DNA from: a virus | Taxonomy: Duplodnaviria; Caudoviricetes | Length of the DNA stretch: 64,000 bases | Reading direction: 5' to 3' (one strand) | IMG/VR virus record: IMGVR_UViG_3300019378_000009 | Location: 1 to 64,000 of that record | In this document: piece by piece, positions 1-64,000 of the stretch | Numbering within the stretch: position 1 is the stretch's first letter | How the letters are laid out: the number at the start of each line of letters is the position of its first letter | Program-made: the position numbers and the translations under genes | Notes under the pieces: model-generated | Databases searched by the model: none | Told to the model about the DNA's origin: nothing | Seen by the model: only the letters and a program-made list of their open reading frames with translations

Positions 1-72
1 ATATTGTATCTTTAAATTGTGCCTATCCGCATCAATATGTTAGACCAAAGTAAAATATAACAAGCCAAGAAT

Positions 73-101
73 TTGATTTTTGGCTTATTTTATGCTATAA
101 T
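73..101 (+). promoter_or_regulatory. sigmaA-type promoter with extended -10
   Basis: TTGATT-17 nt-TATAAT with TG at -15/-14. Confidence 0.8.
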
Positions 102-133
102 ATTTATAGAAAGAATGAGAAAGGGTGATGTGA

Positions 134-613
134 ATGACATTTGTAAAACTCTCGGGACAATACGGATGGTGGGAATGGAATCGCGATAGAATGCGTCTTT
201 ATAACTACGATTGCGGACATACTGACATAGATGAGAACTCTGATGAGTGGATGGGTGCTACTTTACTTGAAGCAGACGATTGGCACGATTTATTTATTAA
301 GACTGGATATTGTCCTCTATATGCTTCTATATGGAAGAATGACCTTTGGGTTGATGTAGATGGTCGCACCTATGAGGGAATGGCTCACGAAGTATGTGCC
401 GAGGATATTGGCGAGATACTATGGGGTAGAGATGATGTCGACGGTGATGAACTCATTCGTCTTGGTTGGATAAAGCTGACCACAAGTGGTATGCTTACTT
501 ATTACATTGATTATGGTATGTATGACCATATTACTATGGAGCAAGAAGATGTTATTCGTCGTTGGGCGGAAAATCACGGTATAAAAGAGTTTGATAATGA
601 AACGTGGGCATAA
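134..613 (+). CDS. hypothetical phage protein
   Basis: 159-aa ORF with SD (AAGGGTGA) after a promoter. Confidence 0.8.
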   Translation: MTFVKLSGQYGWWEWNRDRMRLYNYDCGHTDIDENSDEWMGATLLEADDWHDLFIKTGYCPLYASIWKNDLWVDVDGRTYEGMAHEVCAEDIGEILWGRDDVDGDELIRLGWIKLTTSGMLTYYIDYGMYDHITMEQEDVIRRWAENHGIKEFDNETWA

Positions 614-707
614 TGTTGCGGGCGGAAAATTAAAATTTTGCCTTCAAAAAATTGCTTTTATCTTGTTTTATACTATAATATTTATATAAGAAGAAAGGAA
701 AAACTAA

Positions 708-938
708 ATGATTAAAGATAGAACTTATCAGTGTCCCAAGTGCGGCGAAGAAGTTATGATTACTTGCGAAGATTATTCTTGCGATATGGATTCGGCTGTT
801 TGGTACTTTGTTTGTGATAAATGCAGCGCCGAATGGGCAGAATATTTTGACCTTACCTATGTAGGTTACAAGTGTGACTTTCGCTATTATGATGAGAAAG
901 GCGTGTGTACGCACGATTATAACAAGGCGGAAAATTAA
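708..938 (+). CDS. small Zn-ribbon protein
   Basis: CPKC and CDKC motifs, AGAAAGGA SD. Confidence 0.75.
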   Translation: MIKDRTYQCPKCGEEVMITCEDYSCDMDSAVWYFVCDKCSAEWAEYFDLTYVGYKCDFRYYDEKGVCTHDYNKAEN

Positions 939-958
939 AATTCCGCCTTCAAGAAAAT

Positions 959-987
959 TTGCTTTTTAGCGAAATTTGTGATATAAT
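959..987 (+). promoter_or_regulatory. sigmaA-type promoter of first tRNA unit
   Basis: TTGCTT-17-TATAAT, TGn extension. Confidence 0.75.
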
Positions 988-1023
988 ATTTATACAAAGA
1001 AAAGAAAAGAAAAAATTTTTTTT

Positions 1024-1100
1024 GGAGCAGTAGCCCAACGGCAGCAGGCGATGCACTCAAAATGCATACAGTGTGGGTTCGAATCCCACTTGCTCTACCA
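1024..1100 (+). tRNA. tRNA-Leu(CAA), short variable loop
   Basis: cloverleaf, ATGCA-CTCAAAA-TGCAT anticodon arm, TTCGAAT T-loop, CCA end. Confidence 0.9.
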
Positions 1101-1127
1101 GTAGTTGATGTCATCCTTTTCTTTCTT

Positions 1128-1153
1128 CCCGTGGTAGGCGGGTAATCCTACCA
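1128..1153 (+). ncRNA. compact H-type pseudoknot before tRNA-Gln
   Basis: CCCG/CGGG crossed with GGTAGG/CCTACC. Confidence 0.6.
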
Positions 1154-1160
1154 TCTATAT

Positions 1161-1236
1161 AGGGGTGTAGCTCATATGGTAGAGCATGGGACTTTGACTC
1201 CCTGTGTAGCAGGTTCGACTCCTGTCACCCCCGCCA
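1161..1236 (+). tRNA. tRNA-Gln(TTG)
   Basis: cloverleaf, CT-TTG-AC loop, 1:72 mismatch typical of Gln, GCCA end. Confidence 0.92.
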
Positions 1237-1260
1237 ACAAACATAAGAAAGGAAATATCT

Positions 1261-1470
1261 ATGCCTAAGTTCGTATATATTGAAGATGATCCTTATGAGG
1301 GTTATTTGCCAGACAATGAGGTGATGGCTTATCATAAGCGTCAGGCAGGTTTCGATGTAAAACATAACATTCGCACAGCGGTTAATCTTGCAACGGCATT
1401 GCCCGAAGATAGTATGGCATTTCACTTTTTGATGAGCCAAGATCCTTGGGACGACGATTGGGGGAATTAA
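1261..1470 (+). CDS. hypothetical protein
   Basis: 69-aa ORF with AGAAAGGA SD. Confidence 0.7.
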   Translation: MPKFVYIEDDPYEGYLPDNEVMAYHKRQAGFDVKHNIRTAVNLATALPEDSMAFHFLMSQDPWDDDWGN

Positions 1471-1472
1471 GT

Positions 1473-1679
1473 ATGACGCTAAAAGAAGCAATAGACATTG
1501 GTCGTGCTATGCATTGTGTAACTATTGCAGATGTAGATGAACTTATTTTTCATTTGTATGAAGATATGGGCATTTGGACAGAAGAAGAGTTGCACGAGTA
1601 TTGGAACGACTATGAAACTTGGTGTAAGCTTTATCACGAAGAATTTCCGAACGCAAAATTCATTGATTTGAAAATTTGA
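1473..1679 (+). CDS. hypothetical protein
   Basis: ATG 2 nt after upstream stop; acidic phage-like composition. Confidence 0.65.
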   Translation: MTLKEAIDIGRAMHCVTIADVDELIFHLYEDMGIWTEEELHEYWNDYETWCKLYHEEFPNAKFIDLKI

Positions 1680-1704
1680 TTTTTGGCAAAATTTATGATA
1701 TAAT
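1676..1704 (+). promoter_or_regulatory. sigmaA-type promoter
   Basis: TTGATT-17-TATAAT with TG. Confidence 0.75.
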
Positions 1705-1777
1705 ATATATGTAAGAAAGCAAGAGAAAAAACTTTTGAACCGCTGAATGTCCAGACGCGGTATATAAACCAGTGGCG

Positions 1778-1802
1778 TCCGCGGTAGGCGGAAAATCCTA
1801 CC
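1778..1802 (+). ncRNA. compact H-type pseudoknot before tRNA-Glu
   Basis: TCCG/CGGA crossed with GGTAGG/CCTACC. Confidence 0.6.
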
Positions 1803-1813
1803 TCCTTTTCTAT

Positions 1814-1888
1814 GGGTGTTTAGTCAAGCGGTTAAGATAGGTGCTTCTCAGGCATCAGACAAGAGTTCGATTCTCTTAACACCTACCA
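1814..1888 (+). tRNA. tRNA-Glu(CTC)
   Basis: cloverleaf, GGTGC-TTCTCAG-GCATC, CCA. Confidence 0.9.
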
Positions 1889-1891
1889 TAT

Positions 1892-1968
1892 GCTTCCGTA
1901 GTCTAACAGGAATAGGATAGTGCCCTTTCAAGGCATTGATGCGGTTTCGAGTACCGCCGGAAGTACCA
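1892..1968 (+). tRNA. tRNA-Glu(TTC)
   Basis: cloverleaf, GTGCC-CTTTCAA-GGCAT, CCA. Confidence 0.9.
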
Positions 1969-1971
1969 ACA

Positions 1972-2053
1972 GGCAATAAGATAGATAGGAGTAATTAACC
2001 TATTGACAAGAGCCGACCTTCTCTTCTTATTGTCAATTACATTAAGGTCAGGA
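1972..2053 (+). promoter_or_regulatory. structured leader of GIY-YIG gene (3-way junction plus pseudoknot next to the SD)
   Basis: GGCAATAAG/CTTATTGTC closing stem, two inner hairpins, loop GACCTT complementary to AAGGTC abutting SD. Confidence 0.55.
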
Positions 2054-2060
2054 TAGAATA

Positions 2061-2834
2061 ATGGTCGGTATTTATAAAATAACTAACTTAATTAATGGAC
2101 ATTCTTACATTGGTCAGTCTGTATGTATCACAGAGAGATGGAATAATCATCGCTGTGCCGCTAGAGAAGGCATAGATTATCCATTATATCGAGCAATGAG
2201 AAAATATGGATTAGATAATTTTTCTTTTGAAATTATTGAAGAATGTCCACAAGAATTGTTAAACGAAAGAGAAAAATATTGGATAAGCTATTATAATACT
2301 TATTATGATGGCTATAATCAAACATTGGGTGGTCAAGGTGCATCTGTTGTAAATCCTAAAATTACAGAAATTAAACAAGAGTTAAAACAGTTTAATTTAA
2401 CAATAAAACAAATTGCAGATAAATACAATCTTTCTCCACAACAATTGGCGGCTATTAATAATGGCAGAGCACATTTTGATGAGAATGAATCTTATCCTAT
2501 TAGAAAGAATGTATTCCAAGTAGCTACTTATATTAATAAGCACGGCGATGGAGCACCCAATCATTGTATTGATTGTAACAGACAAATAAGCAAAGGAGCC
2601 ACGCGATGTAGCGAATGTTCTCATCGCCATCAATCTAAAGCAGATAGACCAAATCCAATAATTTTAGCACAAGAAATACTTTCTATGGGATTTTGTGCCG
2701 TGGGAAGAAAATATGACGTATCTGATAATGCTATACGCAAGTGGTGTAAAGCATACGATATGCCAACCAAAAAGCCAGAAATGCAAAAATGGCTTAATCA
2801 ACAATTAGATATTACTACATCAAATGATGTTTAA
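2061..2834 (+). CDS. GIY-YIG homing endonuclease with C-terminal Zn finger/HTH
   Basis: GIYKITN...YIGQS, catalytic R and E, CxxC pairs, VGRKYxVSDNAIRKWC. Confidence 0.9.
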   Translation: MVGIYKITNLINGHSYIGQSVCITERWNNHRCAAREGIDYPLYRAMRKYGLDNFSFEIIEECPQELLNEREKYWISYYNTYYDGYNQTLGGQGASVVNPKITEIKQELKQFNLTIKQIADKYNLSPQQLAAINNGRAHFDENESYPIRKNVFQVATYINKHGDGAPNHCIDCNRQISKGATRCSECSHRHQSKADRPNPIILAQEILSMGFCAVGRKYDVSDNAIRKWCKAYDMPTKKPEMQKWLNQQLDITTSNDV

Positions 2835-2837
2835 TAT

Positions 2838-3350
2838 ACCAGTGGGTGTTCCGACACCGGTCCATGCCTCGAGAGGACAAAGTTGCGGCGTCGATGTTGT
2901 AAGTTTCACGACGATAAACTTAACTTACCGTGAGGAGACCAAAGTCCGCCAAACGATAGGCAACGATAAGGGGTTACCAATTTATCCCAAATTGGCGTAG
3001 GCTGGCAAGTGGAAGCGTTATTATCAACTTGTCTCTTGGTAGAGCAAATGGAACCATAAGGAAAAGCAATGTGCAATTTGTGGGTTTACATTAAACCCTC
3101 TAATGCGACCGAGGTAATATCAAGGCGCTCTCGGGAATGGCAAAGGGCGCGGCAGCAGCCACGAGAAGGACAACTCGTACAAAACCCAAGCTGGGGAACG
3201 CAATACAAAAGAGCCATAATGTTTGCGTAACTTGTGATGAGGCTATGTCCCTTACAAGTGGAACCTGAAACAGAGGTGTGTAGAAACCTAGCAAGGCCGC
3301 GAATCACTACAATGTGCGCACAAGGCACAGAATCGTATGTCTGTGCCTTA
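2838..3350 (+). ncRNA. unidentified large structured RNA A (~510 nt)
   Basis: GC-rich, no credible ORF, many hairpins and a pseudoknot, abuts a tRNA; boundaries approximate. Confidence 0.55.
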
Positions 3351-3353
3351 TAT

Positions 3354-3425
3354 GGCAAAACCTTCGGCAAGGAACATCGTCTCATACACGAAGTCAATTA
3401 GGATCGACACCTATTTTTGCCACCA
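3354..3425 (+). tRNA. atypical tRNA with CAT anticodon
   Basis: GGCAAAA/TTTTGCC acceptor plus ACCA, TCGT-CTCATAC-ACGA, short D arm, T-loop ATCGACA. Confidence 0.65.
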
Positions 3426-3460
3426 CGACGCGTTACATTATTGGTTTCCTCCTTTCTTTC

Positions 3461-3489
3461 TAGCGGAGGGGTAGCCGCTAATCTACCCC
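3461..3489 (+). ncRNA. compact H-type pseudoknot before tRNA-fMet
   Basis: TAGCGG/CCGCTA crossed with GGGGTAG/CTACCCC. Confidence 0.65.
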
Positions 3490-3497
3490 ACTTTTCT

Positions 3498-3573
<76 letters not shown>

Positions 3574-3759
3574 TTACCCATAGGATGAGGGTAGTTAATA
3601 GTCCTACTGTTTCTTTGTTTTAGTGAAAAACATTGGCACGACAGTAAGTGAAGTTACTGTGATGTTCTTACCATCGGTTGTAAGACACGGTTTCCGTATT
3701 TATCGTGGCGTTGACTTGGGTCCGCAAGCCTGACTAGCAAAATACGGTTATAAGAAAAT

Positions 3760-3788
3760 TTGATTTTTTGTCTAATTTGCGTTATAAT
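3760..3788 (+). promoter_or_regulatory. sigmaA-type promoter
   Basis: TTGATT-17-TATAAT. Confidence 0.7.
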
Positions 3789-3814
3789 AATTATACAAAA
3801 GAAAAAAGTTAAAT

Positions 3815-3888
3815 GCGGGTATCGTATAACAGTAGTATAACGGTCTTCCAAACCGTGGGCACCGGGCCAGCACCGGTTATCCGCTCCA
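3815..3888 (+). tRNA. tRNA-Gly(TCC)
   Basis: GCGGGTA/TATCCGC, CT-TCC-AA loop, U73, variant T-loop GCCAGCA. Confidence 0.88.
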
Positions 3889-3890
3889 AA

Positions 3891-4545
3891 GCGCAGATTG
3901 GGTGACACGAGCATGAGAAGTAGATAGCGGTTGAAAATCGTGCGGGAGAGAGTACCTCTACCCAAGAGGGAAAGTCAGAGCTTTATGGCGATAAGATAAA
4001 AGTCTGATAATGCTTATCCCACCGAAGAATACGGTATATAAACTCGCTAAGGGTGCAGAAAACCCTTCGGTTGACCTCGTTAGACACTTAGATTGTTTGT
4101 CAGGGCTTTGTAGGGATAAAGTGGTCAAAAACCTTCCGCCTCTTCTGGCGTTAACGGGCATCAGGTTGGTGATGTAAAATTTACGGCAGCGGTGGGCCGT
4201 ACCAGTACATCCGCAAGGTGGTTAGTGCTTGCACCAATAATGAAGCGACGTCGGCGGAGGCGAGAAACACCGTGGAGCCAACTAGTTCGGCGTATGTAGA
4301 CTATGTATGGAGCAGCCATCTAAAAAGCCGGGGTCTCGTATCCGTGAGCAACGAGGAGTGCATTGGAACTCTGGCACTATAAAGATTATTGATTCATTGG
4401 GCGGATATAGATGTTAACCACGTCGAGTAGCATCAAACCTTTGTCGGTCGGATAGTCCGCAAAAACACCGTGGCGGGAGCGTATCTCCTGCTCCAACCCG
4501 AGGATTGAGGGGATGGTAACTACCGACCTACTGAAACAGGTAGCA
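3891..4545 (+). ncRNA. unidentified large structured RNA B (~650 nt; may extend to 4805)
   Basis: ORF-free, GC-rich, numerous stems between tRNA-Gly and tRNA-Ser. Confidence 0.55.
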
Positions 4546-4550
4546 TAAAA

Positions 4551-4648
4551 ATTTCACACGATTCACTGGGCTCCGGGTGGTTCAACTCCACCTGTCTGGC
4601 AATGTGCTAGGCATGAGGATGTAGGATGTTGCGGAGATAGTGTGAAAT
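4551..4648 (+). ncRNA. circularly permuted tRNA-like RNA (YrlA/Y-RNA-like)
   Basis: closing stem, then T arm GGTGG-TTCAACT-CCACC, loop-closed 9-bp acceptor, D-like arm with GG, back to closing stem. Confidence 0.6.
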
Positions 4649-4807
4649 AGTTACAGTCGCGAATGTAACAAACGCGACTTCTTGGACGCAAGAGTTGCGG
4701 ACGGACGGAAGGAACATATCCGTCGTTAAAGAACCCGTATATGGTAGGCGGCGAATCAACCACGCAGAAGAATAGCAATGCACTGCGATAACAAAAGCAG
4801 CTTATAT

Positions 4808-4898
4808 GGAGGATTGGAGTAATTTGGTATCTCAAGGGATTGCTAATCCCTCCTACAGTCATCCTGTAGTACAGGTTCGAGTCCTGTATCTTCCGCCA
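4808..4898 (+). tRNA. tRNA-Ser(GCT)
   Basis: long variable arm, TT-GCT-AA loop, GCCA. Confidence 0.92.
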
Positions 4899-5038
4899 TA
4901 CAACGGGCCCCCGGCAGTTTAAAGGCAGTTCTGCCGTACTCGAGCAAACGAGGTAATGTCAAATTTTTGATATTGGGGACAAAACGACCAAAAACGCCAG
5001 AGGCGCCCAACCAAAAATTTTAACGGAGGAAATAATCT

Positions 5039-5329
5039 ATGTATTTCATTATACGCTACAATTGGAATATTAATACTTTTGCGCTTACTAATAGAAAAAC
5101 AGTAGGTTATTTTGATACGCTCTCCAAAGCCTATGATACAATTACAAAGTGTCTACCGAATGACACAGCTCGTAATACAGTAGCAATAGCAGAAATACCA
5201 GAGGGCATAGACCAATACGCACATCCAAAAATGACATTTGAGTGGTGTGAGCAGTATGATTGCTATGTACCTGTCGCGGCAGACGATCCGCGACGCAGTT
5301 TCACTATGTGTTTTACGAGCAGAGACTAA
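5039..5329 (+). CDS. hypothetical protein
   Basis: 96-aa ORF with GGAGG SD. Confidence 0.7.
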   Translation: MYFIIRYNWNINTFALTNRKTVGYFDTLSKAYDTITKCLPNDTARNTVAIAEIPEGIDQYAHPKMTFEWCEQYDCYVPVAADDPRRSFTMCFTSRD

Positions 5330-5349
5330 GTTTCTGCTCTTTTATTTTT

Positions 5350-5424
5350 ACATGGTTAGTTTAACGGAAAGAACAGATGGCTACGAACTATCAGATATGG
5401 GTTCAACTCCTGTACCATGTGCCA
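5350..5424 (+). tRNA. tRNA-Arg(ACG)
   Basis: cloverleaf, CT-ACG-AA loop, CCA. Confidence 0.9.
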
Positions 5425-5426
5425 AT

Positions 5427-5501
5427 GCCCGAATAGCATAACGGATAGTGCAGCGGATTTCTAATCCGCCTATGAGGGTCCGACTCCTTCTTCGGGTGCC
5501 A
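5427..5501 (+). tRNA. tRNA-Arg(TCT)
   Basis: cloverleaf, GCGGA-TTTCTAA-TCCGC, CCA. Confidence 0.9.
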
Positions 5502-5509
5502 AATAATAT

Positions 5510-5585
5510 ACTGGTGTAATTCAGTGGTTAGAAGCCTCGTCTGATACGCGAGTCGTCGGTGGTTCGAATCCACCCACCAGTACCA
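5510..5585 (+). tRNA. tRNA-Ile(GAT)
   Basis: cloverleaf, CT-GAT-AC loop, CCA. Confidence 0.9.
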
Positions 5586-5670
5586 CGCCAGAGATGAGTA
5601 ACAAATTAGCGCCACCTGGGCAATAAATAAAGACGCAAATAAGTAGTTAGCTGATTTAAAGCTATCATAT

Positions 5671-5756
5671 GCTCTAGTCGCATAGTGGCCGATTGCACTC
5701 GCCTTGTAAGCGAGAGACGAAAGTCCCCGTCCGTTCGAATCGGACCTAGAGCTCCA
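5671..5756 (+). tRNA. tRNA-Thr(TGT) with extra variable arm
   Basis: CTCGC-CTTGTAA-GCGAG, GAC-GAAA-GTC variable hairpin, CCA. Confidence 0.85.
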
Positions 5757-5758
5757 AT

Positions 5759-5835
5759 GCCCCCGTAGGCCAACTGGAAGAGCCGTCAGTCTTAGAAACT
5801 GAATGTTGTGGGTTCGAATCCCACCGGTGGCACCA
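5759..5835 (+). tRNA. tRNA-Leu(TAG), short variable loop
   Basis: TCAGT-CTTAGAA-ACTGA, CCA. Confidence 0.88.
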
Positions 5836-5959
5836 AAGCGTTATGGTTCGCGCTCCATCGTGGTCCATATAAAAACTGGGAGAGCCGCCAAGTATGGTAG
5901 ACTTGTCGGTAGCAAGGGGTAAAACACTACCAGTCCGATTCACGGCACCCTTGCAGTAT

Positions 5960-6033
5960 GTTCGCTTCGTATAATGGTAGTATGCTGACTCTTAATCAGT
6001 AAGGTATGGGTTCGAGTCCCATGGCGAGCACCA
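5960..6033 (+). tRNA. tRNA-Lys(CTT)
   Basis: cloverleaf, CT-CTT-AA loop, CCA. Confidence 0.9.
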
Positions 6034-6054
6034 AAAACAAAAGAAGGTAATTTT

Positions 6055-6267
6055 ATGGAACACAGAGAGTGGATTGAGTTTTTAGTAGACAAATTTATTA
6101 CCAATGAAACTAAAGTACGATGCTGCGGCAGTTGTATGGGAGGTTGCATAAATCCTACAACTTGTTTCATCTGTTGTGGTTTTTCTGCGCAACATCTTAA
6201 CGATTATATTGAAAAAATTGGCAAAGATAAACTTAATCAAGAATTTGAACAAAGAATGGTCGAGTAG
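6055..6267 (+). CDS. Cys-rich small protein overlapping tRNA-Cys
   Basis: GAAGG SD, 7 Cys in 19 codons, stop codon lies inside tRNA-Cys. Confidence 0.65.
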   Translation: MEHREWIEFLVDKFITNETKVRCCGSCMGGCINPTTCFICCGFSAQHLNDYIEKIGKDKLNQEFEQRMVE

Positions 6268-6343
6268 TCAAGTGGCTTAAGACTCCGGTCTGCAACACCG
6301 CGTACCTTAATTGGCGTGAGTTCGAATCTCACCTCGACCTCCA
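6258..6343 (+). tRNA. tRNA-Cys(GCA), long variable region
   Basis: GGTCGAG/CTCGACC, CT-GCA-AC loop, U73, CCA. Confidence 0.88.
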
Positions 6344-6368
6344 ACGCAAAATGCGCCGTGACAAAAAT

Positions 6369-6397
6369 TTGATTTTTAGCGCAATTCATGATATAAT
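6369..6397 (+). promoter_or_regulatory. sigmaA-type promoter
   Basis: TTGATT-17-TATAAT with TG. Confidence 0.75.
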
Positions 6398-6570
6398 ATT
6401 ATTGTAAGAAAGCAAAGGAAAAACTTTGTTTCTCTTGCGGGCAAGGTTATATTGGCAGAGTAGATTAACAGCCCTTAATATGAAACGCGAACTGTCCCCA
6501 CAGCACTGTGGATTACAGTGCTAGCCCAGTATGTCGGCTTGAAACTTATACCGTGTTCATACGATAGTTG

Positions 6571-6596
6571 GCGGTTGGCGACTCCGTATAAGTCGC
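6571..6596 (+). ncRNA. compact H-type pseudoknot before tRNA-Asp
   Basis: GCGG/CCGT crossed with GCGACT/AGTCGC. Confidence 0.55.
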
Positions 6597-6606
6597 ATCC
6601 TTTTCT

Positions 6607-6681
6607 GGTCATGTAGCTCAGGGGTAGAGCACCTCGCTGTCACCGAGGAGGTCGGGCTGTCGGAATGCCTCATGATCGCCA
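6607..6681 (+). tRNA. tRNA-Asp(GTC), variant T arm
   Basis: CCTCG-CTGTCAC-CGAGG, G73, T-loop GTCGGAA. Confidence 0.85.
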
Positions 6682-7409
6682 GACCCTGACATAGGGCCGC
6701 TATACTATGTTGGTTTGACTGACCGAATCAGTTGGCTATCACCTCGCCGAAAGGGTGCGGCTTCTCTTTTCACGATATGGAATTGAGTGACTTGTGGGTA
6801 CGAGATTGAACGATCGCTCACCCGTGGTTCAAAGTAACTGTGAATTAAATATCGTTTGGGTTTGGTTTCCACCCGCTTAGCGGCGAACGGACGTGTTACC
6901 GTACTGCGATAACAAACGGGGTTTTAGTTGGGAAGGTTTGTCCTATAAATTGACTTCCTCGGGAGCTCGCGTCCCCGTAAGGTTAGCTGACCAACCGCAA
7001 CTCAAGAACATTCCACGCTTGGCTTGGCGGCGAAAGGTGGCGTTGTTGGTGATTTGAGTCGAAAATTGAAATCATCGCTTTTGGGCAATTTAGTGTAATG
7101 AAATTGCTATGGAGTTCAAGTCCCAGATACGCACAGAGGCGTTAGAAGAGCCTCGCCGCGGTAAAGACCTAGCCAGTCAACTTGTACAGTCGTTAGAATA
7201 AGGACGATGCCAAAAGTCTTATTCGCCATCCTACTTGAGCCAAGCAAGAGAGGAATTGGTTTAAAATTGGGCTTGGTAAATCACGCAGGCTTTCATTTTA
7301 TATGTTTGCATCCTCGTGCGGTGGCAGTCGACGAAACAATAGATTGCGGCGGCTTTTAATAGTTGAGTCGAGGCTCTGTAGAGTCTTAAGGGTGGCACCA
7401 CAACTATTA
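6682..7409 (+). ncRNA. unidentified large structured RNA C (~730 nt)
   Basis: ORF-free, long-range stems such as GCTTGGCTT/GAGCCAAGC and TAATAGTTG/CAACTATTA, fills the gap between two tRNAs. Confidence 0.55.
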
Positions 7410-7414
7410 CATAT

Positions 7415-7490
7415 ATCTGTTTAGCTCAGCTGGGAGAGCGCCGTTCTTACAAATCGGAGGTCATAGGTCCGAGTCCTATAACAGATACCA
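7415..7490 (+). tRNA. tRNA-Val(TAC)
   Basis: cloverleaf, CT-TAC-AA loop, CCA. Confidence 0.88.
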
Positions 7491-7491
7491 T

Positions 7492-7565
7492 AGGAGGGTC
7501 AGTCAAAGGAAGGCTAGTGGTCTCCAAAACCACCAATGGGATGTCAGAATTCTCACCTCCTGCCA
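7492..7565 (+). tRNA. tRNA-Trp(CCA), variant T arm
   Basis: GTGGT-CTCCAAA-ACCAC, G73, T-loop GTCAGAA. Confidence 0.82.
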
Positions 7566-7568
7566 TTT

Positions 7569-7645
7569 GGGGAATTAGCTCATGTTGGGAGAGCATCCGC
7601 CCTGCAAGCGGAAGGTGATGGGATCGTCGCCCATATTCTCCACCA
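7569..7645 (+). tRNA. tRNA-Ala(TGC)
   Basis: G3:U70, TCCGC-CCTGCAA-GCGGA (C33), CCA. Confidence 0.88.
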
Positions 7646-7703
7646 AAACACGAACAATCCGCCATACTGGCTCCGAACTCGTGTATAAATAAACGGAACA
7701 AGA

Positions 7704-7735
7704 GGGTTTGTAGTGTGACCTACCAAAAACACTAC
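7704..7735 (+). ncRNA. H-type pseudoknot before tRNA-Asn
   Basis: GGGTT/GACCT crossed with GTAGTGT/ACACTAC. Confidence 0.5.
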
Positions 7736-7739
7736 TTGT

Positions 7740-7814
7740 GGGAGATTCGCAAAGTGGTTGTTGCATGCGGCTGTTAACCGCACTACAGGGGTTCAATTCC
7801 CTTATCTCCCGCCA
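7740..7814 (+). tRNA. tRNA-Asn(GTT)
   Basis: TGCGG-CTGTTAA-CCGCA, GCCA. Confidence 0.9.
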
Positions 7815-7976
7815 GCGGGAGTTTCGTTTGTTACCCGTGAACTGCTTACCCAAAGAAACATAGGGTAAACAAAAGCAGACCAGTATAGGTCGGGGCAAGA
7901 TGGGATAATTCCTGCAGGTCTAATGCTTCCCCGTAAAGGATACAGAGAAGACTGTGGTACTTCCTATACTAAGTAT

Positions 7977-8065
7977 GGTGAATTAGCCTAATGGTAAGGC
8001 AGCAGTCTTGAAAACTGCCGTTGGTGTGAAAGCCATTCAGGGTTCGAATCCCTGGTTCACCGCCA
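7977..8065 (+). tRNA. tRNA-Ser(TGA)
   Basis: long variable arm, CT-TGA-AA loop, GCCA. Confidence 0.92.
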
Positions 8066-8091
8066 AAATATAATAATGGAGTTGTTTAAGT

Positions 8092-8730
8092 ATGGCATAC
8101 ATTTATAAAATTACCAATCAAATTAATCAAAAATGTTATATCGGTAAAACACTAAGAACCATAGAAGTTCGTTGGAGAGAACATCGAAAAGATTATCAAA
8201 AACCAGAAAAAAGTCATCAACCGTTATACAGAGCAATGAATAAGTATGGATTTGATAATTTTGCAATTAGTATCGTCGAAGAATGTGACGACACAATTGT
8301 AGAAGAAAGAGAACGATATTGGATTGAATATTATCAATCTTTTAAAAATGGTTATAATGCTACATTGGGTGGGGACGGAAAGCCGTATATTGATTATGAT
8401 AAAGTTTGCGCTTTATATGAAATATATAAGAACCAAAACGAAGTAGCTAGGCAAATGAATATTAACAAAACTACTGTGCATTATATACTACGGCAACGGA
8501 ACATAGATATGATTCCCTCTTCTTTAGTCACGCCGATGACTACAGGTAAAGTAGTACATCAATATTCATTAAATAATGATTATATCAATACTTTTATGTC
8601 TTTAAGCGAGGCAGCTCGTTATTTAAAAGATGAGTATAATATTACTGCAAATATATCTTCTATTGTATGTAATATTGGTCGTTGTCTTTCTGGCAAAAGA
8701 AAAACTGCTTATAAATTTATTTGGAAATAA
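8092..8730 (+). CDS. GIY-YIG homing endonuclease with NUMOD1-like C-terminus
   Basis: YIYKITN..YIGKT; VHQYSLNNDYINTFMSLSEAA...TAYKFIW. Confidence 0.9.
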   Translation: MAYIYKITNQINQKCYIGKTLRTIEVRWREHRKDYQKPEKSHQPLYRAMNKYGFDNFAISIVEECDDTIVEERERYWIEYYQSFKNGYNATLGGDGKPYIDYDKVCALYEIYKNQNEVARQMNINKTTVHYILRQRNIDMIPSSLVTPMTTGKVVHQYSLNNDYINTFMSLSEAARYLKDEYNITANISSIVCNIGRCLSGKRKTAYKFIWK

Positions 8731-8742
8731 TTTTTTGTTTGT

Positions 8743-8810
8743 TGGTAGCAAAGAAAAACCAACGCCGCAGAAATGCGTATTTTGTGTTTACTGGTAGCAA
8801 AGAAAAACCA
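8743..8810 (+). repeat. 19-bp direct repeat TGGTAGCAAAGAAAAACCA x2
   Basis: copies at 8743-8761 and 8792-8810. Confidence 0.85.
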
Positions 8811-8843
8811 GAAAAAAGTAGGGAGAAAATGAAAGGTTACGGA

Positions 8844-9068
8844 ATGAAATTTAGAGCAAAAGTGCGCCTAGATACTCAAACAGAAATTGCAAACTTTGTA
8901 AATCGTGTTAGTTCTGTTTCTGTACCTGTATTCCTAACAAGTGGCGCCCTATGTGTAAGCGGAAAAAGTTTACTGGGCGCCATTTATACTATGGAATGGG
9001 ATGACCTATGGTGTGAATGTGAAGAAAACATTTATCACTTAATTGAGGACTTTATTATTGTGGATTAG
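8844..9068 (+). CDS. HPr-family protein lacking the His15 motif
   Basis: VSGKSLLG matches HPr Ser46 motif (xAKSIMG); start could be 8829. Confidence 0.7.
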   Translation: MKFRAKVRLDTQTEIANFVNRVSSVSVPVFLTSGALCVSGKSLLGAIYTMEWDDLWCECEENIYHLIEDFIIVD

Positions 9069-9083
9069 TCCGCCACGCAATAT

Positions 9084-9171
9084 GGGAGAGTAGCAAATCG
9101 GCAACTGCACTGGTCTGTAAAACCGGCACTCGTATCGAGTACAATGGGGTCGGCACCCATCTCTCCCACCA
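9084..9171 (+). tRNA. tRNA-Tyr(GTA)
   Basis: variable arm, CT-GTA-AA loop, T-loop GTCGGCA, ACCA. Confidence 0.88.
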
Positions 9172-9179
9172 AATTATAT

Positions 9180-9255
9180 GCCTGTGTAGCTTAGATGGTT
9201 AGAGCGCTGGTTTGAAGCACCAGAGAGGAAGATTCGATCGCTTCCGCAGGCACCA
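9180..9255 (+). tRNA. tRNA-Phe(GAA)
   Basis: CTGGT-TTGAAGC-ACCAG, ACCA. Confidence 0.88.
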
Positions 9256-9263
9256 AAAATGAT

Positions 9264-10025
9264 ATGAGGGACAATATGACAGGAATTTATAAATACACCA
9301 ATTTAATAAACGGTAGCTGTTATATAGGACAAGCTGTTGACTTAGTGCGCAGACACAAAGATCATAAAGTTCGTTATTGTTCACCAACATCAGAAGAATA
9401 CAATAGCGTAATACATCAAGCTTTTCGTAAGTATGGTATAGAAAATTTTACTTATGAAATCCTTGAAGAGTGTGATGTTGAGCAATTAAATGATCGAGAA
9501 ATTTATTGGATTGCTTTTTATGATAGTTACAATAGCGGCTATAATTGTGGACCAGGTGGTTCTGAAAAACATTTCTGTAAGTTTAATGCAGATATATTAG
9601 CAAGCATTACAAATGATTTGCAAAATACTGATATGACATATCAAGACATTGCTAATAAAAATGGTTGTTCTGTGGGCTTTGTTGGTGATTTTAATGCAGG
9701 AAAGTTATGGAAACAAGATGGAGTGCAGTATCCACTTAGACAACATAAGAGAAATCAAAGATTTTGCACTGTATGCAATACACCAATTAGCAAAGATGGT
9801 GTTACTGGAATGTGTTCCAAATGTTATGCCAAGTCTATTCGTACAGTTGAAAGACCGAGTGCGGAACAGTTGTTAGAAGAAGTAGCGACCTCTTCTTTCG
9901 CTGCTGTGGGGCGTAAATATAATTTAACAGATAATGCAATACGCAAATGGTGTAAAGCATATGGTTTACCCACGCATTCAAAAGAAATAAAAGATTTATA
10001 TAATCGTACGTTTTTAAGCACTTAA
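9264..10025 (+). CDS. GIY-YIG homing endonuclease, paralog of 2061-2834
   Basis: GIYKYTN..YIGQA, CxxC pairs, VGRKYNLTDNAIRKWCKAY. Confidence 0.9.
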   Translation: MRDNMTGIYKYTNLINGSCYIGQAVDLVRRHKDHKVRYCSPTSEEYNSVIHQAFRKYGIENFTYEILEECDVEQLNDREIYWIAFYDSYNSGYNCGPGGSEKHFCKFNADILASITNDLQNTDMTYQDIANKNGCSVGFVGDFNAGKLWKQDGVQYPLRQHKRNQRFCTVCNTPISKDGVTGMCSKCYAKSIRTVERPSAEQLLEEVATSSFAAVGRKYNLTDNAIRKWCKAYGLPTHSKEIKDLYNRTFLST

Positions 10026-10088
10026 TAAGTTGGCTAGGGTAAGAGGACCCGATAAGTAGTTGATAATAAAACAATAACCAGAAAATAT

Positions 10089-10165
10089 GGGACTTTAGTA
10101 CAAATGGTTCGTGCACTTGGCTCATAACCAAGCTTATCTGGGTTCAAATCCCAGGGGTCCCACCA
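10089..10165 (+). tRNA. tRNA CAT (Ile2 or elongator Met)
   Basis: CTTGG-CTCATAA-CCAAG, paired 1:72, ACCA. Confidence 0.85.
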
Positions 10166-10173
10166 ATTAATTT

Positions 10174-10249
10174 GCAGGTGTAGCAGACTGGTAATGCACT
10201 CGACTTTTAATCGAGGTAATGTAGGGTTCGAATCCCACTACCTGCACCA
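10174..10249 (+). tRNA. tRNA-Lys(TTT)
   Basis: CTCGA-CTTTTAA-TCGAG, ACCA. Confidence 0.88.
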
Positions 10250-10275
10250 TATGTCAATATAACAGGAGGTAAACT

Positions 10276-11040
10276 ATGACAACTAAATATTTTGTAGTAA
10301 GTGATGTTCATGGCTTTTACTCCTTACTTATGAAAGCACTCAAGCAGCAAGGATTTGAAATAAACAATCCTTCTCATCACCTTATCATTTGCGGCGATGC
10401 TTTTGACCGCGGCAAGGAAGCAAAACAATTACAAGATTTTCTTGTGTCTATGCAAGAACAAAATCGTTTGATATATATTTGCGGCAACCACGAAGATTTA
10501 ATGCTTGAAATGATAAGAGATTTGCCGCAGATTTGCGACCATATAGAGTGGACGCATCACGCAAGCAATGGTACTGTTTCTACTCTGTTGCAGCTTACAG
10601 GAATGACACTCTCACAAGTTAAGCGTGATCCATATCGTGCAATAGAGTATTTTACTCACACTCCATTTTATAAGCAACTGTTGCCAGAAATAGTAGATTA
10701 TGTGGAAATTGGTGACTGCGTGTTTGTACATGGTTGGATACCTTGTTTTTCTCATTTGCATAATTGGCGCGAAGCCTCTAATAGCGAATGGAGAGAAGCA
10801 AGATGGTGGAATGGTATGGAATTGTGGCGCAATAAAGCATGCCGCGAATCCGGAAAAACCATTGTTTGTGGACATTGGAACTGTAGCTGGGGCTGGGCAC
10901 AAGAGGATTGCGAAACATATACGGAATGGGGACAGAGTGCAAACTTCGAACCCTATGATCGTGAAGGTATTCTCGCTATTGACGGATGCGTTGCATACAG
11001 CGGAATTATGAATTGCGTAGTATTGGAAGTTGACAATTAG
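10276..11040 (+). CDS. calcineurin-like metallophosphoesterase
   Basis: DVHG, GDAFDRG, GNHE, VHG, GHW motifs. Confidence 0.9.
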   Translation: MTTKYFVVSDVHGFYSLLMKALKQQGFEINNPSHHLIICGDAFDRGKEAKQLQDFLVSMQEQNRLIYICGNHEDLMLEMIRDLPQICDHIEWTHHASNGTVSTLLQLTGMTLSQVKRDPYRAIEYFTHTPFYKQLLPEIVDYVEIGDCVFVHGWIPCFSHLHNWREASNSEWREARWWNGMELWRNKACRESGKTIVCGHWNCSWGWAQEDCETYTEWGQSANFEPYDREGILAIDGCVAYSGIMNCVVLEVDN

Positions 11041-11058
11041 TCCAAGTTGTGTTATAAT
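11030..11058 (+). promoter_or_regulatory. consensus sigmaA promoter
   Basis: TTGACA-17-TATAAT with TG. Confidence 0.85.
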
Positions 11059-11091
11059 ATACTCGGAGAAGAAGTAAAAGGACGGTATATT

Positions 11092-11715
11092 ATGATAAAC
11101 ACTACGCGTTTACGCTTAATCATTGGATGGTTAGCTATTTCATTATCGCTAATTGTACTTATATTATCTTTAAGTTTTGGTTTTGGTTTTCCAGACTCAA
11201 TTTCTGCAACTTATTATTTTGATACTTGTATTACGCCTTTTATGATTATTTTGGGTTCCGCAAGCATTTTATTATTTAGTTATCGTGGTTATGACAAGCA
11301 AGATGATATAATATGCACTATAGCGGGTATTTTGGGATTGTGTATTTGTCTTTTTCCTTGCATGACAACGCCAGTACCAATGGCTTTTGTTGGTACTTTC
11401 CATTTGCCTGTAATATTAAGTGGTATAATTCACAATATAACAGCTGCGGGATTTTTTGCATTGTTGGCATATAATTCATTATTTTTGTTCACCAAAAGTG
11501 GCGAAATTATGACCGATAAAAAGAAAAAGCGTAATTTAGTTTTTCGCATCTGCGGTATTGGTATGTTAGTAGCATTTGCGCTAATTATTCCGGTCGCGAT
11601 TTTTCAAATACATGGTTTAACTTGGGTGCTTGAATTTATTGCGTTAAGCTTTTTTGGAATATCTTGGTTAACAAAAGCCAATTATTATTCTTGGCTTTTC
11701 GCAGAAAAAGACTAA
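11092..11715 (+). CDS. multi-pass membrane protein (DUF998-like)
   Basis: about 6 hydrophobic segments, SISxxY and H..A motifs. Confidence 0.75.
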   Translation: MINTTRLRLIIGWLAISLSLIVLILSLSFGFGFPDSISATYYFDTCITPFMIILGSASILLFSYRGYDKQDDIICTIAGILGLCICLFPCMTTPVPMAFVGTFHLPVILSGIIHNITAAGFFALLAYNSLFLFTKSGEIMTDKKKKRNLVFRICGIGMLVAFALIIPVAIFQIHGLTWVLEFIALSFFGISWLTKANYYSWLFAEKD

Positions 11716-11723
11716 ATTAAAAT

Positions 11724-11752
11724 TTGATTTTTAACAAAATTTATGCTATAAT
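11724..11752 (+). promoter_or_regulatory. sigmaA-type promoter of the giant-RNA transcription unit
   Basis: TTGATT-17-TATAAT with TG. Confidence 0.8.
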
Positions 11753-11852
11753 ATTTATAGAAAGAACAAAGAAGTCTGGAATTTTTATCGCGCTGATGTT
11801 AGTCAGACTTAAAAGAGGAAACGCGCGCTCAATCTTTGTTCTTTTGTTTAAT

Positions 11853-11926
11853 GGGTTGCTAGTTTAACGGTAAAACGGCAGATTGTGGCTCTGCTCTTAG
11901 TAGTTCAATTCTACTGCTTCCCTCCA
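11853..11926 (+). tRNA. tRNA-His(GTG), atypical acceptor
   Basis: GCAGA-TTGTGGC-TCTGC; two U:U acceptor mismatches, no encoded G-1/C73. Confidence 0.78.
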
Positions 11927-11997
11927 AGTTCCCATCCAGATGACCCTGAGATGTCTATATGGGCATACTATAGACAGAGAGATGGGAACTATTATTT

Positions 11998-12072
11998 GCA
12001 GGTATAGTATAATGGTTATTATGAGTCCTTGCCAAGGATTAGATGTGGGTTCAATTCCCATTACTTGCTCCA
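11998..12072 (+). tRNA. tRNA-Gly(GCC)
   Basis: AGTCC-TTGCCAA-GGATT, U73, CCA. Confidence 0.9.
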
Positions 12073-12260
12073 GGCTGACGAGGTAGATTGGCAATCTACG
12101 AGGTCTGAGCCGTTGTATCACAACTTGCCCAGTGTTGGCGGACTAGTAGGTATACGCAGCATAAATCATAGACCAAGTGGGATGTTCCCCAAAACTCTAT
12201 GGGGTCTATGTACCTGTCCATAATGAATACCCGAACCAAAAGGCAGAAAACCTCTGCAAC
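12073..12260 (+). ncRNA. unidentified structured RNA D (~190 nt)
   Basis: stems GTAGATT/AATCTAC, CATAGACC/GGTCTATG; no ORF. Confidence 0.4.
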
Positions 12261-13458
12261 TTTTGCACTGTTGCCAATAGTACCAGTATGCACCAAAAGG
12301 TACTAACACACATTTGAGTTAGCAAATAAGATTGTGTTGTCTAACGCGGCAGGTGTCGTCTCCCATACGATAATGGGATGCCAAATGCAGAGGCTGGCAA
12401 CCTGCCGTTTCGCTTGACGATATAAGCTACGGAAAGATTCGGTAGAAATATCGAACTGCACGTTGGTGCTACGAAGATCCCTTAAGCCGTTAGCCGTAAA
12501 GTAGTGGAGCTTATGCTGAGAAGTTATTTTACGTGAATCGGGGTGCTTGCAGGTTCTGTAATTCGTTTGTTAATCGTGAGAACTGTTGGGGCGGGGTTGT
12601 GCCGAGAGCTGTAGTAAATGGAGTTAGAAGAACAGCCAACGAGTTAAATATTTGGTGCCACGAAGCGCCGCCTACACTGAGTATTAAGACTCGACGTAAA
12701 AGGGAATGGTGAAGCAGAAGCAGTGGTAAATGGAATGTGATAAACAGCCAATGAATCAAAAAAATTGTATAGGTATCAGGTAAGATTAAGATAGCTCTGT
12801 AGTGACAAAGAGAACGCTAGAAATAGAGATGAGGTTGCAAACCCTCTGGAGCATACGCCTATACTACAGAACAGAAAACTGTACAAACAATGTCCGTGGA
12901 CTGAAACGGCCACAGGCGAGGATAGGGAAAATATCGCCGTAAATATTTGGTGCCTACTCGGGGAATACAGGTGGTAGGATAAATGAGACGACCCAGCCAG
13001 CCAAATATAGCAAACAATTAAGGTAGTGGACGGACGGGACGACGGTGAAATGACGTTGTGTTGATTGTTTGCGAAAAACTTGGGAGTCGGTGGAACAGAT
13101 CGCCCCGACAGAGCATCCACAGCATCGTTAAGCATTTACCTCTACTGTGCTATTGAAAATCTACGATCCAGCGAGCCGGCCGCTATTGTCGGTAAAACCC
13201 CGATATCGTAGAGTTGGGTACCGCAAGAAGGTGGATAAAAGCGGGATAAAAATGTTATCACCAAACCTCGAAAATAGCAGGCAGTTGAAATACAATGCAC
13301 CATTTCGAGTGAGTCCAAAGGCCGTGCCTATACGACCGCGGTTGAACCTCAAGGCCACGCGAGTGGTACAAGGTAAAAGTAGGCTGAAATACCGCTGGCA
13401 AAATTGCAAATCGGATACGCAGATATGGGCTAAGTAAACGCATATCTCAAGTGCACAA
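12261..13458 (+). ncRNA. ROOL-like giant RNA, expanded (~1200 nt)
   Basis: terminal pairing TGCACT/AGTGCA; 5' CACCAAAAGG..AGCAAATAAG and 3' CAATGCA..GTCCAAAG..AAGT.GGCTGAAA..TCTCA motifs resemble ROOL as recalled. Confidence 0.6.
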
Positions 13459-13459
13459 C

Positions 13460-14197
13460 GAAGAGGAGCCGAGGATTTAGGAAACGTAGGACAACGGAGT
13501 GTAGATAGCTCGTCGCAAGAAATTTGAGGAGTTGACCGTCTTTCTTCACGGGCGGATGCCAAAGGTCATTGCTCACCCATCCTTGTGTTATTCATCGTGA
13601 GAACGAGCGTGTAATACAGAACAATGTTGAGTTGTTCAAGTGTGGGAAGAGTTGAGGTTTCGCTCAAGGAAGAACCTCTGGGCGTTTCCGAATATTGTAA
13701 TGGGTGCGACGGCACTCGTAACATATTGTTAAACAAACTATCGAAAAGTAGTAGGTCCCCTCGACGGCTGTTGCCGGGCACGGATTGGACTGAGGGATAA
13801 GTGGGAAGGTAGTGAACTGCCTACGGTGGAAGCAAGAACGTGTTGTGGATGCTTAGATAGTGATAGGGGCTGGCATACGTGCCCTGGTCCCACCTTACAC
13901 GAGTTGAACTCGTGATAGACGCTTTAACTGGGCGTCGCGGCGGTCCCTACGCAGAAATAGGGGCTACACTTCGAGTGTGGCAAAATGTTTTACTTCGCCT
14001 TTAGAGGTGCGCTCGCAGGACGAGCCAACCAATCCACGGGTTGTAAAATAAACACGAAAAGCGCGTCTTAGACAAAAGGCGGTTCTATCATATGCTAGTG
14101 ATATGATATTTGGGAGGGAATGTTAGGTGGCGTCCCAAAGTGTAATAGGTGGCGATAACCGCAGTGAAGCAACCCAATGCGTGAAGAGGTTGTGGCA
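13460..14197 (+). ncRNA. unidentified large structured RNA E (~740 nt)
   Basis: at least 15 hairpins plus long-range GGAAACG/CGTTTCC; ORF-free. Confidence 0.55.
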
Positions 14198-14206
14198 TTA
14201 TATAAT

Positions 14207-14281
14207 AGGCAGGATTTGCCCGAAGTGGTAATTCTGGAAGACACTTACGGTGATGTGGGTTCGATTCCCGCCGGACAGCCT
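14207..14281 (+). ncRNA. tRNA-like element without a normal anticodon arm
   Basis: TTGCCCG/CGGACAG acceptor-like stem, perfect T arm GTGGG-TTCGATT-CCCGC, no CCA. Confidence 0.5.
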
Positions 14282-14315
14282 GTGATAGTTATATAGTGAA
14301 ACCGTAAATAAATAT

Positions 14316-14389
14316 ACAGAATGTGATGTAACAGTAACATACGAGTTTTGGGAACTTGAGTAGCGGGGCGGCACCGACATTCTGTACCA
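14316..14389 (+). tRNA. tRNA-Pro(TGG), variant T arm
   Basis: CGAGT-TTTGGGA-ACTTG, ACAGAATG/CATTCTGT, ACCA. Confidence 0.78.
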
Positions 14390-14416
14390 GTATTAAATAA
14401 GTCAGGAGATGCTATT

Positions 14417-14539
14417 ATGTATACCAAAGAACTTCGTAAGCTCATTATTGAAAATCGTCTTGCAAGATTGGCTACCAATGGTAAAGACAATTGGCCGATA
14501 CGCAAGAAGCTCGAAAGAGAATTGAAGAAATATTCCTAA
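14417..14539 (+). CDS. 40-aa basic protein (below ORF-track cutoff)
   Basis: AGGAGA SD, MYTKELRKLIIENRLARL... Confidence 0.6.
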   Translation: MYTKELRKLIIENRLARLATNGKDNWPIRKKLERELKKYS

Positions 14540-14544
14540 ATTAG

Positions 14545-14572
14545 TCCCGAATTTATTCGGGATTTTCTTTTT
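14545..14572 (+). terminator. intrinsic terminator ending the RNA island
   Basis: TCCCGAA/TTCGGGA hairpin plus U tract. Confidence 0.75.
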
Positions 14573-14580
14573 GAAAAAAT

Positions 14581-14609
14581 TTGATTTTTTTTAAATTTTA
14601 TGGTATAAT
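14581..14609 (+). promoter_or_regulatory. sigmaA-type promoter
   Basis: TTGATT-17-TATAAT with TG. Confidence 0.75.
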
Positions 14610-14630
14610 AATATTAGAAAGGAGAAGCAG

Positions 14631-14840
14631 ATGAAGTTATATGAAAAACTAATAAGGCTTTTTATTGCCTTTTGTTTATGTTTTAGCGCTGGCTTTTCAA
14701 TGATTTGTGCTATTGCATTTTTATGCGCATGTATACAATATGGAGCGTTTGTAGCAGGAGTAACAGGTATATTATGGGCAATTTTCGCAAATTTTCAAGC
14801 AGTTACAGCAGAAGAATATGTGAAGGGAGTTTATTTATGA
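14631..14840 (+). CDS. small membrane protein
   Basis: two hydrophobic segments, AGGAG SD. Confidence 0.7.
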   Translation: MKLYEKLIRLFIAFCLCFSAGFSMICAIAFLCACIQYGAFVAGVTGILWAIFANFQAVTAEEYVKGVYL

Positions 14841-15010
14841 TTAAAACAGAATGTATAAATTGTACAAAATCTAATTATTGCGGCAAAGATAGTTTCGGTA
14901 ATTTGCGTTTTGGGTGCAACAACTCTTTTTGTGTAAAAGAAGATGTCGTACCAAACAAATACCGCGATGAAATTCTACAGGAGTATAAGAATGGCGGCAA
15001 GAATTCTTGA
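14837..15010 (+). CDS. small Cys-rich protein
   Basis: ATGA overlap with upstream stop; CxxC. Confidence 0.55.
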   Translation: MIKTECINCTKSNYCGKDSFGNLRFGCNNSFCVKEDVVPNKYRDEILQEYKNGGKNS

Positions 15011-15839
15011 CGGAAAGACTTGCTCCGAGCAAGCACTTGAACTAATAAATAAAAACCTCCACGATAATGACCCGCCCACGCTGGTCATTTATCGCATTGG
15101 CGATGACCCGGCTTCTGCTGTGTATGTACGAAATAAGGTGCATGCTGCGGAGAGGGTAGGTATCCACGCGATTGTTCGTGAATGTCCTGCCGAACTGAAA
15201 CCCAGTAACTGGTACCAAGTGATAAAAAGCATAGAAATGGATGCCGAGAATCCCGAGATAGACGGTATTATGGTCCAATTACCGCTTCCAGAGGGATGGG
15301 ATGACGGCTCTTTGATAGATAGAATACCGCCCGAAAAAGACGTAGATGGTCTAACCAGTGAGAATATGGGCTTGCTACATGAAGACAGAGCATGGCACGA
15401 ACCCTGTACAGCGAAGGGTATTATGTGGCTACTCCACGAAAACGGCATACACCTCACCGGCAAGCACGTTGTTGTAGTAGGTAGAAGTGAAATCGTGGGC
15501 AAACCCGTTGCACTTCTCGCACTCAATAACAATGCTACGGTAACCATTTGTCATTCCCGCACGAGGAACCTCACAGAGATGACCAGACAGGCAGACATCC
15601 TCATAGTCGCTGTCGGCAAGCCGGGACTGATTACGGTAGATATGGTGAAGCCTGGTGCTGTTGTAATTGATGGGGGCATAAACAGAACAGCAGAAGGCAA
15701 GTTGGTTGGAGACGTAGACTTTGATGAAGTCAAAGAGGTTGCAAGTTGGATTACTCCTGTGCCAGGTGGTGTCGGACCAATGACAGTCGCAATGCTTATG
15801 ATGAATACATTTCATGCACAAAGAAGTGTAACTATATAA
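14991..15839 (+). CDS. folD: bifunctional methylene-THF dehydrogenase/cyclohydrolase
   Basis: ILDGK, YVRNK, VQLPLP, KDVDG, GRSEIVGKP, ITPVPGGVGPMT. Confidence 0.96.
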   Translation: MAARILDGKTCSEQALELINKNLHDNDPPTLVIYRIGDDPASAVYVRNKVHAAERVGIHAIVRECPAELKPSNWYQVIKSIEMDAENPEIDGIMVQLPLPEGWDDGSLIDRIPPEKDVDGLTSENMGLLHEDRAWHEPCTAKGIMWLLHENGIHLTGKHVVVVGRSEIVGKPVALLALNNNATVTICHSRTRNLTEMTRQADILIVAVGKPGLITVDMVKPGAVVIDGGINRTAEGKLVGDVDFDEVKEVASWITPVPGGVGPMTVAMLMMNTFHAQRSVTI

Positions 15840-15853
15840 AAGGAGAAAAAACA

Positions 15854-16075
15854 ATGGAAAAAATTCAAGAAACAATTAAAGTTAAACATGATACTGAACG
15901 CGAAGCAGTAGAGTTTATTGACGCAGAGCGCAAGAGAGCAAAAGAAGAAGGCTTTGAAATTAAGAAAAGTGGATATGTAAGAAAGGCTAAGAAAAGCAAA
16001 GGGGTTGAGGTAGCAGACTGGTACCTTTCAGAAATAACCTACAAGTATGCCGAGGAATACATAGCGGAGGGTTAA
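15854..16075 (+). CDS. hypothetical protein
   Basis: AGGAG SD, 73 aa. Confidence 0.7.
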   Translation: MEKIQETIKVKHDTEREAVEFIDAERKRAKEEGFEIKKSGYVRKAKKSKGVEVADWYLSEITYKYAEEYIAEG

Positions 16076-16076
16076 T

Positions 16077-16727
16077 ATGCAATGGATTGACTCTAGTGTT
16101 AAACTATTAACTACTGAGCCTGCCGCAGACATACTTGCCCGCATTGAACTAGCTACTAGAACCTGTTATCGTAGCGAAGATAAAATTGCAGAAGGCACAG
16201 CAGAAAAACTTGTTCGCGGATGCATTAAGCGCGGACATGAATCAGTCATAGAACACGGAAGTTTAACTTTTGAAATTATTTGTGATCGCGGAGTTTCGCA
16301 TGAACTTGTTAGACATAGATTAGCCTCTTATTCACAGGAGTCTACTCGCTATTGTGCATATAATAAAAGCAAATTTGGTAGTGGATTGACCTTCATCAAA
16401 CCATGGTGGTTTCAAGATCGAGGCTATGAAACAGCAGTTCATGCCATTGATAGAGCCACTCGTTCTGCAGAACGGGAATATTTAAAAATGTTGGAAGCTG
16501 GTTTTAGCCCTGATGTTGCAAGATGTGTATTGCCTAATTGTTTAGCAACTAAAATAATTGTTACAATGAATATGCGTGAGTTACGTCATTTTATTAAATT
16601 GCGTTCTAGCAAATATGCCCATGGTGATATACGTATTATCGCAACCAAAATGTATGAACTTATGATAGCCAATGGTTTTGGTATATTTGTAGAAGATATA
16701 AATATTTCTTGTGACAGCAATATATAA
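16077..16727 (+). CDS. thyX: flavin-dependent thymidylate synthase
   Basis: GHESVIEH and RHRLASYSQESTR motifs. Confidence 0.96.
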   Translation: MQWIDSSVKLLTTEPAADILARIELATRTCYRSEDKIAEGTAEKLVRGCIKRGHESVIEHGSLTFEIICDRGVSHELVRHRLASYSQESTRYCAYNKSKFGSGLTFIKPWWFQDRGYETAVHAIDRATRSAEREYLKMLEAGFSPDVARCVLPNCLATKIIVTMNMRELRHFIKLRSSKYAHGDIRIIATKMYELMIANGFGIFVEDINISCDSNI

Positions 16728-17169
16728 TAAAAACGCAATCGTAGAACTTTGTAATCGCGGCTATCACAACCGACATATCGCAATTGTAATGGGTTGTGGA
16801 GAAGATACAATAGCAAGGATAAGAAAACAAAAAGAAAGTATCGAACCTACTCTTAAATTTCTTTCCGTGGAACAGAAACAAAGATTGCTTGTTTTGGACA
16901 AATTATTGCGGCTGAAGCCTTTAGAGCAAAAATGGTCTAGTAATGATTATTATTACATTACTATTTTAAAATTTCTTCTTATTCCGCGCGAACAAATTTA
17001 TTCAATATATAAGCATGCGCCGCAAAACCGTGTTGCTCAAGCACATCGAGAGCTTGCGCCTAAATTACAAGAACTTGATTATACCTTATTAGGAATAACA
17101 TCAGAAGAATATAAACAATTTATTATTGGGTGCTATAAAGTTATCGGCGATCCAGCTAAATGGAAGTAA
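16711..17169 (+). CDS. hypothetical protein, possible N-terminal HTH
   Basis: GYHNRHIAIVMGCGEDTI pattern. Confidence 0.65.
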   Translation: MTAIYNKNAIVELCNRGYHNRHIAIVMGCGEDTIARIRKQKESIEPTLKFLSVEQKQRLLVLDKLLRLKPLEQKWSSNDYYYITILKFLLIPREQIYSIYKHAPQNRVAQAHRELAPKLQELDYTLLGITSEEYKQFIIGCYKVIGDPAKWK

Positions 17170-17171
17170 AA

Positions 17172-17200
17172 TTGACAAAAGCCCCAATTTATGTTATAAT
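17172..17200 (+). promoter_or_regulatory. consensus sigmaA promoter
   Basis: TTGACA-17-TATAAT with TG. Confidence 0.85.
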
Positions 17201-17307
17201 AATTTCAGAAAGTAAATTAAAAAGACCAAAGAGACCCGTCTTTACTTTCGTAATGGGGTAAGGGGAGCGGTATCTCCCCTTTAAGTATTTTTAAAAGGAG
17301 AAATGAA

Positions 17308-17583
17308 ATGAAATTTTACAGTGAAGAACTTAAAAAATTATTTGATTCTGAGGAAGAATTGAAAAAGGCTGAAAAGGCACATAGAGTAGAACATAACAAG
17401 AAAATGAAAATAATGAATGAGATTGAAACTCACTTTACTACTGCTTGTGATGAATTTGATATTGTTTTTAAAAAGCTTGAAGAAGTTAATGATATTATGA
17501 CAGATGAAGAAGTAACTAATTTGTTTAAAAAATTACTTGCTAAAATTCCAAGTTTTATGTCCTCATTTTCGTTTATTATATAA
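17308..17583 (+). CDS. hypothetical coiled-coil protein
   Basis: MKFYSEELKKLFDSEEEL, AGGAG SD. Confidence 0.8.
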   Translation: MKFYSEELKKLFDSEEELKKAEKAHRVEHNKKMKIMNEIETHFTTACDEFDIVFKKLEEVNDIMTDEEVTNLFKKLLAKIPSFMSSFSFII

Positions 17584-17654
17584 CTAAATTTGACTCCTCA
17601 GCCAAAGTGTGGTATAATATAAATGTAAGAAAGGGGAGTCTTACGAGGTAATGA

Positions 17655-18068
17655 ATGGAACTTATCATAGGCTTAGTTGGTGCTACTGCAACTCTTATTG
17701 GTACAGTTTGGGGTATTGTAAAATATTATGATGTTAAACGTACCAAAGCAGAAAAAGAAGCAAAAAAAGAGCAAGATGAAAAGAACGCTATTCTTGACAA
17801 TATTCTCAAAAAGCTTGAGCTATTGAATAAACAAGTTGATGAGAATGAGATGGATAGACTTCGTACAGATATTATAAATTGTGTGAATAAGTTACAAAAT
17901 GGCTATATAGCTAGTTCAGATTATTTGGAACATATTCATCATGCATATGACAAATATACCTCAAAAGGCGGCAACTCTTATATAGAAGATTGTATGGATT
18001 ATGTGCGCTCGTACGAAGAAGAATGTAGAAGAAATGGTGTTATCGGCTTTGATAATGTCGAAGATTAA
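17655..18068 (+). CDS. holin-like protein (N-terminal TM, YxxxGGNSY)
   Basis: single TM, coiled coil, GGNSY motif. Confidence 0.7.
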   Translation: MELIIGLVGATATLIGTVWGIVKYYDVKRTKAEKEAKKEQDEKNAILDNILKKLELLNKQVDENEMDRLRTDIINCVNKLQNGYIASSDYLEHIHHAYDKYTSKGGNSYIEDCMDYVRSYEEECRRNGVIGFDNVED

Positions 18069-18109
18069 TACGGCGCCCTATAAATGGGCGCTTTACTTTT
18101 AGGTGGATA

Positions 18110-18673
18110 ATGAATACATTATTTTGTATAATAGGCAGAAGTGCCACGGGAAAAGATACGCTGACTAATGCAGTTTGTGAACAATTGGGGTTACAAAAAG
18201 TTGTTAGTCATACAACTAGACAACCTCGCTATGGAGAAAAAGAAGGTATAAATTATTACTTCTCTGCTATGGATGAATTGATTGCGGCTGAAAATACTAT
18301 GAGTATTGCAGCACAAACCCAAATAGGCGCAAACTATTATTGGACAACAAAAGATGAGATAAAAAATAAAGATATATATATAATCGACCCTCTTGGTTTT
18401 GAAAATTTAAAAAAGAATATGAAGGATGAGGTACGCTTCGTAACTATTTATATTAGCGCGCCCACTTTAGACAGAGAGAAGAGAGCCTTATTACGCGATC
18501 CCAATACTATAAAACAATTTATAAACAAATGCGAAGCAGAAGATGTGCAATTTTCAGAATATGAACACTGGCGCTCTTATGATTATTGTGTACACAATAC
18601 ACATTTTGAAATAGCATTTGAACAGTTAAAAACAATTTTAATAAAAGAAAGGGAAAACATTCATGCATTTTGA
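18110..18673 (+). CDS. gmk: guanylate kinase
   Basis: GRSATGKD P-loop, SHTTRQPRYGEKEGINYYF. Confidence 0.92.
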   Translation: MNTLFCIIGRSATGKDTLTNAVCEQLGLQKVVSHTTRQPRYGEKEGINYYFSAMDELIAAENTMSIAAQTQIGANYYWTTKDEIKNKDIYIIDPLGFENLKKNMKDEVRFVTIYISAPTLDREKRALLRDPNTIKQFINKCEAEDVQFSEYEHWRSYDYCVHNTHFEIAFEQLKTILIKERENIHAF

Positions 18674-19154
18674 AAAAATTAGTTATGACAATTGGAAAGA
18701 ATGGTTTGATAACAACACTGATACTTTTACAGAAAAAGAAATTATAAATTTTTATAATAATATACAACTTCCTAAAGCAAGCTCTCAATATGCGGCTGGA
18801 CATGATTTTTATTGTCCAATTCCGATATATGTGTCTTCTACACCAATATTGATACCAACAGGTATAAGATGGGTAACAGAAGAAGGAGATCTAGACAAGG
18901 TACTTATTATTGCTCCTCGTAGTGGGCTTGGCGTAAAGTTTGGATTAAGACTGCGCAATACAATTGGTATCATTGATGCAGACTATTGTTTGTCTAACAA
19001 CGAAGGTCATATTATGGCTTCTGTATCCGCTGAAAAAGAGTTCTTTTTGGGCGACGGAGATCGTTTTGTGCAAGGAATTGTTTTACCTTATTATCGTTGT
19101 GGCGAAGCAAGTAATCAGATTCGCAATGGTGGTTTTGGCTCAACAGGAGAATAA
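18663..19154 (+). CDS. dut: trimeric dUTPase
   Basis: AGHD, PRSG, GIIDADY, RNGGFGSTG. Confidence 0.95.
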   Translation: MHFEKISYDNWKEWFDNNTDTFTEKEIINFYNNIQLPKASSQYAAGHDFYCPIPIYVSSTPILIPTGIRWVTEEGDLDKVLIIAPRSGLGVKFGLRLRNTIGIIDADYCLSNNEGHIMASVSAEKEFFLGDGDRFVQGIVLPYYRCGEASNQIRNGGFGSTGE

Positions 19155-19157
19155 GAT

Positions 19158-19622
19158 ATGAAAAAGTGGATGTATTATGTCATACAATGGACTTGGGGCA
19201 TAGCATTAAATATTATCGGGGCTCTTGTATGTTTATGTGTCTTAGTAGTTGATAGCGTTTATTGGATCTTTAAACATAGACATTGTTGCACTTTTTATAA
19301 ATATCGTAATTCTATTTGTATTGTCATACCATGGAATTTTGGTGGATTAGAGCTTGGTATGTTTTTTATGCGAGGCCGACTTAATGAAAGTATTTGCGCG
19401 CATGAATATGGACATGGCATACAAAATATGTGGTGGGGCCCTTTGTATATATTTGTAATTTGGATACCTAGTATTATACGCTACTGGTGGAGAATAATTT
19501 ATATGAAGCGGTTTTATCCAAAAACACGAAAAGTATTACCGCCTTATGACTCCATTTGGTTTGAAGGACAAGCAACAGAATTGGGAAATAAAGCTGCAGC
19601 AAATTACTGGTCGTGGTTATAA
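19158..19622 (+). CDS. membrane protein with HExxH motif
   Basis: HEYGH, WFEGQA, TM helices. Confidence 0.75.
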   Translation: MKKWMYYVIQWTWGIALNIIGALVCLCVLVVDSVYWIFKHRHCCTFYKYRNSICIVIPWNFGGLELGMFFMRGRLNESICAHEYGHGIQNMWWGPLYIFVIWIPSIIRYWWRIIYMKRFYPKTRKVLPPYDSIWFEGQATELGNKAAANYWSWL

Positions 19623-19625
19623 GAT

Positions 19626-19649
19626 AGGGCGGTTTGAGACCGCCCTTTT
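19626..19649 (+). terminator. intrinsic terminator
   Basis: AGGGCGGT/ACCGCCCT plus Ts. Confidence 0.75.
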
Positions 19650-19722
19650 AAATTTGACAAAATATAGAAACTGTGATATAATAAAATAGAGAAGAAGAAA
19701 ACAATAATGAAGAGGTGTCAAT

Positions 19723-20070
19723 ATGATACTTGGACAAAACACCGAAGGATATGTAGATTTTTGCTTTTATGACGAAGAAGATACAATTTTGGATGCGTCT
19801 AACTTTGTCTGTGTAGAATTTACATTTGATGTAAAAGGTAAACATCAAGTAATTAAATATTGGCCGCAAGATCCAAAGATTGAGTTTAATGCGGCAAACA
19901 ATGTGTTTTCCGTATGGTTGACACAGCAAGAAACACAAAATTGGACAAATCAAATTCCAGTTCAAGCAAGAATGGAATTTATAGATGGTACAATTGACTC
20001 AACTGAAATAGATTATTGGTATATACGCTCCTGTTTAAACAAAGAGGTGATGCATAATGATAAAGCTTAA
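19723..20070 (+). CDS. BppU N-terminal-like (baseplate) domain protein
   Basis: LTQQET...VQAR...DG motif of this phage family; promoter at 19654-19682. Confidence 0.55.
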   Translation: MILGQNTEGYVDFCFYDEEDTILDASNFVCVEFTFDVKGKHQVIKYWPQDPKIEFNAANNVFSVWLTQQETQNWTNQIPVQARMEFIDGTIDSTEIDYWYIRSCLNKEVMHNDKA

Positions 20071-20293
20071 AGTTGCATCAAGACAAAAATCACCTGTGCG
20101 TTTATGTTCCGATGGTTCTGCTGTTTCTATTGCAAGTATTAATAAATTAATTGAACTTAAAATGCAAGAACTTGCAAAAGTAGCAAAGTCTGGATTGATG
20201 GAAGATTTAAATATTGAACAGGATACTGAGATTATTTTAGATTGCGGCACAGTAAATATAAATGAAACAGAATTAAACAATACAATTGTATAA
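20057..20293 (+). CDS. hypothetical protein
   Basis: LAKVAKSG..DL..ILDCG motif common in tail-fibre C-termini. Confidence 0.6.
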   Translation: MIKLKVASRQKSPVRLCSDGSAVSIASINKLIELKMQELAKVAKSGLMEDLNIEQDTEIILDCGTVNINETELNNTIV

Positions 20294-20306
20294 TTGGAGG
20301 TTGACA

Positions 20307-21248
20307 ATGTATACAAAACAAAATTTTATAGGTGGACAAGTGTTAAAAGCAGAACACTTAATCAAAATGGAAGAGGGCATCATAGAGTGTCAAATAGGTC
20401 TTGAAGTTGGAAAAGCTGCAGGCTCTATTCAGCAGATGGGCTTTACGATGTCAAATGGTACAACAACCTTAGGCGCCATTGCTTCTGGAGAGGGTGCAGT
20501 TGCATTTGGTGGTCAACGTTTTGACAAGGCTGGCGAAGCCGTTGCTGACGAACCTCAAACTGAAGCAAAGGGAAAACAATCTTTTGCTGCAGGTGGAGGC
20601 GTAATTGTTAATGGAGATTGGTCGGCAGCTTTTGGCAAAGAAACCAAAGCATTTATGAGAGCTGGTTTTGCTATAGGTGCTGCATGTCAGGTTGGTCTTA
20701 CTCAGGCTGAATATGACAGTGCAACGAATAATTATGCTAATTGGAGACTAACTCAAGGCAAGAATGATAACGAGTCTTTAAGTAAGAAGCTGGATTATAA
20801 TGCGGAGTATTCCTCAGCCTTGGCCGCAGGTGAAAAAACTGGCGCCTATGGTAGAGGATCGTTTACACATGGTATCGGAACTAAAGCTTGGGGATATGCT
20901 TCAGAAGCAGGTGGCAAGAATTGCATAGCTAATAACTGGTATGTATACGCAGGTGGTCTTGATACCAAAGTCTCAGGTAAAGGATCATTTGCACATGGTA
21001 TAGGATTACAACTTATAGAAGACTGTACGGCAGCATTCGGTAGATATAATGATGGAGTTGGCGGTGACTATTTGTTTGAAGTGGGTAATGGCATAAATGA
21101 ATATAACAGAAGAACTGCTTTTGCAATAAATGGCAACGGAGATTTATTATTCTACAACTATCATGATAATAAATTGTATTCACTATCAGATATAATTAAC
21201 GGGCTGGGTGGCTTTTTTGAATACGCAGTAGCAAAAGATTATAACTAA
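20307..21248 (+). CDS. YadA-head-like beta-roll repeat adhesin/fibre
   Basis: repeated SxAxG..TxAxG units; LFEVGNG..RRTAF. Confidence 0.7.
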   Translation: MYTKQNFIGGQVLKAEHLIKMEEGIIECQIGLEVGKAAGSIQQMGFTMSNGTTTLGAIASGEGAVAFGGQRFDKAGEAVADEPQTEAKGKQSFAAGGGVIVNGDWSAAFGKETKAFMRAGFAIGAACQVGLTQAEYDSATNNYANWRLTQGKNDNESLSKKLDYNAEYSSALAAGEKTGAYGRGSFTHGIGTKAWGYASEAGGKNCIANNWYVYAGGLDTKVSGKGSFAHGIGLQLIEDCTAAFGRYNDGVGGDYLFEVGNGINEYNRRTAFAINGNGDLLFYNYHDNKLYSLSDIINGLGGFFEYAVAKDYN

Positions 21249-21258
21249 TAATTATAAT

Positions 21259-21288
21259 AGGCAAGTCCGAAATGATGACTTGCCTTTC
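21259..21288 (+). terminator. intrinsic terminator
   Basis: AGGCAAGTC/GACTTGCCT hairpin. Confidence 0.65.
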
Positions 21289-21326
21289 TCTAAAAAATTT
21301 GAAATGACAATTTGTCGGAGAAACCA

Positions 21327-22156
21327 ATGAAACAAAAAACTTTTGAACAAATTCGTGTCCAAATTAAGGGAGACATAGAAGAAAATTTAAAAAAGCAACA
21401 GGGTTTGTGCCACTTGATAGAGAGTTGGTAGTAAGAAAACCCGATGAAAAATATAAATATCCCAGATTAAGAATGGGAGATGGCAAGACAAATGTTAATG
21501 ATTTGCCAGAAATTAATGTTCAACCCGACTGGGAACAAACAGATCCCAGTCAGCCCGATTATATAAGAAATAAGCCAGAAATTAATAGTGGTAGCGCAAC
21601 TTCTTGGAACGACCTTACTGATAAGCCGTTTGGTGAGGAAGTTACCGAAGGTGTTCTCACTTTTGATGGTGATTTGACTGGTCGTGAATATATTGATTAT
21701 GGGGATGGTTATTGCTTTGTTAAGATGTCTGATCGTTTCTTGACAGAGGAAGATTTGGCACAAGCAACCATTACTTTTTGGAATAACGGCAGTACATACG
21801 ATGCAAATGCAGTTATCGAAAGCCAGACTTTAGGCGACCTTACAGTCATTATAGTGTTGGCAGATCACGAAATAAGTGGCGGAATGGTTGTGACATTAAA
21901 CAGCGACGCCCCGCTTTTTGGAGAGCCACCAATGTCGGCAGGTACTTGGTTCCAATATGTCACCGATGTAGATAGTGAAGTAGATAGCTACCCAATTAGC
22001 CTTTCCTGTCTTACTGGCTTAGTAGGAACCATCAAGACTCTCGACGAAAAGTATATCCCCGACAGTATCGCAAGAACAGAGGATATATTGACCGAAGAAG
22101 ATGTGTCTACTCTTATCAACAAAGCATTGGGGGTAATTGAAAATGGCACTTATTGA
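21327..22156 (+). CDS. Mtd_N/hyaluronidase-like fibre protein split by a -1 frameshift at 21389-21395
   Basis: ATG with GGAG SD; -1 frame continues KKATGFVPLDRE..MGDG; QPDWEQTDPSQPDYIRNKP. Confidence 0.6.
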
Positions 22157-22607
22157 AAAACTTGATGCAATCGGAAGCGCAATAAGAGCAAAGACGGGCA
22201 AGACCGCCAAAATGACACTTGACGAGATGCCGAGCGAGATTGCAAGTATTGAAACAGGTGGAGCGAACAATTACGCCAAGTTTACCGCAACAACAGACTC
22301 GTCAATATCTTTTATAATTGAAAATCCTTTAGGCGGAATTGCAAAAAAAGTGTCCATAAAGGCTATATCACCAACAATAACATCATCGAGAAAAATTCAC
22401 GAATGCTGTTTGGATTGGGATGTAAAGCTTGGTGCGGTTAAAGCATATTATACAAGTGGTAATGTTACCTATGCTATGGTGGGTATTGAAGGAACTCCAA
22501 ACAACGGACAGTTTAGAATGACCGAAAGTTTTATTACTGCGTATCGTTTTAATAGTGCAACCAGTTGGGATACTACTTGCGAATATGAAATTGAAATATA
22601 TCAATAA
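22143..22607 (+). CDS. tail-fibre-associated protein
   Basis: LDAIGSAIRAKTGKTAKMTLDEMP motif. Confidence 0.65.
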   Translation: MALIEKLDAIGSAIRAKTGKTAKMTLDEMPSEIASIETGGANNYAKFTATTDSSISFIIENPLGGIAKKVSIKAISPTITSSRKIHECCLDWDVKLGAVKAYYTSGNVTYAMVGIEGTPNNGQFRMTESFITAYRFNSATSWDTTCEYEIEIYQ

Positions 22608-22622
22608 TTTGCGGAGGGTAAT

Positions 22623-22856
22623 ATGATTATAGAAATTCCATATAAATCAAAAAAAGACGGAACGGTAAGACTCATCAAGAGATTTTCCGACAAGGGCGTG
22701 CAAATCCGAAAGGTTGGCACAGACGAAATCTATGATGAAGCGGTTGATGTCGAGGATGCGCAGTTTGCTTACGAGGAAACTGATATTCCCGTAGGTGGCA
22801 CCGAAGACGAAGCTGCCGAAGCAGATTATCAGACCGCCCTTGGAGATGTGGGGTAA
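22623..22856 (+). CDS. fibre-associated small protein
   Basis: SDKG..IRKVGT.EIYDEAVD..YEETD motif. Confidence 0.65.
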   Translation: MIIEIPYKSKKDGTVRLIKRFSDKGVQIRKVGTDEIYDEAVDVEDAQFAYEETDIPVGGTEDEAAEADYQTALGDVG

Positions 22857-22860
22857 AGAT

Positions 22861-23031
22861 ATAACCAGAACAGAACTTAAAACAGCGGTTGCGGCCACAA
22901 AGACCGAAACTAGGGAAGCATTACAGATCGTTTATGATTCTCTTAATCAAGGTTAACAAAAGAAACTTCTAAAAAATGACGGAGTAAAGAGTTTGTTCGT
23001 ATTTTATGGCGTGATTGTTGACCCTGAATAA
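22861..23031 (+). pseudogene. decayed small gene
   Basis: protein-like frame with ATA in start position and in-frame TAA at 22954. Confidence 0.5.
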
Positions 23032-23038
23032 CTAAAAA

Positions 23039-23068
23039 AAAGCACCACGCATTAAAACGTGGTGTTTT
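23039..23068. terminator. likely bidirectional terminator
   Basis: AGCACCACG/CGTGGTGTT flanked by A and T runs. Confidence 0.65.
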
Positions 23069-23069
23069 A

Positions 23070-23234
23070 TTATTCCTCCTCATAGTCGTCAGAAATTACG
23101 GCCCAGGTTTCCATTCTTTCGTAATACTTATCAATATAACTATTACCACCAATGGCTTTATAATCCTTATAATACTGAGTGAGTGTTTCTTTTTCGTGCT
23201 CTTCCAGTGTTCTTGTAAGATGTCCGCTACACAA
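23070..23234 (-). pseudogene. C-terminal remnant of a GGNSY holin-like gene
   Basis: minus frame reads YYKDYKAIGGNSYIDKYYERMETW; N-terminal TM missing. Confidence 0.6.
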
Positions 23235-23247
23235 TTGTTTTTCAAAT

Positions 23248-23276
23248 TTGACAAAAGTCTCAAAATGTGTTATAAT
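23248..23276 (+). promoter_or_regulatory. consensus sigmaA promoter of nrd operon
   Basis: TTGACA-17-TATAAT with TG. Confidence 0.85.
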
Positions 23277-23306
23277 TATTATATAGAAGGCGAAGGGAGA
23301 AGAATT

Positions 23307-23516
23307 ATGCCAAACGAAATCATACTTTTTTCCACTGGTTGTCCTTTATGTAAAGGATTGGAAAAAGCTTTAAAAAATAAAAACATAGAATATATTTTAT
23401 GTAATGATATAAACACAATGAAAGAACTGGGCATTAAACAAGTGCCGCAATTGATGGTTGATGATCAATTAATGAAAAATCCCCAAGCATTAAAATGGGT
23501 TCTTTCTCAGGAGTAA
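23307..23516 (+). CDS. glutaredoxin/NrdH-like redoxin
   Basis: CPLC, VP motif, 69 aa. Confidence 0.85.
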   Translation: MPNEIILFSTGCPLCKGLEKALKNKNIEYILCNDINTMKELGIKQVPQLMVDDQLMKNPQALKWVLSQE

Positions 23517-23518
23517 AA

Positions 23519-25372
23519 ATGTACATAGAAAAATATAATAGATATAAGCATCTTAATGATTATATACAAACATATTCCAAAGCAAGTAATGCTGCAACAG
23601 GTAGTAAGTTTGATAGTAATGCCAATGTAGATAATAAAAATGTTTGTACATTATCTAACGAATTAAACAAGGGTGATATGATTGGCGTTAATCGCTATCG
23701 TATGATTAATAAATTAACAGAGCTTTATGATATTTCCGTAGCAGAAGAATATATTCGTCAACTTGAAATGCATGAAAAATATAGGCACGATGAAACACAT
23801 CCTATTATGCCCTATTGTGTAAGTGTAACTTTATATCCTTTTCTTTTGGAGGGTATGAGAACACTTGGCGCACCTTCTGGTGCTCCCACCAACTTGGCGA
23901 GTTTCTGCGGTAATTTTATTAATTTAGTTTTTGCTATTGCAAGTCAATTTGCAGGAGCAGTAGCAACACCAGAATATTTAGCATATTTAGATTACTTTAT
24001 CCGCAAAGATTACGGCGATGATTATTATTTGCGCGCAGATGAAATAGTAGATTTATCTAATCGCAGACGTACAATCAAAAAAGTAATTACCGATTGTTTT
24101 GAACAAGTAGCATATTCCTTAAATGAACCAGCTGCTGCAAGAGGTTACCAAGCAGTGTTTTGGAATATTTCTTATTATGATAAAACATACTTTGATGCAA
24201 TATTTGAGGATTTTATCTTTCCGGATGGCGGCGAAATGCAGTGGGAAAGTGTTTCTTGGTTGCAAAAGCTTCATATGGAGTGGTTAAATAATGAGAGACT
24301 GCGTGAATGGTTAACGTTCCCAGTTGAAACAGCAAATTTAGTTTACGATAAAAAAACCAAAGAATATTATGATGAAGACTGGGCATCTTTTGTCGCAAAA
24401 ATGTGGGCAAAAGGACATAGTTTCTTCTGTTATAATAGTGATAGCGCCGATAGTTTGTCTAGCTGTTGTCGTTTAAAAAATGGTATTACTGATAATGTAT
24501 TCTCTTATACTCTTGGTGCTGGAGGAATATCCACCGGTAGTAAAGCAGTAATTACTATGAACATTAATAGATTGGTTCAAGATGCAGTGCATTATGGCCT
24601 TGATATTAGTAATGTAATTAGAGAAGAAGCAGAAAAGAATATTAAATATTTAACTGCATTTAACGAATTGCTTAAAGAAGAATTAACTGATGGTCTGTTG
24701 CCCGTATATGATGCTGGATATATATCATTGGAGAAACAATATCTCACAACTGGTATTAATGGTTTTGTAGAGGCAGCTGAATTCTTGGGTATTGATATAT
24801 CCGACAATGAAGAATACTACCAGTTTGGTAGGTCTATTCTTGAACCTATTATGGAAGTTAACCGCGCACACAAGACCGAGGAGTTGATGTTCAACTGTGA
24901 GTTCGTACCTGCGGAGAACCTTGGGGTGAAGCATGCAACCTGGGATAGAGAAGAAGGCTATCAGGTAGAAAGGGATTGTTATAACTCCTATTTCTTTAAG
25001 GTAGAGGATGACAGCCTATCGGTGTTGGATAAAATGACTATGCATGGTGATAAACTTACTCGTTATCTTGATGGAGGTAGTGCTTGTCACTTGAATCTGG
25101 AAGAGCATCTTACAGAAGCACAGTATCGTCATTTGCTGGATGTTGCGGCACAAGAAGGCTGTTCATATTTTACATTCAATATTCCTAATACCATTTGCAA
25201 CGAGTGTGGTCATATTTCTAAGCATTATATGAAAACTTGCCACAAGTGTGGTTCTAATAATGTAGATTGGCTTACTCGTATTATTGGCTATGTAAAACGT
25301 ATTTCTGCATGGTCAGAACCAAGACAAGCAGAAGGAGCAAATCGCCATTATCATGATGAAGAGTGCAAGTGA
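23519..25372 (+). CDS. nrdD: class III anaerobic ribonucleotide reductase (no ATP cone)
   Basis: YC, SSCCRL, PAE, CxxC..CxxC, RIIGY glycyl-radical motif. Confidence 0.95.
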   Translation: MYIEKYNRYKHLNDYIQTYSKASNAATGSKFDSNANVDNKNVCTLSNELNKGDMIGVNRYRMINKLTELYDISVAEEYIRQLEMHEKYRHDETHPIMPYCVSVTLYPFLLEGMRTLGAPSGAPTNLASFCGNFINLVFAIASQFAGAVATPEYLAYLDYFIRKDYGDDYYLRADEIVDLSNRRRTIKKVITDCFEQVAYSLNEPAAARGYQAVFWNISYYDKTYFDAIFEDFIFPDGGEMQWESVSWLQKLHMEWLNNERLREWLTFPVETANLVYDKKTKEYYDEDWASFVAKMWAKGHSFFCYNSDSADSLSSCCRLKNGITDNVFSYTLGAGGISTGSKAVITMNINRLVQDAVHYGLDISNVIREEAEKNIKYLTAFNELLKEELTDGLLPVYDAGYISLEKQYLTTGINGFVEAAEFLGIDISDNEEYYQFGRSILEPIMEVNRAHKTEELMFNCEFVPAENLGVKHATWDREEGYQVERDCYNSYFFKVEDDSLSVLDKMTMHGDKLTRYLDGGSACHLNLEEHLTEAQYRHLLDVAAQEGCSYFTFNIPNTICNECGHISKHYMKTCHKCGSNNVDWLTRIIGYVKRISAWSEPRQAEGANRHYHDEECK

Positions 25373-25823
25373 AATGATTTGTTTTCAAGAAGTGCCGGAT
25401 GAGATAGCATTAAGCTTTTCAATTTCTAACTGTCCGAATAACTGTCCTGGATGTCATTCTCCTTGGTTGCGTGAAGATTGCGGCAGAGAAGTGTTTTGGC
25501 TTTTGCCGCAACTATTGCGTAAATATAAAAATAAGATAACTTGTGTCCTGTTTATGGGCGGAAACGATGAAAAACAAAGACATCAATTGTTGAGTATTTT
25601 GCACTATTGTCGCATCAAAGGATTTAAAACTGCATTATATAGCGGTTTTGATGAGTGGCCTGATGTAGAGTTATTAGATTTATTAGATTATGTGAAAGTA
25701 GGTAGTTATCAGACTGCTTTAGGTGGTCTTAAATCCCCATCTACTAATCAACGTATGTATAAAAAAACAAATGGAGAGTGGGAGGACATTACTAAGCAGT
25801 TCTGGTCTTCTGATATAAAATGA
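25353..25823 (+). CDS. nrdG: anaerobic RNR activating enzyme
   Basis: CPNNCPGCH radical SAM motif, TNQR. Confidence 0.93.
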   Translation: MMKSASEMICFQEVPDEIALSFSISNCPNNCPGCHSPWLREDCGREVFWLLPQLLRKYKNKITCVLFMGGNDEKQRHQLLSILHYCRIKGFKTALYSGFDEWPDVELLDLLDYVKVGSYQTALGGLKSPSTNQRMYKKTNGEWEDITKQFWSSDIK

Positions 25824-26008
25824 AAGTACAATTAAATGAAAATGTAGAATTGGTACAAGAAATTAAAACAGCTTTAAAAGAAAATGAAGGTTTTTGTCCT
25901 TGTGAAATTGAAAAGACTGTTGATACCAAATGCATGTGTAAAGATTTTAGAGAAAATGTTGCAGTAGGAGAATATTGTCACTGCGGTTTATATAAAAAAA
26001 TAAAGTGA
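25820..26008 (+). CDS. ferredoxin-thioredoxin reductase catalytic-subunit-like protein
   Basis: CPC, CMC, CHCGLY motifs. Confidence 0.8.
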   Translation: MKVQLNENVELVQEIKTALKENEGFCPCEIEKTVDTKCMCKDFRENVAVGEYCHCGLYKKIK

Positions 26009-26018
26009 GGTGTACACA

Positions 26019-26357
26019 ATGGTTGAAGTTTGGTTACCTTGGATATTATTTGGAATTATAGTTGCGGCGGGGTTGGCTTTTGTAGTATGGAAAGTTGTTC
26101 AAATAGCTCGTATGTCGCCAGAACAACGTAAAGAAACAATTAAACAATGGCTCATAAGTGCGGTAGTTATTGCCGAAGGCGCAATTAAAAAGCATGGGGC
26201 CGGATTGGAAAAGATGCAAATGGTGCTTGACACTTATAAGAGTAAGGCTCCACTGTTATATAAGTTTATGGCTCTAATTACAAAAAATATTGATATAGAA
26301 GATTTGGCTGAAAAAGCATTAGAAACAGTCAAAGATAATTTTGAAAAAGATGAATAA
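26019..26357 (+). CDS. probable holin (LL-H-like)
   Basis: N-terminal TM, WL..AV..AE....G.EK pattern. Confidence 0.6.
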   Translation: MVEVWLPWILFGIIVAAGLAFVVWKVVQIARMSPEQRKETIKQWLISAVVIAEGAIKKHGAGLEKMQMVLDTYKSKAPLLYKFMALITKNIDIEDLAEKALETVKDNFEKDE

Positions 26358-26991
26358 TACATTGGAAAATTTGCTTGATGGGTTTGGTGTTGCTACTGTA
26401 ATGGACGTACATGTATTAAAATTAGGTAGTTTTCCCTTCCAAATTGAAAGGGATAGATTAAATAGTGTGCGCAACTGGTACAAGATGTCAGAAAATGTTA
26501 TTAAAGAGATAACTAAAAATGCAGAAAAAGTGATGTATCTTGATACTTTACAATTGTCTAATATACAGGAGTCCGGACCAGAGAAAGTATTTAAAGCTGG
26601 AGCCGCTAATGTTCCTGCCGCAAGAGTTGGTAAAAAAGTTAAAGTAGAAATTAAAGATGCGATTGGAAAAATTGACGTGTTAAAAAATTTCTTTAATTTA
26701 CAACAAGATGACACAGGAAGACTTTATTGCCCTTTAACTTTTTCTACACCGCTATGTTTAGAGGGCAAAACATATACTATAAATTTACAAACTAAAAAAG
26801 TAGAGCCAATTTATATTTTTATGCCTTTTTGCGTACCAGTTGGAGAATTAGAATTTGTAGCTAGCTCAGAAGAATTTGGTGCTTTTGATTTAAGTGTGGA
26901 ATTGTATCCTGTATTGTTTGAGCCAGAAATTGGAAAATCATATAAAACATTCTATAATATTAGTAAAGATAGTATTATGTGTCCCAAATAA
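26350..26991 (+). CDS. hypothetical protein, possible tail-tube-like fold
   Basis: FGVA..., YLDTLQLSNI motif recalled from tail tube proteins. Confidence 0.5.
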   Translation: MNNTLENLLDGFGVATVMDVHVLKLGSFPFQIERDRLNSVRNWYKMSENVIKEITKNAEKVMYLDTLQLSNIQESGPEKVFKAGAANVPAARVGKKVKVEIKDAIGKIDVLKNFFNLQQDDTGRLYCPLTFSTPLCLEGKTYTINLQTKKVEPIYIFMPFCVPVGELEFVASSEEFGAFDLSVELYPVLFEPEIGKSYKTFYNISKDSIMCPK

Positions 26992-27059
26992 ACAAAAGTA
27001 AAATTGACTTTGCGACAAAATTATGATATAATTATTTTAGAAAAAGAAAGGCAACTAAA

Positions 27060-27608
27060 ATGATTATACAATTAAAAAATATTAAACAAAAAAATATAAT
27101 TTTATTCGATATTGAATATGACAAAACTTCATTGGTTCAAGTAGCGTTTCTCATTCTCGGCGCGAAGCAACCTAATATGTTTGAAATACAGGAAAGCTTT
27201 AATGTGTATATTAAGCAAAATCACTTACTATCACCGTTTTTCGTACAGTATACGAACATAACCGATGCATACCTACGCGATAACGGGTTAGATTTGCCCC
27301 GAGCGAGGGCTTTGGTGGAGCAAGTCATATCCAATATCGATGTTAAAGATGTTCTATTGGTAGGACATGGAATAGATAATGATATGCGGCTATTGGATGA
27401 AAATGATATTTGTCTTAGCCGCTTTTGTAATAGATATGACACTTATAAAAAAGCAAAAAAGTTATTAGGTAGAGATAAGTTTTTAACTTTGACAGATATT
27501 GCTGCAGAAGATGGGTATTTTATGTTTAACGAGCATAATGCTTATGCAGATGTGTGGGCATTGTTACATGCTTTTGCTTTTTTAAATGGAAAGGAGAATG
27601 AAAAATGA
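27060..27608 (+). CDS. DEDDh 3'-5' exonuclease
   Basis: DIE, HGIDND, HNAYAD. Confidence 0.85.
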   Translation: MIIQLKNIKQKNIILFDIEYDKTSLVQVAFLILGAKQPNMFEIQESFNVYIKQNHLLSPFFVQYTNITDAYLRDNGLDLPRARALVEQVISNIDVKDVLLVGHGIDNDMRLLDENDICLSRFCNRYDTYKKAKKLLGRDKFLTLTDIAAEDGYFMFNEHNAYADVWALLHAFAFLNGKENEK

Positions 27609-28054
27609 AATTTTTTAATTTAAAAACTCATAAAGTAGAGCGAATAAAAAAGGATGCAATAGTTATACGCAAAGCTTTTCATTCAGAAATTTTAAACTTG
27701 CCAATTACGGAAATGATTAGGGGCTTAAAAGAGTGCTTAAAAGACACATACGGATATGATATAAATGGTAAGGTTGTATACTATGACATAAAAATAACCG
27801 GCAGATGTGATAAAAATGATGTTGAAGATTTGTATGATTATATAGAAAATGTTTTGACAGATATTTATTGCGAAAATTATGAAGAAAACAAAAAGGCAGA
27901 AGAACAAGACAGATTGGGATTATTTGGTCTGCCAGAAATAAATATGAAAACAATGAATTATTTAAGATGGATAAAGTTTAATACAAAAATAGAGGGCATT
28001 GGCTTTGAAGTTGGAAAAATAAATAGTTGTTGGAAAAAAAGGATGGTGAAGTAA
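27605..28054 (+). CDS. hypothetical protein
   Basis: ATGA-coupled ORF. Confidence 0.7.
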   Translation: MKFFNLKTHKVERIKKDAIVIRKAFHSEILNLPITEMIRGLKECLKDTYGYDINGKVVYYDIKITGRCDKNDVEDLYDYIENVLTDIYCENYEENKKAEEQDRLGLFGLPEINMKTMNYLRWIKFNTKIEGIGFEVGKINSCWKKRMVK

Positions 28055-28055
28055 T

Positions 28056-28670
28056 ATGGGATTAGATTATATACCTTTTTTATCGCCAATTCAAGTTGGT
28101 GATACTGTTATCAAAAAAAATACCATTATAACAAATACCGTTATAACAAAAAACATAAATTCTCCAGTAACAATTACAGAGGATCCATATGAAGCAGAAG
28201 ACATAGAAAACAAAATGAGCGAAACACAATTATATTACGATCATATTAAATCACAAGAATTTATTACCATAAATTCTCTTCCATACGCTAGCGCATCTCT
28301 TATTCCAGATGATGATTTAAAAACTATTCAAGGCGTTGAGGTGCCATATCCGTATCGCTACTATGATAAATTATATGACTGGATGTTGAAAGATATTGCA
28401 AGATCTACGGTTGTTGTTGTAACTAAAGAGGTTGGTAAGGAAGATGTTGTTATAACAGATTCCTCAATGGACATAGATGTTAACCGCGGCGCCTCTTTTA
28501 ATGGTTCTCCTACACTACAAATTGTTTTAACTAATATTAAGATAAATGGTAAAACACCATCGACGTCAGATTATACTGTTACATTATATATAGAGCGCTC
28601 TAATATAGAAGATATAATTTTGATGAACAAATTATTGACATATCTTGATATACCAGAAGAAGCTCTATAA
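28056..28670 (+). CDS. hypothetical protein
   Basis: 204-aa ORF in operon. Confidence 0.7.
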   Translation: MGLDYIPFLSPIQVGDTVIKKNTIITNTVITKNINSPVTITEDPYEAEDIENKMSETQLYYDHIKSQEFITINSLPYASASLIPDDDLKTIQGVEVPYPYRYYDKLYDWMLKDIARSTVVVVTKEVGKEDVVITDSSMDIDVNRGASFNGSPTLQIVLTNIKINGKTPSTSDYTVTLYIERSNIEDIILMNKLLTYLDIPEEAL

Positions 28671-28755
28671 ACAAATACAGATACAAATAAACTTTAGTTT
28701 TAAATCTAGTTAATTATGCTAACATAATAAAAGAAACAATAGGAGTTGACTAATA

Positions 28756-29262
28756 TTGATTAATATATACACAGATGGCGCTCACTCTTCCAAAACAAAT
28801 GTTGGAGGATGGGCAATAGTAATTCCGACGCAACGTGAAGAAAAGCCATATATTGCTTACGGTGATTGGGTATTTGAAACAACTAACAACCGTATGGAAC
28901 TTACGGCCATATTAAAAGCATTAGAATACATATACGACCATTGGGCATATGAATCAGTTTATGGAGAGTCTTTTGAAAGCGCCTCTATTTATACAGATAG
29001 CGCATATATTAGCAACTGCTTCAAAGACGGTTGGTATAAAACTTGGCGCAAAAATAACTGGAAAACATCTAAAAAAGAGCCCGTAGCAAATCAAGATTTA
29101 TGGGAAAGAATTTTATATTACTATGAATTAATACCCAATATTATCATTTCAAAAGTGTCAGGCCATTCATATAACACATGGAACAATATTGCTGACAAAC
29201 TTGCAGTTCAATACCGAATTGCTGGCGCAGAAATATTGGCAAAAGGAGAAAATAATGAATAA
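28756..29262 (+). CDS. rnhA: ribonuclease HI
   Basis: IYTDG, TNNRMEL, TDS, NQDLW, GH, NNIAD. Confidence 0.95.
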   Translation: MINIYTDGAHSSKTNVGGWAIVIPTQREEKPYIAYGDWVFETTNNRMELTAILKALEYIYDHWAYESVYGESFESASIYTDSAYISNCFKDGWYKTWRKNNWKTSKKEPVANQDLWERILYYYELIPNIIISKVSGHSYNTWNNIADKLAVQYRIAGAEILAKGENNE

Positions 29263-29818
29263 TAAATCAAAACAAAGACCACCTAAAATTTTAATAGTAA
29301 CTCAAATACATCCTATAAATATTGCATCAGTCTATGATTATATAAGCCATTCTTTTATACAAAACAATGAAGTATTTTCTCCGCAAATAATGGCTCTTCT
29401 TGGCGAATTAACATTAAAAGAAAATGCAAGTGATTTCAAACATTCATATAGAGTGCTTAATGCAGCTTTTGTAAAAAATATTAAAGCCGCAATTAAAAAA
29501 ATGAATACAAAAAAACCTTGGATTATTGTTGGCAACTGTTCTAAAGATAGCAAGATTAAATTTGATCACATTATAGGCTTCGATGGCGGTGAAGATTATG
29601 GAAACACAGAAAACTTCGACTATTATATCAAGCGAGATAATGAACTATTGCAAGAAGCGGATATGGAAATTAATTATTATACTAAAAAAGATGTAGAATA
29701 TTTCTTTCCTACTATGGAACATCTCAAACTCTTTCTTACCACTCTTGGTTTAAAGGAAGAAGAAAGGAAAACAAATGGCAATACAGCTGAACGAAGCACA
29801 ACTGAAGGCAGTATATAG
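29255..29818 (+). CDS. hypothetical protein
   Basis: AGGAG SD, overlaps neighbours. Confidence 0.7.
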   Translation: MNNKSKQRPPKILIVTQIHPINIASVYDYISHSFIQNNEVFSPQIMALLGELTLKENASDFKHSYRVLNAAFVKNIKAAIKKMNTKKPWIIVGNCSKDSKIKFDHIIGFDGGEDYGNTENFDYYIKRDNELLQEADMEINYYTKKDVEYFFPTMEHLKLFLTTLGLKEEERKTNGNTAERSTTEGSI

Positions 29819-31034
29819 CAAAGAGCCTAGAGTAGTAGTAGTTGCGCCACCAGGTGCTGGAAAAACCCTTGTAATGTGCACAACTATTCAAGAATATCTT
29901 GCATTGCATCCTCTACACTCTGTTACTGCGATTACCTTTACACGCAAAGCTGCACACGAGTTGGCAGAACGCATACACAATCCAAAAGTAAAAACTGGAA
30001 CTATACACGCTTGGGCATTACAACAATTATATGCTCTTGGCGCAAAATATAGTTTCACAGTAGAGCTTTTGGAAGAAGAAGAAATGCGACGCATAATGCA
30101 AAAAATTGCTTATCGTAAGAATATGAAGTTTGTTAATATATTCCAATTGTATAATTATATTGTTGGTAATATCAAAACCATTGATTTAGATGATGCAATA
30201 GTAAAAAAGTATGAAAAAATTAAAGCATTATATATAGAATATAAACAAGAGCGCGGTTTGTATGATTTTACAGACTTGCCGCAATATTTATTAGATACTT
30301 TAAATGAATATGACGAAGAAATTTATGACATTGATGGATTATTTGTAGATGAATTTCAAGATATTGATGAAATACAATTTAAGATTTTTGAAAAAGTTTG
30401 TGCAAGTAAAAAGTTTTTTATTGGAGATTTTCGTCAAGCAATTTATGGTTTTAATAATGCTCTTGAAGATATTTTTGAAAGACTCGCCGCATCAAATTTT
30501 AAAACCTATTATTTAAATACTAATTATCGTTCTAAACAATCCATAATGGATGTAGCAGATAGTTTTAGAGATAGCTGTGAAGGCGATCAATATATCACTA
30601 CACTACGAGAACTTAAAACTAGCCCTGTAATATGCAGTCGCGGCAAAGGTGGTATTGTTTATTTTGTTGATGAAAAGAAATACTGTATTACTACTGGAAA
30701 TGCAGAATCGGAAGATCCTTTAGTTATAATTAAAAGATTGCTAACAATGCCTGGTACTATGGTTTTGTGCCGAACAAACAAGCAGGTGCGCAAACTACAA
30801 GCAATAGGTATCCAAAATTGCAGTACAGTACACCAAGCAAAAGGTTTGGAATATGATAATGTAATTTTGTGTGATATATTTGTTAATAATGAGGAAGAGC
30901 TTAATGTCGCATATGTTGGAATGACAAGAGCAAAGAATGAGTTATGTGTAATTAACTTTGATGTTTTTGTTGCAATACTATCAACTATGAATTTAGATAC
31001 TGTTATTCCGCAAACTAAAAATACACTTTTTTAA
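29775..31034 (+). CDS. compact UvrD/Rep SF1 helicase
   Basis: GAGKT, FTRKAA, DEFQD, GDFRQAIY, NYRS, TVHQAKGLE, YVGMTRA. Confidence 0.93.
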   Translation: MAIQLNEAQLKAVYSKEPRVVVVAPPGAGKTLVMCTTIQEYLALHPLHSVTAITFTRKAAHELAERIHNPKVKTGTIHAWALQQLYALGAKYSFTVELLEEEEMRRIMQKIAYRKNMKFVNIFQLYNYIVGNIKTIDLDDAIVKKYEKIKALYIEYKQERGLYDFTDLPQYLLDTLNEYDEEIYDIDGLFVDEFQDIDEIQFKIFEKVCASKKFFIGDFRQAIYGFNNALEDIFERLAASNFKTYYLNTNYRSKQSIMDVADSFRDSCEGDQYITTLRELKTSPVICSRGKGGIVYFVDEKKYCITTGNAESEDPLVIIKRLLTMPGTMVLCRTNKQVRKLQAIGIQNCSTVHQAKGLEYDNVILCDIFVNNEEELNVAYVGMTRAKNELCVINFDVFVAILSTMNLDTVIPQTKNTLF

Positions 31035-31164
31035 AATTTAACAAGCCAGAGTTTGACATAAGCTTTGGCTTGATTTTTTATTTATTTTATGTTATAATTT
31101 TTATATAAGATGAGGTGAGAGTTTATATGAAAAAATTTTCTATTGTTAAAGGTATCAACTTATA

Positions 31165-31374
31165 ATGTTTGTTTGGGAAGATTTTTGGAACGCAATTAAA
31201 GTGTATTTTGTATTAGTTGGTGTGGCGTTGACTGCATTTTTATCTATCGGTGCAGTATATCTTGCTTGGTGGATAAATGACAGTTTTGGAATAATAGTTT
31301 TAATTATTCTTGCCTTGTTAGCACTTATTGGCGGCGGAGCCATACTGACTGATGAAAAAGAGGAAGAGAAATGA
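31165..31374 (+). CDS. small 2-TM membrane protein
   Basis: hydrophobic, coupled to clpP. Confidence 0.6.
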   Translation: MFVWEDFWNAIKVYFVLVGVALTAFLSIGAVYLAWWINDSFGIIVLIILALLALIGGGAILTDEKEEEK

Positions 31375-31922
31375 ATAGACAATTATTTTTAAATGGTGAT
31401 ATTAACAGTTATACTGTTCAAAGTATAATATATGATATAATTCAAATAAATCATGAGGATAAGCAGAAAGAAGAGCATGCTGCTCTTAATAATCTTCCTA
31501 TTTTATCACGCGAACCAATTAAATTATTTATAAACTCGCCCGGTGGAAGTGTTTATGATGGTTTTGCATTAATAGATGCTATTAGAAATAGTAGAACTCC
31601 AATTCATACAATTGCTTTAGGGTCAGCTATGAGTATGGGAATGTTAATTTACAGTGTTGGACACAAAAGATATGTTGGAGATTATGCAACATTAATGTTT
31701 CACGATGTTTCTAGCGCAGTTGCGGATAAATTAGAAACAATTAGAGATAAAGTGGGAGAATTAAATCGAATACAAGCTATGATATGTACTGTTGTGGTTA
31801 ATAATTCCAAAGTTCCACTAGAAATTTTGGCAAATAAATTAAGCCAAAGAGAAGATTGGTATATTTCTGCAAATGAAGCAATAGATCTGGGTTTAGCAGA
31901 CGATTATTTTAAAGGTTTTTAA
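31371..31922 (+). CDS. clpP: ClpP-family protease
   Basis: INSPGGSV, AMSMG, MFH, DWY..A.EA..LGLAD. Confidence 0.92.
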   Translation: MNRQLFLNGDINSYTVQSIIYDIIQINHEDKQKEEHAALNNLPILSREPIKLFINSPGGSVYDGFALIDAIRNSRTPIHTIALGSAMSMGMLIYSVGHKRYVGDYATLMFHDVSSAVADKLETIRDKVGELNRIQAMICTVVVNNSKVPLEILANKLSQREDWYISANEAIDLGLADDYFKGF

Positions 31923-31939
31923 AGAGAAAGGAAAGAAAA

Positions 31940-32461
31940 ATGTTACAGCCTGCAATTTTATATAAAGAAGAAGTTTTACAAAAATTACACGAAACTTGGT
32001 ATGATGAGAAATATAAATGGGTTTATGCAGATGGTTTTGCAGAAGAATGGACTATAGATGTAAACGGATGGAATTACATTCAATTAGTCTCTATACACAA
32101 AGATAAAATTTTAGGTTTTATTCAATATCATACAATTCGCAGCAGTAGAAATGTTAATGGACTGACAATTGTCGGATTTGAAAATAATCCTTTGTTTATT
32201 AAAGACCTTTTGCAAGCAATAGACGATATTTTTAATAAATACCATTTTCATAAACTATCATTTAGCTCTGCTTTAGATAATCCTTCTGCACGAGTTTATG
32301 ATAAATATATTGGAATTTTAGGTGGCAAAATGTACGGAATTAGTAAAGAGCAGTGGCTAATGTCTGATGGTCGTTATCATCATGTTAAGCATTATGAAAT
32401 TTTAAACCACAACTATAAGGGTTTAAAAAGTATTCGAGGTAAAAATGAAACAAAAGAATGA
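31940..32461 (+). CDS. GNAT (RimJ/RimL-like) acetyltransferase fold
   Basis: FHKL...NP...Y...GG...G....DG.Y pattern. Confidence 0.65.
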   Translation: MLQPAILYKEEVLQKLHETWYDEKYKWVYADGFAEEWTIDVNGWNYIQLVSIHKDKILGFIQYHTIRSSRNVNGLTIVGFENNPLFIKDLLQAIDDIFNKYHFHKLSFSSALDNPSARVYDKYIGILGGKMYGISKEQWLMSDGRYHHVKHYEILNHNYKGLKSIRGKNETKE

Positions 32462-32624
32462 TGAAAATCAAGAAATAAGATGGGCAGATTGGTGTGAATA
32501 TTGGTTACATGAAATTTGTCCAATGACACAAACGAAATGCCCTTGGAGCGATCTTGGAGGTTATCCAATCAATCAAGAATGTCAATTTTATAAAAATAAG
32601 CATAAAAACTTGACAAATACCTAA
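32445..32624 (+). CDS. small Cys-containing protein
   Basis: 59-aa ORF, GAGG SD. Confidence 0.5.
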   Translation: MKQKNDENQEIRWADWCEYWLHEICPMTQTKCPWSDLGGYPINQECQFYKNKHKNLTNT

Positions 32625-32666
32625 AAATATGTTATAATATTTTTAGAAGAGAAGAGAAGAGAGCAA

Positions 32667-32855
32667 ATGTATAATAATTTAGAATTTTTAGATTTTCTTT
32701 CTATTATTTCTTTCATTATGCAAATAACCCAAATAGAAAATAGTAATCATCATATGCAAGAAATTGAAAACAAATTAGATTATATTATTCACAAACTTGA
32801 TTTGGTTGATGATAAAGTATTACAATCTTTAACAGAAAGGTACGGAAATAAATAA
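32667..32855 (+). CDS. hypothetical protein
   Basis: follows promoter 32610-32638. Confidence 0.65.
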   Translation: MYNNLEFLDFLSIISFIMQITQIENSNHHMQEIENKLDYIIHKLDLVDDKVLQSLTERYGNK

Positions 32856-33925
32856 TGATAAATAATTTCGAAAAATTTTACACAATGACACCAATGAAAT
32901 ATTATGATTGCGGTGGAGATTTTTCCAAAGCAAAAGCACAAGCGATGCTTACGAATGAAGGTAAGGCATATATTGCAACCAGAAAAAATGACGGTGAATG
33001 GTGCAGAATAATTAAAGATGCAGAAGGAAATATAAAAGCACAAAGCAGAAGCATAAGTAAGGTAACTGGTGAATACGGTGATAAAACGGAACACATTCCT
33101 CATATAATAGATGAAATGCATTCTTATCCTTGCGAAACAGTATTAATCGGAGAACTTTGTTTTGAAGATATTACTAAAACAAGCAAAGATGTGGGTAGCA
33201 TACTTCGTTGTAAGCCTGATAAAGCAGTTGCGCGCCAAAAAGATATAAAGTTAGTATTTAAAGTTTTTGATTGTCTTGCTTTTGCCGGTATAGATTTAAT
33301 GGAAAAACCATATTGGGAAAGATTTGCAAATGCACGCGATGCAGTAGTGGATTTTGGATATTATATGTCTATGACAGATGCAGTAGAATGTGGAGATTTT
33401 GAAGAATTTTTACAAGAAATACTTGCAGCGGGCGGAGAGGGTATTGTTATACATCGTAAAGACGCAAAATATAAACCCGGTGCCAGAACTGCTTGGGACA
33501 CACTTAAAGTTAAAAAAATTGTAGAAGAACTTGAACTTCCTATTGTTAGCTTTATAGCACCAAATAAGGCTTATTGCGGAGAAGATGCCAGCATTTGGAA
33601 ATATTGGGTTGGCACCAAATCAGACGAAACAGAAGTTAGAAGTTTGGGTAGTCCGGACTCTACTATTGATGTGATAAAATGGGAGCCAGTAACTAAACCT
33701 TACTGGATGGACTGGTATAATGGAGTTATAGTAAATAATCAAGGAACTTTAGTACGAGTAACTAGCGGTCTGACAGATGAAGATAGAGAGTGGTTGGCAA
33801 CAGAAGAGGCAAAGAAATTACTTGATGAAGGAAGTCTTGTTGCTACTGTTAGTGCTATGGAAATAGATAAAGACAGTGGTAGTTTAAGACATCCTCGTCT
33901 TATTAGAATACGTACGGAGGCATAA
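32855..33925 (+). CDS. ATP-dependent DNA ligase
   Basis: KNDG adenylation motif, GEL, FD, EGIV, LKVK, SLRHP. Confidence 0.92.
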   Translation: MINNFEKFYTMTPMKYYDCGGDFSKAKAQAMLTNEGKAYIATRKNDGEWCRIIKDAEGNIKAQSRSISKVTGEYGDKTEHIPHIIDEMHSYPCETVLIGELCFEDITKTSKDVGSILRCKPDKAVARQKDIKLVFKVFDCLAFAGIDLMEKPYWERFANARDAVVDFGYYMSMTDAVECGDFEEFLQEILAAGGEGIVIHRKDAKYKPGARTAWDTLKVKKIVEELELPIVSFIAPNKAYCGEDASIWKYWVGTKSDETEVRSLGSPDSTIDVIKWEPVTKPYWMDWYNGVIVNNQGTLVRVTSGLTDEDREWLATEEAKKLLDEGSLVATVSAMEIDKDSGSLRHPRLIRIRTEA

Positions 33926-33926
33926 T

Positions 33927-34133
33927 ATGACTATTGAAATGTATAAAAAAGCAGTAACAAATAGATTGCTAGATATTATATGTATTTGTAATAATAGAGA
34001 AGACGTAGACATAAGATGTAGAAAAGTAGCATGCACTACTGCAGATTTAATTAAAGATTTAATTAACGATGATGTCAATTTATATTATGCTTTAACCGAG
34101 CAGGTATCAGAAAATGGAAATACAGTCGAGTAA
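33927..34133 (+). CDS. hypothetical protein
   Basis: GGAGG SD. Confidence 0.6.
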   Translation: MTIEMYKKAVTNRLLDIICICNNREDVDIRCRKVACTTADLIKDLINDDVNLYYALTEQVSENGNTVE

Positions 34134-34320
34134 TATAAATACAGAGAATGTAGAAGTTTGGAACATTCACGATCCATTTATGCCTACACAATATGAATTT
34201 AGAGGCTATCTTGATAGTTGGAAGCAATGTAGATGCGGCCGGACCTGCAATATGCGTGATAGATATTGTGGAACTTGCGGACAAAAATTAGGTTTTCCTG
34301 ATTTTCCTGAAGAAAAATAA
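34114..34320 (+). CDS. Zn-ribbon protein
   Basis: CRCG..YCGTCGQKL. Confidence 0.7.
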   Translation: MEIQSSNINTENVEVWNIHDPFMPTQYEFRGYLDSWKQCRCGRTCNMRDRYCGTCGQKLGFPDFPEEK

Positions 34321-34399
34321 AAATTTTGAGCCAAAACTTGATTTTTGGCTCTTTTTATGTTATAATTATTATAGAAAAGAACCGAGAAAGGAGTTTTCA

Positions 34400-34723
34400 G
34401 TGAAAAACAAAAAAGAATTTTGTGTTTCTGTGATTAGAAGTTATTTACGAACTAAAAAAATTTCTTTTAAAGAAATTGAAGCAAACAGTGGTACAATGTA
34501 TTTCAGATTGTTGTTGCCAACTTCTGCGCCATGTTTGAGATTAGCGGACCACCCTTGCGGTAAGAGTAAACCTAGTGTAACAATTTATTGGATGGTCGGC
34601 ACAAATGCTAAAAACAAACATTTAAAGCGTAGAATTGAAATGACAATTGATAAGATGATACGAATTTCAAAAATCGGAACAACTTTAGGAACAATAAACA
34701 GATTGGAGAATATGCATGGATAA
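34400..34723 (+). CDS. hypothetical protein
   Basis: promoter 34338-34366, AGGAG SD, LRLADH motif. Confidence 0.7.
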   Translation: MKNKKEFCVSVIRSYLRTKKISFKEIEANSGTMYFRLLLPTSAPCLRLADHPCGKSKPSVTIYWMVGTNAKNKHLKRRIEMTIDKMIRISKIGTTLGTINRLENMHG

Positions 34724-36581
34724 ACAAAATATAAACTATGGCGCAGAAGACATAGTAAGCTTATCTGCAGGCAGAGCATTTAGAGAAAAAATAGGAATGT
34801 ATCTAAGTGCCGATCGACAAGAAGCAATAAATCTTGGCTTGCGCGAATTAATTGTTAATGTACAAGACGAATATGAAGTGTTTAAGCCAAAAAATCCGTT
34901 ATTGAAAATAACTTTGGATACCAAAACTCACACTATTAGCGTAGAAGATAATATGCGTGGCATACCAGTAGGTATAAGAAAAGATGGCATGAATTCCCTT
35001 ACTGCTGCGTTTTTGATTCCTCACTCTGGCGGTAAGCATAGTGAGGGAGCATATTCTAGTGCAGTTGGTATTAATGGAGAAGGAAATAAGGTTGTATGTC
35101 ACACAGCCAAGTGGCTCGAAGTTACTGTTAAGCGAGACGGCAAAGTGTATAAACAACGCTTTGAGAGCGACAATGAAGGCGCCAAAGCAATTACAGGAGT
35201 AATAGAGGCCAAGGGTGATAATACTACCGGCACATATATTATATATAAACCAGATCCAGAAGTATATGGAGATTGTTTTATAGATATTGAATCTTTGCGC
35301 GATATGTTAACAGAAATTTCTTATTTTACAATAGGACTGAAGATTATTCTTGTAGTTGATGGAAAAGAGGAAATTTTCTTGTGTAAAAATGGTTTGGTTG
35401 ACGGACTAAATCATCCCAATCCCGTTTCCAAACCGTTTTCATACTTTTACGAAACAGATGATTGTAAAGTAGAGTTAGCTTTGCAGTGGGTAAGCAAAAA
35501 AGGCGAAATTAGAGGTTATGCAAATGGTTTGTATATGCCAGATGGAGGCGCATTTATTACTGGTTTTAAAACATCGCTTACAAAAGTGTTTAATAATTTA
35601 AGCGGTGAAAAATTCACAGGAGAACAAATCAGAGATGTGTTAGATGGTTTTGTATCTGTAAAAGTGCGCATGGGTCAATTTTCCAATCAGGCTAAAACAG
35701 CTCTTGCAAATCCCGAAGCGCGCACAGCAGCCTCAACTGCAATCACAAATGCAATAAAAGATTTTGCATCAAAAAATGCGGCAGATTTTAATAAAGTTGT
35801 AGAATTATTAAATAAGGTTGTTAAAGCAGAAGTTGCGGCAGAAAATGCTCGAAAGAAAGTTTTAGAGTCAACAAAAGAAATAGAAAGAAATCAAAAACGC
35901 AAAGTATTTGCGAGCGACAAATTGAAGGATGCAGAATTTTTAGGTGAAAATAGTACTCTTCTTATTGTAGAAGGTGACTCGGCTTTGGGTGGAATTGCTC
36001 AAGCAAGAGATTACACAAAGTATGGAATACTTGCGATACGCGGAAAAATTATAAATTGCCTTGCTAATAAAGAAGAAGATATTTTTGATAATGAAGAAAT
36101 TAAGTTGCTATTAAGTGCAATGAATATTATACCGGGAGCATACAATAATAAAAAGCTAAGGTATGGTAAAATAGGAATTTGTGTGGACGCTGATAGCGAT
36201 GGCGGTCATATAGCATTACTTATTATGGCAGCACTCTATCATTTGGCGCCCGATTTTATCAAAGAAGGAAGATTATGTTGGCTACATTCTCCCCTATATA
36301 TAGTAACTAATGGCACTAAAGAGTCATATTATTATACAGACGAAGAGTTTGATAAAGTACGCAGTAAAATTACAGGAACAGTTACTCGTGCTAAAGGTTT
36401 GGGTGAACTTTCATCTGAAACAGCAAAGGCATCTATGTTTACTGCTCCCCAACAACGCTTGGAAGTGTTATCTTATTCAACTGCTGGTGTAGAACTATTA
36501 AGTGAATTAATGGGTGACGACTCTGAGTTGCGTAGAAATTATATAGTAAAAAATATTGATTTTAGTACGATAAGGGAGTAA
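34716..36581 (+). CDS. gyrB: type IIA topoisomerase subunit B
   Basis: GMY, DNMRGIP, HSGGK, VEGDSA, RGKIIN, DADSDG. Confidence 0.92.
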   Translation: MDKQNINYGAEDIVSLSAGRAFREKIGMYLSADRQEAINLGLRELIVNVQDEYEVFKPKNPLLKITLDTKTHTISVEDNMRGIPVGIRKDGMNSLTAAFLIPHSGGKHSEGAYSSAVGINGEGNKVVCHTAKWLEVTVKRDGKVYKQRFESDNEGAKAITGVIEAKGDNTTGTYIIYKPDPEVYGDCFIDIESLRDMLTEISYFTIGLKIILVVDGKEEIFLCKNGLVDGLNHPNPVSKPFSYFYETDDCKVELALQWVSKKGEIRGYANGLYMPDGGAFITGFKTSLTKVFNNLSGEKFTGEQIRDVLDGFVSVKVRMGQFSNQAKTALANPEARTAASTAITNAIKDFASKNAADFNKVVELLNKVVKAEVAAENARKKVLESTKEIERNQKRKVFASDKLKDAEFLGENSTLLIVEGDSALGGIAQARDYTKYGILAIRGKIINCLANKEEDIFDNEEIKLLLSAMNIIPGAYNNKKLRYGKIGICVDADSDGGHIALLIMAALYHLAPDFIKEGRLCWLHSPLYIVTNGTKESYYYTDEEFDKVRSKITGTVTRAKGLGELSSETAKASMFTAPQQRLEVLSYSTAGVELLSELMGDDSELRRNYIVKNIDFSTIRE

Positions 36582-36587
36582 ATAAAT

Positions 36588-36833
36588 ATGATTGTTTTGT
36601 ATTATAATCCGCAAGATTATAAAAATGTGGGTTATGAAGAATTAAATAATTTATATCATTATATATGTAAAATTGCTATAAAAGAAAATAAAGATAATCA
36701 AAATATAATTCTAATGCCAAAACATTTGGAATTAAGAGAATTAAATAATCAAGAACTTGTTGAATGGTATAAACAACTAAAAGACACTATAAAAACAGTA
36801 GAAAGGGAGCTGGGCGACAGATGGGAGAATTAA
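36588..36833 (+). CDS. hypothetical protein between topoisomerase genes
   Basis: 81-aa ORF with SD. Confidence 0.65.
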   Translation: MIVLYYNPQDYKNVGYEELNNLYHYICKIAIKENKDNQNIILMPKHLELRELNNQELVEWYKQLKDTIKTVERELGDRWEN

Positions 36834-39052
36834 AACCAATTATAGAACAAAGTTTTAATCAATACGCAGGAGCGGTTTTACAATCAAGAGCGCTCATAGA
36901 CTCTAGAGATTGTATTAAACCTTCTGCGCGACAGATTTTATATTCTATGCATGAACGAAAACTTGTGCATAATAAACCCCACAAGAAAACTGCAAATGCA
37001 GTTGGTATGGCAATGGCGGATTATTATATACATGGCGATGCTTCTTGTGAGGGTATTATCATGCGCGCAGGTCAAACATTTTCTATGCGCTATCCACTTA
37101 CAGATGTTAAAGGTAACGCAGGTTCTTTAATTAAAAGCGGCAACTGGGCAGCAATGCGTTATACAGAAAGTCGTACTTCGGCACTTATGGAGGAAATATT
37201 TGGAGATATAGAAAAAAATACCATAGACGATTGGCGCAATAACTATGATAATACTAAGCAATATCCAGGAGTGCTACCTTCAAAAGGATTTTATAATATA
37301 TGCAATGGTAGTTTTGGAATAGGTATAGGCATGAGCAGCTCCATTCCACAATTTAATCTTAAAGAAATAAATGCGGCTTTGGAGAAGTTATTACTAAATC
37401 CGAATATTCCAGATGACGACATTATTGTTATGCCTGATTTTGCAACTGGCGCTTGTCTACTCAACCCGTCAGAAGTAAAAGAAAGTTTGAAAAATGGTAA
37501 TGGCAAATCTTGCCTTTTGCGTTCAGTTATTAACTACGATGCGAAAGAAAACTGTTTGGTTGTTACAGAAATACCTTATTCCGTTTATACAAATACTATT
37601 AATGCAGAACTTGACGCAATACTTGAAGATGAACATAATCCCGGTATTGATAGATATAACGATTTAACTGGTAAAACACCACTTATAAAAATATATTTAA
37701 ACAAGGGCGCAAATCCTCAAAGTATTTTGAAATATTTATATAAAAACACTTCTCTCCAATATTGGTATGCAATTAATTTGACTATGCTTGAAAATGGTCG
37801 ATACCCCAAGTTATTTACTTGGAAAGAAGCTCTTCAATCACACATAGATCATGAAAAAGTTGTATATCGTCGCGGTTTTGAATATGATAAAAATAAGGCA
37901 GAAGATAGACTTCACATAGTTGAAGGATTACTTATTGCTCTTGCAAATATAGATGAAGTAGTTCATACAATTAAAACTTCTTCTTCTGTTGCCGTTGCAA
38001 ATGAACTATTGCGGAAAAAATTTATTTTAACCGAAACTCAAACAAAAGCAATTTTGGATATGAAATTGAGTCGTTTGGCACATTTGGAAGTAGAAAAGTT
38101 AGAAAAAGAAAAAGTTGAATTGCTTTATACAATTAATCAAATTTTATTAATTTTAAATAGTGAAGAATTATTTAATGAGCAAATCATTAAAGGATGGCGT
38201 GAAGTTTCTAGAAAATTTGGAGATGAGCGCAGAACAAAAATTACGCCAATGGAAGAAGAAGAAGCACCAAAGCTCAATAATAAAAATGTAGTAGTAATGA
38301 TTACAGATACAAATGAAGTAATTGTTACAGAACCTTTTGATAAAATTAATGCTAGTGTCAAAACTCATGAATGGTATAAAAAGAAATTTAAAACTGGTTG
38401 TATGTGTAAACTTTTAGATACTATTTACTCCTATGGCGCAGATGGAAAAATATATAATATCAATCCTTTTAAAACAACAGATGTAACTGATTGTGTGGGC
38501 TTGTTTAGAACAGACGAAAAGAAATATATTATTCATGTAACGAACAAGGGAACAGTAAAGAAGTCGCTAATTACAGAATATAATGGTTTTAAACGCAATC
38601 CCGTAGTTGGTAAATTGCGTGATGGAGAGTCAGTAGTATTTGTTGGAGCAGCAAACGATGAAGATTATCTTTTGATGCTTGGTGTCAATGGTAAGGTAAG
38701 TAAGATATTAGTTTCTGATTTTACTACTACTGGACGCAACACAATTGGAGTAAAAGGTATGGCTGTTGGAGTAGTATCTGCATGCATAGCAAGTGAAAAC
38801 GATCATATTGGTTGTATTAGTGATGAAAAGTATAAAATTACTGTCTGCTCTGATTATTCCATAAGCGGCAAAAATGCTTTGGGTTATGCTATTGCTGAAA
38901 ATACGATTGCGCTGACTACAATCCCAAAGAAAGAATTTTATCTAATAGAAAACGGCGTTAAAATAACACATTTTGGAGCTTCTGAATACACTCCTAAAGG
39001 CAAATCTGCGCAAGGAAATAAAACAACAAAGGATGCAAAATTTATATGGTAA
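36821..39052 (+). CDS. gyrA: type IIA topoisomerase subunit A
   Basis: HGD, AAMRYTE catalytic Tyr, PDFATG, degenerate pinwheel CTD. Confidence 0.92.
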   Translation: MGELKPIIEQSFNQYAGAVLQSRALIDSRDCIKPSARQILYSMHERKLVHNKPHKKTANAVGMAMADYYIHGDASCEGIIMRAGQTFSMRYPLTDVKGNAGSLIKSGNWAAMRYTESRTSALMEEIFGDIEKNTIDDWRNNYDNTKQYPGVLPSKGFYNICNGSFGIGIGMSSSIPQFNLKEINAALEKLLLNPNIPDDDIIVMPDFATGACLLNPSEVKESLKNGNGKSCLLRSVINYDAKENCLVVTEIPYSVYTNTINAELDAILEDEHNPGIDRYNDLTGKTPLIKIYLNKGANPQSILKYLYKNTSLQYWYAINLTMLENGRYPKLFTWKEALQSHIDHEKVVYRRGFEYDKNKAEDRLHIVEGLLIALANIDEVVHTIKTSSSVAVANELLRKKFILTETQTKAILDMKLSRLAHLEVEKLEKEKVELLYTINQILLILNSEELFNEQIIKGWREVSRKFGDERRTKITPMEEEEAPKLNNKNVVVMITDTNEVIVTEPFDKINASVKTHEWYKKKFKTGCMCKLLDTIYSYGADGKIYNINPFKTTDVTDCVGLFRTDEKKYIIHVTNKGTVKKSLITEYNGFKRNPVVGKLRDGESVVFVGAANDEDYLLMLGVNGKVSKILVSDFTTTGRNTIGVKGMAVGVVSACIASENDHIGCISDEKYKITVCSDYSISGKNALGYAIAENTIALTTIPKKEFYLIENGVKITHFGASEYTPKGKSAQGNKTTKDAKFIW

Positions 39053-39213
39053 AACACAGATATGAAAATTTATGTAAAAAATATGACATTACCGTTGAAG
39101 AAATAGATGCGGCAATAGAGCAAATTAATTTTGGTGCTATTGCCTGCGATGGAATAGTATTAGTTGCTTTATGTGAATTAATTGTTTCGGGGGATATACC
39201 AGATGGCAAGTAA
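39046..39213 (+). CDS. hypothetical 55-aa protein
   Basis: overlaps both neighbours in operon. Confidence 0.5.
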   Translation: MVKHRYENLCKKYDITVEEIDAAIEQINFGAIACDGIVLVALCELIVSGDIPDGK

Positions 39214-39778
39214 ACGCAGTCCGTATGATTTTTATCCAACGCCTCAAAGTGCAATTGATGCATTATTGGAAAATTTAAGAAAATATAATATAAATTTGGG
39301 TGACAGGGTTTTAGAACCCTGTGCCGGCGATGGCGCTCTAATAGAGAGAATGAGTATGTATTATCCAGATAGTGAAATTCAGGCTTATGATATAGATGAA
39401 AGTCATTTGCCGTTTTTACAGAAATTGTGTGAAAGAGGAGATATACTTTGTTATGGTACGCACGATGTTTTAGATTTAACCCCAAGTGAAATCAACGCTT
39501 TTGATACTATTATAACCAACCCTCCTTTTTCTATTTCTCAAGAAATAGTAGAGCATATACTAGAACATAAAAAGCCGCAAACAACTTTTATAATTTTGCA
39601 AAGACTTGGATTTTTAGGTTCTCAAAAACGTCATGAAATGTGGAATAAGTATCCGCCAGACGCTGTTTGGGCCTTAAGTAAGCGACCAAGTTTTACCGGC
39701 TCTGGAACAGATGCACATGAATATGGTTGGTTTATTTGGGGCGATATTAAGAAAGCGCCGCCAGTTATTGCAATTTGA
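39203..39778 (+). CDS. amino (N6A/N4C) DNA methyltransferase
   Basis: FYPTP, LEPCAGDG, NPPF. Confidence 0.88.
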   Translation: MASKRSPYDFYPTPQSAIDALLENLRKYNINLGDRVLEPCAGDGALIERMSMYYPDSEIQAYDIDESHLPFLQKLCERGDILCYGTHDVLDLTPSEINAFDTIITNPPFSISQEIVEHILEHKKPQTTFIILQRLGFLGSQKRHEMWNKYPPDAVWALSKRPSFTGSGTDAHEYGWFIWGDIKKAPPVIAI

Positions 39779-39858
39779 AATTTGACAAGTTTGAAAATTT
39801 GCTTTTTCAAGAAAAATGCGTTATAATATTTATAGAAAAGATGAAAGCGAGAAAAAAA

Positions 39859-40155
39859 ATGAAAATTATTGCACGACCGCAATGCACTGGCAAAACAAAA
39901 GAAATCCTTCAACTTTCTATTGATACAGATACGCCAATTTGGTGTCTATCTGAAAGTAAGCGCAAAAGTCTTGAAGAAAAATCTCTTACTTATTTTGGTA
40001 AAATGGCAGAAGTAATATGCGGAAGCGAGCTTTTGCATGCAGAAGTGTCTGCTGTAATTATTGATGATGTAGAAAAGATGATTGGTTTTCTTGTTAATGA
40101 TTATTCTTATTCACCAGTAGAAGTGGCGGCTGTTTCCATAACAACGGAAAATTGA
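39859..40155 (+). CDS. small P-loop-like protein
   Basis: RPQCTGKT and VIIDD. Confidence 0.6.
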   Translation: MKIIARPQCTGKTKEILQLSIDTDTPIWCLSESKRKSLEEKSLTYFGKMAEVICGSELLHAEVSAVIIDDVEKMIGFLVNDYSYSPVEVAAVSITTEN

Positions 40156-40307
40156 TTTTCAAAATTAGACAGCTTTGGAAGTTTGACTTTTATTAAAATT
40201 TATGATATAATATTTATAGAAAAAACACGAGAGATTTGCCCACTCTCTGTGAAATAAAACAAATAAAATAAACAAACAATTTTTAAAATTAAAGGAGAAT
40301 ATTTAAA

Positions 40308-40595
40308 ATGGCAGATATTAAGATTACAGAGAGACCCCTTAGTGAGAACGCAAAAGTTGTTCTTGCTTATTTGAAGGCAAATGACAATGGAGAAGTTGGT
40401 TACTTTGGTAACGAGATTGCAGAGGCTTGTGGTATGAGCCCTGTTGGTATTCAGGGTACCCTTAATTCTCTTGTAAAGAGAGAGCTTGTTGGTAAGGGTC
40501 AGAGAGAGAAGGAATTCTCTAACAAGGCTGGTTCTGGTGTTAAGCCCTATACTACCTACTTCATTACTGATGCAGGTCGCGCTTACGAGGCTTAA
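40308..40595 (+). CDS. winged-helix DNA-binding protein
   Basis: EIAEACGMS..GTLNSLVKRELV..YFITDAG; strong promoter and terminator. Confidence 0.8.
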   Translation: MADIKITERPLSENAKVVLAYLKANDNGEVGYFGNEIAEACGMSPVGIQGTLNSLVKRELVGKGQREKEFSNKAGSGVKPYTTYFITDAGRAYEA

Positions 40596-40648
40596 TTTAA
40601 GCTGTAAGCTACAACAAATTAACTAACTAACTTGTATTGATAAGAATT

Positions 40649-40677
40649 GGCGCTACGGGCTTAGCGCCTTTTATTTT
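40649..40677 (+). terminator. intrinsic terminator
   Basis: GGCGCTA/TAGCGCC plus T tract. Confidence 0.75.
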
Positions 40678-40734
40678 CAAAATGGGTAAGAATATGAACA
40701 TTACAAGATTTTAATATTTAATGGAGAAAAACAA

Positions 40735-41628
40735 ATGATTAAGAAGAATGATGTATTTATTATCGGTGAAGTTGTAGAAGTAAAGACTGATGTTCGTATT
40801 TCTAGCGAAAACAAAAAGTACATTAGCGGAAAGGTTTCTGTTAAGGTAAACGATAATGGCGTAGAAAATATTATTGATGTTTCTATTTTTGCGTATGAAA
40901 AGACCAAGAATGGAACAGACAATAAATTGTTTAAGTCTTACACTACTCTCGAGAGTATGCTTAATAAGAGAGTTCGTGTAACTGGCTCTCTTGGTGAGGG
41001 CAGCATAGTAGATGAAAGCTCTGGAGATGTAAGACATTTCAATCAGATTAATGGCAAGTTTATTAACCTTGCTTACAATACTGACACAGAAGATAAGGCA
41101 ACATTTGAGTTCTCTGGTTTTGTAACCAGGCCTATTTATGAGCGTAAGGATAAGGAAGACAATCTTCTCGGCTACCGCATCGAGGTTGCTCAGGCAAATT
41201 ACAATGATACCGGTCTGTTTGTTATTCGTTTCGATGTGAATAAGAATGATGTAGATAAAGCTCGTGTTATCGAAGCTAATTATCTTACTAAATCAACCGT
41301 AGAATTTTCTGGAACACTTGGTTCTATTACTTCAGTAGAGACCAAAACTGTTCCCGCAGATTTTGGTGAACCCCTTGTAAAGACTTTTGTTAAGACTGAG
41401 AAGACTTATACTATTCAGTCTGGCACCAATCCTCTCGCAGAAGATGATGAAAATGCATATAGTGAAGAGATGATTAAGAAGCTCGTTGCCGCATATAAGC
41501 AGGCAGACGCAGAGAGAGTAGAAAAGGCAAGAAATGCAGCAACTGAAACTGCATCTGTTCCTACTATGAATGCTGCAGCAGCCGCTATGGGCGCTATTAC
41601 TCGTAGCGCAACAGCTTCTCTTATATAA
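40735..41628 (+). CDS. probable tandem-OB ssDNA-binding protein
   Basis: two OB-like beta domains; position before AAA protein. Confidence 0.65.
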   Translation: MIKKNDVFIIGEVVEVKTDVRISSENKKYISGKVSVKVNDNGVENIIDVSIFAYEKTKNGTDNKLFKSYTTLESMLNKRVRVTGSLGEGSIVDESSGDVRHFNQINGKFINLAYNTDTEDKATFEFSGFVTRPIYERKDKEDNLLGYRIEVAQANYNDTGLFVIRFDVNKNDVDKARVIEANYLTKSTVEFSGTLGSITSVETKTVPADFGEPLVKTFVKTEKTYTIQSGTNPLAEDDENAYSEEMIKKLVAAYKQADAERVEKARNAATETASVPTMNAAAAAMGAITRSATASLI

Positions 41629-41641
41629 GAGGTGAACGGGT

Positions 41642-42646
41642 ATGGCAATCAATCTTGATGATGTAAAACCTAATGTGGTTACTGCCGACCCTGTGAGTAA
41701 AATTTGGTTGTTTTATGGAGAGATGGGCACAAGAAAGACTTCTGTAGCTTGTGCCTTCCCCAACCATTTGCTTATCGCTTATGATATTGGATATAAGTTT
41801 ATTAATGGCGCTAATGCTCTTCCAGTACAGAACTGGAATGATTTTAAGAGTGTTACAAAGCAGTTAGATTTACAAAAGAATAAAGATAGATTTTCTACCG
41901 TTATTATTGATACTGCCGGTAAGTGTTATCAAGCTTGTTACAAGTATATGTGTAACCAGATGGGAGTTAGTGATCCCACAGAAGCAGGTAAGTATGGTAT
42001 TGGTTGGAAGAAAATTCGTGATGAATTTGAAACCACTATCTATTCTATTGCACAAAAAGGTTATGGTGTAATTCTTCTTGCTCATTCAGATGAGGTGGAA
42101 AAGGAAGATTCTACAACAAAACAGAAATATATCCAAACAAAAATTGATACAGATAGACGACCAGAAATTATCATAAAACAGATGTCAGACTTTGTGTTTT
42201 ATTTGCACAAAGAAATAAAACCAGAAACAAATGAGCCTACAGTATATGCTTACACCAACTTGGTTCAAATTGATACAAAAACGCGTAGCCGTTATTTCTC
42301 ACCCAAATTTGAGTTTACATATGAAAATTTGTGTGCCGAACTAGAAAATGCGGTGGCAAAGCAGTACGAAATGGAGAATTTGGCACGTCCTGAAAACTAT
42401 GTAGAAATAAATCCTTATGTTAAAGAAGCGGTTAATTTTGCAGAATTAAAAGCAAAAGTAATTAGTTTGGCACAAGATTTGCTGGGTTGTGGAAATATTT
42501 CAGCTGAAAATGATACAACCACATTGCTATCTAATATGTTTAAGGGAGTGCCCGTCAGTCAGGTGGAAGAATCACCCGCAATGATAGAAACCCTACAAGT
42601 TGCTTGTACCTCTCTTGAGGAAATAAAGGAGCGTTATAGTGTGTGA
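41642..42646 (+). CDS. AAA_24/Sak4-like recombination ATPase
   Basis: YGEMGTRKT, VIIDT, G.GW, ILLAH. Confidence 0.8.
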   Translation: MAINLDDVKPNVVTADPVSKIWLFYGEMGTRKTSVACAFPNHLLIAYDIGYKFINGANALPVQNWNDFKSVTKQLDLQKNKDRFSTVIIDTAGKCYQACYKYMCNQMGVSDPTEAGKYGIGWKKIRDEFETTIYSIAQKGYGVILLAHSDEVEKEDSTTKQKYIQTKIDTDRRPEIIIKQMSDFVFYLHKEIKPETNEPTVYAYTNLVQIDTKTRSRYFSPKFEFTYENLCAELENAVAKQYEMENLARPENYVEINPYVKEAVNFAELKAKVISLAQDLLGCGNISAENDTTTLLSNMFKGVPVSQVEESPAMIETLQVACTSLEEIKERYSV

Positions 42647-43037
42647 AAAACCGTATTCAAGAGCAGAGCTTGAACAATTGATTAAAGATTTGCTTGATAT
42701 TACGGAGCTTCCATTTCAAATTAAACGACAAATAAGAGATTTTACTGAGCGCGGGTTTACCTACAAAGGCATAGCCCGTGCTCTTTGTTATTTGATAGAT
42801 GCTAAAGGTTTTAATTTTAGAGCATCATATCAACAATATGGAATTGGAATTGTAAAAACCGTATATATAGAAGCGCAGAACTTTTTTGAAAAGTTAAGAC
42901 AAGAAAAAGAAAAGCAAGCTCAAAGACAACAAGAAATCATTTTAGCCGCAAACAACAGTTCGCAGACAATTTATTGCGGCGTTGGTGATATAAAAAAGAA
43001 AGTAAGAAAAAAAGGCATAGATATTTCAAGTTTATAA
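42639..43037 (+). CDS. hypothetical replication-associated protein
   Basis: GIGIV motif; directly upstream of helicase. Confidence 0.65.
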   Translation: MCEKPYSRAELEQLIKDLLDITELPFQIKRQIRDFTERGFTYKGIARALCYLIDAKGFNFRASYQQYGIGIVKTVYIEAQNFFEKLRQEKEKQAQRQQEIILAANNSSQTIYCGVGDIKKKVRKKGIDISSL

Positions 43038-43053
43038 TGGAGTTTAAGGACTA

Positions 43054-44592
43054 ATGAGTATAATTAAAAATGAAGATTTATTTAGCACAGAGGCAGCCAT
43101 GTATGTATGTGGTTGCATTATGCGCAAACCAAGTTTATTGTTGGAAACGGATAGATATATACTCACAGTCCGTGATTTTCCACATAGAATTTTTAAAATC
43201 ATTTTCTCTTGTTTATATAATATGGCATATGAGGGTGTTACTGAAGTAGACCCAGTATCTTTTATTACATATTTACAGCGCACTGAAGTTCAATTTGAAG
43301 TATTCAAAAGTGCAAATGGTGAAATGCTATTAAATATGGTATATGAAAATGCTGCAAATTGGAATGAATCTAATTTTGAAGCAAATTATATGTGGTTGAA
43401 AAAGCTATCTACTTTAAGAGATTTGCAGGAAAATGGTTTTTCTATTGATGATTTTATTAAAGATGATGCACTTTCTCGTGCGGAAAGTTTTGAAAAATTA
43501 AACCACACTACAATTCCAGAAATTATACAAAAAGTAAAGAATAAGTTACAAATAGTTGAAAATAATAACTATAAATCGCAAGAGGTAACTGGTAGTGCCG
43601 CATCCGTAGGAGTCAGAGAACTTCTAGAAGAATTGAAGAATATCCCTGAAGTTGGTATTCCTATTGAAGGAGATATATTAAATTATACAACCAGAGGATG
43701 TCGTAAAGGTAAGATGTATATGTATTCTGCTCCTTCTGGATTTGGTAAGACGAGATGTATGGTAGGTAATGCTTGTCCTATAGCTTTTCCTAAAATTGAA
43801 AGAGGAAAAATATTATCACGCCCAGATTTAAGCAAAGTGTTGTTTATTGCAACAGAAATGCAAAAAGATGAAATACAAACTCTTATTTTAGCTTGGATTA
43901 GTGGCGTAAATGAAGAGCATATTTTGTTGAACACTTGTTCACCAGAAGAAAAAAGATTGCTCAATATAGCCGTTAATATTATGGAGAAGTATCAAGACAA
44001 TTTTATAATTGAAATTGTTACAGATCCTGGTGTAGCTAAATTAAAGCGTATGATAACAAACTATATAATTGAACAAGATGTACAATATGTATTTTATGAC
44101 TATATATTTACTTCACCCTCTCTTATGGCTGAATTTCCTAGTGTTAGAGAAGATGTAGCGTTGATGATGTTATCAAATACTTTAAAAGAAATTGCGGCAG
44201 AATATAATATATTTATAATGACTGGCTCTCAGCTGAACGGAGAATGGCAGAAAACAACAGTACGAAATGCAAATCTTTTACGTGGTGCTAAGGCATTGGC
44301 GGATAAGATAGACGTTGGTATTATTGGTGTATTAGCCACTCCAGAAGAGTTGGAAAATATTGCTGATGTATTGACAACCATGCATTATCAAAAACCTAAT
44401 GTAGTTATGGATATTTATAAAAATCGTCGCGGCAAGATGTGCAATATAAAAATATTTAGATATTTTGATTATGGTACATGTCGTAGCCAAGATATTATAG
44501 CAACACATCAAGATTACAGCGGATTGGGAGATTTGCCAATCTTAAAATATGCAACAACAGAAGAGGAAATGAGTGCTTATGACATTAACTGA
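43054..44592 (+). CDS. dnaB: replicative DnaB-like helicase
   Basis: APSGFGKT, TEM, FYDYI, SQLN, KNRRG. Confidence 0.9.
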   Translation: MSIIKNEDLFSTEAAMYVCGCIMRKPSLLLETDRYILTVRDFPHRIFKIIFSCLYNMAYEGVTEVDPVSFITYLQRTEVQFEVFKSANGEMLLNMVYENAANWNESNFEANYMWLKKLSTLRDLQENGFSIDDFIKDDALSRAESFEKLNHTTIPEIIQKVKNKLQIVENNNYKSQEVTGSAASVGVRELLEELKNIPEVGIPIEGDILNYTTRGCRKGKMYMYSAPSGFGKTRCMVGNACPIAFPKIERGKILSRPDLSKVLFIATEMQKDEIQTLILAWISGVNEEHILLNTCSPEEKRLLNIAVNIMEKYQDNFIIEIVTDPGVAKLKRMITNYIIEQDVQYVFYDYIFTSPSLMAEFPSVREDVALMMLSNTLKEIAAEYNIFIMTGSQLNGEWQKTTVRNANLLRGAKALADKIDVGIIGVLATPEELENIADVLTTMHYQKPNVVMDIYKNRRGKMCNIKIFRYFDYGTCRSQDIIATHQDYSGLGDLPILKYATTEEEMSAYDIN

Positions 44593-45640
44593 AATTAGAC
44601 AATCTCTATCTGCGGACAATATTATGCAAATATTGTCCAAGTATAATGTTTATCCAGTAATGCAAACTGAAAGCGCTATTATTTTCCCTACTTGTTGTCA
44701 CAATGCAGTCGGCGGCTCAGCTAAATTGTATTACTATATGGATTCGTGCTTATTTCACTGTTATACAGAATGTAATGCTAGTTTTGATATTTTTGAATTA
44801 ATTATCAAAATTGAAAAGTTGCGCGGCAAAGATATTGTTTTATGGCAGGCATTGGATATTGCGGGAATTAATCCTCGTAGTGTTCAAGATATGAGTAATG
44901 ATACTGAATATCAAAAAGCAGTTGATTATATGTATCAGTTTACAAAGTCTATTTATAAAACTATGGATTTGCCGCCCATTGATGAGTCGGTGTTAAAGGC
45001 ATCTATTTTTAATACTGATGTTTTGTCCATATGGGAAATGGAGGGTATTACTCTATCAACTATGAAAAAATATAGTATAGGATATGACCCGATTGCAAAC
45101 TGTATTACAATACCAATTTTTGACGACAAAGGAAAGTTAATTAGTGTAAGAGGTAGATATTTGGCAGAAGAAGAAAATGTTAAATATAAGCCAATTACAT
45201 TTGGAAATAAAATTTTATCCGCGCCAAGTTCGCAAATATTATTCGGTTTAAATCAAACCATAAACGCAATTAAAAACACTAAAACTGCTGTTATATTTGA
45301 GTCAGAAAAGTCCGTGTTGATGATGGACAGCTATTTTGGAAAAAACAATAATAGCGTAGCGACACTTGGTAAAAATATTTCTAATCAGCATATACTTTTA
45401 TTAAAAAATGCTGGGGCAGAGGAAGTTATTTTGGCTTATGACGCGGATTATCGGACAGAAAAAGAAACAAAAAATAAATTTGAAGAATATAAAAAGATTG
45501 CAAAAACTTTAGCGCCATTTTTTAGTACGAGCGTTCTTATGGATTGGTCACATTTGTTACCATATAAAGCTTCGCCTATTGATTGTGGCAAAGAAATTTT
45601 TAATAAGTTATTGGAGAGTAGATATTATGTTAAATTTTAA
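44573..45640 (+). CDS. dnaG: DNA primase
   Basis: CCH..HCYTEC Zn finger, FESEKS, YDAD TOPRIM. Confidence 0.85.
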   Translation: MLMTLTEIRQSLSADNIMQILSKYNVYPVMQTESAIIFPTCCHNAVGGSAKLYYYMDSCLFHCYTECNASFDIFELIIKIEKLRGKDIVLWQALDIAGINPRSVQDMSNDTEYQKAVDYMYQFTKSIYKTMDLPPIDESVLKASIFNTDVLSIWEMEGITLSTMKKYSIGYDPIANCITIPIFDDKGKLISVRGRYLAEEENVKYKPITFGNKILSAPSSQILFGLNQTINAIKNTKTAVIFESEKSVLMMDSYFGKNNNSVATLGKNISNQHILLLKNAGAEEVILAYDADYRTEKETKNKFEEYKKIAKTLAPFFSTSVLMDWSHLLPYKASPIDCGKEIFNKLLESRYYVKF

Positions 45641-47384
45641 ATTAAATCCTAATGCAATTGATAGTAATTCTACTGCGCCTTTGGCTGATTATTTGCGCTC
45701 ATTGGGTATAGAAGCAGTAGAAGAATTTATGAAAGTTCCAAATAGATCAAATGAACTTGATGGGGAACTTTTAGAAAATGCTTTACATACAGTAGCTTGG
45801 TTAAATAAATTATTTACTGAAAATAAGAAATTCTTTTTAATTGTAGACTGCGACACTGACGGTTTTACATCCTCTGCAATATTTTATAATTATTTTAAAA
45901 AGCTGTTTCCGGATGCGGACATACAATGGATGTTACACGAAGAGAAGCAGCATGGTATAGAATTGGATAAAATACCAGAAGATAGGGAAGTTATTATAGT
46001 ACCAGATGCAGGTAGCAATCAGTTACATGAAATGGAAGTTCTAAATGCGCAGGGTAAATATGTATTTATTATGGATCACCACCAAGTAGAGAAGCCTATT
46101 CCCGTAGGCATGGAGTATATAACTGTGGTTAATAATCAGACGTCTGATTTATTTTCCAATAAGGCCTTAAGTGGTGCTGGAGTGACATTTAAAATTGTAC
46201 AACTATATGATAAAGTATATAATTGGCATGGTGCTAATGAACTGTATGATCTAGCAGCTTTGGGAATTATTGCAGACTGTATGGATAGCAGAACATTAGA
46301 TAATAATTATATTATCTACAGAGGATTAAACAATGTGGTTAATCCAATGTTTAAGGCACTTTTAGATAAGCAAGCGTATTCTATTGAAGGTGATATTCCT
46401 ACCAAAATTGATGTTGCATTTTATATTGCACCCCTGATTAATGGTACGATTAGGATGGGAACAATGGAAGAGAAAGAACTTCTGTTCCGTGGTTTTATTG
46501 AAACAAAACATACTGAATTTTATCCGCACGAATGGCGCGGCACCACTACGATGGAAGACTTTTATCATCGTTCTGCTCGTATAGCCTATAATGTAAAGAA
46601 CGAACAAAACAGGCTAAAGATGAAATGCTTGGAGTTTCTTCAGAAGCGTGTGGAAGAAAATGGTTTAAATAATAACCAAATTATTGCTGTTGTTGTATCA
46701 GATGATGACGAGGTAGTTGTTCCAAAAACCATTACCGGACTTGTGGCTATGGAATTGTTAAGACTATATGGTAAGCCATCACTAGTATTAAGACCGGTTA
46801 TCGACGCAGAAGGCAATAAAACTTTTGCAGGAAGCGGAAGAAGTTATAGTTATGAGCAACTTCCTTCATTTTTGCAGTTTGTACGCGACCAAGAAGAAAG
46901 CGTATACGCTCAAGGACATTCATGCGCGTTCGGTGCCTCTATTAAGGCGGAAGAGTTTGAACATTTTATTGAAACTTGTAATGAAAAAATGTCACATATT
47001 GATTTTTCCAACAATGCGATTATGGTAGACGCTATATTTGAGAATAATATAAACCCATTATTGATATACGAATTTGCTCAGGGAAAAGCCATATATGGCA
47101 ATAGCATACCACAACCGCAAATAGCAGTTCGCGCCAGAGTCAATAAAAATGATATTCGTATTATGGGAAAAGATGCAAGTAGCATTAGAATTACAATTAA
47201 AAACATTCCATTTGTAAAATTTAAAGACGCTGAACTGGCAAAAAAATTACAAAGCGCATCTAATTTTATAGTTACTGTTATAGGTAAGCCTGCTCTTAAT
47301 ACATATAATGGAGCGACTACCTCTCAAGTAAAAATTACTGATATAGAAGTTGAACCAATAGCTAATACTGGAGGATTATTTTAA
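45627..47384 (+). CDS. recJ: RecJ ssDNA exonuclease
   Basis: DCDTDG, DHH, SGAGV, GSGRS, GHSCAFG. Confidence 0.92.
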   Translation: MLNFKLNPNAIDSNSTAPLADYLRSLGIEAVEEFMKVPNRSNELDGELLENALHTVAWLNKLFTENKKFFLIVDCDTDGFTSSAIFYNYFKKLFPDADIQWMLHEEKQHGIELDKIPEDREVIIVPDAGSNQLHEMEVLNAQGKYVFIMDHHQVEKPIPVGMEYITVVNNQTSDLFSNKALSGAGVTFKIVQLYDKVYNWHGANELYDLAALGIIADCMDSRTLDNNYIIYRGLNNVVNPMFKALLDKQAYSIEGDIPTKIDVAFYIAPLINGTIRMGTMEEKELLFRGFIETKHTEFYPHEWRGTTTMEDFYHRSARIAYNVKNEQNRLKMKCLEFLQKRVEENGLNNNQIIAVVVSDDDEVVVPKTITGLVAMELLRLYGKPSLVLRPVIDAEGNKTFAGSGRSYSYEQLPSFLQFVRDQEESVYAQGHSCAFGASIKAEEFEHFIETCNEKMSHIDFSNNAIMVDAIFENNINPLLIYEFAQGKAIYGNSIPQPQIAVRARVNKNDIRIMGKDASSIRITIKNIPFVKFKDAELAKKLQSASNFIVTVIGKPALNTYNGATTSQVKITDIEVEPIANTGGLF

Positions 47385-47773
47385 TGGATACTTGGTATAA
47401 ATATAAAAACACTAGTTTTAAAATAGATTTAAACAAAGTTAATATTTCAAAACAAATTTGTTATGGGAACTTTTTATTGGCATCAATTTTGTGGAAAACA
47501 ATAAAGAGCAAGCCTTCACAGTCTATGTTCAATAAGTTTTTCTCTAATGCTGCTATTGTTCTTCAAGCAACAGTTGCGCAAAAGGGCTTTAACAACAAAG
47601 AAATTGGCGATGCTTATAATTATATTGATAAGATTACTAAGGATTTAATTGCAAATAGCAATAGCGCGGAAGATTATGCATTGATGCTTGGAAATATTTC
47701 CGAGTTCGATGATATGAACTACACTTTCACGGAATTGATTGCTTTTGTGCGGGCAATTGCGACAAAAATTTGA
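47384..47773 (+). CDS. hypothetical protein
   Basis: coupled to recJ. Confidence 0.7.
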   Translation: MDTWYKYKNTSFKIDLNKVNISKQICYGNFLLASILWKTIKSKPSQSMFNKFFSNAAIVLQATVAQKGFNNKEIGDAYNYIDKITKDLIANSNSAEDYALMLGNISEFDDMNYTFTELIAFVRAIATKI

Positions 47774-47828
47774 TTTTTTGTGAATTTTGTGTTATAATAT
47801 TAATAGAAAATAATAAAAGGAGAGTTTT

Positions 47829-50800
47829 ATGAATATTAATACATATGCAAGCTTGCATAATCATTCAGAGATCTCCAATCTGAAGTTAATAGATAGCATA
47901 AACAAAATTGAAGATTTAATCCAATATGCCGTGGATTTAGGATTGGCAGGAGTGGCTATAACAGACCACGACTCTGTTGGCGGCCATGTTCGTGCATGGA
48001 ATTATTACAACAGCCTGCCAGAAGAAGTAAGAAATAATTTTAAACTTATTCTTGGAAATGAGATTTATCTTTGTCGCAGTGACTTGACTGCAGAGACTCA
48101 TCAAAAAGGCGAAAAATTTTATCATCTTATTCTAATCGCTCTTGATGATATTGGTCACGAGCAAATTAGAGAATTAAGTACACGCGCTTGGTCTCGTTCT
48201 TATATGAAAGCAATTATGAGAACGCCAACTTATAGTGAAGACTTGTTTGATATTATTGGCGCAAACCCGGGGCATGTTATAGCAACAACTGCTTGTCTTG
48301 GTGGATATTGTGGCTCGAAATATGCGCTCAGAGAATATGAAGCAATTGAAAGACATCTTGGTATGATGGAAGAGCTGTTTGGTAAAGAGAACTTTTTTAT
48401 TGAACTACAACCCTCCAAACAATCTGACCAGTTGATGTATAATAAATATATGGCTGCGACATATTGGGATAGATATAATTTTATTTGCACAACAGACTCG
48501 CACTATTTGAAAAAAGATGATGCAGCAATTCATAAAGTATTCTTAAATTCTAAAAGCAGTGGTGACAGAGAAGTAGACAGTTTCTATGCCTCCGCTTATA
48601 TGATGGGATTTAAAGAAATACAAGAATATTTTGATAATGCTAATATGCATGACGAATTTATGCAAATGGCGGCAAATACACTTTCTATTTGCGAAAGAGT
48701 GCAAGGATATAATTTAAAACAAAACTCAATTATACCTAAAATTAAATATGAAAATAATTCAGAATCTGTATTGGCAGTTAATTCTTTTATAGAATGGGCA
48801 CAAACCATCACTTCTGATGTAGATTATATTCTTAAAATGTTTACGGAAGTTAATCCCGCAGATGTTTATATGCTTTATCTTGTTTCTCAAGGTTGGCACA
48901 AAATTAAAGACCTACCAAATCAAGAAAAATATATTGTAGAGTTAAACTACGAATGTGAACAATTATATAAAATTAGCAAGCAACTTGAACAAAGTATGAG
49001 CGACTATTTCATCACAATGGCAAAGATGATTGACATTATGTGGGAAGAAGCTGGTACACTTGTTGGTCCGGCTCGTGGTTCCGCAGGTAGTAGTTTGATT
49101 GCATATTTACTGGGTATTACACAGATTAATCCTCTTACTCAACCAGTAGAACTCCCATTCTGGCGCTTCCTACACGCAGAGAGACCTGGTCTTCCTGATA
49201 TTGATATAGATACAGAAGCCGATAAGCGAGTTGCTGTATTTAATAAGGTAAGAGATTATTTCCAGTCTCTTGGTGGAGATATGATACACGTATGTACATA
49301 CGGAACAGAAGGTAGTAAGTCTGCTATTAAAACCGCGGCAAGAGGTTTGGGTATAGATGATGATGTGGTTTCATATTTTAGTTCTATGATACCAAATGAA
49401 CGTGGTTTTGACTGGACATTGAAACAATGTTATCTTGGAGACGATGACCATCGCGCTATCCCCGCATTTAAAGCAGAAATGGATAAATATCCTATGTTGT
49501 GGAAAGTAGCAAGTGCCATTGAGGGCATGATAACTAGATTAGGTTGTCATGCTTCTGGTGTATTAGCTCTTAACCAACCTATTTGGAAAAATAACGCAGC
49601 GATGAAAACCAGCAAAGGCATTCTGGTAACCGCGTATGACCTGGAAGATACCGAGCAGTTAGGTGGAGTTAAATATGACTATCTTACTGTACAAGCACTG
49701 GATAAAATACATGTATGTATGAACTGGTTGCTTGAAGATAAGCATATAGAATGGCAAGGAGACTTGCGAAAAACATATACTAAATATATTTCACCTGATG
49801 CTATCAATTATACTGATAAAGGTATGTGGGATAGCTTGTGTAACAAAGAAATTCCTAGTACGTTCCAGTTTGATACGGCACAGGGAGGACAGGCAGTTAA
49901 TCTTATTCAGCCGCATAGTTTACTCGAGTTGTTAACAGGAAACTCTGTCATGAGACTTATGGCTCAAGATGGTGGTGAGTTACCTTTGGAGATATACGCA
50001 AAACATAAGGCAGACATTAATATTTGGTATAGAAAAATGCGCGAAGCAAACTTAAACGATGTAGAAATTCAAATTCTTGAATCACATTTGCTTCCCGTTT
50101 ATGGTGTTGCGGCGTCGCAGGAGTCAATGATGAAGTTGGCTATGGATGACAAGATTGCGGGCTTTACTATTGGTGAAGCGAACATTCTTCGTAAGGCAGT
50201 AGCAAAGAAAAAGAGAGATTTGCTTGAAAAAGGTAAAAATCTTTTCTATCAAAAAGGATTGGAAAGAGGAACCAGACTTGAGTTATTGGATTATGTATGG
50301 AATGTACAAATTATGACGCAGGCTGGTTATTCATTCAGTGACATTCACACAACTGCATATTCATATATAGCAATTCAGGAAATGAATTTGTGTTATTTTT
50401 ATCCTGATATTTATTGGAAAACTGCTTGTCTTTCTACAGATGCAGGCGCAATTAATGCAGAAGATTTTTATAACTTAAATGAGCAGAATATTGTAACGGC
50501 AACAGAAGAAGAAGATAAGCGTGAACAAAATAAGGTTCAATACGGTAAAATGGCAAGTGCCATTATTAAATTACAGGAATTTACTGAAGTTGCTCTGCCA
50601 GACATTAACAGCGCACGATTTGGTTTTACACCAAATGAACAAGACAATAGCGTAATGTTTGGGTTGAGAGGAATTTCTCGCGTTGGAGAGCCAATTATTC
50701 AAGCAATATTAGCCAAAAGACCTTTCACGTCTTTGGAAGACTTTTGTGAAAGAATGGTTGATGAAGATGGTAAGAAACAAATTAGTAAAGATAGGGTTGT

Positions 50801-51758
50801 TAATTTAATTAAGGCTGGTGCATTTAACCATATAGAAAATAAAGCAAGAGCAGAAATCTTATCTGATTATTTGCATAAAACTTGTGAGCCAAAAAGTCGT
50901 TTGACATTACAGAATTTTGCTATGTTAATTGCACATAACCTTATTCCGCAAGAATATAGTTATCAAATTAGAGTATATAATTTTACCAAATATATTCGCA
51001 AACAAAAGTTAGCAAGCAGTTATATTTTGGACTCAGTTGCGATGGATTTTTATATGGAAAATAACTATCCAATGACTTTTGTAAAACAAATGACCAATAC
51101 AGATGGCATGATTGTAAATACAATTTCTAAAACTACTTGGGACAGCATATATGAAAGTGAAATGAATAAAGTTCGCGCTTTTATAAAAAGCAATCATGAT
51201 GTTCTATTGAATAACTTAAATGAACAGTTGTTCGCGGCTGAGTGGAATAAGTATGCTAGCGGCGATGAGTTAAAATGGGAGCTTGATTCTATGAGTTTCT
51301 ATTATAGCGGACATCCACTAACTAAGGTAGAATTGCCTATTGAAATTTCTGGAGTAAAAGACTTGGTTGAGAACGAGTTTGATGGCTTTTGGACAATCAA
51401 AGGTAAGCAAGTGCCTAAATATAGATTGAGAACCATTATTGGCGCGGTTATTGATAAAGATACCACTAAAGGTACATTTACTTTGTCGTGTCCAGACGGA
51501 GTAATTAATGTTAAGGTATTTAAGCAACAATTTGCTCGATATGCGCACACTCTTTCTGAAACAGATGAAGAAGGAAATAAGACAGTGTTAGAAAATAGTT
51601 TCTTTGATAAGGGCACTTTTTTGGCTGTTACAGGCATTTTAAAAGGTGACACTTTTATGCCTAAAACTTATAGAAGCACTGGTTTTGATCCAATATTAAA
51701 AATTGTATTACAAGAAGATGGTTCATTAGATTATCTTATGCGCAAGGCGGAAGAATGA
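47829..51758 (+). CDS. dnaE: DNA polymerase III alpha subunit (no intein seen)
   Basis: PHP HNH/TDH, RGSAGSS, PDIDID, HASG, YSF..H..AY. Confidence 0.96.
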   Translation: MNINTYASLHNHSEISNLKLIDSINKIEDLIQYAVDLGLAGVAITDHDSVGGHVRAWNYYNSLPEEVRNNFKLILGNEIYLCRSDLTAETHQKGEKFYHLILIALDDIGHEQIRELSTRAWSRSYMKAIMRTPTYSEDLFDIIGANPGHVIATTACLGGYCGSKYALREYEAIERHLGMMEELFGKENFFIELQPSKQSDQLMYNKYMAATYWDRYNFICTTDSHYLKKDDAAIHKVFLNSKSSGDREVDSFYASAYMMGFKEIQEYFDNANMHDEFMQMAANTLSICERVQGYNLKQNSIIPKIKYENNSESVLAVNSFIEWAQTITSDVDYILKMFTEVNPADVYMLYLVSQGWHKIKDLPNQEKYIVELNYECEQLYKISKQLEQSMSDYFITMAKMIDIMWEEAGTLVGPARGSAGSSLIAYLLGITQINPLTQPVELPFWRFLHAERPGLPDIDIDTEADKRVAVFNKVRDYFQSLGGDMIHVCTYGTEGSKSAIKTAARGLGIDDDVVSYFSSMIPNERGFDWTLKQCYLGDDDHRAIPAFKAEMDKYPMLWKVASAIEGMITRLGCHASGVLALNQPIWKNNAAMKTSKGILVTAYDLEDTEQLGGVKYDYLTVQALDKIHVCMNWLLEDKHIEWQGDLRKTYTKYISPDAINYTDKGMWDSLCNKEIPSTFQFDTAQGGQAVNLIQPHSLLELLTGNSVMRLMAQDGGELPLEIYAKHKADINIWYRKMREANLNDVEIQILESHLLPVYGVAASQESMMKLAMDDKIAGFTIGEANILRKAVAKKKRDLLEKGKNLFYQKGLERGTRLELLDYVWNVQIMTQAGYSFSDIHTTAYSYIAIQEMNLCYFYPDIYWKTACLSTDAGAINAEDFYNLNEQNIVTATEEEDKREQNKVQYGKMASAIIKLQEFTEVALPDINSARFGFTPNEQDNSVMFGLRGISRVGEPIIQAILAKRPFTSLEDFCERMVDEDGKKQISKDRVVNLIKAGAFNHIENKARAEILSDYLHKTCEPKSRLTLQNFAMLIAHNLIPQEYSYQIRVYNFTKYIRKQKLASSYILDSVAMDFYMENNYPMTFVKQMTNTDGMIVNTISKTTWDSIYESEMNKVRAFIKSNHDVLLNNLNEQLFAAEWNKYASGDELKWELDSMSFYYSGHPLTKVELPIEISGVKDLVENEFDGFWTIKGKQVPKYRLRTIIGAVIDKDTTKGTFTLSCPDGVINVKVFKQQFARYAHTLSETDEEGNKTVLENSFFDKGTFLAVTGILKGDTFMPKTYRSTGFDPILKIVLQEDGSLDYLMRKAEE

Positions 51759-52888
51759 TGATAGTTTTAATTTTAGATTTAGATTGGATATTTGATAAAA
51801 GCGAATTACCAAATGTAGATTGTATGAAGCTGTCGTCATTTCACAAGCAGCGCAAAGACACTGTATATTTTGTAGGAGATATGTCTGAGCTAACCATGAC
51901 ATATGATAGATTGTATGTATTCGGTGAATCGGACAGCACTCCCACGATGAGTTCAAAAATTTTAAATGATGAACGCACAGTATTATTTGGAAAAAGATTT
52001 GAGTTATGTGGTGCTAAAAAGTTGGGTACGGTAGTTATGGGATGTCGCCCTGATTATTTGCTTTATGATGTAACAGATGAAAAAAGTAACTCATATATAA
52101 AAGCTAATTTTGTAACTTTTTATACTGATTGCGGCGAAAAAATACAAAAGCGACAATCTTGGAAAAATACAAAAAAGGGTGTAAAGCGTACTATAGTTAC
52201 TGATACTACTTTATGGCGGCAAAAACCAGAAGAAATTGAACAGTGTTTTGAAGAATTAAAAGGCGAAAAAAATATTGTTTTTTTAGCACCAATTTCCATT
52301 AAATTTTTAATCGACAACAGAAGTGTTCAAGAAAAATTTTTTAGATTACATTTCTCAAAAGGTACAAAATTTAAGTGGAGAAATGATATTGGTAGCGACG
52401 AACAATCAGCACAAAAAATTGTGTCATTTTTAAATGATTTTCGTAAACATACAAAAAGCAACATTGGTGCAATCCCAATTCGCGCTATAGAACAGGGCGA
52501 AGTAGAATTGGAAAGTTTAAAACGACTTATTAAAGTTTTTGCCATATTTAAACAAAATAAAATTAAATGCTTTTTGCCGCCAATAGAACATTTGGAGCGT
52601 ATTACATTTCAATGGTTGCGTTCTTGGTGTGAAAAAGGATTTGAAAACAGTTTTATTGAGGAAATGGTATTTTTTGCTTCTGCTTCAAAAGGCACTAGAT
52701 GGTTTCATATTATAAATGAGCCAAAATATTGGGGTACGCAAAAAACGAAGTTTTTAATTAACTTATTGTGTTTTAATGAATGGAGAGAACTATTGCCACA
52801 AATGAGCGTACAATGGGGCAATAATAGCATTGACTGTTCTTGTATAGACTTCAATATAATAGACAAATACGCATTTTCATTAATATAG
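51755..52888 (+). CDS. hypothetical protein, degenerate radical-SAM-like
   Basis: PN.DCMKLSSFHK..D.V and PDY.LY motifs; no CxxxCxxC. Confidence 0.55.
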   Translation: MMIVLILDLDWIFDKSELPNVDCMKLSSFHKQRKDTVYFVGDMSELTMTYDRLYVFGESDSTPTMSSKILNDERTVLFGKRFELCGAKKLGTVVMGCRPDYLLYDVTDEKSNSYIKANFVTFYTDCGEKIQKRQSWKNTKKGVKRTIVTDTTLWRQKPEEIEQCFEELKGEKNIVFLAPISIKFLIDNRSVQEKFFRLHFSKGTKFKWRNDIGSDEQSAQKIVSFLNDFRKHTKSNIGAIPIRAIEQGEVELESLKRLIKVFAIFKQNKIKCFLPPIEHLERITFQWLRSWCEKGFENSFIEEMVFFASASKGTRWFHIINEPKYWGTQKTKFLINLLCFNEWRELLPQMSVQWGNNSIDCSCIDFNIIDKYAFSLI

Positions 52889-52896
52889 GAGAATTT

Positions 52897-53457
52897 ATGA
52901 AGCAATTATTTTTAGATATAGAAACGACAGGTTTTAGCAGAGATTGGAATGAAATTATAGAACTTGCGGCAGTTTTATATGATGATCAAAAGAAAGAAAT
53001 GATAGATAGTTTCCATATGTATGCAAGACCGATTAAAGGCATTCCCGCTAATATTACCGAACTAACCGGTATTACTAATGAACAGGTAGCTAATTGTGGG
53101 CCAGAGTGGGATATGTTATTAGACTTTTGTGATTGGTATGATAACCATAGTGCAGAACAAATTATAGGTCATAATTGCAAAGCTTTTGATTTACAATTTA
53201 TAAAAGCTAAGTGTGATAAATATCATTTAACTTGGAAGGGTGAAACTGTGCCAATTGTAGATACCTTATCCTATGCAAGACAATTGAAGAAGAAAGGTTT
53301 GCTTAATACCGAAAATCTTAAACAGACAACCATTGGTGCGCATTTTGGAATTAACTATGAAGCGCATTCAGCATTATCAGATGTAAGAGCCTTAATTAAA
53401 ATTTATCAAAAAATGTTAGAATGTGAAACTCCCAATCGTGCAAATTTGGGATTTTAA
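52897..53457 (+). CDS. DnaQ-like DEDDh exonuclease
   Basis: DIETTG, HN..FD, HSALSD. Confidence 0.92.
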   Translation: MKQLFLDIETTGFSRDWNEIIELAAVLYDDQKKEMIDSFHMYARPIKGIPANITELTGITNEQVANCGPEWDMLLDFCDWYDNHSAEQIIGHNCKAFDLQFIKAKCDKYHLTWKGETVPIVDTLSYARQLKKKGLLNTENLKQTTIGAHFGINYEAHSALSDVRALIKIYQKMLECETPNRANLGF

Positions 53458-53469
53458 GAGGTGAATAAA

Positions 53470-53622
53470 ATGAATAAAGACTTATCTGCTTTTAGCACAG
53501 AAGAATTGGAAAACATGTACGAACAATGTCGCGTAGAAATGAGTAAAATGATTTTTAATCCAGATTTTGTTCTTATGTGTGCGGCAATAGAACAAGAATT
53601 AGATAAAAGAGGAAAACAATGA
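53470..53622 (+). CDS. hypothetical 50-aa protein
   Basis: GAGGTG SD, ATGA overlap. Confidence 0.55.
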   Translation: MNKDLSAFSTEELENMYEQCRVEMSKMIFNPDFVLMCAAIEQELDKRGKQ

Positions 53623-54323
53623 GTATTTCAAGAAACTCTGTTCTTGAAACTTTGACGCAAAAAGGTTTTAAATGCACTAATATACAAGAGTATAAAACTT
53701 TAGATACTGTACTACAATTAGAGTGTTCTGTTGGACATAAAATTTGTGCAGACTTTCGTACTGCGCGAGACGATAGATTTTATTGTCCCATATGCGAGGG
53801 TAAGAAAAGTTTAGGCACGCTTGTGTTTCATAAAGAACCACCAAAGAAAAATGGCAAGCGTATTGTTGCCATTGATAATGCAACCAAACATGCAGGCGTG
53901 GCAGTATTTGACAATGGTAAATTAGTACATTATGAATTGAAAGAGTTCGAAGGCGAACTAATTGATAGACTGCTTGCAAATCGTAACTACATACGAGATG
54001 TAGTAATTAAGGGTTGGCAAGCTGATTTAATTGTATTGGAAGATATACAATTGCAGAAAAATGTTACTATCTTTAAGACCTTATCTATGTTGAGAGGCAG
54101 TTCTATGGTTGCTATTAGAGAGTGCGGAATCACTTGTGAGGTTGTTCCTAGCGCCACTTGGAGGTCTCATTTTATGATTAAGGGTGATCGAATTGCGGAA
54201 AAGGCTCAAGCAATAGATAAAGTTATGGATATGTATGGCGTTAAGGTTGTAGACGATATTGCAGAAGCGATATTGTTAGGTAAATATTCTGCTGACGCAG
54301 CAAAAGTTACCAAGTTGTTTTAA
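53619..54323 (+). CDS. RuvC-like Holliday junction resolvase with N-terminal Zn finger
   Basis: AIDNAT..G, VLEDI, W, K, DDIAEA; C..H..CPIC. Confidence 0.85.
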   Translation: MSISRNSVLETLTQKGFKCTNIQEYKTLDTVLQLECSVGHKICADFRTARDDRFYCPICEGKKSLGTLVFHKEPPKKNGKRIVAIDNATKHAGVAVFDNGKLVHYELKEFEGELIDRLLANRNYIRDVVIKGWQADLIVLEDIQLQKNVTIFKTLSMLRGSSMVAIRECGITCEVVPSATWRSHFMIKGDRIAEKAQAIDKVMDMYGVKVVDDIAEAILLGKYSADAAKVTKLF

Positions 54324-54324
54324 T

Positions 54325-54360
54325 GAAAAAAGGACAGTATAATTACTGTCCTTTTCTTTT
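54325..54360. terminator. bidirectional terminator between convergent modules
   Basis: AAAAGGACAGTA/TACTGTCCTTTT. Confidence 0.88.
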
Positions 54361-56967
54361 TTATATAGATTTAATTAATTTTGCCAATATGCTTTGGTAA
54401 CGACTAGGTTGTTCTACTGTTACTGTATCTTTTAGGGGCTCTCGTAATATTCTATTAATACCAACTACCCGTATCTCGTCAGTGAAAATTTTATCTAAGA
54501 TTTCAGCAGCAGTAACTGAAGTTTCTTTATCTATATTATTAATATATTTATAATAATCTACTAGTTCTTCTTGTAAGTTTTCTAAGTCCCCCTCTAATTG
54601 AGCAAGTTGTTCTTTTTGACCTTGTTTAAGAGCGTACTCATAAAGTGCCGTTGCTTTTTCTATTCTATTAGTAATATAATTATAAGGAATGGCATTTAAA
54701 CTATCTTTATTATAAACTTGTATTACGCTACCAACAGAAAGTCGAGGTAAGGCAATGCGTTCTAACATACCAATATCTAACACTGTTAAAGAATGTGATT
54801 CTTTTATTTTATTTATGTCTGCAAAATGAGTTACTGCTTGATTATATAAGCTAATTGAATTTAATTCATCTGTATTACTATAAGTTTGCTCATAAATATA
54901 TTGTCCATAATTTTGATACAAAATTTTAAAGACTTGTTGATTAATTTGTGTTTGTATTGTGTCGAACTTATTTTTAATACCATTAGAACTGATTGTTTCT
55001 GGTTTAGGTGCATATTTATTTATTAAAGAGACAATTAATTCATATGCTCCTGGCGCAAAATCTCTATTGATTTTAAAAGAGAAACGAGAACATAAAGTTT
55101 GAGCAGTTTTAATTAGTCCTGTATAATATACATACTCTTCATTAAAATTATCGCCGTCTTCCACAGAATACAATTCTAAAATTTTGCTTTGATACATATT
55201 AATGTGTTCTTGAGTATCATTTATAAGTTTTAAGAAATAACTACTAAAAACAGAAGAGTTATTAGGTATATCTAATTCATCAGAATAACCTAATTTTTGT
55301 ATAATATCAAAATATTTAGAATTTTTAATAACATTTTCTAAATCAAGCATAGTTTTACTGATATTATTTAAATAAGTATCCCAGGATGTGTCTCTAGCCT
55401 TTTTATTAGAATTTAATTCTTCCTCATAAGCAGAGCAAGCAGCTGCATAATTTTCTGCATAACTAATAAACATTTGTCGCAATTTGAACAATTTTCCTGT
55501 ATAAGTATATAATTCTTCAGAATAATACTGAAGCTGTATGTTTAAATTACGATATGTTGTGTGTATTAATGAGTTTAAATACTCCCAATCATTTATACTC
55601 ATTTTTCCACGAAAAGGAGAAAAATCTATTAAAAATTGTCCTAAATAGTCATTCTTTTGTGTTATAGAAAAAAATTCTTTTAATTCATTTTCTATTTGCG
55701 TTTTTACTTTTTGCCGATATTCTACTATATCTGTGTTATTTTGATAAATGGTTGCAGAAATATTATTACTATCTAATTGTCCATTAAGATAGTATTGTAA
55801 TTCTACATCATATAAGGTATTATTATTCACTACATACCCTTCTACTCCAAAAGGATTATTTGCCTCTGGATTAATTGGAAATGTATACAAATGATAAGAA
55901 GAATTTGTTTTGGAGACAGTCTCAAATGAAATTTCTCCAAGATATTGTCCTTTAGTATCATTATAGCGGACAATATATGTTGCTTTATCCATTAATTCTG
56001 TTTCTTTATTTGCGCCAATTGTGCATCGAACAATAGGAACAAAAGCGGCAGAAGGAGTATAATTTTTTATCATATCACTAACCGCGCCTTCAATATCATT
56101 CCAATTTGCAAATTGCCCTCCGTTTGATATTGTATCTGCTATATATCTTTTTACAAAGGTCGGCAAAGGAGGTACCATAGTAATTTGTTTTTCATCTGCA
56201 TCTGTTCCTCCAGATACGTGTAATATAGTAGTTAATTCTGTACCCTCATAAGAGGACGTGTAATTATGCAAGTTGTATTCCGGAGCATAACGATAACCTG
56301 AAAAAGTTTTATTTTTATAATCAACAAAATCTAACAGCCTTGTGTTATAATTTACAATTAATTCTGCACCTACTATATTGCAAGCTTCTATGATGGCGTT
56401 ATAAGGATTACTATTGTTTATTTCAAAAGTAAATTTTTTAGATGGCAAAGTTAAATCTTGAGTTTGAGAGGTTACAGACCATTTGTAATCTAAAAAGTTA
56501 TCTTTTAAAATTTCTCGCGTAATTTGATAAATATTTTTAGGTTGTAATAAATCTGAGTTAGATGCATTAATAGTCGAATAACTATAATTTATATTGTGCT
56601 TTGCCCATAAATATGTTATTTCATCTTCTGCAGTAATGTTTAATATAGAATTAAGTTCAGAATTTTCTGGTTGTATGTCTTTTATAATTAGTTCTATTTT
56701 TTTTTGTTGGTCTATAATTATATACATGCGGGCGCCGATAAAATAATACGACAACAAAGGATTACTAGATAAAATATTTACGCCAGAAGCTTCATCTTTA
56801 AGCATTTGTTTAGCAACTAAAGAAAAATTTAAGGTATATTGGCTATGTTTACCTTCATTTAATTGCTCATTATAAGTTGAAAATTGTAAAGTTTCATTAT
56901 TGTTTATGGGAGAGGAGACTGGTATCCAATCTCCTCCTACATCTAAAAATATAGTAAACTCTCTCAT
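54361..56967 (-). CDS. tail-associated (Tal/baseplate hub-like) protein
   Basis: 868 aa downstream of TMP; NSNPYNAI..; T.LHV.GG. Confidence 0.6.
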   Translation of the reverse strand: MREFTIFLDVGGDWIPVSSPINNNETLQFSTYNEQLNEGKHSQYTLNFSLVAKQMLKDEASGVNILSSNPLLSYYFIGARMYIIIDQQKKIELIIKDIQPENSELNSILNITAEDEITYLWAKHNINYSYSTINASNSDLLQPKNIYQITREILKDNFLDYKWSVTSQTQDLTLPSKKFTFEINNSNPYNAIIEACNIVGAELIVNYNTRLLDFVDYKNKTFSGYRYAPEYNLHNYTSSYEGTELTTILHVSGGTDADEKQITMVPPLPTFVKRYIADTISNGGQFANWNDIEGAVSDMIKNYTPSAAFVPIVRCTIGANKETELMDKATYIVRYNDTKGQYLGEISFETVSKTNSSYHLYTFPINPEANNPFGVEGYVVNNNTLYDVELQYYLNGQLDSNNISATIYQNNTDIVEYRQKVKTQIENELKEFFSITQKNDYLGQFLIDFSPFRGKMSINDWEYLNSLIHTTYRNLNIQLQYYSEELYTYTGKLFKLRQMFISYAENYAAACSAYEEELNSNKKARDTSWDTYLNNISKTMLDLENVIKNSKYFDIIQKLGYSDELDIPNNSSVFSSYFLKLINDTQEHINMYQSKILELYSVEDGDNFNEEYVYYTGLIKTAQTLCSRFSFKINRDFAPGAYELIVSLINKYAPKPETISSNGIKNKFDTIQTQINQQVFKILYQNYGQYIYEQTYSNTDELNSISLYNQAVTHFADINKIKESHSLTVLDIGMLERIALPRLSVGSVIQVYNKDSLNAIPYNYITNRIEKATALYEYALKQGQKEQLAQLEGDLENLQEELVDYYKYINNIDKETSVTAAEILDKIFTDEIRVVGINRILREPLKDTVTVEQPSRYQSILAKLIKSI

Positions 56968-56973
56968 TTTCGT

Positions 56974-58044
56974 TTACTCCTCTTCTTGAATATCGGATTG
57001 TGAAGTATTATTAATATTATTATTATGTAAAAAGTACACCTCACATCTTAAATCTCCACCAGAAATATTGGAAATATCCGCAGTTATTGTGAATGTTTCC
57101 TCTCCAGTATTTGGATCTATGTCTTTTGCCCAAGAAAAAGCAACAAATGCTGATATAAAGGGATTAACCGCTTCTTCGCCTGGAGTATCTTCTGACGGAG
57201 GTTCTTGGTAAAACCAATTAATTTGAGGCGAAGAAAGATTATCTACTGCAGATATAGGTCCAATTATAATCGTCCATTGATTTCCTTCCTTGCTGGATTT
57301 ATCATTTGTGGCTTCAGATAACAGAAAGGTATTGAAACTTCCCATACCAATGGTAGGCAATTTATATTCAAGAAGAGATTTCTTTCTAAACCAATCTACA
57401 TAATTTTGTTTATCAAATTGTAATAAATAAGGTTCATCCCTTGGCATTATGGGAGTATAATATTCATTAGATGAAGGATATTTCTTAAAATTAATAGTCA
57501 AGTTGTCGCCATAAATAGAACCAAATTCTGGTACTGGAACTATCAAATCACCACGCACAAAATTTTCAAATATCGAATCGAAAGGGCTTTCTTGTTTGTC
57601 GGCAAGGTCTTCATAATTAATTTCAGATTGATAATCGTTATCAAAACCCACCACATATGCACCAACAAAAGTTGGTATAGCAGGTCGCCATGAAGATTCT
57701 GGTACTGCGGATAAATAATATGTCTTAGATGGAGTCGTAATTACGCTTTCCCGAATTGAATTGTCCTTCTTATAATAACGCAATATATAAGATCCTGTCG
57801 GAAGTGTAACTCCATTTTCTGTTATTTCCTTCGACAGACAACTAATTATTACAAAATATTGTTCTTCATCAACTTTAATATACGGAACATTGGCGCCTAT
57901 TAAATACTGGAGAGTATTCATATTATTATAAATCTTGTTTATTTCATCTCCAATAATATTAAAATTTTGATTAACGGCTCTTCCCCAGTTTCCACTTTGC
58001 CCAATAATTGGCAACTGTAGGCCTATTTTATTAATTGATGCCAT
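56974..58044 (-). CDS. putative tail/baseplate protein
   Basis: LQLP....NWG..VNQNF..I N-terminal motif; tail module. Confidence 0.55.
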   Translation of the reverse strand: MASINKIGLQLPIIGQSGNWGRAVNQNFNIIGDEINKIYNNMNTLQYLIGANVPYIKVDEEQYFVIISCLSKEITENGVTLPTGSYILRYYKKDNSIRESVITTPSKTYYLSAVPESSWRPAIPTFVGAYVVGFDNDYQSEINYEDLADKQESPFDSIFENFVRGDLIVPVPEFGSIYGDNLTINFKKYPSSNEYYTPIMPRDEPYLLQFDKQNYVDWFRKKSLLEYKLPTIGMGSFNTFLLSEATNDKSSKEGNQWTIIIGPISAVDNLSSPQINWFYQEPPSEDTPGEEAVNPFISAFVAFSWAKDIDPNTGEETFTITADISNISGGDLRCEVYFLHNNNINNTSQSDIQEEE

Positions 58045-59409
58045 TTATATAACCTCCGTATATTGTCTAATAGTTAAAGTGCCTTGAAAATTAGGCGTAT
58101 AATTAGCACTTTCTTCTGCTGTTTCAATACTATTTAAAGTATTATACACATCTAGTATTGAAGGTATTACATAATATTCACAACCATGTTCAATAACAAC
58201 TTCTGAATAAAAACCAAAATAACATTCCTCACTACCAATAACATCTGTATAAGAAAAATCTTCAGTACATTCCGTGTCATATAAAATAAAACAATTAGAT
58301 GTTTGTGTTGGATAAGGATTAATTGCTTTAAAATCACCGATGTTTGAAAAATATTGAGTATTACTATCAAAAGTTCCAGGTTTACATAAAAACCAATTAT
58401 AAGCAGTAGAAACCAACTGCTTAAAGTGTTCTTCTCCTTCAATTAAAATTGGCTTTCCAGGAGACTGCAATACTAAAGGAGAATAATTATATTGATTATT
58501 TATAACTTTCATTAAACCATTAAAATTAGCTTGTTGTGGCAATATATTATTGATAAAAAATAAATTAGAAGGGCTATTATATTGAATAACCTGTCTATCT
58601 CTAATTGAATTTTCTTTTAGTGTAAAAGATAGTGTGCTTATAAAATCATAACCTATTTTATCTTGTTTTATATCTAAGTTTAATTTATACAATCCTGCTA
58701 TATAATTTTCCTTTTCATCAGAGCCATATGATACTCTATAATAAAATTCCGCCGAATCATCCCCTAAAAAATTAATTCTATAATGATAAGTTGTTTTTTT
58801 ATCTGTAGTAACTCTATCATAAAGGACTACAGAAGGTAAAACAAGATTATTATTAAAAGCACCATCACAATTTTCTATCAATGCAAATTGATTTTCTTCA
58901 AGTTCTTGTTCTTTTAAATAAAATTCATTTTGAGCTGAATCAAAGTCTAATATAGCATCCATAGCATTACGTGCATAAGGAGAGGTTGTAGTAATAAAAG
59001 TAATTTCAAAACTTGCCACAAAAGTGTTATTATCTTGCTCATAAAGATTTGGATCTGAAACGCTATTAATTACAACATCAAATTCCCAATCTTGTGTAAA
59101 ATCCATTTTAAAATTACCTTGCGCGCCAGCTTTAAGCCAATGCATCATATTTATTATTTGTGCTCTTGTTAAACCCGAGGCCATTAACACGAGCGGGAAC
59201 TCACGCTGGGGGCGTGTAACCCCCAAAACGTGCTGTCCTTTTTGATATTGAGAAGAAACTAAATCAACTTGCGCACCAGTAGAAACATATAGTTTTAAAT
59301 CATCAATATCGTTTTGAATAACTAAGTTGTATTCAGATGAATGTATATTATCAAAAGTGAAAAACATATATTCGTCATAATAGAAAAAATCATTTCTTGG
59401 TGTTAACAT
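58045..59409 (-). CDS. distal tail (Dit)-like protein
   Basis: FTFDNIHSSEYNL, WL, F....PYA; directly after TMP. Confidence 0.65.
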   Translation of the reverse strand: MLTPRNDFFYYDEYMFFTFDNIHSSEYNLVIQNDIDDLKLYVSTGAQVDLVSSQYQKGQHVLGVTRPQREFPLVLMASGLTRAQIINMMHWLKAGAQGNFKMDFTQDWEFDVVINSVSDPNLYEQDNNTFVASFEITFITTTSPYARNAMDAILDFDSAQNEFYLKEQELEENQFALIENCDGAFNNNLVLPSVVLYDRVTTDKKTTYHYRINFLGDDSAEFYYRVSYGSDEKENYIAGLYKLNLDIKQDKIGYDFISTLSFTLKENSIRDRQVIQYNSPSNLFFINNILPQQANFNGLMKVINNQYNYSPLVLQSPGKPILIEGEEHFKQLVSTAYNWFLCKPGTFDSNTQYFSNIGDFKAINPYPTQTSNCFILYDTECTEDFSYTDVIGSEECYFGFYSEVVIEHGCEYYVIPSILDVYNTLNSIETAEESANYTPNFQGTLTIRQYTEVI

Positions 59410-62400
59410 TTAATCCCCTCTCTTGAATTACTTTAGCAAACTCTTGCGCTAAAATACTTCCGGCTTTCTTAAAGTCTTGATTATTATTTAAATTATTGGT
59501 TTGTATAACAATTGAACCAATAGAAATAGAATTGGAGTCGCCATCAATGTTTTGCATAGCTTTTGTAGGAGAATATGCAAGTCCATCTAGCATATGTCGT
59601 ATTAATAAAGTATCATCTGCACTTAAGAACGCTTCTGGTTTAGATGGAGTTCCATCTACCCAAGCAAGACCTGTATAGTTCACCAATCCACCAGATGCAT
59701 TTTGAGTTGTTTCACCCAAGTCAATATATTTATCAACATTAAAATTAGGATCATTTACAATTGTATCAATCATTGTATCAATGTGAGTAATTTTATCTTC
59801 AATCGTTTTTAATGCTTTATCTCGTATCTCTTGCTTCCGAGCATCTGCTGCTTCCTCATCCAGTTCAGATAATTGTTGCAATAAGTCTTTCTGCATGCTC
59901 TTAGTAGAGCTTCCAAAACCACTGCTTAATGCTGCAATTTGTTTTACTAAAGATTCTCGTTTGGTTTCACGCTCTTGCTCTTCTTGTAAAGCATCCAGTT
60001 TATCAAAATAATTAGAATAATTATTTGACATTTTTTCAAGCAAATCTTTCTCTTGTTCATAGTAATCTTGCAGTACCTGTTTCTGTCCTTCGATTGCATT
60101 TTCACTATATTCAGATGCCTTTTTAAGAAGATCAATATTGGTATCATACCATGCAACAATACTGCTATCAATGACACCCTTTTCTGCTGCCGCTACCATT
60201 GCCGCTCTATCTTCTATCCAGTTACCTTCTGCATCCTGGAACAACAAACCGTTCTCTGTAAGAACTTTATATTCAGACTGCTGAGTAAAAGCCTCTAGTT
60301 GTTTCTTTTGTTTTTCATATAACATTAACAACTCTTGAGCATCTTCAAGTTCTAGCTGGTCTGCGGCTGCGATTGCATCTTGTACTTTTTGAATTTCTTT
60401 TTGCAACTTCAATTGCTCAAGTTCTTCTTTGGTAAGTGCTGCCGCATCTTTCCATGCCTGTGAATTATATAGCCAGGCATATTTCATAAGCTCCTGTTGC
60501 TGTTTTAAATACTCCAATTCAGCTTGCGCCATGCGTCGTTTTTCATCAGTATCAGCAAGCTCTAATGCACCTTGAACTTTTTGCATTTCAAATTGCCAGT
60601 CTTTTAATGCTTTTTCTGTAGCCTTTGTAGTTAAATCATCTCTGTTTAAAGTGCCCGCAAAAAATGCCTTAACATTATCAGGATCTTGAAAAAACTCTGC
60701 ATTTTCTCTTTGTAGGGCGGCTAAATCAATGTTACTTAATTCACCCATAGCATATTTTTTGGAAGCTTCTATGATGTCATCATAAGAAGAATACTCTCTT
60801 ACATAGTCTTCAAGCACATCTTGAGGAGTGGAGCCGATTATATCCATTAATAAATTAATAACATCTTGCTTTTTAAACTCATCATTGGATGCTGCAAGTG
60901 CCAACATGAAACTGTCTGCTGTTCCATCAGAAGAGGCGAAAGCGTTTGCTAACAATTGTTTGGTTTGATCTTCTGTCATCTTATGTTGTTCTAGCATGTA
61001 GTTGTATAATTCACCAAGCTCTACGCCAGTAAAGCCCCAATCAGACATGACACCAAGAGCCGCATCGCCTTTTTGACCCAACATGCCCATTAAATCAGCT
61101 ACACGTTCATATTCTGCATAAACAGCATTAAAAGCTTTCTTGGCAGACTCTGGAATTTCCTTAACGGCATCATTGTATGCATCCATTTGCTCTTGTAAGC
61201 CTTCGCCATTTGCCTTAATCATTTTTAACACGCCTTCTTGCAATTCCCCTATGTTATCTTCTGATGCGGCAAAGGATCTAAATTCCGCCTCTTCCATAGT
61301 GTTTATAGTAGATTCTATAGCGTTTGCGGCGTTTTGTAATTGTACGGCAGTATAATTGGCACTTTCTTTTTCTAGCTCCATAAAAGCCTTATCTATATAA
61401 GCGGCTTTAATACTATCATTATAATCGCCTTTTTGTATACTTGTCTGTGCCTGTGTAAAAGCTTCATTTGTTAAATTTGCTATATCTTCGGCAGCTTGCT
61501 TTGCTTCTGCGGTGACTTTAGTCCAATTAACCGAGCCGTCTTCGTTCATGTAGTTATTTTCATCAGTAGATAAAGAAGAAATTTCTCCAGCAAGTTCTTC
61601 TAAGCGCTTATAATCTTCTTCAGTTTTATAAGTTTTTGAACTTAATAATTGATATTCTTTTGATATAGCAGAAAGATTTTGCTCTTTTACTTTAGCATCA
61701 TATAGTTTCTCTTGTTTGTGTTCTAGCTGTCGTTGTCTACCCGCTTCGGTTTTATTGTCGCGCTCTTCTCTTCTGCGCATACGTCTATCTTCTCGACTTC
61801 GTTTACGTCGTTCTCGGTCTGCTTGTCTGTCTGCTTTTCTTTCTGCGGCTTTCTCGGTATTTCCAGTAAGCCTTTTTATAGTATTAGCAAGCCACGGAAT
61901 AGTATCTTGGAGCCAGTTCATAAATCTTTCTCCAATTTCTTGAGTGTCAGCAAGATATTCATTAAAAACACGAAAACCATCTGCTAATTCTTGTAAAAAC
62001 TCTGCTGCAACCTGTAAGCCAGGACTCAATCTTTTAAATATATTAAAATAATTAAGAACTCCACCTACAAGATTAATTAGATTAGCAACAAAATTAATTG
62101 CTTCAAAAATTATATCTATAATTGGCGGCAAAAATTTCATAACTGCGCCAAATATCCATGTTATTGCTTCTACAATTAGACCAAGTGCTGGATTCACTGC
62201 AAGCACAATGCGAATTATATCGGAAAAAGCATCAAATATTTTTCCAAGAAAAACCAAAAGCTTTGGAATTAAAGACAAATAATCTTTTAATGAACCGCCC
62301 ATATCTTTGAAATGAGAAAATGCTCGTTCAAGAAGATAAAACACAGCTTCTATAATTAAACCAATCCATGTTAAAGAACTTTGTGCGGCTTTCAAAATAC

Positions 62401-64000
62401 CTTTAAAAATGCCTTTGAATCCTGCTTCAGCTCCCTCTTTAAGTGTTTTACCAAAAAGCTTAGGAAAGAATTTACCAAAAATTTTAGTAATCCATTCTGC
62501 AATATCATCCCATAGTTTACCAAAAATATTTTTAGTAGTTTTAGTAACTTTTTTACCACCTTTAGCAATATCTACTAATACATCGTCAACAACTTGTGCA
62601 GGAGCCGACAACGACGCTTGAGGTTTTACTTTTGCTTTTATTTTAAATGAACGATTGGCCTGTTTTTTAATAATAGATTTAGAGGCCTGCTCTACAATCT
62701 CTTCGCTGCTCTCTTTATTAATAAGAGAGGCAGTGCTAGAAGCAGTAATTACTGAAGTATTAGAACCTACATTTAAACCAGCACTTTGTTTCTGTGCTGC
62801 TTGCAACTTTCTCTCTGCTGCTATTTTACGCTCAGTATTTCTTAAATAATCATCTGTTTCTTTATCATGTACATTACCAACGTCGACCATAATATCGCCA
62901 GTTTCTGCAATTCCTTGTTGCAACTGATTTTCTGCGACTTGCTCTTTGGCAATATTTTCAGTTATTACAACTTGTGTTTCTGTAGACGCTTTTTGCTTTT
63001 CTTTCTCGGTTTTAATTTCTTTTTTGCCAACAACTATCTTGCTTTTAATTAGTTCAACAACTTTAGAAATATTTGTGCCCCATTCTGCTAACTTTGAAGT
63101 AATTTGCATTGCAAAGATGGGTGTCAAAACCGCTCCTATGCCCACAACAACTGCACCCAAGATTTCAGTGTGGTTACTTACATATTCTAAACCAGAAGAT
63201 ATTTTATCTAAAGTGTCTATAAATACATCGCTATTAGTAACAGTAGTAATCAATTGCTGGAAACTAGTAGTCAATCTGGTGCTAGCAGCTTCCAAACCTT
63301 CCATATACTTTCTATGTTGGGCCATAGTTGCGCCTGCAGAAGTCATTGAAATGTTTAACAATTCTTCCGTACGGCCAAAATCTTGCATCATTGCAATTAA
63401 ACGCGACTGTTGACGTGTACCAGCCAATGCCACAGTAACATTTGCTTGTTGGTTTCTATTTAAATCATCCCATTTGTGTCCAACTTCGGTCAAAACAAGC
63501 TCCAAATCTCTGAATTGACCATTTTGATCCATCAAAGAAACACCTATATTGTCTAAAGCTTTTTGTACTCGGTTTACATCTACGCCATCTTCTAAAGTTG
63601 CACCATAGTCAGTTAATTCTCTCATACGAGAAATAACTGTCTTCAACGCTGTACCGATGGTTTCCGGTGCTTCCTGTGTTACTTCTATGCCTTTTGCAAG
63701 CAATCCAAGAGTAAAGTCCATAGACATGCCGGCAAGATTGGCCTGAGCCGCGACCTTACTTAAAGCCACAGCTAGTCCTTCATAGTCAGTAGCAGATGCA
63801 GCCGCAAGCGCCGCAAACTTATCAGAAACTTCCATAGCCTGTTCCGCAGACATTTGGAAACCGTTCATGGCATTGGTCAACAACTCTATAGAACGAGTAC
63901 CATCAATACCTGCGATTCTAGCAGCCTTTGCTGCCGCCTCAGTTAATACAAGAGCATCCTGTAAAGTTTTACCCTGTTGCAAATACTTTGTTGTCATATC
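59390..64000 (-). CDS. tape measure protein (5' end outside window)
   Basis: TMP core ETIGTALKT..AGTRQQSRL, long helical and amphipathic stretches, TGLAWVDGTPSKPE C-terminus. Confidence 0.9.
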   Translation of the reverse strand, partial: DMTTKYLQQGKTLQDALVLTEAAAKAARIAGIDGTRSIELLTNAMNGFQMSAEQAMEVSDKFAALAAASATDYEGLAVALSKVAAQANLAGMSMDFTLGLLAKGIEVTQEAPETIGTALKTVISRMRELTDYGATLEDGVDVNRVQKALDNIGVSLMDQNGQFRDLELVLTEVGHKWDDLNRNQQANVTVALAGTRQQSRLIAMMQDFGRTEELLNISMTSAGATMAQHRKYMEGLEAASTRLTTSFQQLITTVTNSDVFIDTLDKISSGLEYVSNHTEILGAVVVGIGAVLTPIFAMQITSKLAEWGTNISKVVELIKSKIVVGKKEIKTEKEKQKASTETQVVITENIAKEQVAENQLQQGIAETGDIMVDVGNVHDKETDDYLRNTERKIAAERKLQAAQKQSAGLNVGSNTSVITASSTASLINKESSEEIVEQASKSIIKKQANRSFKIKAKVKPQASLSAPAQVVDDVLVDIAKGGKKVTKTTKNIFGKLWDDIAEWITKIFGKFFPKLFGKTLKEGAEAGFKGIFKGILKAAQSSLTWIGLIIEAVFYLLERAFSHFKDMGGSLKDYLSLIPKLLVFLGKIFDAFSDIIRIVLAVNPALGLIVEAITWIFGAVMKFLPPIIDIIFEAINFVANLINLVGGVLNYFNIFKRLSPGLQVAAEFLQELADGFRVFNEYLADTQEIGERFMNWLQDTIPWLANTIKRLTGNTEKAAERKADRQADRERRKRSREDRRMRRREERDNKTEAGRQRQLEHKQEKLYDAKVKEQNLSAISKEYQLLSSKTYKTEEDYKRLEELAGEISSLSTDENNYMNEDGSVNWTKVTAEAKQAAEDIANLTNEAFTQAQTSIQKGDYNDSIKAAYIDKAFMELEKESANYTAVQLQNAANAIESTINTMEEAEFRSFAASEDNIGELQEGVLKMIKANGEGLQEQMDAYNDAVKEIPESAKKAFNAVYAEYERVADLMGMLGQKGDAALGVMSDWGFTGVELGELYNYMLEQHKMTEDQTKQLLANAFASSDGTADSFMLALAASNDEFKKQDVINLLMDIIGSTPQDVLEDYVREYSSYDDIIEASKKYAMGELSNIDLAALQRENAEFFQDPDNVKAFFAGTLNRDDLTTKATEKALKDWQFEMQKVQGALELADTDEKRRMAQAELEYLKQQQELMKYAWLYNSQAWKDAAALTKEELEQLKLQKEIQKVQDAIAAADQLELEDAQELLMLYEKQKKQLEAFTQQSEYKVLTENGLLFQDAEGNWIEDRAAMVAAAEKGVIDSSIVAWYDTNIDLLKKASEYSENAIEGQKQVLQDYYEQEKDLLEKMSNNYSNYFDKLDALQEEQERETKRESLVKQIAALSSGFGSSTKSMQKDLLQQLSELDEEAADARKQEIRDKALKTIEDKITHIDTMIDTIVNDPNFNVDKYIDLGETTQNASGGLVNYTGLAWVDGTPSKPEAFLSADDTLLIRHMLDGLAYSPTKAMQNIDGDSNSISIGSIVIQTNNLNNNQDFKKAGSILAQEFAKVIQERGLNVNTKK

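Follow-up and report, generated by a model that had tools for sequence, protein, structure and literature searches.

A phage tRNA island that probably consists of tRNA operons with small structured RNA genes set head to tail

What is encoded by long gene-free, GC-rich sequence that lies inside the tRNA operons of a phage? The question is raised by a phage of the gut/rumen type, whose genome is complete (109,428 bp, with terminal repeats) and of which we analyzed the left end, a window of 64,000 nucleotides. About 4.3 kb of such sequence is found here in five ORF-free blocks (B1 to B5), interspersed with tRNA genes behind a repeated phage promoter motif. The principal features are the following.

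Position 73; 1676-1704; 3760-3788; 6369-6397; 11724-11752; 14581-14609 (+): copies of the phage promoter TTGATT-17-TATAAT (repeat families D4/D7, promoter scan)
11030-11058: perfect sigma-70 consensus (promoter scan)
1024-12072 (+): 25 canonical tRNA genes for 18 amino acids, CCA encoded in all (ARAGORN and Infernal RF00005)
2061-2834 (+); 8092-8730; 9264-10025: GIY-YIG homing-endonuclease-like genes (Pfam PF01541 with NUMOD1/HTH)
10276-11040 (+): calcineurin-type metallophosphoesterase gene inside the island (Pfam PF00149)
2838-3353 (+): B1, orphan ORF-free GC-rich block, no Rfam similarity
3886-4807 (+): B2, orphan block, flanked base-for-base by tRNA-Gly(UCC) and tRNA-Ser(GCU)
6679-7414 (+): B3, orphan block between tRNA-Asp (ends 6678) and tRNA-Val (starts 7415)
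12073-13458 (+): B4, beginning directly after tRNA-Gly (12072)
13460-14208 (+): B5, mostly orphan block with one shared piece only
14417-14564 (+): 40-codon ORF, then a terminator-like hairpin with a U tract (sequence, terminator scan)

The promoter motifs are of the consensus type as predicted from the sequence, with AAATT upstream, and the motif is also found in related phages and in one MAG contig. An initial annotation had placed the blocks downstream of strong promoters. The motif is indeed repeated through the island, but B1 lacks its own promoter and is preceded by a GIY-YIG endonuclease gene. The 40-codon ORF belongs to no Pfam family, and the element at 14417-14564 is the predicted close of the last RNA transcription unit.

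The blocks hold no ORFs under the standard code or under any single-stop reassignment, the longest open frames (72-119 aa) all being antisense or spurious. Their GC content is 46-49%, compared to about 29-38% in the flanking coding DNA. Both properties had been claimed for them and are borne out, as is the proximity of block edges to tRNAs: B2 exactly fills the space between the CCA of tRNA-Gly(UCC), which ends at 3885, and tRNA-Ser(GCU), which begins at 4808, B3 is likewise exactly bounded by tRNAs, and B4 abuts tRNA-Gly. A crude GC/ORF metric gives ~3 kb of such sequence in the window, as against ≤0.73 kb in 65 comparable phage loci. The description of the blocks as hairpin-dense, on the other hand, did not hold up, as there is no excess over chance and the global and local MFE z-scores equal those of coding controls. 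The M1 region (below), though proven structured, also scores a z of ~0, and folding energy therefore has no discriminating power here; the MFE domain decomposition missed the known M1 borders and is thus unusable for delimiting units. Rfam 15 contains no family similar to any of the blocks, even at a threshold of E≤10, and ROOL, GOLLD, introns and ribozymes all gave no match, so that the outcome in which all blocks fall into described families did not occur. The blocks show no paralogy among themselves and thus do not derive from a single RNA by copying. The sequence data support blocks that are non-coding, within tRNA transcription units and outside described Rfam families. The context is the one in which related phages carry ROOL, RAGATH-33 and RAGATH-18; the metallophosphoesterase gene served as the marker for locating the related loci. 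In ENA/Logan, contigs of close relatives carry phosphatase and FolD genes of 65-86% identity.

B4 is the block that comparison resolves, and its units are listed below.

12131-12265 (+): M4, conserved structured unit, common to two other phages (L047/L099 and L072/L101)
12459-12643 (+): M1 copy 1, long form, whose long insert is common to the fourth copy in locus L120
12650-12755 (+): M1 copy 2 (model R1)
12940-13008 (+): possible minimal M1-like unit (repeat 12940-12954 = 12645-12659, sequence reading)
About 13195-13425 (+): M2, conserved ~230-nt RNA in the 3' part of B4 (homologs and alignment A5)

The central hairpin of M4 is fully compensatory in comparison with the two other phages, and its flanks are conserved. 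M4 is present in phage records G021 and G041, which have no M1 or M2 match among the matches listed. The homologs of M2 (L186/L193, L185/L187, L188 and L191) show compensatory change at six pairs of the alignment; in L191, M2 is placed directly 3' of a tRNA, and in record G050 it is separated from an M1 array by 14 kb. The units of B4 recur apart, and in different combinations, in other large phages. The comparisons indicate that B4 is a chain of independently conserved units, namely M4, M1 twice and M2, with 12266-12458, 12756-12939 and 13009-13194 outside any assigned unit. None of M1, M2 and M4 matched an Rfam 15 family, RAGATH included. A double-sized ROOL was considered for B4 and rejected, as the ROOL model gives nothing there at E≤10. 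Of the five giant RNAs first proposed, the non-coding character and the location in tRNA transcription units survive, but B4 comes apart into at least four separately conserved units. Small RNA genes that are exchangeable can thus form a train with the appearance of a giant RNA.

M1 is defined (model R1) by a closing stem P1 ending in GG/CC, a P2 of UGCYAC/GURGUA and the 3' strand AAAUGGARU..GA.RAACAGCC. Its core consists of the 5' and 3' ends (P1, P2 and the 19-nt 3' strand), with a hypervariable insert between them. The model scores 79 bits on 12644-12759, which makes this copy a member; the seed sequence at 12455-12647 has all core features and was not re-found through the filters. The element at 12940-13008 has an M1-type 5' start, a P2-like pairing and a closing stem of 9-10 bp, and is not detected by R1; we regard it tentatively as a mini M1 copy. 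M1 occurs in at least 117 IMG/VR loci. In the alignment, built from 17 instances and then from 107 (76 distinct), 94.8% of the cells are paired and 197 cells have both sides changed, compared to 78 in shuffles. The covariation score was reached by none of 500 shuffles and collapses once the partners are slid. All 90 of 90 copies have the orientation of the nearest tRNA, which is no more than 300 nt away for 60 of them; some copies form tandem arrays of four with no tRNA nearby. The covariation indicates that M1 is a real and widespread RNA family of tRNA arrays, absent from Rfam, and it is common among the large Clostridia phages of gut and rumen. For RNA biochemistry it is a new and tangible object of study: does it have a protein partner, and is it a decoy or a guide? 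The covariation proposed as a check was found for parts of the locus (M1, M2, the M4 hairpin and M3, discussed below), whereas no homologs in which to seek it were detected for B1, B2 and B3.

Our reading, to which we assign a probability of about 0.6, is that the island comprises tRNA operons with many independent small-to-medium RNA genes arranged head to tail, and not five giant RNAs. The inserted structured RNA genes would be of ~60-230 nt each, and B1, B2, B3 and B5 would be B4-like, built of lineage-specific units. The tRNA-processing machinery would divide the long transcripts into units, RNase P acting at each downstream tRNA and endo- or exonucleases then trimming the 3' ends. Such units may act in trans on tRNA/RNA metabolism or in host defense, for example as decoys or as tRNA mimics for host nucleases. 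Such action would fit the tRNA-repair-type genes that stand beside these arrays in relatives (Thg1-like, HD, metallophosphoesterase); a Thg1-like/HD/phosphatase cluster adjoins one M1 array, the Thg1-like and HD genes having been named by reading of the translations. Since CCA is encoded in all of the tRNAs, the model does not account for the release of a tRNA 3' end from an abutting block of 0.7-0.9 kb. Theta ribozymes, which are HDV-like, have been described next to tRNAs in phages (Kienbeck et al. 2024, PMC10879173). They form a nested double pseudoknot (P1, P1.1, P2, P3 and P4) with a catalytic C and begin a few nucleotides (up to about 5) past the tRNA 3' end, and such an element would solve this release. 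Rfam models and inspection found no ribozyme at the tRNA/block junctions: the HDV family has no match on the blocks, and by eye there is neither a 7-bp P1 partner after 3885, 6678 or 12072 nor a nested P1/P3 pseudoknot at the starts of B2, B3 and B4.

For the orphan blocks the modular reading is extrapolated from B4. B1, B2, B3 and most of B5 (~2.9 kb) have no detected relative in ~110 phage records. The exception is a piece of B5 (13917-13975, ~60 nt) common to a contig of a sheep-colon Clostridia MAG, the match consisting of a 24-nt exact identity and a neighboring compensatory hairpin. Within B2, a closed 98-nt domain (4551-4648) carries a T-arm-like hairpin and has a fold z of -2.9. These two pieces resemble small units, and together with B4, the sole testable block, which proved modular, they argue against the first alternative, which we consider unlikely: that each of B2, B3 and B5, perhaps also B1, is a single large ornate RNA, 0.5-0.9 kb long and specific to the lineage, filling the niche of ROOL (RF03087) and GOLLD (RF01998) and excised by the flanking tRNAs. 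Like the blocks, ROOL and GOLLD, large ornate RNAs of phages and prophages, are non-coding and richer in GC than the genome around them, and they lie within or next to tRNA islands; B2 and B3 are also of corresponding size. Both RNAs are reported near tRNA islands (PMC12286853). In the same neighborhood of a related phage (locus L064), ROOL lies 73 nt past a tRNA. The base-for-base bounding of B2 and B3 by tRNAs points the same way, and the orphan blocks contain no internal repeats, no known small modules and no M1 by model R1. Yet the ROOL model (gathering score 99.1 bits) finds nothing at E≤10 on 12073-14400, 2838-4807 and 6344-7414, compared to 296 bits on the L064 control, and the GOLLD model, its conserved 3' domain included, has no match on the blocks. 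For the large RNAs there are no homologs and so no covariation, and B4 differs from ROOL and GOLLD in consisting of separate 100-230-nt units in place of one RNA of 600-800 nt. That at least one of B2, B3 and B5 is a single unseen giant structured RNA of 0.7-0.9 kb, excised by its flanking tRNAs, seems doubtful to us. If it were so, several different RNAs of the ROOL/GOLLD class together with M1 arrays would form a system of multiple RNAs with effects on the RNA metabolism or the defense of the host. The orphan blocks stay candidates for new large RNAs. ROOL and GOLLD are themselves enigmatic RNAs of phage tRNA islands.

It is quite improbable that the orphan blocks are non-functional or act as DNA, whether as decayed genes, tRNAs or introns, as spacer of homing endonucleases, or as an element near the end of the genome that serves replication or packaging. 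Such a reading would suit the lack of conservation beyond the lineage in ~110 phage records, the three GIY-YIG genes of the island and a folding energy no better than that of shuffled or coding sequence, but this last test fails on the proven M1 as well. In AT-rich genomes structured RNA usually shows itself by high GC, and the blocks exceed the phage coding DNA by 10-15 points, like the tRNAs and the proven modules. An origin of replication is commonly AT-rich and carries iterons, of which a repeat scan saw none here. No similarity to tRNA, intron or protein was found, and the blocks lie inside promoter-to-terminator units on the tRNA strand. Group I and II introns were rejected, with no Rfam match and with complete flanking tRNAs.

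Among known small RNAs, T4 species 1 and 2 are small stable RNAs of a phage tRNA cluster. TRNA-like RNAs have been described (Weinberg 2017, PMC5737381). The units here share with these and with RAGATH the layout of small RNA genes among co-stranded tRNAs, presumably matured by tRNA processing. In contrast to T4 species 1/2 and RAGATH, their density is unusual (>4 kb, probably >10 units), as are the tandem arrays and hypervariable inserts of M1. A phage tRNA island can thus hold >4 kb of uncatalogued RNA sequence. Fremin et al. (2023, PMC10690425) predicted candidate structured RNAs of viruses from IMG/VR, the source of the M1 loci too, and their catalogue comprises elements of the same type as M1, phage tRNA-like structures included; it gives no function, and its candidates lie outside Rfam. 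M1, M2 and M4 matched no named entry, and M1 is quite possibly one of the 8,495 unnamed candidates. The M1 layout, a conserved handle of paired ends with a variable module, in multiple copies and in tRNA operons, resembles that of Y RNA/YrlA, but the handle sequence is apparently unrelated. A Y RNA/Ro60 particle was rejected: the complete genome has no TROVE/Ro60 gene, which was matched in control genomes, and no Y RNA or YrlA match was obtained.

For the tRNAs, ARAGORN recognized 23 and Infernal RF00005 contributed two more (3815-3885 and 6607-6678). The initial annotation's count of 28 covering all 20 amino acids is thereby revised to the 25 and 18 listed above; its statement of co-orientation stands, every tRNA being on the plus strand. 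Neither program found tRNA-Trp within the window, and two further tRNAs lie outside it, at 81.9 and 100.6 kb of the genome. Beyond the 25, two atypical tRNA-like genes can be argued (Pro and CAU), listed here with a neighboring element.

3354-3425 (+): possible atypical tRNA, CAU (acceptor plus NCCA scan, fold)
14209-14282 (+): tRNA/tmRNA-like element (T-arm match to the tmRNA model)
14316-14389 (+): M3, putative atypical tRNA-Pro-like gene (seven-sequence alignment, fold)

The first, missed by the tRNA finders, has an acceptor stem of 7 bp, a CAU-type anticodon loop (arm read by eye), a T-like arm and an ACCA end, and its modeled fold tentatively suggests an atypical tRNA. The element at 14209-14282 has a canonical T-arm; its tmRNA match (RF00023, 13 bits) covers only these 17 nt, acceptor pairing was not found and the fold is uninformative, and identity as tmRNA was rejected. 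M3, not picked up by ARAGORN or RF00005, has an acceptor stem of 9-10 bp, a D arm, a T stem of only 3 bp and an NCCA end. In the consensus cloverleaf of its seven sequences, 12 of the 22 pairs show compensatory change; every sequence has NGG at the anticodon position, then G37, and keeps the NCCA. The alignment indicates that M3 is an atypical tRNA-Pro-like gene at the end of the island, a case in which standard tools under-count the tRNA set of a phage.

The most probable organization of the island, to which we assign a probability of about 0.6, is a cluster of tRNA operons that carries many separate small or medium-sized RNA genes, which turn over fast between phages. We demonstrate it for block B4 and for the island end, and infer it for the rest. 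The finding is confined to the left 14.5 kb of the window, which corresponds to bases 1-64000 of a complete virus record of IMG/VR (109,428 bp, with direct terminal repeats). The protein genes of the island and its right side, and the five blocks set among the tRNA genes (B1 to B5), are as follows.

2061-2834, GIY-YIG (Seg-like) homing endonuclease gene
2838-3353 (or to 3497), block B1
3886-4807, block B2
6679-7414, block B3
8092-8730, GIY-YIG (Seg-like) homing endonuclease gene
9264-10025, GIY-YIG (Seg-like) homing endonuclease gene
10276-11040, metallophosphoesterase gene (Pfam PF00149), here the phosphatase
12073-13458, block B4
13460-14208, block B5
14943-15839, FolD gene, a 298-codon ORF

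The homologs of FolD are of ~279 aa and their alignment with the ORF begins at its residue 17, which makes the ATG at 14991 the probable true start. The three homing endonuclease genes are interleaved with tRNAs, as is likewise the case in the tRNA region of T4, and may drive the turnover of island content. ARAGORN located 23 tRNA genes within 1024-12072, all on the + strand (relaxed settings gave noise only), and Infernal with RF00005 added two, at 6607-6678 (read as Asp, GUC) and 3815-3885 (read as UCC). These 25 tRNAs serve 18 amino acids, with Pro and Trp undetected by the two programs, so the complete set of 28 tRNAs for all 20 amino acids in the initial annotation was not recovered; two atypical tRNA-like genes, to which we return below, bring the count closer to it. 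Two further tRNAs lie outside the window, at ~81.9 and ~100.6 kb of the phage genome. The tRNA match at 81858-81959 of record G000 measures 102 nt, ~30 nt above the usual length, and may contain an insertion, an intron or a long variable arm.

The blocks had been described as ORF-free, GC-rich and bordered by tRNAs, and these observations hold. Their longest open frames span 72-119 codons in the standard code. An alternative genetic code was rejected, as reassignment of any single stop opened no block and the control genes read through cleanly. The GC content of the blocks is 46-49%, against roughly 29-38% in the adjoining coding DNA. B2, B3 and B4 start at the base directly after the CCA of a tRNA, and B2 and B3 also end at the base directly before the next one. 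A crude metric, which counts stretches of at least 350 nt that are free of ORFs and tRNAs and exceed coding DNA in GC by at least 7 points, gives ~3 kb for the window. In 65 comparable loci of 15-21 kb from other phages with the same phosphatase gene, the maximum is 0.73 kb; the amount is unusual. The description of the blocks as hairpin-dense did not survive, since their folding energy, for whole blocks and for 120-nt windows alike, was no better than that of dinucleotide shuffles and the same as that of coding controls. The proven structured RNA region in B4 (M1, below) also scores ~0, hence folding energy is uninformative here, and the MFE domain decomposition is untrustworthy because it did not recover the M1 borders. 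A promoter-like repeat, AAATTTGATTTTT-17 nt-TATAAT, often with TG, recurs along the island, and a terminator-like hairpin at 14543-14564 closes the last unit.

73-101, + strand, promoter-like motif
1676-1704, + strand, promoter-like motif
3760-3788, + strand, promoter-like motif
6369-6397, + strand, promoter-like motif
11724-11752, + strand, promoter-like motif
14581-14609, + strand, promoter-like motif

Many related IMG/VR phages carry the same motif, and a single MAG contig of >136 kb (G109:C48) has dozens of copies. This suggests that the phages share a host group within the Clostridia.

At gathering thresholds, Rfam 15 returned tRNAs only for the whole window, and nothing relevant appeared at E<=1 over 1-16000. 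With each block region searched separately by Infernal, no block matched a described family even at E<=10, in agreement with the expectation of undescribed RNAs. ROOL, GOLLD, group I and II introns, HDV-like and other ribozymes, and Y RNAs were all without a match in the blocks, and identity of the blocks with ROOL, GOLLD or an intron was rejected. As a positive control, the ROOL model detected its RNA beside tRNAs and RAGATH-33 in the locus of a related phage, at 296 bits. Known RNAs in the same tRNA/phosphatase neighbourhood are the following.

Locus L064, 1437-1561, RAGATH-33
Locus L064, 3897-4495, ROOL
Locus L067, 5900-5960, RAGATH-18

ROOL and GOLLD are known from the tRNA-island niche (PMC12286853), and the presence of ROOL and RAGATH RNAs in related loci indicates that the niche of the blocks is the one known for these two RNAs, although the sequences in the window are different.

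Relatives were sought with the genes of the island. GenBank phages gave tRNA matches only (megablast, blastn). Phosphatase homologs of 65-80% identity occur in ENA/Logan on contigs as long as 115 kb, and those in IMG/VR reach only ~44%; the latter defined the fetched comparison set of 80 loci. FolD has many relatives in ENA/Logan (73-86% identity; with those of the phosphatase, the close relatives lie on contigs of 11-124 kb) and none in IMG/VR (single query and alignment), and as query against the metagenome collection it gave four short close relatives, without block homology. An IMG/VR search with the flanking 159-aa protein found no block relative.

B4 is the only block matched in the fetched loci, and the BLAST matches are short, sharply conserved cores. 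These resolve into separate RNA units, which we designate M1, M2 and M4.

12131-12265, M4, common to two further phages
12459-12643, M1, long form, in tandem with the short form
12650-12755, M1, short form, in tandem with the long form
12940-13008, candidate for a minimal third M1 unit
about 13195-13425, M2, common to four other distinct phage sequences

M1 opens with a closing stem P1 ending GG/CC, directly followed by P2 (UGCYAC/GURGUA), a junction of the GAAGC type and a variable insert (~40-130 nt), and finishes with the conserved 3' strand AAAUGGARU..GA.RAACAG. A first alignment of 17 distinct instances was 91.9% paired, and none of 500 shuffles reached its covariation score. The covariance model built for M1 yielded 107 matches from 100 sources, and the 76 distinct sequences among them were 94.8% paired. 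Doubly changed cells numbered 197, where 78 were expected. In 24 of 73 sequences the Y/R pair of P2 is C-G instead of U-A, and the covariation signal was lost when the partners were slid. By exact-pattern scan, M1 is present in at least 117 IMG/VR stretches, mostly phages of 50-260 kb, and it was also seen on Clostridia MAG contigs from gut and rumen. Where the locus has a tRNA, M1 has the orientation of the nearest one in all 90 copies and lies within 300 nt of it in 60. No Rfam family matches M1, which we regard as a solid new finding: an uncatalogued, widespread RNA family of tRNA arrays. Its distance to tRNA ends is not fixed and varies widely, and a role as a fixed-distance element of tRNA 3' processing was rejected. 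The layout of M1 is reminiscent of Y RNAs, but the complete phage genome has no Ro60/TROVE gene, and a Ro60 partner was rejected accordingly. One locus (L120, in record G050) has four tandem M1 copies with no tRNA nearby, the fourth of which shares a long insert with the first copy of the window. Beside that array (L120 1621-4364, IMGVR_UViG_3300024270_000031), 5'-nucleotidase-like, Thg1-like tRNA-His guanylyltransferase-type, HD and metallophosphoesterase genes were noted by eye, a possible tRNA-repair cassette linked to RNA arrays.

M2 and M4 are likewise solid as new conserved modules. M2 shows compensatory changes (GCGG/CCGC to GUGG/CCAC, for example), lies directly after a tRNA in one of the four other phage sequences, and in G050 is 14 kb from the M1 array. 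In M4 the flanks are conserved and the central hairpin is completely compensated; the reading of 12147-12220 as an acceptor stem with CCA was rejected, since M4 accounts better for this segment. The IMG/VR structured-RNA survey (PMC10690425) lists unnamed candidates, and all three modules may be included there. At the start of B4, a 39-nt hairpin (12073-12111) directly 3' of tRNA-Gly has a symmetric GAG/GAG internal loop, possibly formed by sheared G-A pairs in tandem. The hairpin bears a loose resemblance to the hammerhead core but has G at the position of the essential A14, and matched no Rfam model.

The separate conservation of M1, M2 and M4 argues that B4 is a train of independent evolutionary units and not a 1.2-kb ROOL-like RNA. 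The proposal of five giant ornate RNAs is thereby left unsupported where it could be tested. Some of the other blocks might still be single giant RNAs by analogy with ROOL or GOLLD, whose niche they occupy, though we consider this doubtful. These orphan blocks (B1, B2, B3 and B5, together about 3 kb) had no significant BLAST match in 5 MAGs and 49 + 5 + 50 + 1 whole phage records that have M1, the phosphatase or the type of promoter in common with the phage, apart from a 24-nt piece of B5, nor any match in 114 further M1-bearing loci. The M1 model found no copy in them, and paralogy among blocks does not extend beyond the M1 copies and promoters. The piece of B5 (13917-13940) is a small hairpin and has its exact match in a Clostridia MAG from sheep colon, on a contig of 106 kb; 3' of it follows a second hairpin, whose CAGAA loop is conserved and whose stem is compensated. 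B2 contains a closed 98-nt domain (z = -2.9) with a T-arm-like hairpin inside. Exact-pattern scans gave nothing, either for this domain in GTDB genomes or, in IMG/VR, for the terminal T-arm element of B5. That the orphan blocks are junk or DNA-level elements is improbable given their composition and context.

The island end supports the reading as many separate RNA genes. The element M3 (14316-14389) has counterparts of 75-82% identity in eight other phage loci. In a seven-sequence alignment it forms a cloverleaf with an acceptor stem of 9-10 bp, a D arm of 4 bp, an anticodon stem of 5 bp, a 7-nt anticodon loop with NGG then G in all seven, and a variable region of 5 nt; the T stem has 3 bp, and the NCCA does not vary. 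Of the 22 pairs, 12 show compensatory change. Most simply, M3 would be an atypical tRNA-Pro-like gene missed by both tRNA finders, and it too counts among the solid new results. A second candidate is known from this sequence alone.

3354-3425, tRNA-like candidate with a 7-bp acceptor stem, CAU-type loop, T-like arm and ACCA

The segment 14209-14282 has a canonical T arm and lacks an acceptor stem, and the only tmRNA match was one of 17 nt to the T arm at 14255.

If the tRNA operons are indeed loaded with separate RNA genes, these would be exchanged quickly among phages, and the RNA units could plausibly be matured by tRNA processing. This scheme has a gap: as all tRNAs encode CCA and some are directly abutted by blocks, an endonucleolytic cut is needed to free their 3' ends. 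No HDV-like (theta) ribozyme (PMC10879173) was seen at the tRNA-block junctions with Rfam models or by eye. On the 5' side, a recurrent pre-tRNA leader element, made of a GC-rich hairpin and then a CUUUUCU-like tract, lies 8-12 nt upstream of tRNA-Glu, tRNA-Met and tRNA-Asp.

1783-1802, pre-tRNA leader hairpin
3468-3489, pre-tRNA leader hairpin
6578-6596, pre-tRNA leader hairpin

The segment 10029-10079, the 50 nt immediately upstream of a tRNA-Met (10089), is 85-88% identical to four other phage loci (L217, L283, L294 and L223), and this similarity points to another conserved leader or small RNA.

Follow-up and report, generated by a model that had tools for sequence, protein, structure and literature searches.

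Compact H-type pseudoknots recur just upstream of tRNA genes in a gut-type phage and may cap spacer RNAs released by RNase P

Five compact H-type pseudoknots, here called E1-E5, lie directly before tRNA genes in a gut-type phage of the Caudoviricetes, at positions that chance does not explain, and knots of the same kind occupy the same place in other phages, with compensatory changes in their stems. In the tRNA operons, each of the five elements is the final structural module of its non-coding spacer or leader, and quite possibly they act as a boundary module, which provides a short RNase P leader and caps the upstream RNA at its new 3' end. For this role we infer RNase P-made 3' ends, exonuclease resistance and relevance of the capped RNAs.

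Results

Position and geometry of the pseudoknots

The window, i.e. the whole stretch of DNA that was analysed, comprises 64,000 nucleotides (positions 1 to 64,000 of IMG/VR record IMGVR_UViG_3300019378_000009). The initial annotation had placed five H-type pseudoknots in it, each 4-11 nt before a tRNA, and both the sequence and our parses agree with these places, all on the plus strand, with a gap of 4-11 nt between the 3' end of the element and the tRNA gene. The common fold consists of a first stem (S1) of 4-5 bp, a first loop (L1) of 1-3 nt, a second stem (S2) of 6-7 bp, a junction of 0 nt and an A/U-rich third loop (L3). Neighboring elements are 650-3100 nt apart, over a total spread of 6.6 kb.

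E1 (1128-1152, +; CCCG-u-GGUAGG-CGGG-uaau-CCUACC) pairs 1128-1131 with 1139-1142 in S1 and 1133-1138 with 1147-1152 in S2, leaving L1 at 1132 and L3 at 1143-1146, for a stem energy sum of -21.0 kcal/mol. It begins 27 nt after the preceding tRNA, a 17-nt anti-Shine-Dalgarno-like pyrimidine tract (1114-1130, +; UCCUUUUCUUUCUUCCC) extends into its S1, and an 8-nt single-stranded leader (1153-1160, +; AUCUAUAU) joins it to tRNA-Gln (1161-1236). The second element, E2 (1778-1802, +; UCCG-c-GGUAGG-CGGA-aaau-CCUACC; S1 1778-1781/1789-1792, L1 1782, S2 1783-1788/1797-1802, L3 1793-1796; -19.7 kcal/mol), ends a promoter-proximal leader of ~100 nt that starts at a TG-extended sigma-70-type promoter (1676-1704, +; TTGATT-17-TATAAT), and is followed 11 nt further on by tRNA-Glu(CUC) at 1814; the intervening leader (1803-1813, +) is UCCUUUUCUAU, which joined to the end of S2 reads ACCUCCUUUUCUA. 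Directly 3' of another 17-nt pyrimidine tract (3445-3461, +; UUUCCUCCUUUCUUUCU) lies E3 (3462-3489, +; AGCGG-a-GGGGUAG-CCGCU-aau-CUACCCC), with S1 at 3462-3466/3475-3479, L1 at 3467, S2 at 3468-3474/3483-3489, L3 at 3480-3482, a stem energy sum of -26.1 kcal/mol and an 8-nt leader (3490-3497, +; ACUUUUCU) before an initiator-like tRNA-Met at 3498.

E4 (6571-6596, +; GCGG-uug-GCGACU-CCGU-aua-AGUCGC) likewise ends a promoter-proximal leader, structured and ~200 nt long, which starts at a promoter at 6369-6397 (+). Its S1 (6571-6574/6584-6587) includes one G-U pair, L1 occupies 6575-6577, S2 6578-6583/6591-6596 and L3 6588-6590, the stem energies sum to -19.7 kcal/mol, and a 10-nt leader (6597-6606, +; AUCCUUUUCU) precedes tRNA-Asp (6607-6681), which has an Rfam call of 44.8 bits and no ARAGORN call. 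E5 (7704-7735, +; GGGUU-u-GUAGUGU-GACCU-accaaaa-ACACUAC), which begins 58 nt after the preceding tRNA, has S1 at 7704-7708/7717-7721 with two terminal G-U pairs, L1 at 7709, S2 at 7710-7716/7729-7735, an A-rich L3 at 7722-7728 and a stem energy sum of -19.8 kcal/mol; the 4-nt leader UUGU (7736-7739, +) links it to tRNA-Asn at 7740. The G-U pairs of E4 and E5 assign the fold to the RNA strand of tRNA sense.

The motif CTTTTCT follows E2, E3 and E4, in keeping with the three cases that the initial annotation had counted, and these three elements have the appearance of weak terminators. Pyrimidine tracts resembling an anti-Shine-Dalgarno sequence adjoin four of the five elements. As read from sequence, the 1-72 pair is irregular in three of the five tRNAs that follow the elements (Gln A-C, Met G-G, Glu G-U).

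The CPK-1 class is defined by a loop 1 of 1-2 nt, a stem 2 of 6-7 bp and no nucleotides between the stems (PMC11262651). L1 is 1 nt in E1, E2, E3 and E5, and 3 nt in E4, which places E4 outside the strict definition; S2 measures 6, 6, 7, 6 and 7 bp, respectively; and the junction is 0 nt in the best parses of all five, from which coaxial stacking is predicted. The absence of a second loop, initially described for every element, thus stands in these parses, although for E5 it appears only when the stems are drawn as 5+7 bp with the two terminal G-U pairs. The L3 loops contain 14 A among 21 nucleotides and no G, as expected of a strand lying in the minor groove. Judged by sequence, the elements are predicted to be real RNA pseudoknots of compact coaxial CPK-1 geometry.

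Comparison with shuffled sequence and the whole genome

The frequency expected by chance, which would have undone the initial proposal, is refuted by the pattern search: the pattern, ending 2-12 nt before a tRNA, was found at 6 of the 20 tRNAs preceded by a spacer, whereas 300 dinucleotide shuffles gave a mean of 0.047 and a maximum of 1. At the energy cutoff, 5/20 real upstream windows passed, versus 0.5% of shuffled ones, and the summed stem energies of the five elements (-19.7 to -26.1 kcal/mol) were reached by no shuffle (0/60 for each element). When the whole 109-kb genome was scanned for energy, 5 of the 32 plus-strand loci fell in the 0.3% of positions that lie upstream of tRNAs (Poisson 9e-8), and the same enrichment confined to the RNA island gave a Poisson value of 2e-5. 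Pattern matches with a stem GC of at least 0.7 number five on the plus strand of the genome, four of them being E1-E4, upstream of tRNAs. For ordinary nested folds, the z-scores of E2-E5 lie in an unremarkable range (-0.2 to -1.1; E1, -2.1), so the signal is mainly pseudoknot-specific.

Recurrence and compensatory change

With unchanged scan parameters, we compared the present phage (G000) with G013 and G016, two IMG/VR phages that have tRNA-island modules in common with it. In G013, 5/22 windows passed the energy cutoff, four of them with compact knots 5-7 nt upstream of a tRNA; the remaining fold lies 2-3 nt before tRNA-Cys and amounts essentially to a long hairpin. G016 had 4/19 passing windows, with knots 5-9 nt upstream. 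The three genomes pooled give 14/61 windows against the shuffle rate of 0.5% (binomial ~1e-19), and the spacing between knot and tRNA is 4-11 nt in the present phage, 2-7 nt in G013 and 5-9 nt in G016.

The predicted pairing is kept across differing sequences, in this genome as well as among knots at matching positions in other phages. The tRNA-Glu(UUC) knots of G013 and G016 differ by three double changes in 12 pairs with no pair broken; E1 and the G013 tRNA-Gly knot have the same S1 and L1, while S2 carries two double changes, again with none broken; and E1 and E2 differ by one double change in S1, with all pairs intact. The covariation within one genome that the initial annotation described therefore holds across different sequences, but the five elements are not independent, as E1-E3 are copies related in sequence (GGUAG...AAUC(C)UACC).

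Discussion

RNase P cleaves at tRNA position +1, and a cut at the tRNA 5' end would leave every knot 4-11 nt from the new 3' end, as the initial annotation had reasoned; the tight spacing in three genomes (2-11 nt) fits an end made in this way. In the boundary-module reading, sigma-70-type promoters would drive transcription of the operon, folding of the knot would leave a single-stranded leader of 4-11 nt, about the RNase P contact length, and cleavage at +1 would give the upstream RNA a 3' end formed by the knot and a short tail. This tail may be too short to offer 3'-to-5' exonucleases a good toe-hold, and a 6-7 bp stem with a taut 1-nt bridging loop would resist unwinding from the 3' side. 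The RNAs so capped would be the ~100-nt and ~200-nt promoter-proximal leaders (E2 and E4), an endonuclease mRNA plus a ~600-nt non-coding RNA (E3), and inter-tRNA spacers of 60 nt and 94 nt (E1 and E5). RNase P is able to split polycistronic tRNA precursors, after which exonucleases act at the new 3' ends (PMC2190699). Several points weigh against a cap. E1 and E5 follow another tRNA, whose exonucleolytic 3'-trailer trimming a cap would block unless an endonuclease cuts after CCA; stems of 4+6 bp may fail to stop RNase R; and G005-G007, which are closer to the present phage by polymerase, are without knots before their tRNAs. The same island also encodes two large non-coding RNAs, with ends at 4807 and 7414, that lack such a knot, so that not every spacer needs a cap.

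The spacing is equally compatible with a role in the quality of the RNase P substrate, i.e. with a processing insulator that serves the downstream tRNA by locking the upstream sequence into a compact fold of its own, so that the pre-tRNA would fold correctly and a single-stranded leader of defined length would set the rate or fidelity of cleavage. The tight distance to +1 in three genomes, the confinement of knots among the GC-rich matches to the neighborhood of tRNAs, and the irregular 1-72 pairs make this credible, but we consider it doubtful, as the knot is absent before most tRNAs of the same operons, the knot-bearing tRNAs have no common identity, and a plain hairpin would suffice, yet compensatory change maintains S1. 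It is unlikely that E2-E4 are weak intrinsic terminators or attenuators, in which the S2 hairpin and U-rich tail would stop or pause polymerase while S1 pairing tunes the speed of S2 formation. A lenient consensus scan does list the S2 hairpin and tail of these three as terminator-like, no promoter separates E2 or E4 from its tRNA, both being in promoter-proximal leaders, and a canonical terminator hairpin, downstream of ORF 5039-5329 in the window, abuts tRNA-Arg at 5350; their U runs, however, start 2-4 nt past the stem and are interrupted by C, which makes them poor terminators, E1 and E5 fail the scan, the tails of E1, E5 and eight compact G013/G016 knots are not U-rich, and efficient termination would silence the downstream tRNAs. 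A site for protein binding or mimicry, at which a coaxial helix of 9-12 bp nucleates an RNA-binding protein or imitates the 12-bp acceptor/T-arm minihelix, appears decidedly improbable: S1 and S2 together give 10-12 bp in all five, tRNA enzymes including RNase P recognise the minihelix, and E1 and E2 have an S2 hairpin similar to a T arm, but a CCA-like tail is absent, no candidate binding protein was identified, and sequence-specific recognition is unlikely since the copies differ. Among 117 matches to GGTAGGN5AATCCTACC, 58 represent one recurring core, which we take to be the tRNA T arm.

The elements might also have no function, as remnants of duplicated tRNA/spacer modules with fortuitous pairing; E1-E3 are related, and the tRNA islands are mosaic, with spacer modules that shift between different tRNAs. 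We regard this as very unlikely, given that geometry and position are the same in E4, E5 and the G013 and G016 knots despite their unrelated sequences, that compensatory changes occur, and that the shuffle statistics exclude chance. Least probable is the initial suggestion of an antitoxin mimic or decoy against a host toxin of ToxN, CptN or TenpN type, which we have dropped. Phage pseudo-ToxI is known to exist, and the general small-pseudoknot topology is in common, nothing more. Type III antitoxins (ToxI, CptI, TenpI) are tandem 34-45 nt repeats beside the toxin gene and are cut by their own toxin, whereas E1-E5 lie scattered along 6.6 kb with differing sequences, although an antitoxin must match one particular toxin, and they have no sequence similarity to these families. 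Tandem Repeats Finder returned an AAAGA run and no 34-45 nt direct repeats in 900-8200, and Rfam gave no family match for the elements even at E<=10. The tie to tRNA 5' ends in three genomes is not predicted by an antitoxin model. ToxN (PF13958) had 0 matches in the phage, but the control genomes likewise gave none, and a decoy needs no toxin gene.

Several known systems resemble the proposed cap. At the 3' end of MALAT1 and MEN-beta an ENE triple helix precedes the tRNA-like mascRNA, which RNase P removes, so that a protective structure a few nucleotides upstream of the RNase P site and tRNA-type processing yield a capped 3' end; by analogy, the cap would be the bacterial-virus counterpart of a structured 3' end obtained by cutting off a downstream tRNA-like RNA. 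That eukaryotic nuclear case has a U-rich/A-rich triple helix and a tRNA mimic, whereas here a 25-32 nt H-type knot precedes true tRNAs, and protection is only presumed. The T2/T4 gene 32 knot, also from phage RNA, has the same build, with a 1-2 nt L1 across the deep groove of a 6-7 bp S2 and junction-free coaxial stems, but it begins a processed mRNA and there nucleates the binding of gp32, which leads to translation repression; E1-E5 instead end non-coding spacers 4-11 nt ahead of tRNAs, several copies occur in each genome, and E4 has an L1 of 3 nt. Downstream of the knot in T4, the RNA is unstructured and becomes coated with gp32 (PMC3014915). [quoted passage not shown]

Theta (minimal HDV-like) ribozymes are likewise small pseudoknotted RNAs at tRNA ends of gut Caudoviricetes, for which a role in replacing or assisting host processing enzymes has been proposed, but form a nested double pseudoknot (P1, P1.1, P2, P3, P4) with a cleavage site <=5 nt from the tRNA and a proposed role at the 3' trailer (PMC10879173). 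We rejected a theta or HDV-like ribozyme because two stems in 25-32 nt are too small, the elements precede the tRNA 5' end and begin either 27 and 58 nt past the preceding tRNA (E1, E5) or downstream of promoters, and no HDV-type Rfam match was found; a preQ1-I riboswitch (RF00522) was likewise rejected, with no match at E<=10 and a tRNA, not an ORF, downstream. Rho-independent terminators and stabilising 3' stem-loops resemble E2-E4 in a GC-rich hairpin with a pyrimidine/U-rich tail, which here too would protect a 3' end; in E1-E5, however, the loop pairs upstream to form the knot, the U tract is of low quality, and cleavage, not termination, would produce the 3' end.

In a further reading, distinctly unlikely in our view, RNase P would release from the tRNA operons small RNAs that act in trans as anti-Shine-Dalgarno sponges or repressors, with the knots as a stabilising domain at the 3' (or 5') end; the adjoining pyrimidine tracts UUUCCUCCUUUCUUUCU, CAUCCUUUUCUUUCUUCCC and ACCUCCUUUUCUAU would serve as their single-stranded active parts, and ACCUCCUUUUCUAU presumably resembles the 3' tail of the 16S rRNA of Bacillota closely. 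The phage has ~50 consensus promoters, most followed by a purine-rich Shine-Dalgarno leader to which these three tracts are complementary, hence the proposed sponge action; the released RNAs would then adjust how phage or host mRNAs are translated in the course of infection.

Plain hairpins occupy the same place as well. Besides the terminator hairpin before tRNA-Arg, the near relative L089 has, 7 nt before a tRNA, a stable plain hairpin that contains the stop codon of an ORF; it also has a three-stem knot that ends 7 nt before tRNA-Lys. These cases suggest that a stable structure, a short tail and a tRNA, in this order, form a general design.

The RNA island and its pseudoknots

The source record is a complete phage genome of 109,428 bp with direct terminal repeats, of which the window represents the first 64 kb. 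A Bacillota host is likely, since the nearest cultured relatives of its YorL/DnaE-type polymerase are SPbeta-like Bacillus phages (39% identity). Between 1,000 and 14,500 lies an RNA island, in which tRNAs, homing-endonuclease genes and long gene-free stretches are interleaved. Of the tRNAs in the window, 23 were identified by ARAGORN and two more by Rfam (3815 and 6607); all are on the plus strand, and CCA is encoded in every listed tRNA.

Five compact H-type pseudoknots had been reported just upstream of tRNAs in the initial annotation, and all five were found there, each 25–32 nt in length and composed of two stems (S1, S2) and two loops (L1, L3) in the order S1-L1-S2-S1'-L3-S2'. E1 (1128-1152; CCCG-u-GGUAGG-CGGG-uaau-CCUACC) precedes tRNA-Gln, E2 (1778-1802; UCCG-c-GGUAGG-CGGA-aaau-CCUACC) precedes tRNA-Glu(CUC), E3 (3462-3489; AGCGG-a-GGGGUAG-CCGCU-aau-CUACCCC) precedes tRNA-Met, E4 (6571-6596; GCGG-uug-GCGACU-CCGU-aua-AGUCGC) precedes tRNA-Asp and E5 (7704-7735; GGGUU-u-GUAGUGU-GACCU-accaaaa-ACACUAC) precedes tRNA-Asn, at distances of 8, 11, 8, 10 and 4 nt, respectively, in agreement with the claimed range of 4-11 nt. 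As to the claim that the elements differ in sequence, E4 and E5 are unrelated, and E1-E3 are related copies with GGUAG...AAUC(C)UACC in common. G-U pairs are present in E4 and E5, and the fold is therefore fixed to the tRNA-sense RNA strand. L3 contains A at 14 of 21 positions and G at none, a composition that would suit a strand lying along the S1 minor groove.

The motif CTTTTCT, said to follow three of the elements, is present 3' of E2-E4; it has only 14 plus-strand copies genome-wide, four of which flank these knots. A general closing helix between CUUUUCU and a purine-rich 5' leader was rejected, as the pairing is found in the E2 fold only and is absent in E4. The E1/E2 core recurs in degenerate form (GGTAGGCGGCGAATCAACCAC, 4743-4765), with the 3' strand of S2 missing, 43 nt upstream of tRNA-Ser(GCU). 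Another compact knot candidate (3573-3606; UUACCC-a-UAGGAU..GGGUAG..AGUCCUA, -21 kcal/mol) begins at the final CCA base of tRNA-Met and would be the 5'-terminal element of the spacer that follows. Minus-strand small ORFs at 935-1114 and 6475-6612, with starts at AGAAAAGGATG complements, were dismissed because they overlap a tRNA and a knot in antisense orientation.

Comparison with shuffled sequence

The pseudoknot pattern of the initial annotation was found 2-12 nt upstream of 6/20 spacer-preceded tRNAs, against a mean of 0.047 in 300 dinucleotide-preserving shuffles; the sixth match is an ordinary terminator hairpin (5317-5339). Summed stem energies of E1-E5 range from -19.7 to -26.1 kcal/mol, with all other tRNA leaders no lower than -16; shuffling each stretch upstream of a spacer-preceded tRNA 60 times never gave an energy as good as that observed. 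Scanning the whole genome by energy returned 32 plus-strand loci, five of which fall in the 0.3% of positions that precede a tRNA by 2-14 nt (Poisson, 9e-8; RNA island alone, 2e-5), although parameter ranges were tuned on E1-E5 and these within-genome P values are therefore optimistic. When stem GC was restricted to >=0.7, four of the five plus-strand pattern matches were E1-E4. Nested-fold z-scores of the same upstream stretches were unremarkable for E2-E5 (-0.2 to -1.1), with a modest value for E1 (-2.1), so the signal stems mainly from the crossing S1 pairing, and only 8-9% of comparable hairpins in the genome have an S1 partner. Taken together, E1-E5 exceed what chance produces.

Knots in other phages

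Homologues were present in ENA/Logan assemblies only (polymerase 82-88% and ORF 134-613 65-94% identity). No close relative was found in IMG/VR, where single-protein locus searches were empty and an ORF-159 alignment led to one tRNA-free fragment. The exact E1/E2 core had no match in IMG/VR; relaxing the S1' bases gave at least 117 matches, about half of which contain the same recurrent core, resembling the T arm of a tRNA, and a compatible S1 was present in just one of the matches listed, which is AT-rich. The best IMG/VR polymerase matches reached 47-51% identity, and the three complete genomes among these (G005-G007, 47-48% by tblastn) lack a knot upstream of any tRNA, despite carrying 28-30 tRNAs each; therefore, the feature is not tied to the replication core.

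Two further phages, G013 (135 kb) and G016 (130 kb), were found via unusual tRNA segments of the island. The polymerase of G013 is only 38% identical to that of this phage, while its tRNA-Asp, tRNA-Ala and long-arm 'Thr' tRNA are 86-92% identical. With parameters unchanged, compact knots were detected 5-7 nt upstream of tRNA-Lys, Glu, Gly and Leu in G013, whose fifth passing stretch (tRNA-Cys) is essentially a long hairpin, and 5-9 nt upstream of tRNA-Glu, Ala, Pro and Leu in G016. Across the three genomes, 14/61 upstream stretches passed, compared with a shuffle rate of 0.5% (binomial ~1e-19). Such knots are absent from G015, G017 and G018, three phages that all have the long-arm tRNA segment. 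One knot (GCGGG-n-CCAGCUU-CCCGY-auccaa-RAGCUGG) is common to G013 (stretch L213, reverse strand, 8537-8567) and G016 (stretch L221, reverse strand, ~6981-7011); it lies 5 nt upstream of tRNA-Pro in G016 and 123 nt in G013, where extra sequence is inserted between knot and tRNA.

Compensatory changes were assessed by pairwise comparison of knots by script; a MAFFT alignment of E1-E5 was not in structural register. Between the tRNA-Glu(UUC) knots of G013 and G016, three of 12 pairs show double changes and two show G-U shifts, with none broken. The G013 tRNA-Gly knot (CCCG-u-GGGAGA-u-CGGG-accu-UCUCCC) has S1 and L1 in common with E1 and two double changes in S2, and a single double change, located in S1, distinguishes E2 from E1. 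The knot is a recurrent, structurally selected element of the spacers, at a fixed distance to the RNase P site.

Plain hairpins also occupy this position. L089, the near relative, a 6.5-kb metagenome contig with an ORF-159 homologue 94% identical to that of the window, has an island that is mosaic relative to that of this phage. It carries a three-stem chained pseudoknot (3044-3103; a-b-a'-c-b'-c', stems 8-9 bp) 7 nt upstream of tRNA-Lys(UUU), a looser knot 6 nt upstream of tRNA-Cys, and a plain hairpin, enclosing the stop codon of the ORF before it, 7 nt upstream of an amber-suppressor tRNA. In this phage, hairpins lie 4-10 nt upstream of tRNA-Arg at 5350 and tRNA-Leu at 100567. The general rule in this lineage is a stable structure, a short single-stranded tail and a tRNA; its most elaborate version, and the one under the strongest selection, is the compact knot. 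The amber-suppressor tRNA of L089 (6256-6330, anticodon CUA) was named 'Pyl' by ARAGORN. A canonical terminator hairpin with a U tract (5317-5349) abuts tRNA-Arg(ACG) without an intervening promoter, and a hairpin plus U tract is found directly upstream of tRNA-Cys in G005 and G006.

Identity and possible function

None of the elements, searched as short stretches against Rfam 15 at E<=10, matched a family of any kind, and identities as a riboswitch, ribozyme or ToxI antitoxin were rejected accordingly. The suggestion of a type III antitoxin mimic was not borne out, with no Rfam antitoxin match and no tandem repeat array. E1-E5 share the geometry of CPK-1, a pseudoknot class defined in PMC11262651, the prototype of which is the T2/T4 gene 32 knot (PMC3014915). 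Theta ribozymes are nested double knots with a cleavage site <=5 nt from a tRNA, for which a function in processing 3' trailers has been proposed (PMC10879173), whereas E1-E5 are two-stem knots located upstream of tRNA 5' ends.

Polycistronic tRNA precursors can be separated by RNase P alone, and the 3' ends so created are then attacked by exonucleases (PMC2190699). RNase P must cleave at tRNA +1, which would leave an upstream RNA ending in the knot plus 4-11 nt, and we tentatively propose, from sequence and position, that the knot may act as an RNase P-coupled boundary and 3' cap. A weakness of this model is that E1 and E5 follow tRNAs, 3' trimming of which would need an endonuclease. The main rival, that the knot benefits the downstream tRNA by insulating its folding and setting the leader length, strikes us as rather unlikely; the fixed knot-tRNA spacing fits it and is equally compatible with a cap. 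Termination, conceivable for E2-E4 at most, whose S2 hairpins with their tails were accepted by a lenient scan, is improbable; the tails of E1, E5 and the G013 and G016 knots are not U-rich.

The usual view of phage tRNA islands is that they are simple arrays of genes. If the cap model is true, the 'spacers' of tRNA operons would turn out to be stabilised and perhaps functional RNAs, and bacterial viruses would share a logic with eukaryotic MALAT1-type RNAs; the model would then offer a practical way to approach the unexplained non-coding RNAs filling these islands. Should protection be confirmed, the knots, as very short natural modules (25-32 nt), could be used as portable 3'-end stabilisers.

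Promoters, pyrimidine tracts and unusual tRNAs

The genome contains ~50 near-identical promoter modules, TTGAnn-17-TATAAT (the repeated form TTGATT-17-TATAAT is the one from which the RNA island would be transcribed), frequently with a TG extension, located at 73-101, 1676-1704, 3760-3788, 6369-6397, 11724-11752 and 14581-14609, with ~45 more elsewhere. Most are followed by a very short purine-rich leader, and at several modules the -35 box is overlapped by a preceding hairpin. Complementary to these leaders are pyrimidine tracts resembling an anti-Shine-Dalgarno sequence, which adjoin four of the five knots (1114-1130, 3445-3461, 1801-1811 and 6598-6606); the two 17-nt tracts are the longest among those listed in the first 54 kb, and each abuts a knot. 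The E2 tail and S2 end (ACCUCCUUUUCUA) resemble the 3' tail of Bacillota 16S rRNA. Similar tracts are found upstream of knots, hairpins or tRNAs in G013 and G016. Enrichment near tRNAs is modest: 3/12 listed island tracts of >=10 nt lie <=45 nt upstream of a spacer-preceded tRNA.

Between tRNA-Val and tRNA-Ala, a sequence that is tRNA-shaped by eye (7491-7565), carrying the anticodon CCA and an unusual T arm, was called by neither ARAGORN nor Rfam. The 86-nt long-arm 'Thr(UGU)' tRNA (5671-5756) has a 45-nt core identical in G013 (L213, reverse strand), and the two acceptor stems differ by compensatory changes (GCUCUAG/CUAGAGC against GCUGAAG/CUUCAGC).

Follow-up and report, generated by a model that had tools for sequence, protein, structure and literature searches.

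The tRNA array and the interval between tRNAAsp and tRNAVal

The source record is a complete phage genome of 109,428 bp with direct terminal repeats, and the window is the whole stretch analyzed here, its first 64 kb (64,000 nt). The phage is a gut phage, and its genome has a GC content of 36.9%. The tRNA array (1024–12072) contains 25 co-oriented tRNA genes, 23 reported by ARAGORN and two by Rfam only (3815–3885 and 6607–6678). Three genes for GIY-YIG homing endonucleases and one for a metallophosphoesterase are interspersed among the tRNAs. Genes for FolD and ThyX come after the array, and the remaining window encodes replication and nucleotide-metabolism proteins. With the phosphoesterase compared to cultured-phage records, no cultured relative was found, the sole similarities (about 28% identity) being to phages of Bacillota. 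The FolD gene (14943–15839) has 45%–52% GC within the 37% GC genome, which suggests a recent acquisition from the host or from another phage.

Between the genes for tRNAAsp and tRNAVal lies an interval of 728 nt, called block C in the following. The features in and around it are listed below.

6369–6397, + strand: phage consensus promoter of the sigma-A type (TTGATT, 17-nt spacer, TG-extended TATAAT), preceded by a conserved AAAATTTGATTTTT block
6398–6606, + strand: leader of about 200 nt from promoter to tRNAAsp, as read from the sequence
6607–6681, + strand: tRNAAsp (GTC) with encoded CCA and an unusual T arm (Rfam RF00005, 44.8 bits; no report by ARAGORN)
6682–7409, + strand (the tRNA strand): the whole of block C, 728 nt, the interval from tRNAAsp to tRNAVal
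6682–7016, + strand: 5′ part of block C, no ordered structure seen in the folding z-scores
7017–7246, + strand: central part of block C, with a closing stem GCTTGGCT (7017)/AGCCAAGC (7238) in the MFE fold
7247–7409, + strand: 3′ part of block C, with a terminal 9-bp hairpin TAATAGTTG (7357)/CAACTATTA (7401), 5 nt before tRNAVal
7415–7490, + strand: tRNAVal (TAC) (ARAGORN, and Rfam with 61.9 bits)

The first-pass annotation described the block as starting directly after a CCA and ending 5 nt before the next tRNA, and took it to be punctuated exactly by tRNAs. The limits are as described, with the encoded CCA of tRNAAsp at 6679–6681 and tRNAVal starting at 7415. The punctuation carries no evidential weight, since the block was delimited as the gap between two tRNAs. 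The T arm of tRNAAsp is odd (GGGCTGTCGGAATGCC), and the same arm is kept in the tRNAAsp of phage record G005, which is 86% identical to that of the window.

Block C has 47.4% GC against the 36.9% of the genome (97th percentile of 728-nt windows), and the plainly intergenic gaps near it have 32%–35%. The genome contains no paralog of the block, and there are no significant internal repeats or iterons in it. A repeated motif, GCGGCGAA, was considered as a block-specific signal and rejected, as coding regions carry it too.

The promoter at 6369 is one of seven aligned copies in the first 15 kb and scores 10/12, with the TG, in the promoter scan. It is located 210 nt upstream of tRNAAsp and 285 nt upstream of block C. 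The pattern TTGA-N16-TGNTATAAT has 19 matches in the window (1.5 expected), 18 of them on the + strand. Copies associated with the array are at 959, 1676, 3760, 6369, 11030, and 11724, and further + strand sites are at 73, at 14581, and at 10 more positions up to 47770. The leader contains a hairpin (6578–6596) followed by ATCCTTTTCT; this site (6578–6605) was flagged as terminator-like and may act in attenuation or as a signal for processing.

The promoter and terminator scan gave no terminator-like site inside block C, and no consensus promoter occurs between the copy at 6369 and that at 11030. Block C thus does share a strand and a transcription unit with tRNAs. What is looked for in an RNA co-transcribed with tRNAs (shared strand and unit, no internal terminator) is found here. 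Because there is no further consensus promoter before 11030, the downstream tRNAs for Val, Ala, Asn, and Ser need read-through of block C, and judging from the sequence it is very likely that the block is transcribed together with the tRNAs. Transcription from 6369–6397 would cover tRNAAsp, block C, and then tRNAVal, tRNAAla, tRNAAsn, and tRNASer, and excision of the flanking tRNAs would free block C as a piece of about 730 nt. The 3′ maturation of the CCA-encoding tRNAAsp at 6681/6682 would set its 5′ end. RNase P cleaves tRNAs at their 5′ end, from which we infer a cut at 7414/7415 (the 5′ end of tRNAVal), where the block C RNA would then end.

Coding potential, RNA families, and folding

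Block C is non-coding. Over six frames, the longest ORF with a start codon has 55 aa and the longest stop-to-stop frame 72 aa. Each of the six frames contains 10–13 stops (13.1 expected from composition), and the stop density shows no trace of a recently decayed gene. Reading TAG as Q, TGA as W, or TAA as Q opens no frame in the block. Pfam (E ≤ 1) gave nothing for the eight longest frames, and a search of 5.8 billion protein clusters with the longest + strand frame returned no relative. An exact look-up of four ORFs of the block (two starting with ATG, and two starting with GTG that were typed with M) in a collection of 15 billion proteins returned a gene call for none of the four. The view that the block is without a protein gene is borne out by each of these tests (ORF length, stop density, Pfam, and protein collections).

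The 4227 models of Rfam 15 were run on 971 nt (6550–7520), where only the two flanking tRNAs score above threshold. Inside block C there is no match at E ≤ 10 with the laxest filters, and this includes the models for GOLLD, OLE, HEARO, raiA, group I and group II introns, RNase P, tmRNA, and 6S. ROOL (RF03087, cutoff 99.1 bits) is absent at E ≤ 10 from 6550–7520 and from 1–13000, and it is not detectable in the window, including 12000–15000. As a positive control, a genuine ROOL from the tRNA array of G005, a related phage, was recovered with 138.8 bits; it is found at L008:1–551 on the − strand (G005:C1:54078–54628), where the locus ends before the RNA is complete. The first-pass annotation had seen no GOLLD motifs, and the cmscan search agrees with it, with no family match for GOLLD, ROOL, or OLE. 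No tRNA or tRNA-like element occurs in 6682–7409 (RF00005, ARAGORN, and Rfam at E ≤ 10).

HDV-like theta ribozymes flank tRNAs in gut phages (PMC10879173). The theta, or minimal HDV-like, fold was defined here as a nested double pseudoknot with a catalytic C and with cleavage at most 5 nt from the tRNA end. A loose home-made descriptor of it has no match starting at 6677–6687. In the rest of 1–16000 the same descriptor starts at five sites with the catalytic C, and at 10, 12, and 9 sites in the controls with A, G, and U, respectively. With this loose descriptor, a ribozyme of this kind was not found at the 3′ end of tRNAAsp, where no fold fits from the CCA, and there is no enrichment over the controls.

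The block had been credited with nested long-range stems, and the arms quoted are all present: ACGATAT (6772)/ATATCGT (6849), GCTTGGCTT (7017)/GAGCCAAGC (7237), GCGGCGA (6880 and 7027)/TCGCCGC (7153), and TAATAGTTG (7357)/CAACTATTA (7401). As evidence for a large fold they do not hold, since such arms occur at chance frequency. Compared with 300 dinucleotide shuffles, block C has 20 perfect complementary 7-mer arms (16.5 ± 5.5 in shuffles), five 8-mer arms (4.4), and two 9-mer arms (1.07), and a share of 0.25–0.45 of the shuffles reaches the observed counts.

Folded whole, the block gives MFE z-scores of −0.08 to +0.33 (+ strand) and −0.30 (− strand). The three parts of the block differ. In the 5′ third (6682–7016), z is +1.18 (equalled or bettered by 91 of 100 shuffles), with local windows between −0.06 and +1.25. 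The center (7010–7255) gives a weak signal, with z at −1.59 and 10 of 200 shuffles as good, and the closing stem of the central part is present in both the MFE and the centroid fold. The 3′ end (7247–7414) has a z of −2.04 (matched by 5 of 200 shuffles), and its MFE and centroid folds coincide; local windows of this part carry a signal on the + strand only (z of −1.5 to −1.7, while the − strand gives +0.1 to +0.8).

Over block C, 120-nt sliding windows average +0.04 in z, and not one is below −2. Windows below that value number three in block B (a second block of the array, described below), two in the ROOL of G005, five in the FolD coding sequence, and four in homing-endonuclease coding sequence, so that block C ranks last among the blocks and controls tested. 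The sliding-window test separates RNA from coding sequence poorly, and the folding tests are of little power, since the genuine ROOL itself reaches a whole-sequence z of only −1.04 (−1.24 for the coding control). The description of block C as a GOLLD-sized RNA draws only on size, GC content, and context. A giant folded RNA is here a candidate only and unproven, and none of these tests shows one.

Block C and the related arrays

No match to block C was found in the INPHARED phages or the PLSDB plasmids. Scans of IMG/VR anchored on the phosphoesterase, a 222-aa ORF, and ThyX gave only distant phages and no homolog of the block. With tRNAAsp, tRNAAla, tRNAVal, an 83-nt element, and the hairpin of block B as anchors, searches of IMG/VR, JGI metagenomes, and GTDB genomes retrieved related loci in two IMG/VR phages, G005 (135 kb) and G006 (233 kb), and in the metagenome contigs L019, L020, L022, L023, and L024. 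The promoter and a number of tRNAs of the window recur in these relatives, with identities of up to 93%. The full consensus promoter, AAAATTTGATTTTT-N-TGNTATAAT, is common to G005, L019, and L022–L024.

Searches for block C itself with blastn (word size 7) and nhmmer were negative over 238 kb of related loci. A covariance model built on the single sequence 7010–7409 recovered only its own copy in 243 kb including the window. Closer relatives exist, with phosphoesterase homologs of 65%–97% identity, mostly in ENA and Logan assemblies. The sampling is thin, with only two or three complete related arrays. ORF-poor blocks of 300 nt or more number about 25 in the related arrays; since most of these are also orphans at the present sampling depth, the orphan status of block C is by itself weak evidence against a function. 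The same sampling is able to reveal a conserved RNA, since block B was found in the same loci, and block C is not one.

The 83-nt element (7885–7967) is conserved and is not a tRNA. It has an 8-bp closing stem, AGTATAGG/CCTATACT, and is reported by neither ARAGORN nor Rfam. It is found with 88% identity in L019 and with about 80% identity over 155 nt in G006. In L019, tRNALys (ctt) directly adjoins this element, and in the window the two stand 1,843 nt apart. This is a presence/absence difference of 1.84 kb (window 6034–7884 against L019:395–562). The intervening cassette of the window consists of tRNACys, the promoter at 6369, tRNAAsp, block C, tRNAVal, tRNAAla, and tRNAAsn. From the abutting of tRNALys and the 83-nt element in L019, it follows that the cassette with block C is present or absent as a unit; the nearest relative is without the entire 1.84 kb.

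Block B (3886–4807) is free of ORFs and has 49% GC. It is conserved with 75% identity over 983 nt in L019, and partial copies occur in L020, L023, and G005. It contains a hairpin, CCGGGGTCYCG-TATCCGTGAGYAA-CGRG, with an invariant 13-nt loop (TATCCGTGAGYAA) and a compensatory change in the stem, and it folds better than its shuffles (MFE z of −3.05). No Rfam family matches it at E ≤ 10. An nhmmer profile of five block B sequences matched only 3889–4794 within 1–16000 and did not hit block C. The block that follows tRNAAsp in G005 was considered as a homolog of block C and rejected, as it belongs to the block B family and has the hairpin in common with it. Long stop-free frames in the block B homologs were likewise rejected as genes: they lie on different strands, are mutually dissimilar, and are due to chance. 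As a new large phage RNA, block B is a far more promising candidate than block C.

Readings of block C and comparison with other tRNA-linked RNAs

Our preferred reading, which we hold to be an even call, takes block C for a passenger or spacer RNA that is specific to its lineage and belongs to a recombining (mobile) tRNA cassette. The block would carry transcription through to the downstream tRNAs and would have no conserved sequence or fold of its own, unlike an ornate RNA of the GOLLD or ROOL type, and probably no function in trans. In favor of the reading are the non-coding nature of the block, its promoter context, its stems at chance level, an MFE z near 0, the lack of a homolog, and the variability at the level of the cassette. 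Several points speak against it. A functionless stretch of 728 nt is unusual in a compact phage genome, and 47% GC in a 37% genome argues for selection or for recent arrival. Related arrays hold large RNAs in a like setting (the ROOL of G005, and block B), an analogy that may also weigh against a spacer. The folding tests are weak, the relatives are thin, and the 3′ 170 nt have a weak fold signal on the + strand.

It is also possible, and we keep it as a tentative but serious alternative, that block C, mainly its 3′ 400 nt (7010–7409), is a functional, lineage-specific structured ncRNA. By analogy, such an RNA would be freed by tRNA processing, stabilized by the 3′ hairpin, and active in trans, through self-assembly or as a decoy or sponge for host factors. 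The GC enrichment, the absence of ORFs, the location on the tRNA strand downstream of a strong promoter, the 9-bp hairpin at the predicted 3′ end, and the z-scores of the 3′ parts (−1.6 and −2.0) are consistent with this, as are the presence in related arrays of ROOL and of the conserved block B with its compensatory hairpin change, and the placement of ROOL and GOLLD near phage tRNA islands (PMC12286853). Against it are the lack of a homolog in the related loci searched and of an Rfam match, the chance-level stems, the weakest folding signal among blocks and controls, and the absence of the cassette from the corresponding site of the closest relative. We doubt that an undescribed class of tRNA-island RNAs, released by tRNA processing and acting in trans, has its first known member in block C or in the 3′ 400 nt of it; such an RNA might, by analogy, be a decoy for tRNA-targeting defense nucleases or might self-assemble like ROOL and GOLLD.

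We consider it improbable that block C is made up of several small, independent RNAs of the kind of the 83-nt element (7885–7967), although the first-pass annotation allowed for more than one RNA here. The predicted fold is in separate domains with a disordered 5′ third, and the same operon does contain that small conserved non-tRNA element, but block C has no internal tRNA-like element at E ≤ 10, no sub-element of it is kept in relatives, and the HDV-like signal of the loose descriptor is not above that of the mutated controls. It is still less probable that block C belongs, as a strongly diverged member, to a catalogued family (GOLLD, ROOL, OLE, a group I or II intron, or a ribozyme) or that it is a DNA site (such as an origin or a packaging site). 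Only the size and the tRNA-island location speak for these, and there is no Rfam match at E ≤ 10 while the ROOL control scores 138.8 bits. Replication origins are usually AT-rich; block C is GC-rich and without significant repeats or iterons. A decayed gene, or one or more small proteins, can practically be set aside: FolD (14943–15839) proves that GC-rich foreign coding DNA occurs in the genome and a 50-aa ATG ORF (7207–7359) has an AAGGA just upstream, but just 2 nt separate this AAGGA from the ATG, the six frames have stops at random density, alternative codes open nothing, and there is no Pfam match, homolog, or gene call.

Phage tRNA islands are the home of the unexplained giant RNAs ROOL and GOLLD, and the present phage group has in its tRNA islands several more ORF-free, GC-rich blocks. 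ROOL (RF03087), an ncRNA of about 500–600 nt, occurs in phages and prophages, often close to tRNA islands (PMC12286853). Like ROOL, block C is large, non-coding, and linked to tRNAs, and a true ROOL is present in the related array of G005; unlike it, block C has no model match at E ≤ 10, no conserved fold, and no homologs. GOLLD, often longer than 800 nt, is phage-borne, adjoins or encloses tRNAs, and is made during lysis (PMC12286853). Block C is similar to it in size, in being phage-borne, and in its adjacency to tRNAs, but it has no match to the Rfam model and lacks a detectable counterpart of the conserved 3′ domain by which GOLLD is defined.

The tRNA cluster of phage T4 contains stable RNAs (species 1 and 2, rnaC and rnaD) that are not tRNAs and are co-transcribed with the phage tRNAs. 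The rnaC and rnaD species are freed by tRNA-processing enzymes, have about 120–140 nt, and are conserved among the T-even phages; to our knowledge, their function is still unknown. In contrast to these short, T-even-conserved RNAs, block C is an orphan of 728 nt. It resembles ROOL, GOLLD, and the T4 RNAs only in its linkage to tRNAs and its presumed release by tRNA processing. Were it a true RNA, block C would enlarge the still growing group of tRNA-linked phage RNAs that await a function.

Block B has the same layout as block C, namely a consensus promoter, a tRNA, a GC-rich and ORF-free block of 0.7–0.9 kb, and a tRNA. Whereas block B is conserved, with a compensatory change and a z of −3.05, block C has none of these. 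In a ranking of targets, block C is the weakest block, and the conserved block B (3886–4807) and 83-nt element (7885–7967) are the better ones.

Follow-up and report, generated by a model that had tools for sequence, protein, structure and literature searches.

The DNA analysed here, referred to below as the window, comprises bases 1-64000 of a complete phage genome of 109,428 bp (~109 kb) with direct terminal repeats. Its first 14.5 kb is a tRNA island containing 23-24 conventional tRNA genes and several ORF-free blocks; three genes for GIY-YIG homing endonucleases and one for a calcineurin-like metallophosphoesterase lie among the tRNA genes (2061-2834, 8092-8730, 9264-10025, and 10276-11040). 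The largest ORF-free block of the island, 12073-14400, houses the 738-nt stretch under study (13460-14197), which is located at the 3' end of an ORF-free tract proper of ~2.1 kb (12073-14195). In an initial annotation, the stretch had been described as a second giant RNA that starts at 13460, directly after a ROOL-like RNA, and that is either a partner or cargo of this cage-forming RNA or part of one ~2.1-kb RNA. The features of the region are as follows.

11724-11752, + strand: extended -10 sigma-70-type promoter (TTGATT, 17-nt spacer with TG, TATAAT), which opens the transcription unit
11853-11926, + strand: tRNA-His, CCA encoded
11998-12072, + strand: tRNA-Gly, CCA encoded; together with tRNA-His (11853-12072) the 5' border of the ORF-free tract
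12073-12995, + strand: 5' ORF-free segment with two module hairpins, the ROOL-like RNA of the initial annotation
12996-13874, + strand: predicted domain closed by long-range pairing, with 13460 in mid-domain
13460-14197, + strand: stretch under study, i.e. the 3' half of the predicted closed domain followed by a 3' hairpin cluster
13565-13662, + strand: three-way-junction hairpin, whose outer stem and flanks match a hairpin of another phage (G001)
13895-13985, + strand: four tandem local hairpins (shuffle test, ensemble probabilities)
14060-14140, + strand: three more local hairpins (shuffle test)
14196-14298, + strand: tRNA-like element, two hairpins plus a canonical T arm inside an A/U-rich helix of 11 bp
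14316-14389, + strand: odd tRNA-Pro(UGG)-like gene with a cloverleaf fold, an encoded ACCA end, and a non-canonical T arm
14417-14539, + strand: 40-aa ORF, no family match
14543-14564, + strand: intrinsic terminator, which closes the unit

The promoter type of this phage is an extended -10 (TTGAYW-N14-TGN-TATAAT), found at 19 sites in the window, where chance would give 0.59 over both strands. All of these sites except one, which is on the - strand, lie on the + strand (18/19, including the one at 11724). The 18 + strand promoters span 73-47798 and divide the first 48 kb into transcription units. The next consensus promoter after that at 11724 is found at 14581, and none occurs within 11753-14580. 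The unit is thereby ordered as promoter, tRNA-His, tRNA-Gly, 2.1-kb tract, tRNA-like element, tRNA-Pro, 40-aa ORF, and terminator. Inside 12073-14195, neither a consensus promoter nor a tRNA was found, and the sole terminator-like site (13963-13981) has a poor tail. The statement of the initial annotation that no tRNA separates the stretch from its neighbour was confirmed, as Rfam, ARAGORN, and our own scan detected none in 12073-14197. The search for hidden tRNAs in 13460-14197 (ARAGORN at lowered thresholds plus a scan for acceptor, T arm, and CCA) returned only weak, implausible calls. Judged from these sequence signals only, 13460-14197 is predicted to be co-transcribed with the tRNAs as one unit.

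The coding potential and composition of the tract were then considered. All six frames of 12073-14400 are closed, no single stop-codon reassignment opens any of them, and seven internal ORFs of the tract (the longest being 133, 119, 96, and 71 aa) had no match in Pfam or PHROGs. The GC content of 13460-14197 is 0.495 (49.5%; purines 0.57), compared with 0.516 for the tRNAs, 0.356 for twenty ORFs, and 0.359 for the whole window. The stretch is thus ~14 points above the genome and level with the tRNAs; the remaining ORF-free blocks of the island have a GC content of 0.46-0.49. In AT-rich genomes, ORF-free islands of high GC are an established mark of structural RNA genes. Unlike 13460-14197, the decayed remains of an endonuclease gene in a similar island of another phage (L041:3880-4960) are AT-rich. 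For this stretch, composition is a stronger signal than the number of hairpins.

No family had been recognised in the initial annotation, and the Rfam scans agree with this. When the window was searched by cmscan against all 4227 Rfam 15 families at the gathering score, tRNAs alone were returned; relaxing the threshold to E<=10 over 11700-14450 added noise and, at 14255-14271, a 17-nt fragment of the tmRNA T arm, with no family. The tmRNA match reached 13.1 bits against a gathering score of 47 and covered the T arm only, ARAGORN in tmRNA mode found none, and this candidate was rejected. Group I and group II introns were rejected as well, with no match of any Rfam intron model at E<=10 over 11700-14450. 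The stretch was therefore identified neither as a known RNA nor as an intron at this threshold. ROOL is a large ORF-free structured phage RNA often found beside tRNA islands (PMC5737381; 10.1101/2024.12.08.627333). The ROOL model RF03087 (574 positions, gathering score 99.1 bits) gave 0 matches at E<=10 in the whole 109-kb phage and also 0 in the control genomes, and the Rfam scan of 11700-14450 was equally silent. With 0 matches of RF03087 at this threshold, the ROOL label given to the upstream neighbour is unsupported. GOLLD, including its conserved 3' domain, gave no match either; it was covered through the scans of all 4227 Rfam families and not through its own accession. RF01998, at first taken for GOLLD, is group-II-D1D4-1 (a piece of a group II intron) in the Rfam 15 copy used and is absent from the phage. 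Residual likeness of the stretch to a tRNA, an intron, or a protein was not detected by Rfam, Pfam, PHROGs, or the tRNA scans.

The hairpins on which the initial annotation was based were examined next. All cited motif pairs exist at the positions given for them: GAACAA 13619/TTGTTC 13632, GGGTGC 13702/GCACTC 13712, CACGAG 13898/CTCGTG 13909, GACGCT 13918/GGCGTC 13931, GCTACAC 13963/GTGTGGC 13975, TATCATAT 14086/ATATGATA 14101, TTTGGGA 14109/TCCCAAA 14133, and the long-range pair GGAAACG 13480/CGTTTCC 13683. In the initial annotation, at least 15 hairpins were counted; the minimum-energy fold of the 738 nt has 17 hairpin loops, and shuffled sequences have 13.5±2.3. Perfect Watson-Crick stems of at least 5 bp number 11, compared with 5.2±2.3 in shuffles, and 11 was reached by 5 of 300 shuffles. 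The number of hairpins in 13460-14197 is thus only modestly above chance. The folding z of the entire 738 nt was -2.49 on the + strand and -2.12 on the - strand. Local stability was found mainly toward the 3' end: the cluster at 13895-13985 had a z of -3.82 (0/200 shuffles as stable) and that at 14060-14140 a z of -2.33 (4/200 shuffles). Three of the four hairpins of 13895-13985 keep a probability (P) of 0.89-0.99 in the full-length ensemble, and the remaining one, GACGCT/GGCGTC, drops to 0.10. In 200-nt windows, there was little stability excess except at 13800-14199, in a test in which real tRNAs gave no signal. The segment 13895-14195 is accordingly modelled as a cluster of local hairpins, a predicted arrangement.

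For the larger architecture, a partition-function fold of the whole inter-tRNA tract (12073-14315) was computed; all structural claims made here on the tract are of this nature, namely single-sequence thermodynamics. The ensemble has no domain boundary at 13459/13460. The 6-bp match TGCACT 12264/AGTGCA 13450, which lay behind the proposed start at 13460, has a pairing probability of 0 in the full-length ensemble. As for the long-range GGAAACG/CGTTTCC pair, the sequences are in place, but the ensemble probability is 0.17. Several predicted helices cross the proposed boundary. The closing helix, 12996-13002/13868-13874 (P 0.88), encloses a helix of 14 bp, two G-U pairs included, at 13111-13124/13841-13854 (P about 1), and further inside are the nested helices 13279-13286/13815-13822, 13312-13318/13785-13791, and 13322-13329/13776-13783 (the last with P about 1), the nested set spanning 13279-13345/13761-13822. 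A further predicted cross-boundary helix is 13403-13420/13682-13701, and the pair probabilities of the domain are 0.8-1.0.

The energetic coupling across the proposed start was assessed against shuffled sequences. Joining 13100-13459 to 13460-13870 yields -47.9 kcal/mol, compared with -14.1±5.5 in shuffles, of which 0/60 reach the observed value, and the folding z of 12990-13880 is -6.5 on the + strand and -1.64 on the - strand, the bounds of both tests having been picked after the fold was seen. An unbiased profile was computed over 42 cut points, each flanked by 420 nt on either side; the cuts at 13450-13650 gain 20-38.6 kcal/mol and the other 37 cuts gain 2-19 kcal/mol. A fixed-size sliding scan (891-nt windows, independent shuffles) gave z values of about -3.7 to -3.8 for the three windows covering 12990-14180 and of -1.7 to +1.2 for the six windows upstream, with no global stability excess in 12073-12995, where z lay between -0.7 and +1.2. 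When 50-nt segments were scanned pairwise for duplexes, an equal of the best long-range duplex turned up ~0.08 times per shuffled sequence, and the top pairs were not individually significant. The excess is seen in long windows and is absent in 200-nt windows, indicating that it arises from long-range pairs; its confinement to one strand suggests an RNA with G-U pairs and not a DNA palindrome. Collectively, the fold predicts a domain of ~880 nt (12996-13874) that spans the proposed start, in which the first ~415 nt of the stretch would pair with the preceding ~460 nt, and the last ~300 nt of the stretch are predicted to fold independently. A start at 13460 is not upheld by these results, given the zero probability of the boundary helix, the predicted helices across it, and the finding of no promoter, convincing terminator, or tRNA-type processing signal there.

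The upstream neighbour contains a 31-nt hairpin module, GTRGTAAATGGA-N8-AACAGCC, in two copies (12607-12637 and 12719-12749), both window copies thus being in the neighbour; zero copies occur within 13460-14197. The module was found in ~97 IMG/VR stretches, nearly all of them tRNA islands of 50-260-kb phages, with at most 4 copies per locus. It lies in ORF-free spans with a median of 440 nt, often 10-20 nt before a tRNA gene. Its base following GGA and its base preceding the last AAC change together (G with G, A with A). The module had no match in Rfam, and the RNAs that bear it have no common sequence outside the module. A second short motif, GGTGCYACGAAG, is present in the window at 12463-12476 and 12652-12665 and lies ~60-140 nt before the module in several phages. 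Elsewhere it occurs at L041:3040 and 3478, L173:~305, and L204:~150, and the L173 copy begins ~10 nt past the CCA of a tRNA. In the tRNA island of yet another phage, a RAGATH-33 RNA was detected (RF03102, L174:7215-7340; 123.6 bits, just over the gathering score).

At the other end of the tract, the T arm of the tRNA-like element (14255-14271) reads GTGGG-TTCGATT-CCCGC, and 18 nt are 94% identical to the T arm of tRNA-Gly. A CCA end is not evident in 14196-14298, an anticodon loop is not recognisable, and ARAGORN makes no call. The element is likely the 3' border of the large RNA. Neither ARAGORN nor, at E<=10, the Rfam tRNA model picked up the tRNA-Pro-like gene that follows (14316-14389). 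Relatives of this gene were found at L167:8290-8366 (79% identity) and L173:885-956 (75%), with a further copy at L041:~3700-3790; in the large phages L173 and L041, the gene comes right after a module-bearing RNA.

Homologues of the stretch itself were sought in several collections. Blastn gave no nucleotide match in the INPHARED phages, and in 96 whole large-phage records it gave T-arm or chance matches (one of them in a coding region), one hairpin excepted. FolD, which is encoded 750 nt downstream, was used as an anchor for synteny. Its relatives at 73-86% identity are on 105-125-kb ENA/Logan contigs; the best relative was 54% identical in IMG/VR, 55% in GTDB genomes, and <60% in cultured phages, and a FolD-anchored scan of JGI/ENA metagenomes gave one 1.4-kb contig without useful flanks. 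A 122-kb phage with direct terminal repeats (L004; FolD 49% identical) is a distant syntenic relative. At L004:7188-8231, 8360-8446, and 8602-9827, this phage carries an ORF-free block of 1.05 kb flanked by tRNA-Met and tRNA-Ser, one tRNA called by ARAGORN with a 4-base 'ctaa' anticodon, and a gene for an RtcB-like RNA ligase, recognised by eye from its conserved motifs and located between FolD and the tRNA array.

The only homology found for the stretch was a hairpin of 45 nt, 96% identical, in IMGVR_UViG_3300012979_001162 (G001), an unrelated 163-kb phage. The counterpart in G001 matches 13565-13588 and 13640-13662 and sits in a tRNA-flanked, ORF-free RNA of ~1.15 kb. The hairpin of G001 is simple; in the window copy, 52 nt that form two further hairpins are inserted exactly at the loop, with the stem and flanks kept, a pattern that is typical of homologous structured RNAs. 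A single RNA of G001 carries the hairpin and, downstream of it, the module; the window has the hairpin ~1 kb downstream of its modules. This arrangement indicates that elements of the neighbour and of the stretch can share one RNA and that the conserved units are small and able to be rearranged. An exact-pattern scan of IMG/VR with a 16-mer of the shared hairpin gave G001 and chance matches only, a 22-mer gave 0 matches in GTDB genomes, and two other 19-mers gave nothing or a chance match in a phage gene of high GC. The hairpins of the window and of G001 were misaligned by MAFFT. A covariance model of the shared hairpin found no more copies, and it also missed the insertion-bearing copy of the window itself. 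On these searches, the stretch appears to be without detectable relatives in the accessible collections, bar the 45-nt hairpin in G001.

Taken together, these results partly confirm the observation of the initial annotation and partly support its interpretation. The stretch is a plausible candidate for a new structured RNA, thinly supported and with boundaries other than those first given. We put the probability at roughly 0.5 that 13460-14197 is the 3' third of a 2.1-kb untranslated part of a tRNA operon (12073-14195) that has been selected for its structure, and that it is not a gene of its own. The suggestion in the initial annotation that the stretch is part of one ~2.1-kb RNA fits the single unit, in which no internal promoter of the consensus type, convincing terminator, or tRNA was found, and the predicted helices that bridge 13459/13460. 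The one conserved hairpin stands in a different module order in G001, which is more in keeping with a series of small modules than with a single large architecture. According to the sequence signals, transcription of the operon would run from the promoter at 11724 to 14564, the end of the terminator. Cleavage sites could be supplied 5' of the tract by tRNA-Gly and 3' of it by the tRNA-like element and tRNA-Pro, and host RNase P and 3' trimming enzymes would free the intervening RNA there. The precedent for this proposed step is the stable RNAs encoded in the tRNA cluster of phage T4 (species 1 and 2), which are non-tRNA species of about 140 nt that are co-transcribed with the tRNAs and released by the tRNA-processing machinery. 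The tract resembles these in its apparent co-transcription with phage tRNAs and differs in being ~15 times longer and in its predicted long-range architecture.

As a best guess, the freed RNA would be a stable, trans-acting structural RNA of the tRNA-supply programme of the phage, acting perhaps as a scaffold or as a decoy for tRNA-binding or tRNA-cutting factors of the host. Its mode of action would then resemble that of the GOLLD- and ROOL-type phage RNAs, although it belongs to neither family. The guess of a scaffold or decoy role was suggested by the full tRNA set, the odd tRNAs, the tRNA mimic, and the RtcB-like ligase beside the array of the distant relative; we regard this specific role as speculative and, at best, unlikely.

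The main rival to a structure-selected part of the operon is an array of small, independently folding modules strung along a tRNA precursor and possibly cut into many small RNAs. It is a live but minority prospect in our judgement. Conservation across phages is limited to short pieces (the 31-nt module in 97 stretches and the 45-nt hairpin in G001), the order of the pieces differs between the window and G001, the 31-nt module often stands 10-20 nt ahead of a tRNA gene, and the clusters 13895-13985 and 14060-14140 are each significant individually. Such an array does not readily account for the stability excess of 12990-13880, which appears in long windows only (z of -3.7 to -6.5) and not at 200 nt, or for the peak of the coupling energy exactly across 13450-13650, and the stretch itself has no copy of the widespread module.

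A more far-reaching reading, that 12073-14195 is one processed RNA of ~2.1 kb with a true long-range architecture, represents a new family, and might self-assemble like GOLLD and ROOL, is one that we regard as unlikely.

A non-functional spacer, made of decayed tRNA genes, introns, or acquired DNA and free of ORFs by chance, is distinctly improbable. The empty homologue searches and hairpin counts that exceed chance only modestly would suit it, and phage tRNA regions are rich in homing endonucleases and decayed genes, as exemplified by L041:3880-4960. Decay in this genome should, however, shift the composition toward AT, as in that L041 gene, and the GC content of the stretch is tRNA-like. A folding excess on the + strand only, a 96%-identical hairpin in an unrelated phage, and searches that found no trace of tRNA, intron, or protein in the stretch argue against a spacer as well.

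Less probable still, and very much so, is the separate second large RNA from 13460 that was initially proposed to partner a ROOL-like cage RNA or to be its cargo. The stretch does adjoin another ORF-free block with no tRNA in between, and ROOL and GOLLD are known near phage tRNA islands (10.1101/2024.12.08.627333; PMC5737381). The partner or cargo reading depends on a ROOL-like neighbour, and this premise failed in the RF03087 and Rfam scans; the boundary helix with a probability of 0, the predicted pairing across 13460, and the finding of no promoter, convincing terminator, or tRNA-type processing signal at this position also speak against it. A long cis-acting leader that controls how the tRNA-like element, tRNA-Pro, and the 40-aa ORF are processed or expressed, to which we give hardly any credence, would agree with the position of the stretch directly upstream of these features in the same transcription unit, but 2.1 kb far exceeds any known leader, and elsewhere the same odd tRNA-Pro follows very different RNAs of 390-590 nt.

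A structure-selected part of the tRNA operon, the reading that we prefer, has counterparts of several kinds. Like ROOL (RF03087), the tract is an ORF-free phage sequence near tRNA genes; unlike ROOL, which averages about 580 nt, it is 2.1 kb long, and the ROOL model does not match it. GOLLD is likewise an RNA of phages and prophages located by tRNA islands, sometimes with tRNAs in its linker, and has a conserved and a variable part, but the tract gives no match in the scan of all Rfam families. The module-hairpin RNAs share the tRNA-island niche and the pattern of short, highly conserved hairpins amid unconserved RNA, and the upstream neighbour has two of the modules, whereas 13460-14197 lacks GTRGTAAATGGA-N8-AACAGCC. 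Large structured RNAs of phage tRNA islands are a known kind of element, and, as judged by sequence comparison, the present sequence appears to be in no described family.

GOLLD and ROOL, which occur beside phage tRNA genes, have recently been shown to form RNA-only cages, and ~4 kb of the tRNA island of this phage is sequence of such a kind, none of it in a known family. If 12073-14195 is truly one RNA of ~2.1 kb, it would exceed the length of GOLLD, which at about 800 nt is the largest phage non-coding RNA that we found described. If the long-range domain is real, it would represent a new and much larger architecture for the GOLLD/ROOL class. The locus would in that case be a tractable one for the role of such RNAs, with a complete genome, a defined promoter and terminator, and ends set by tRNAs. 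If the tract is a string of modules instead, it would be more evidence that the tRNA operons of phages hold many small RNA elements that have not yet been filed in any family.
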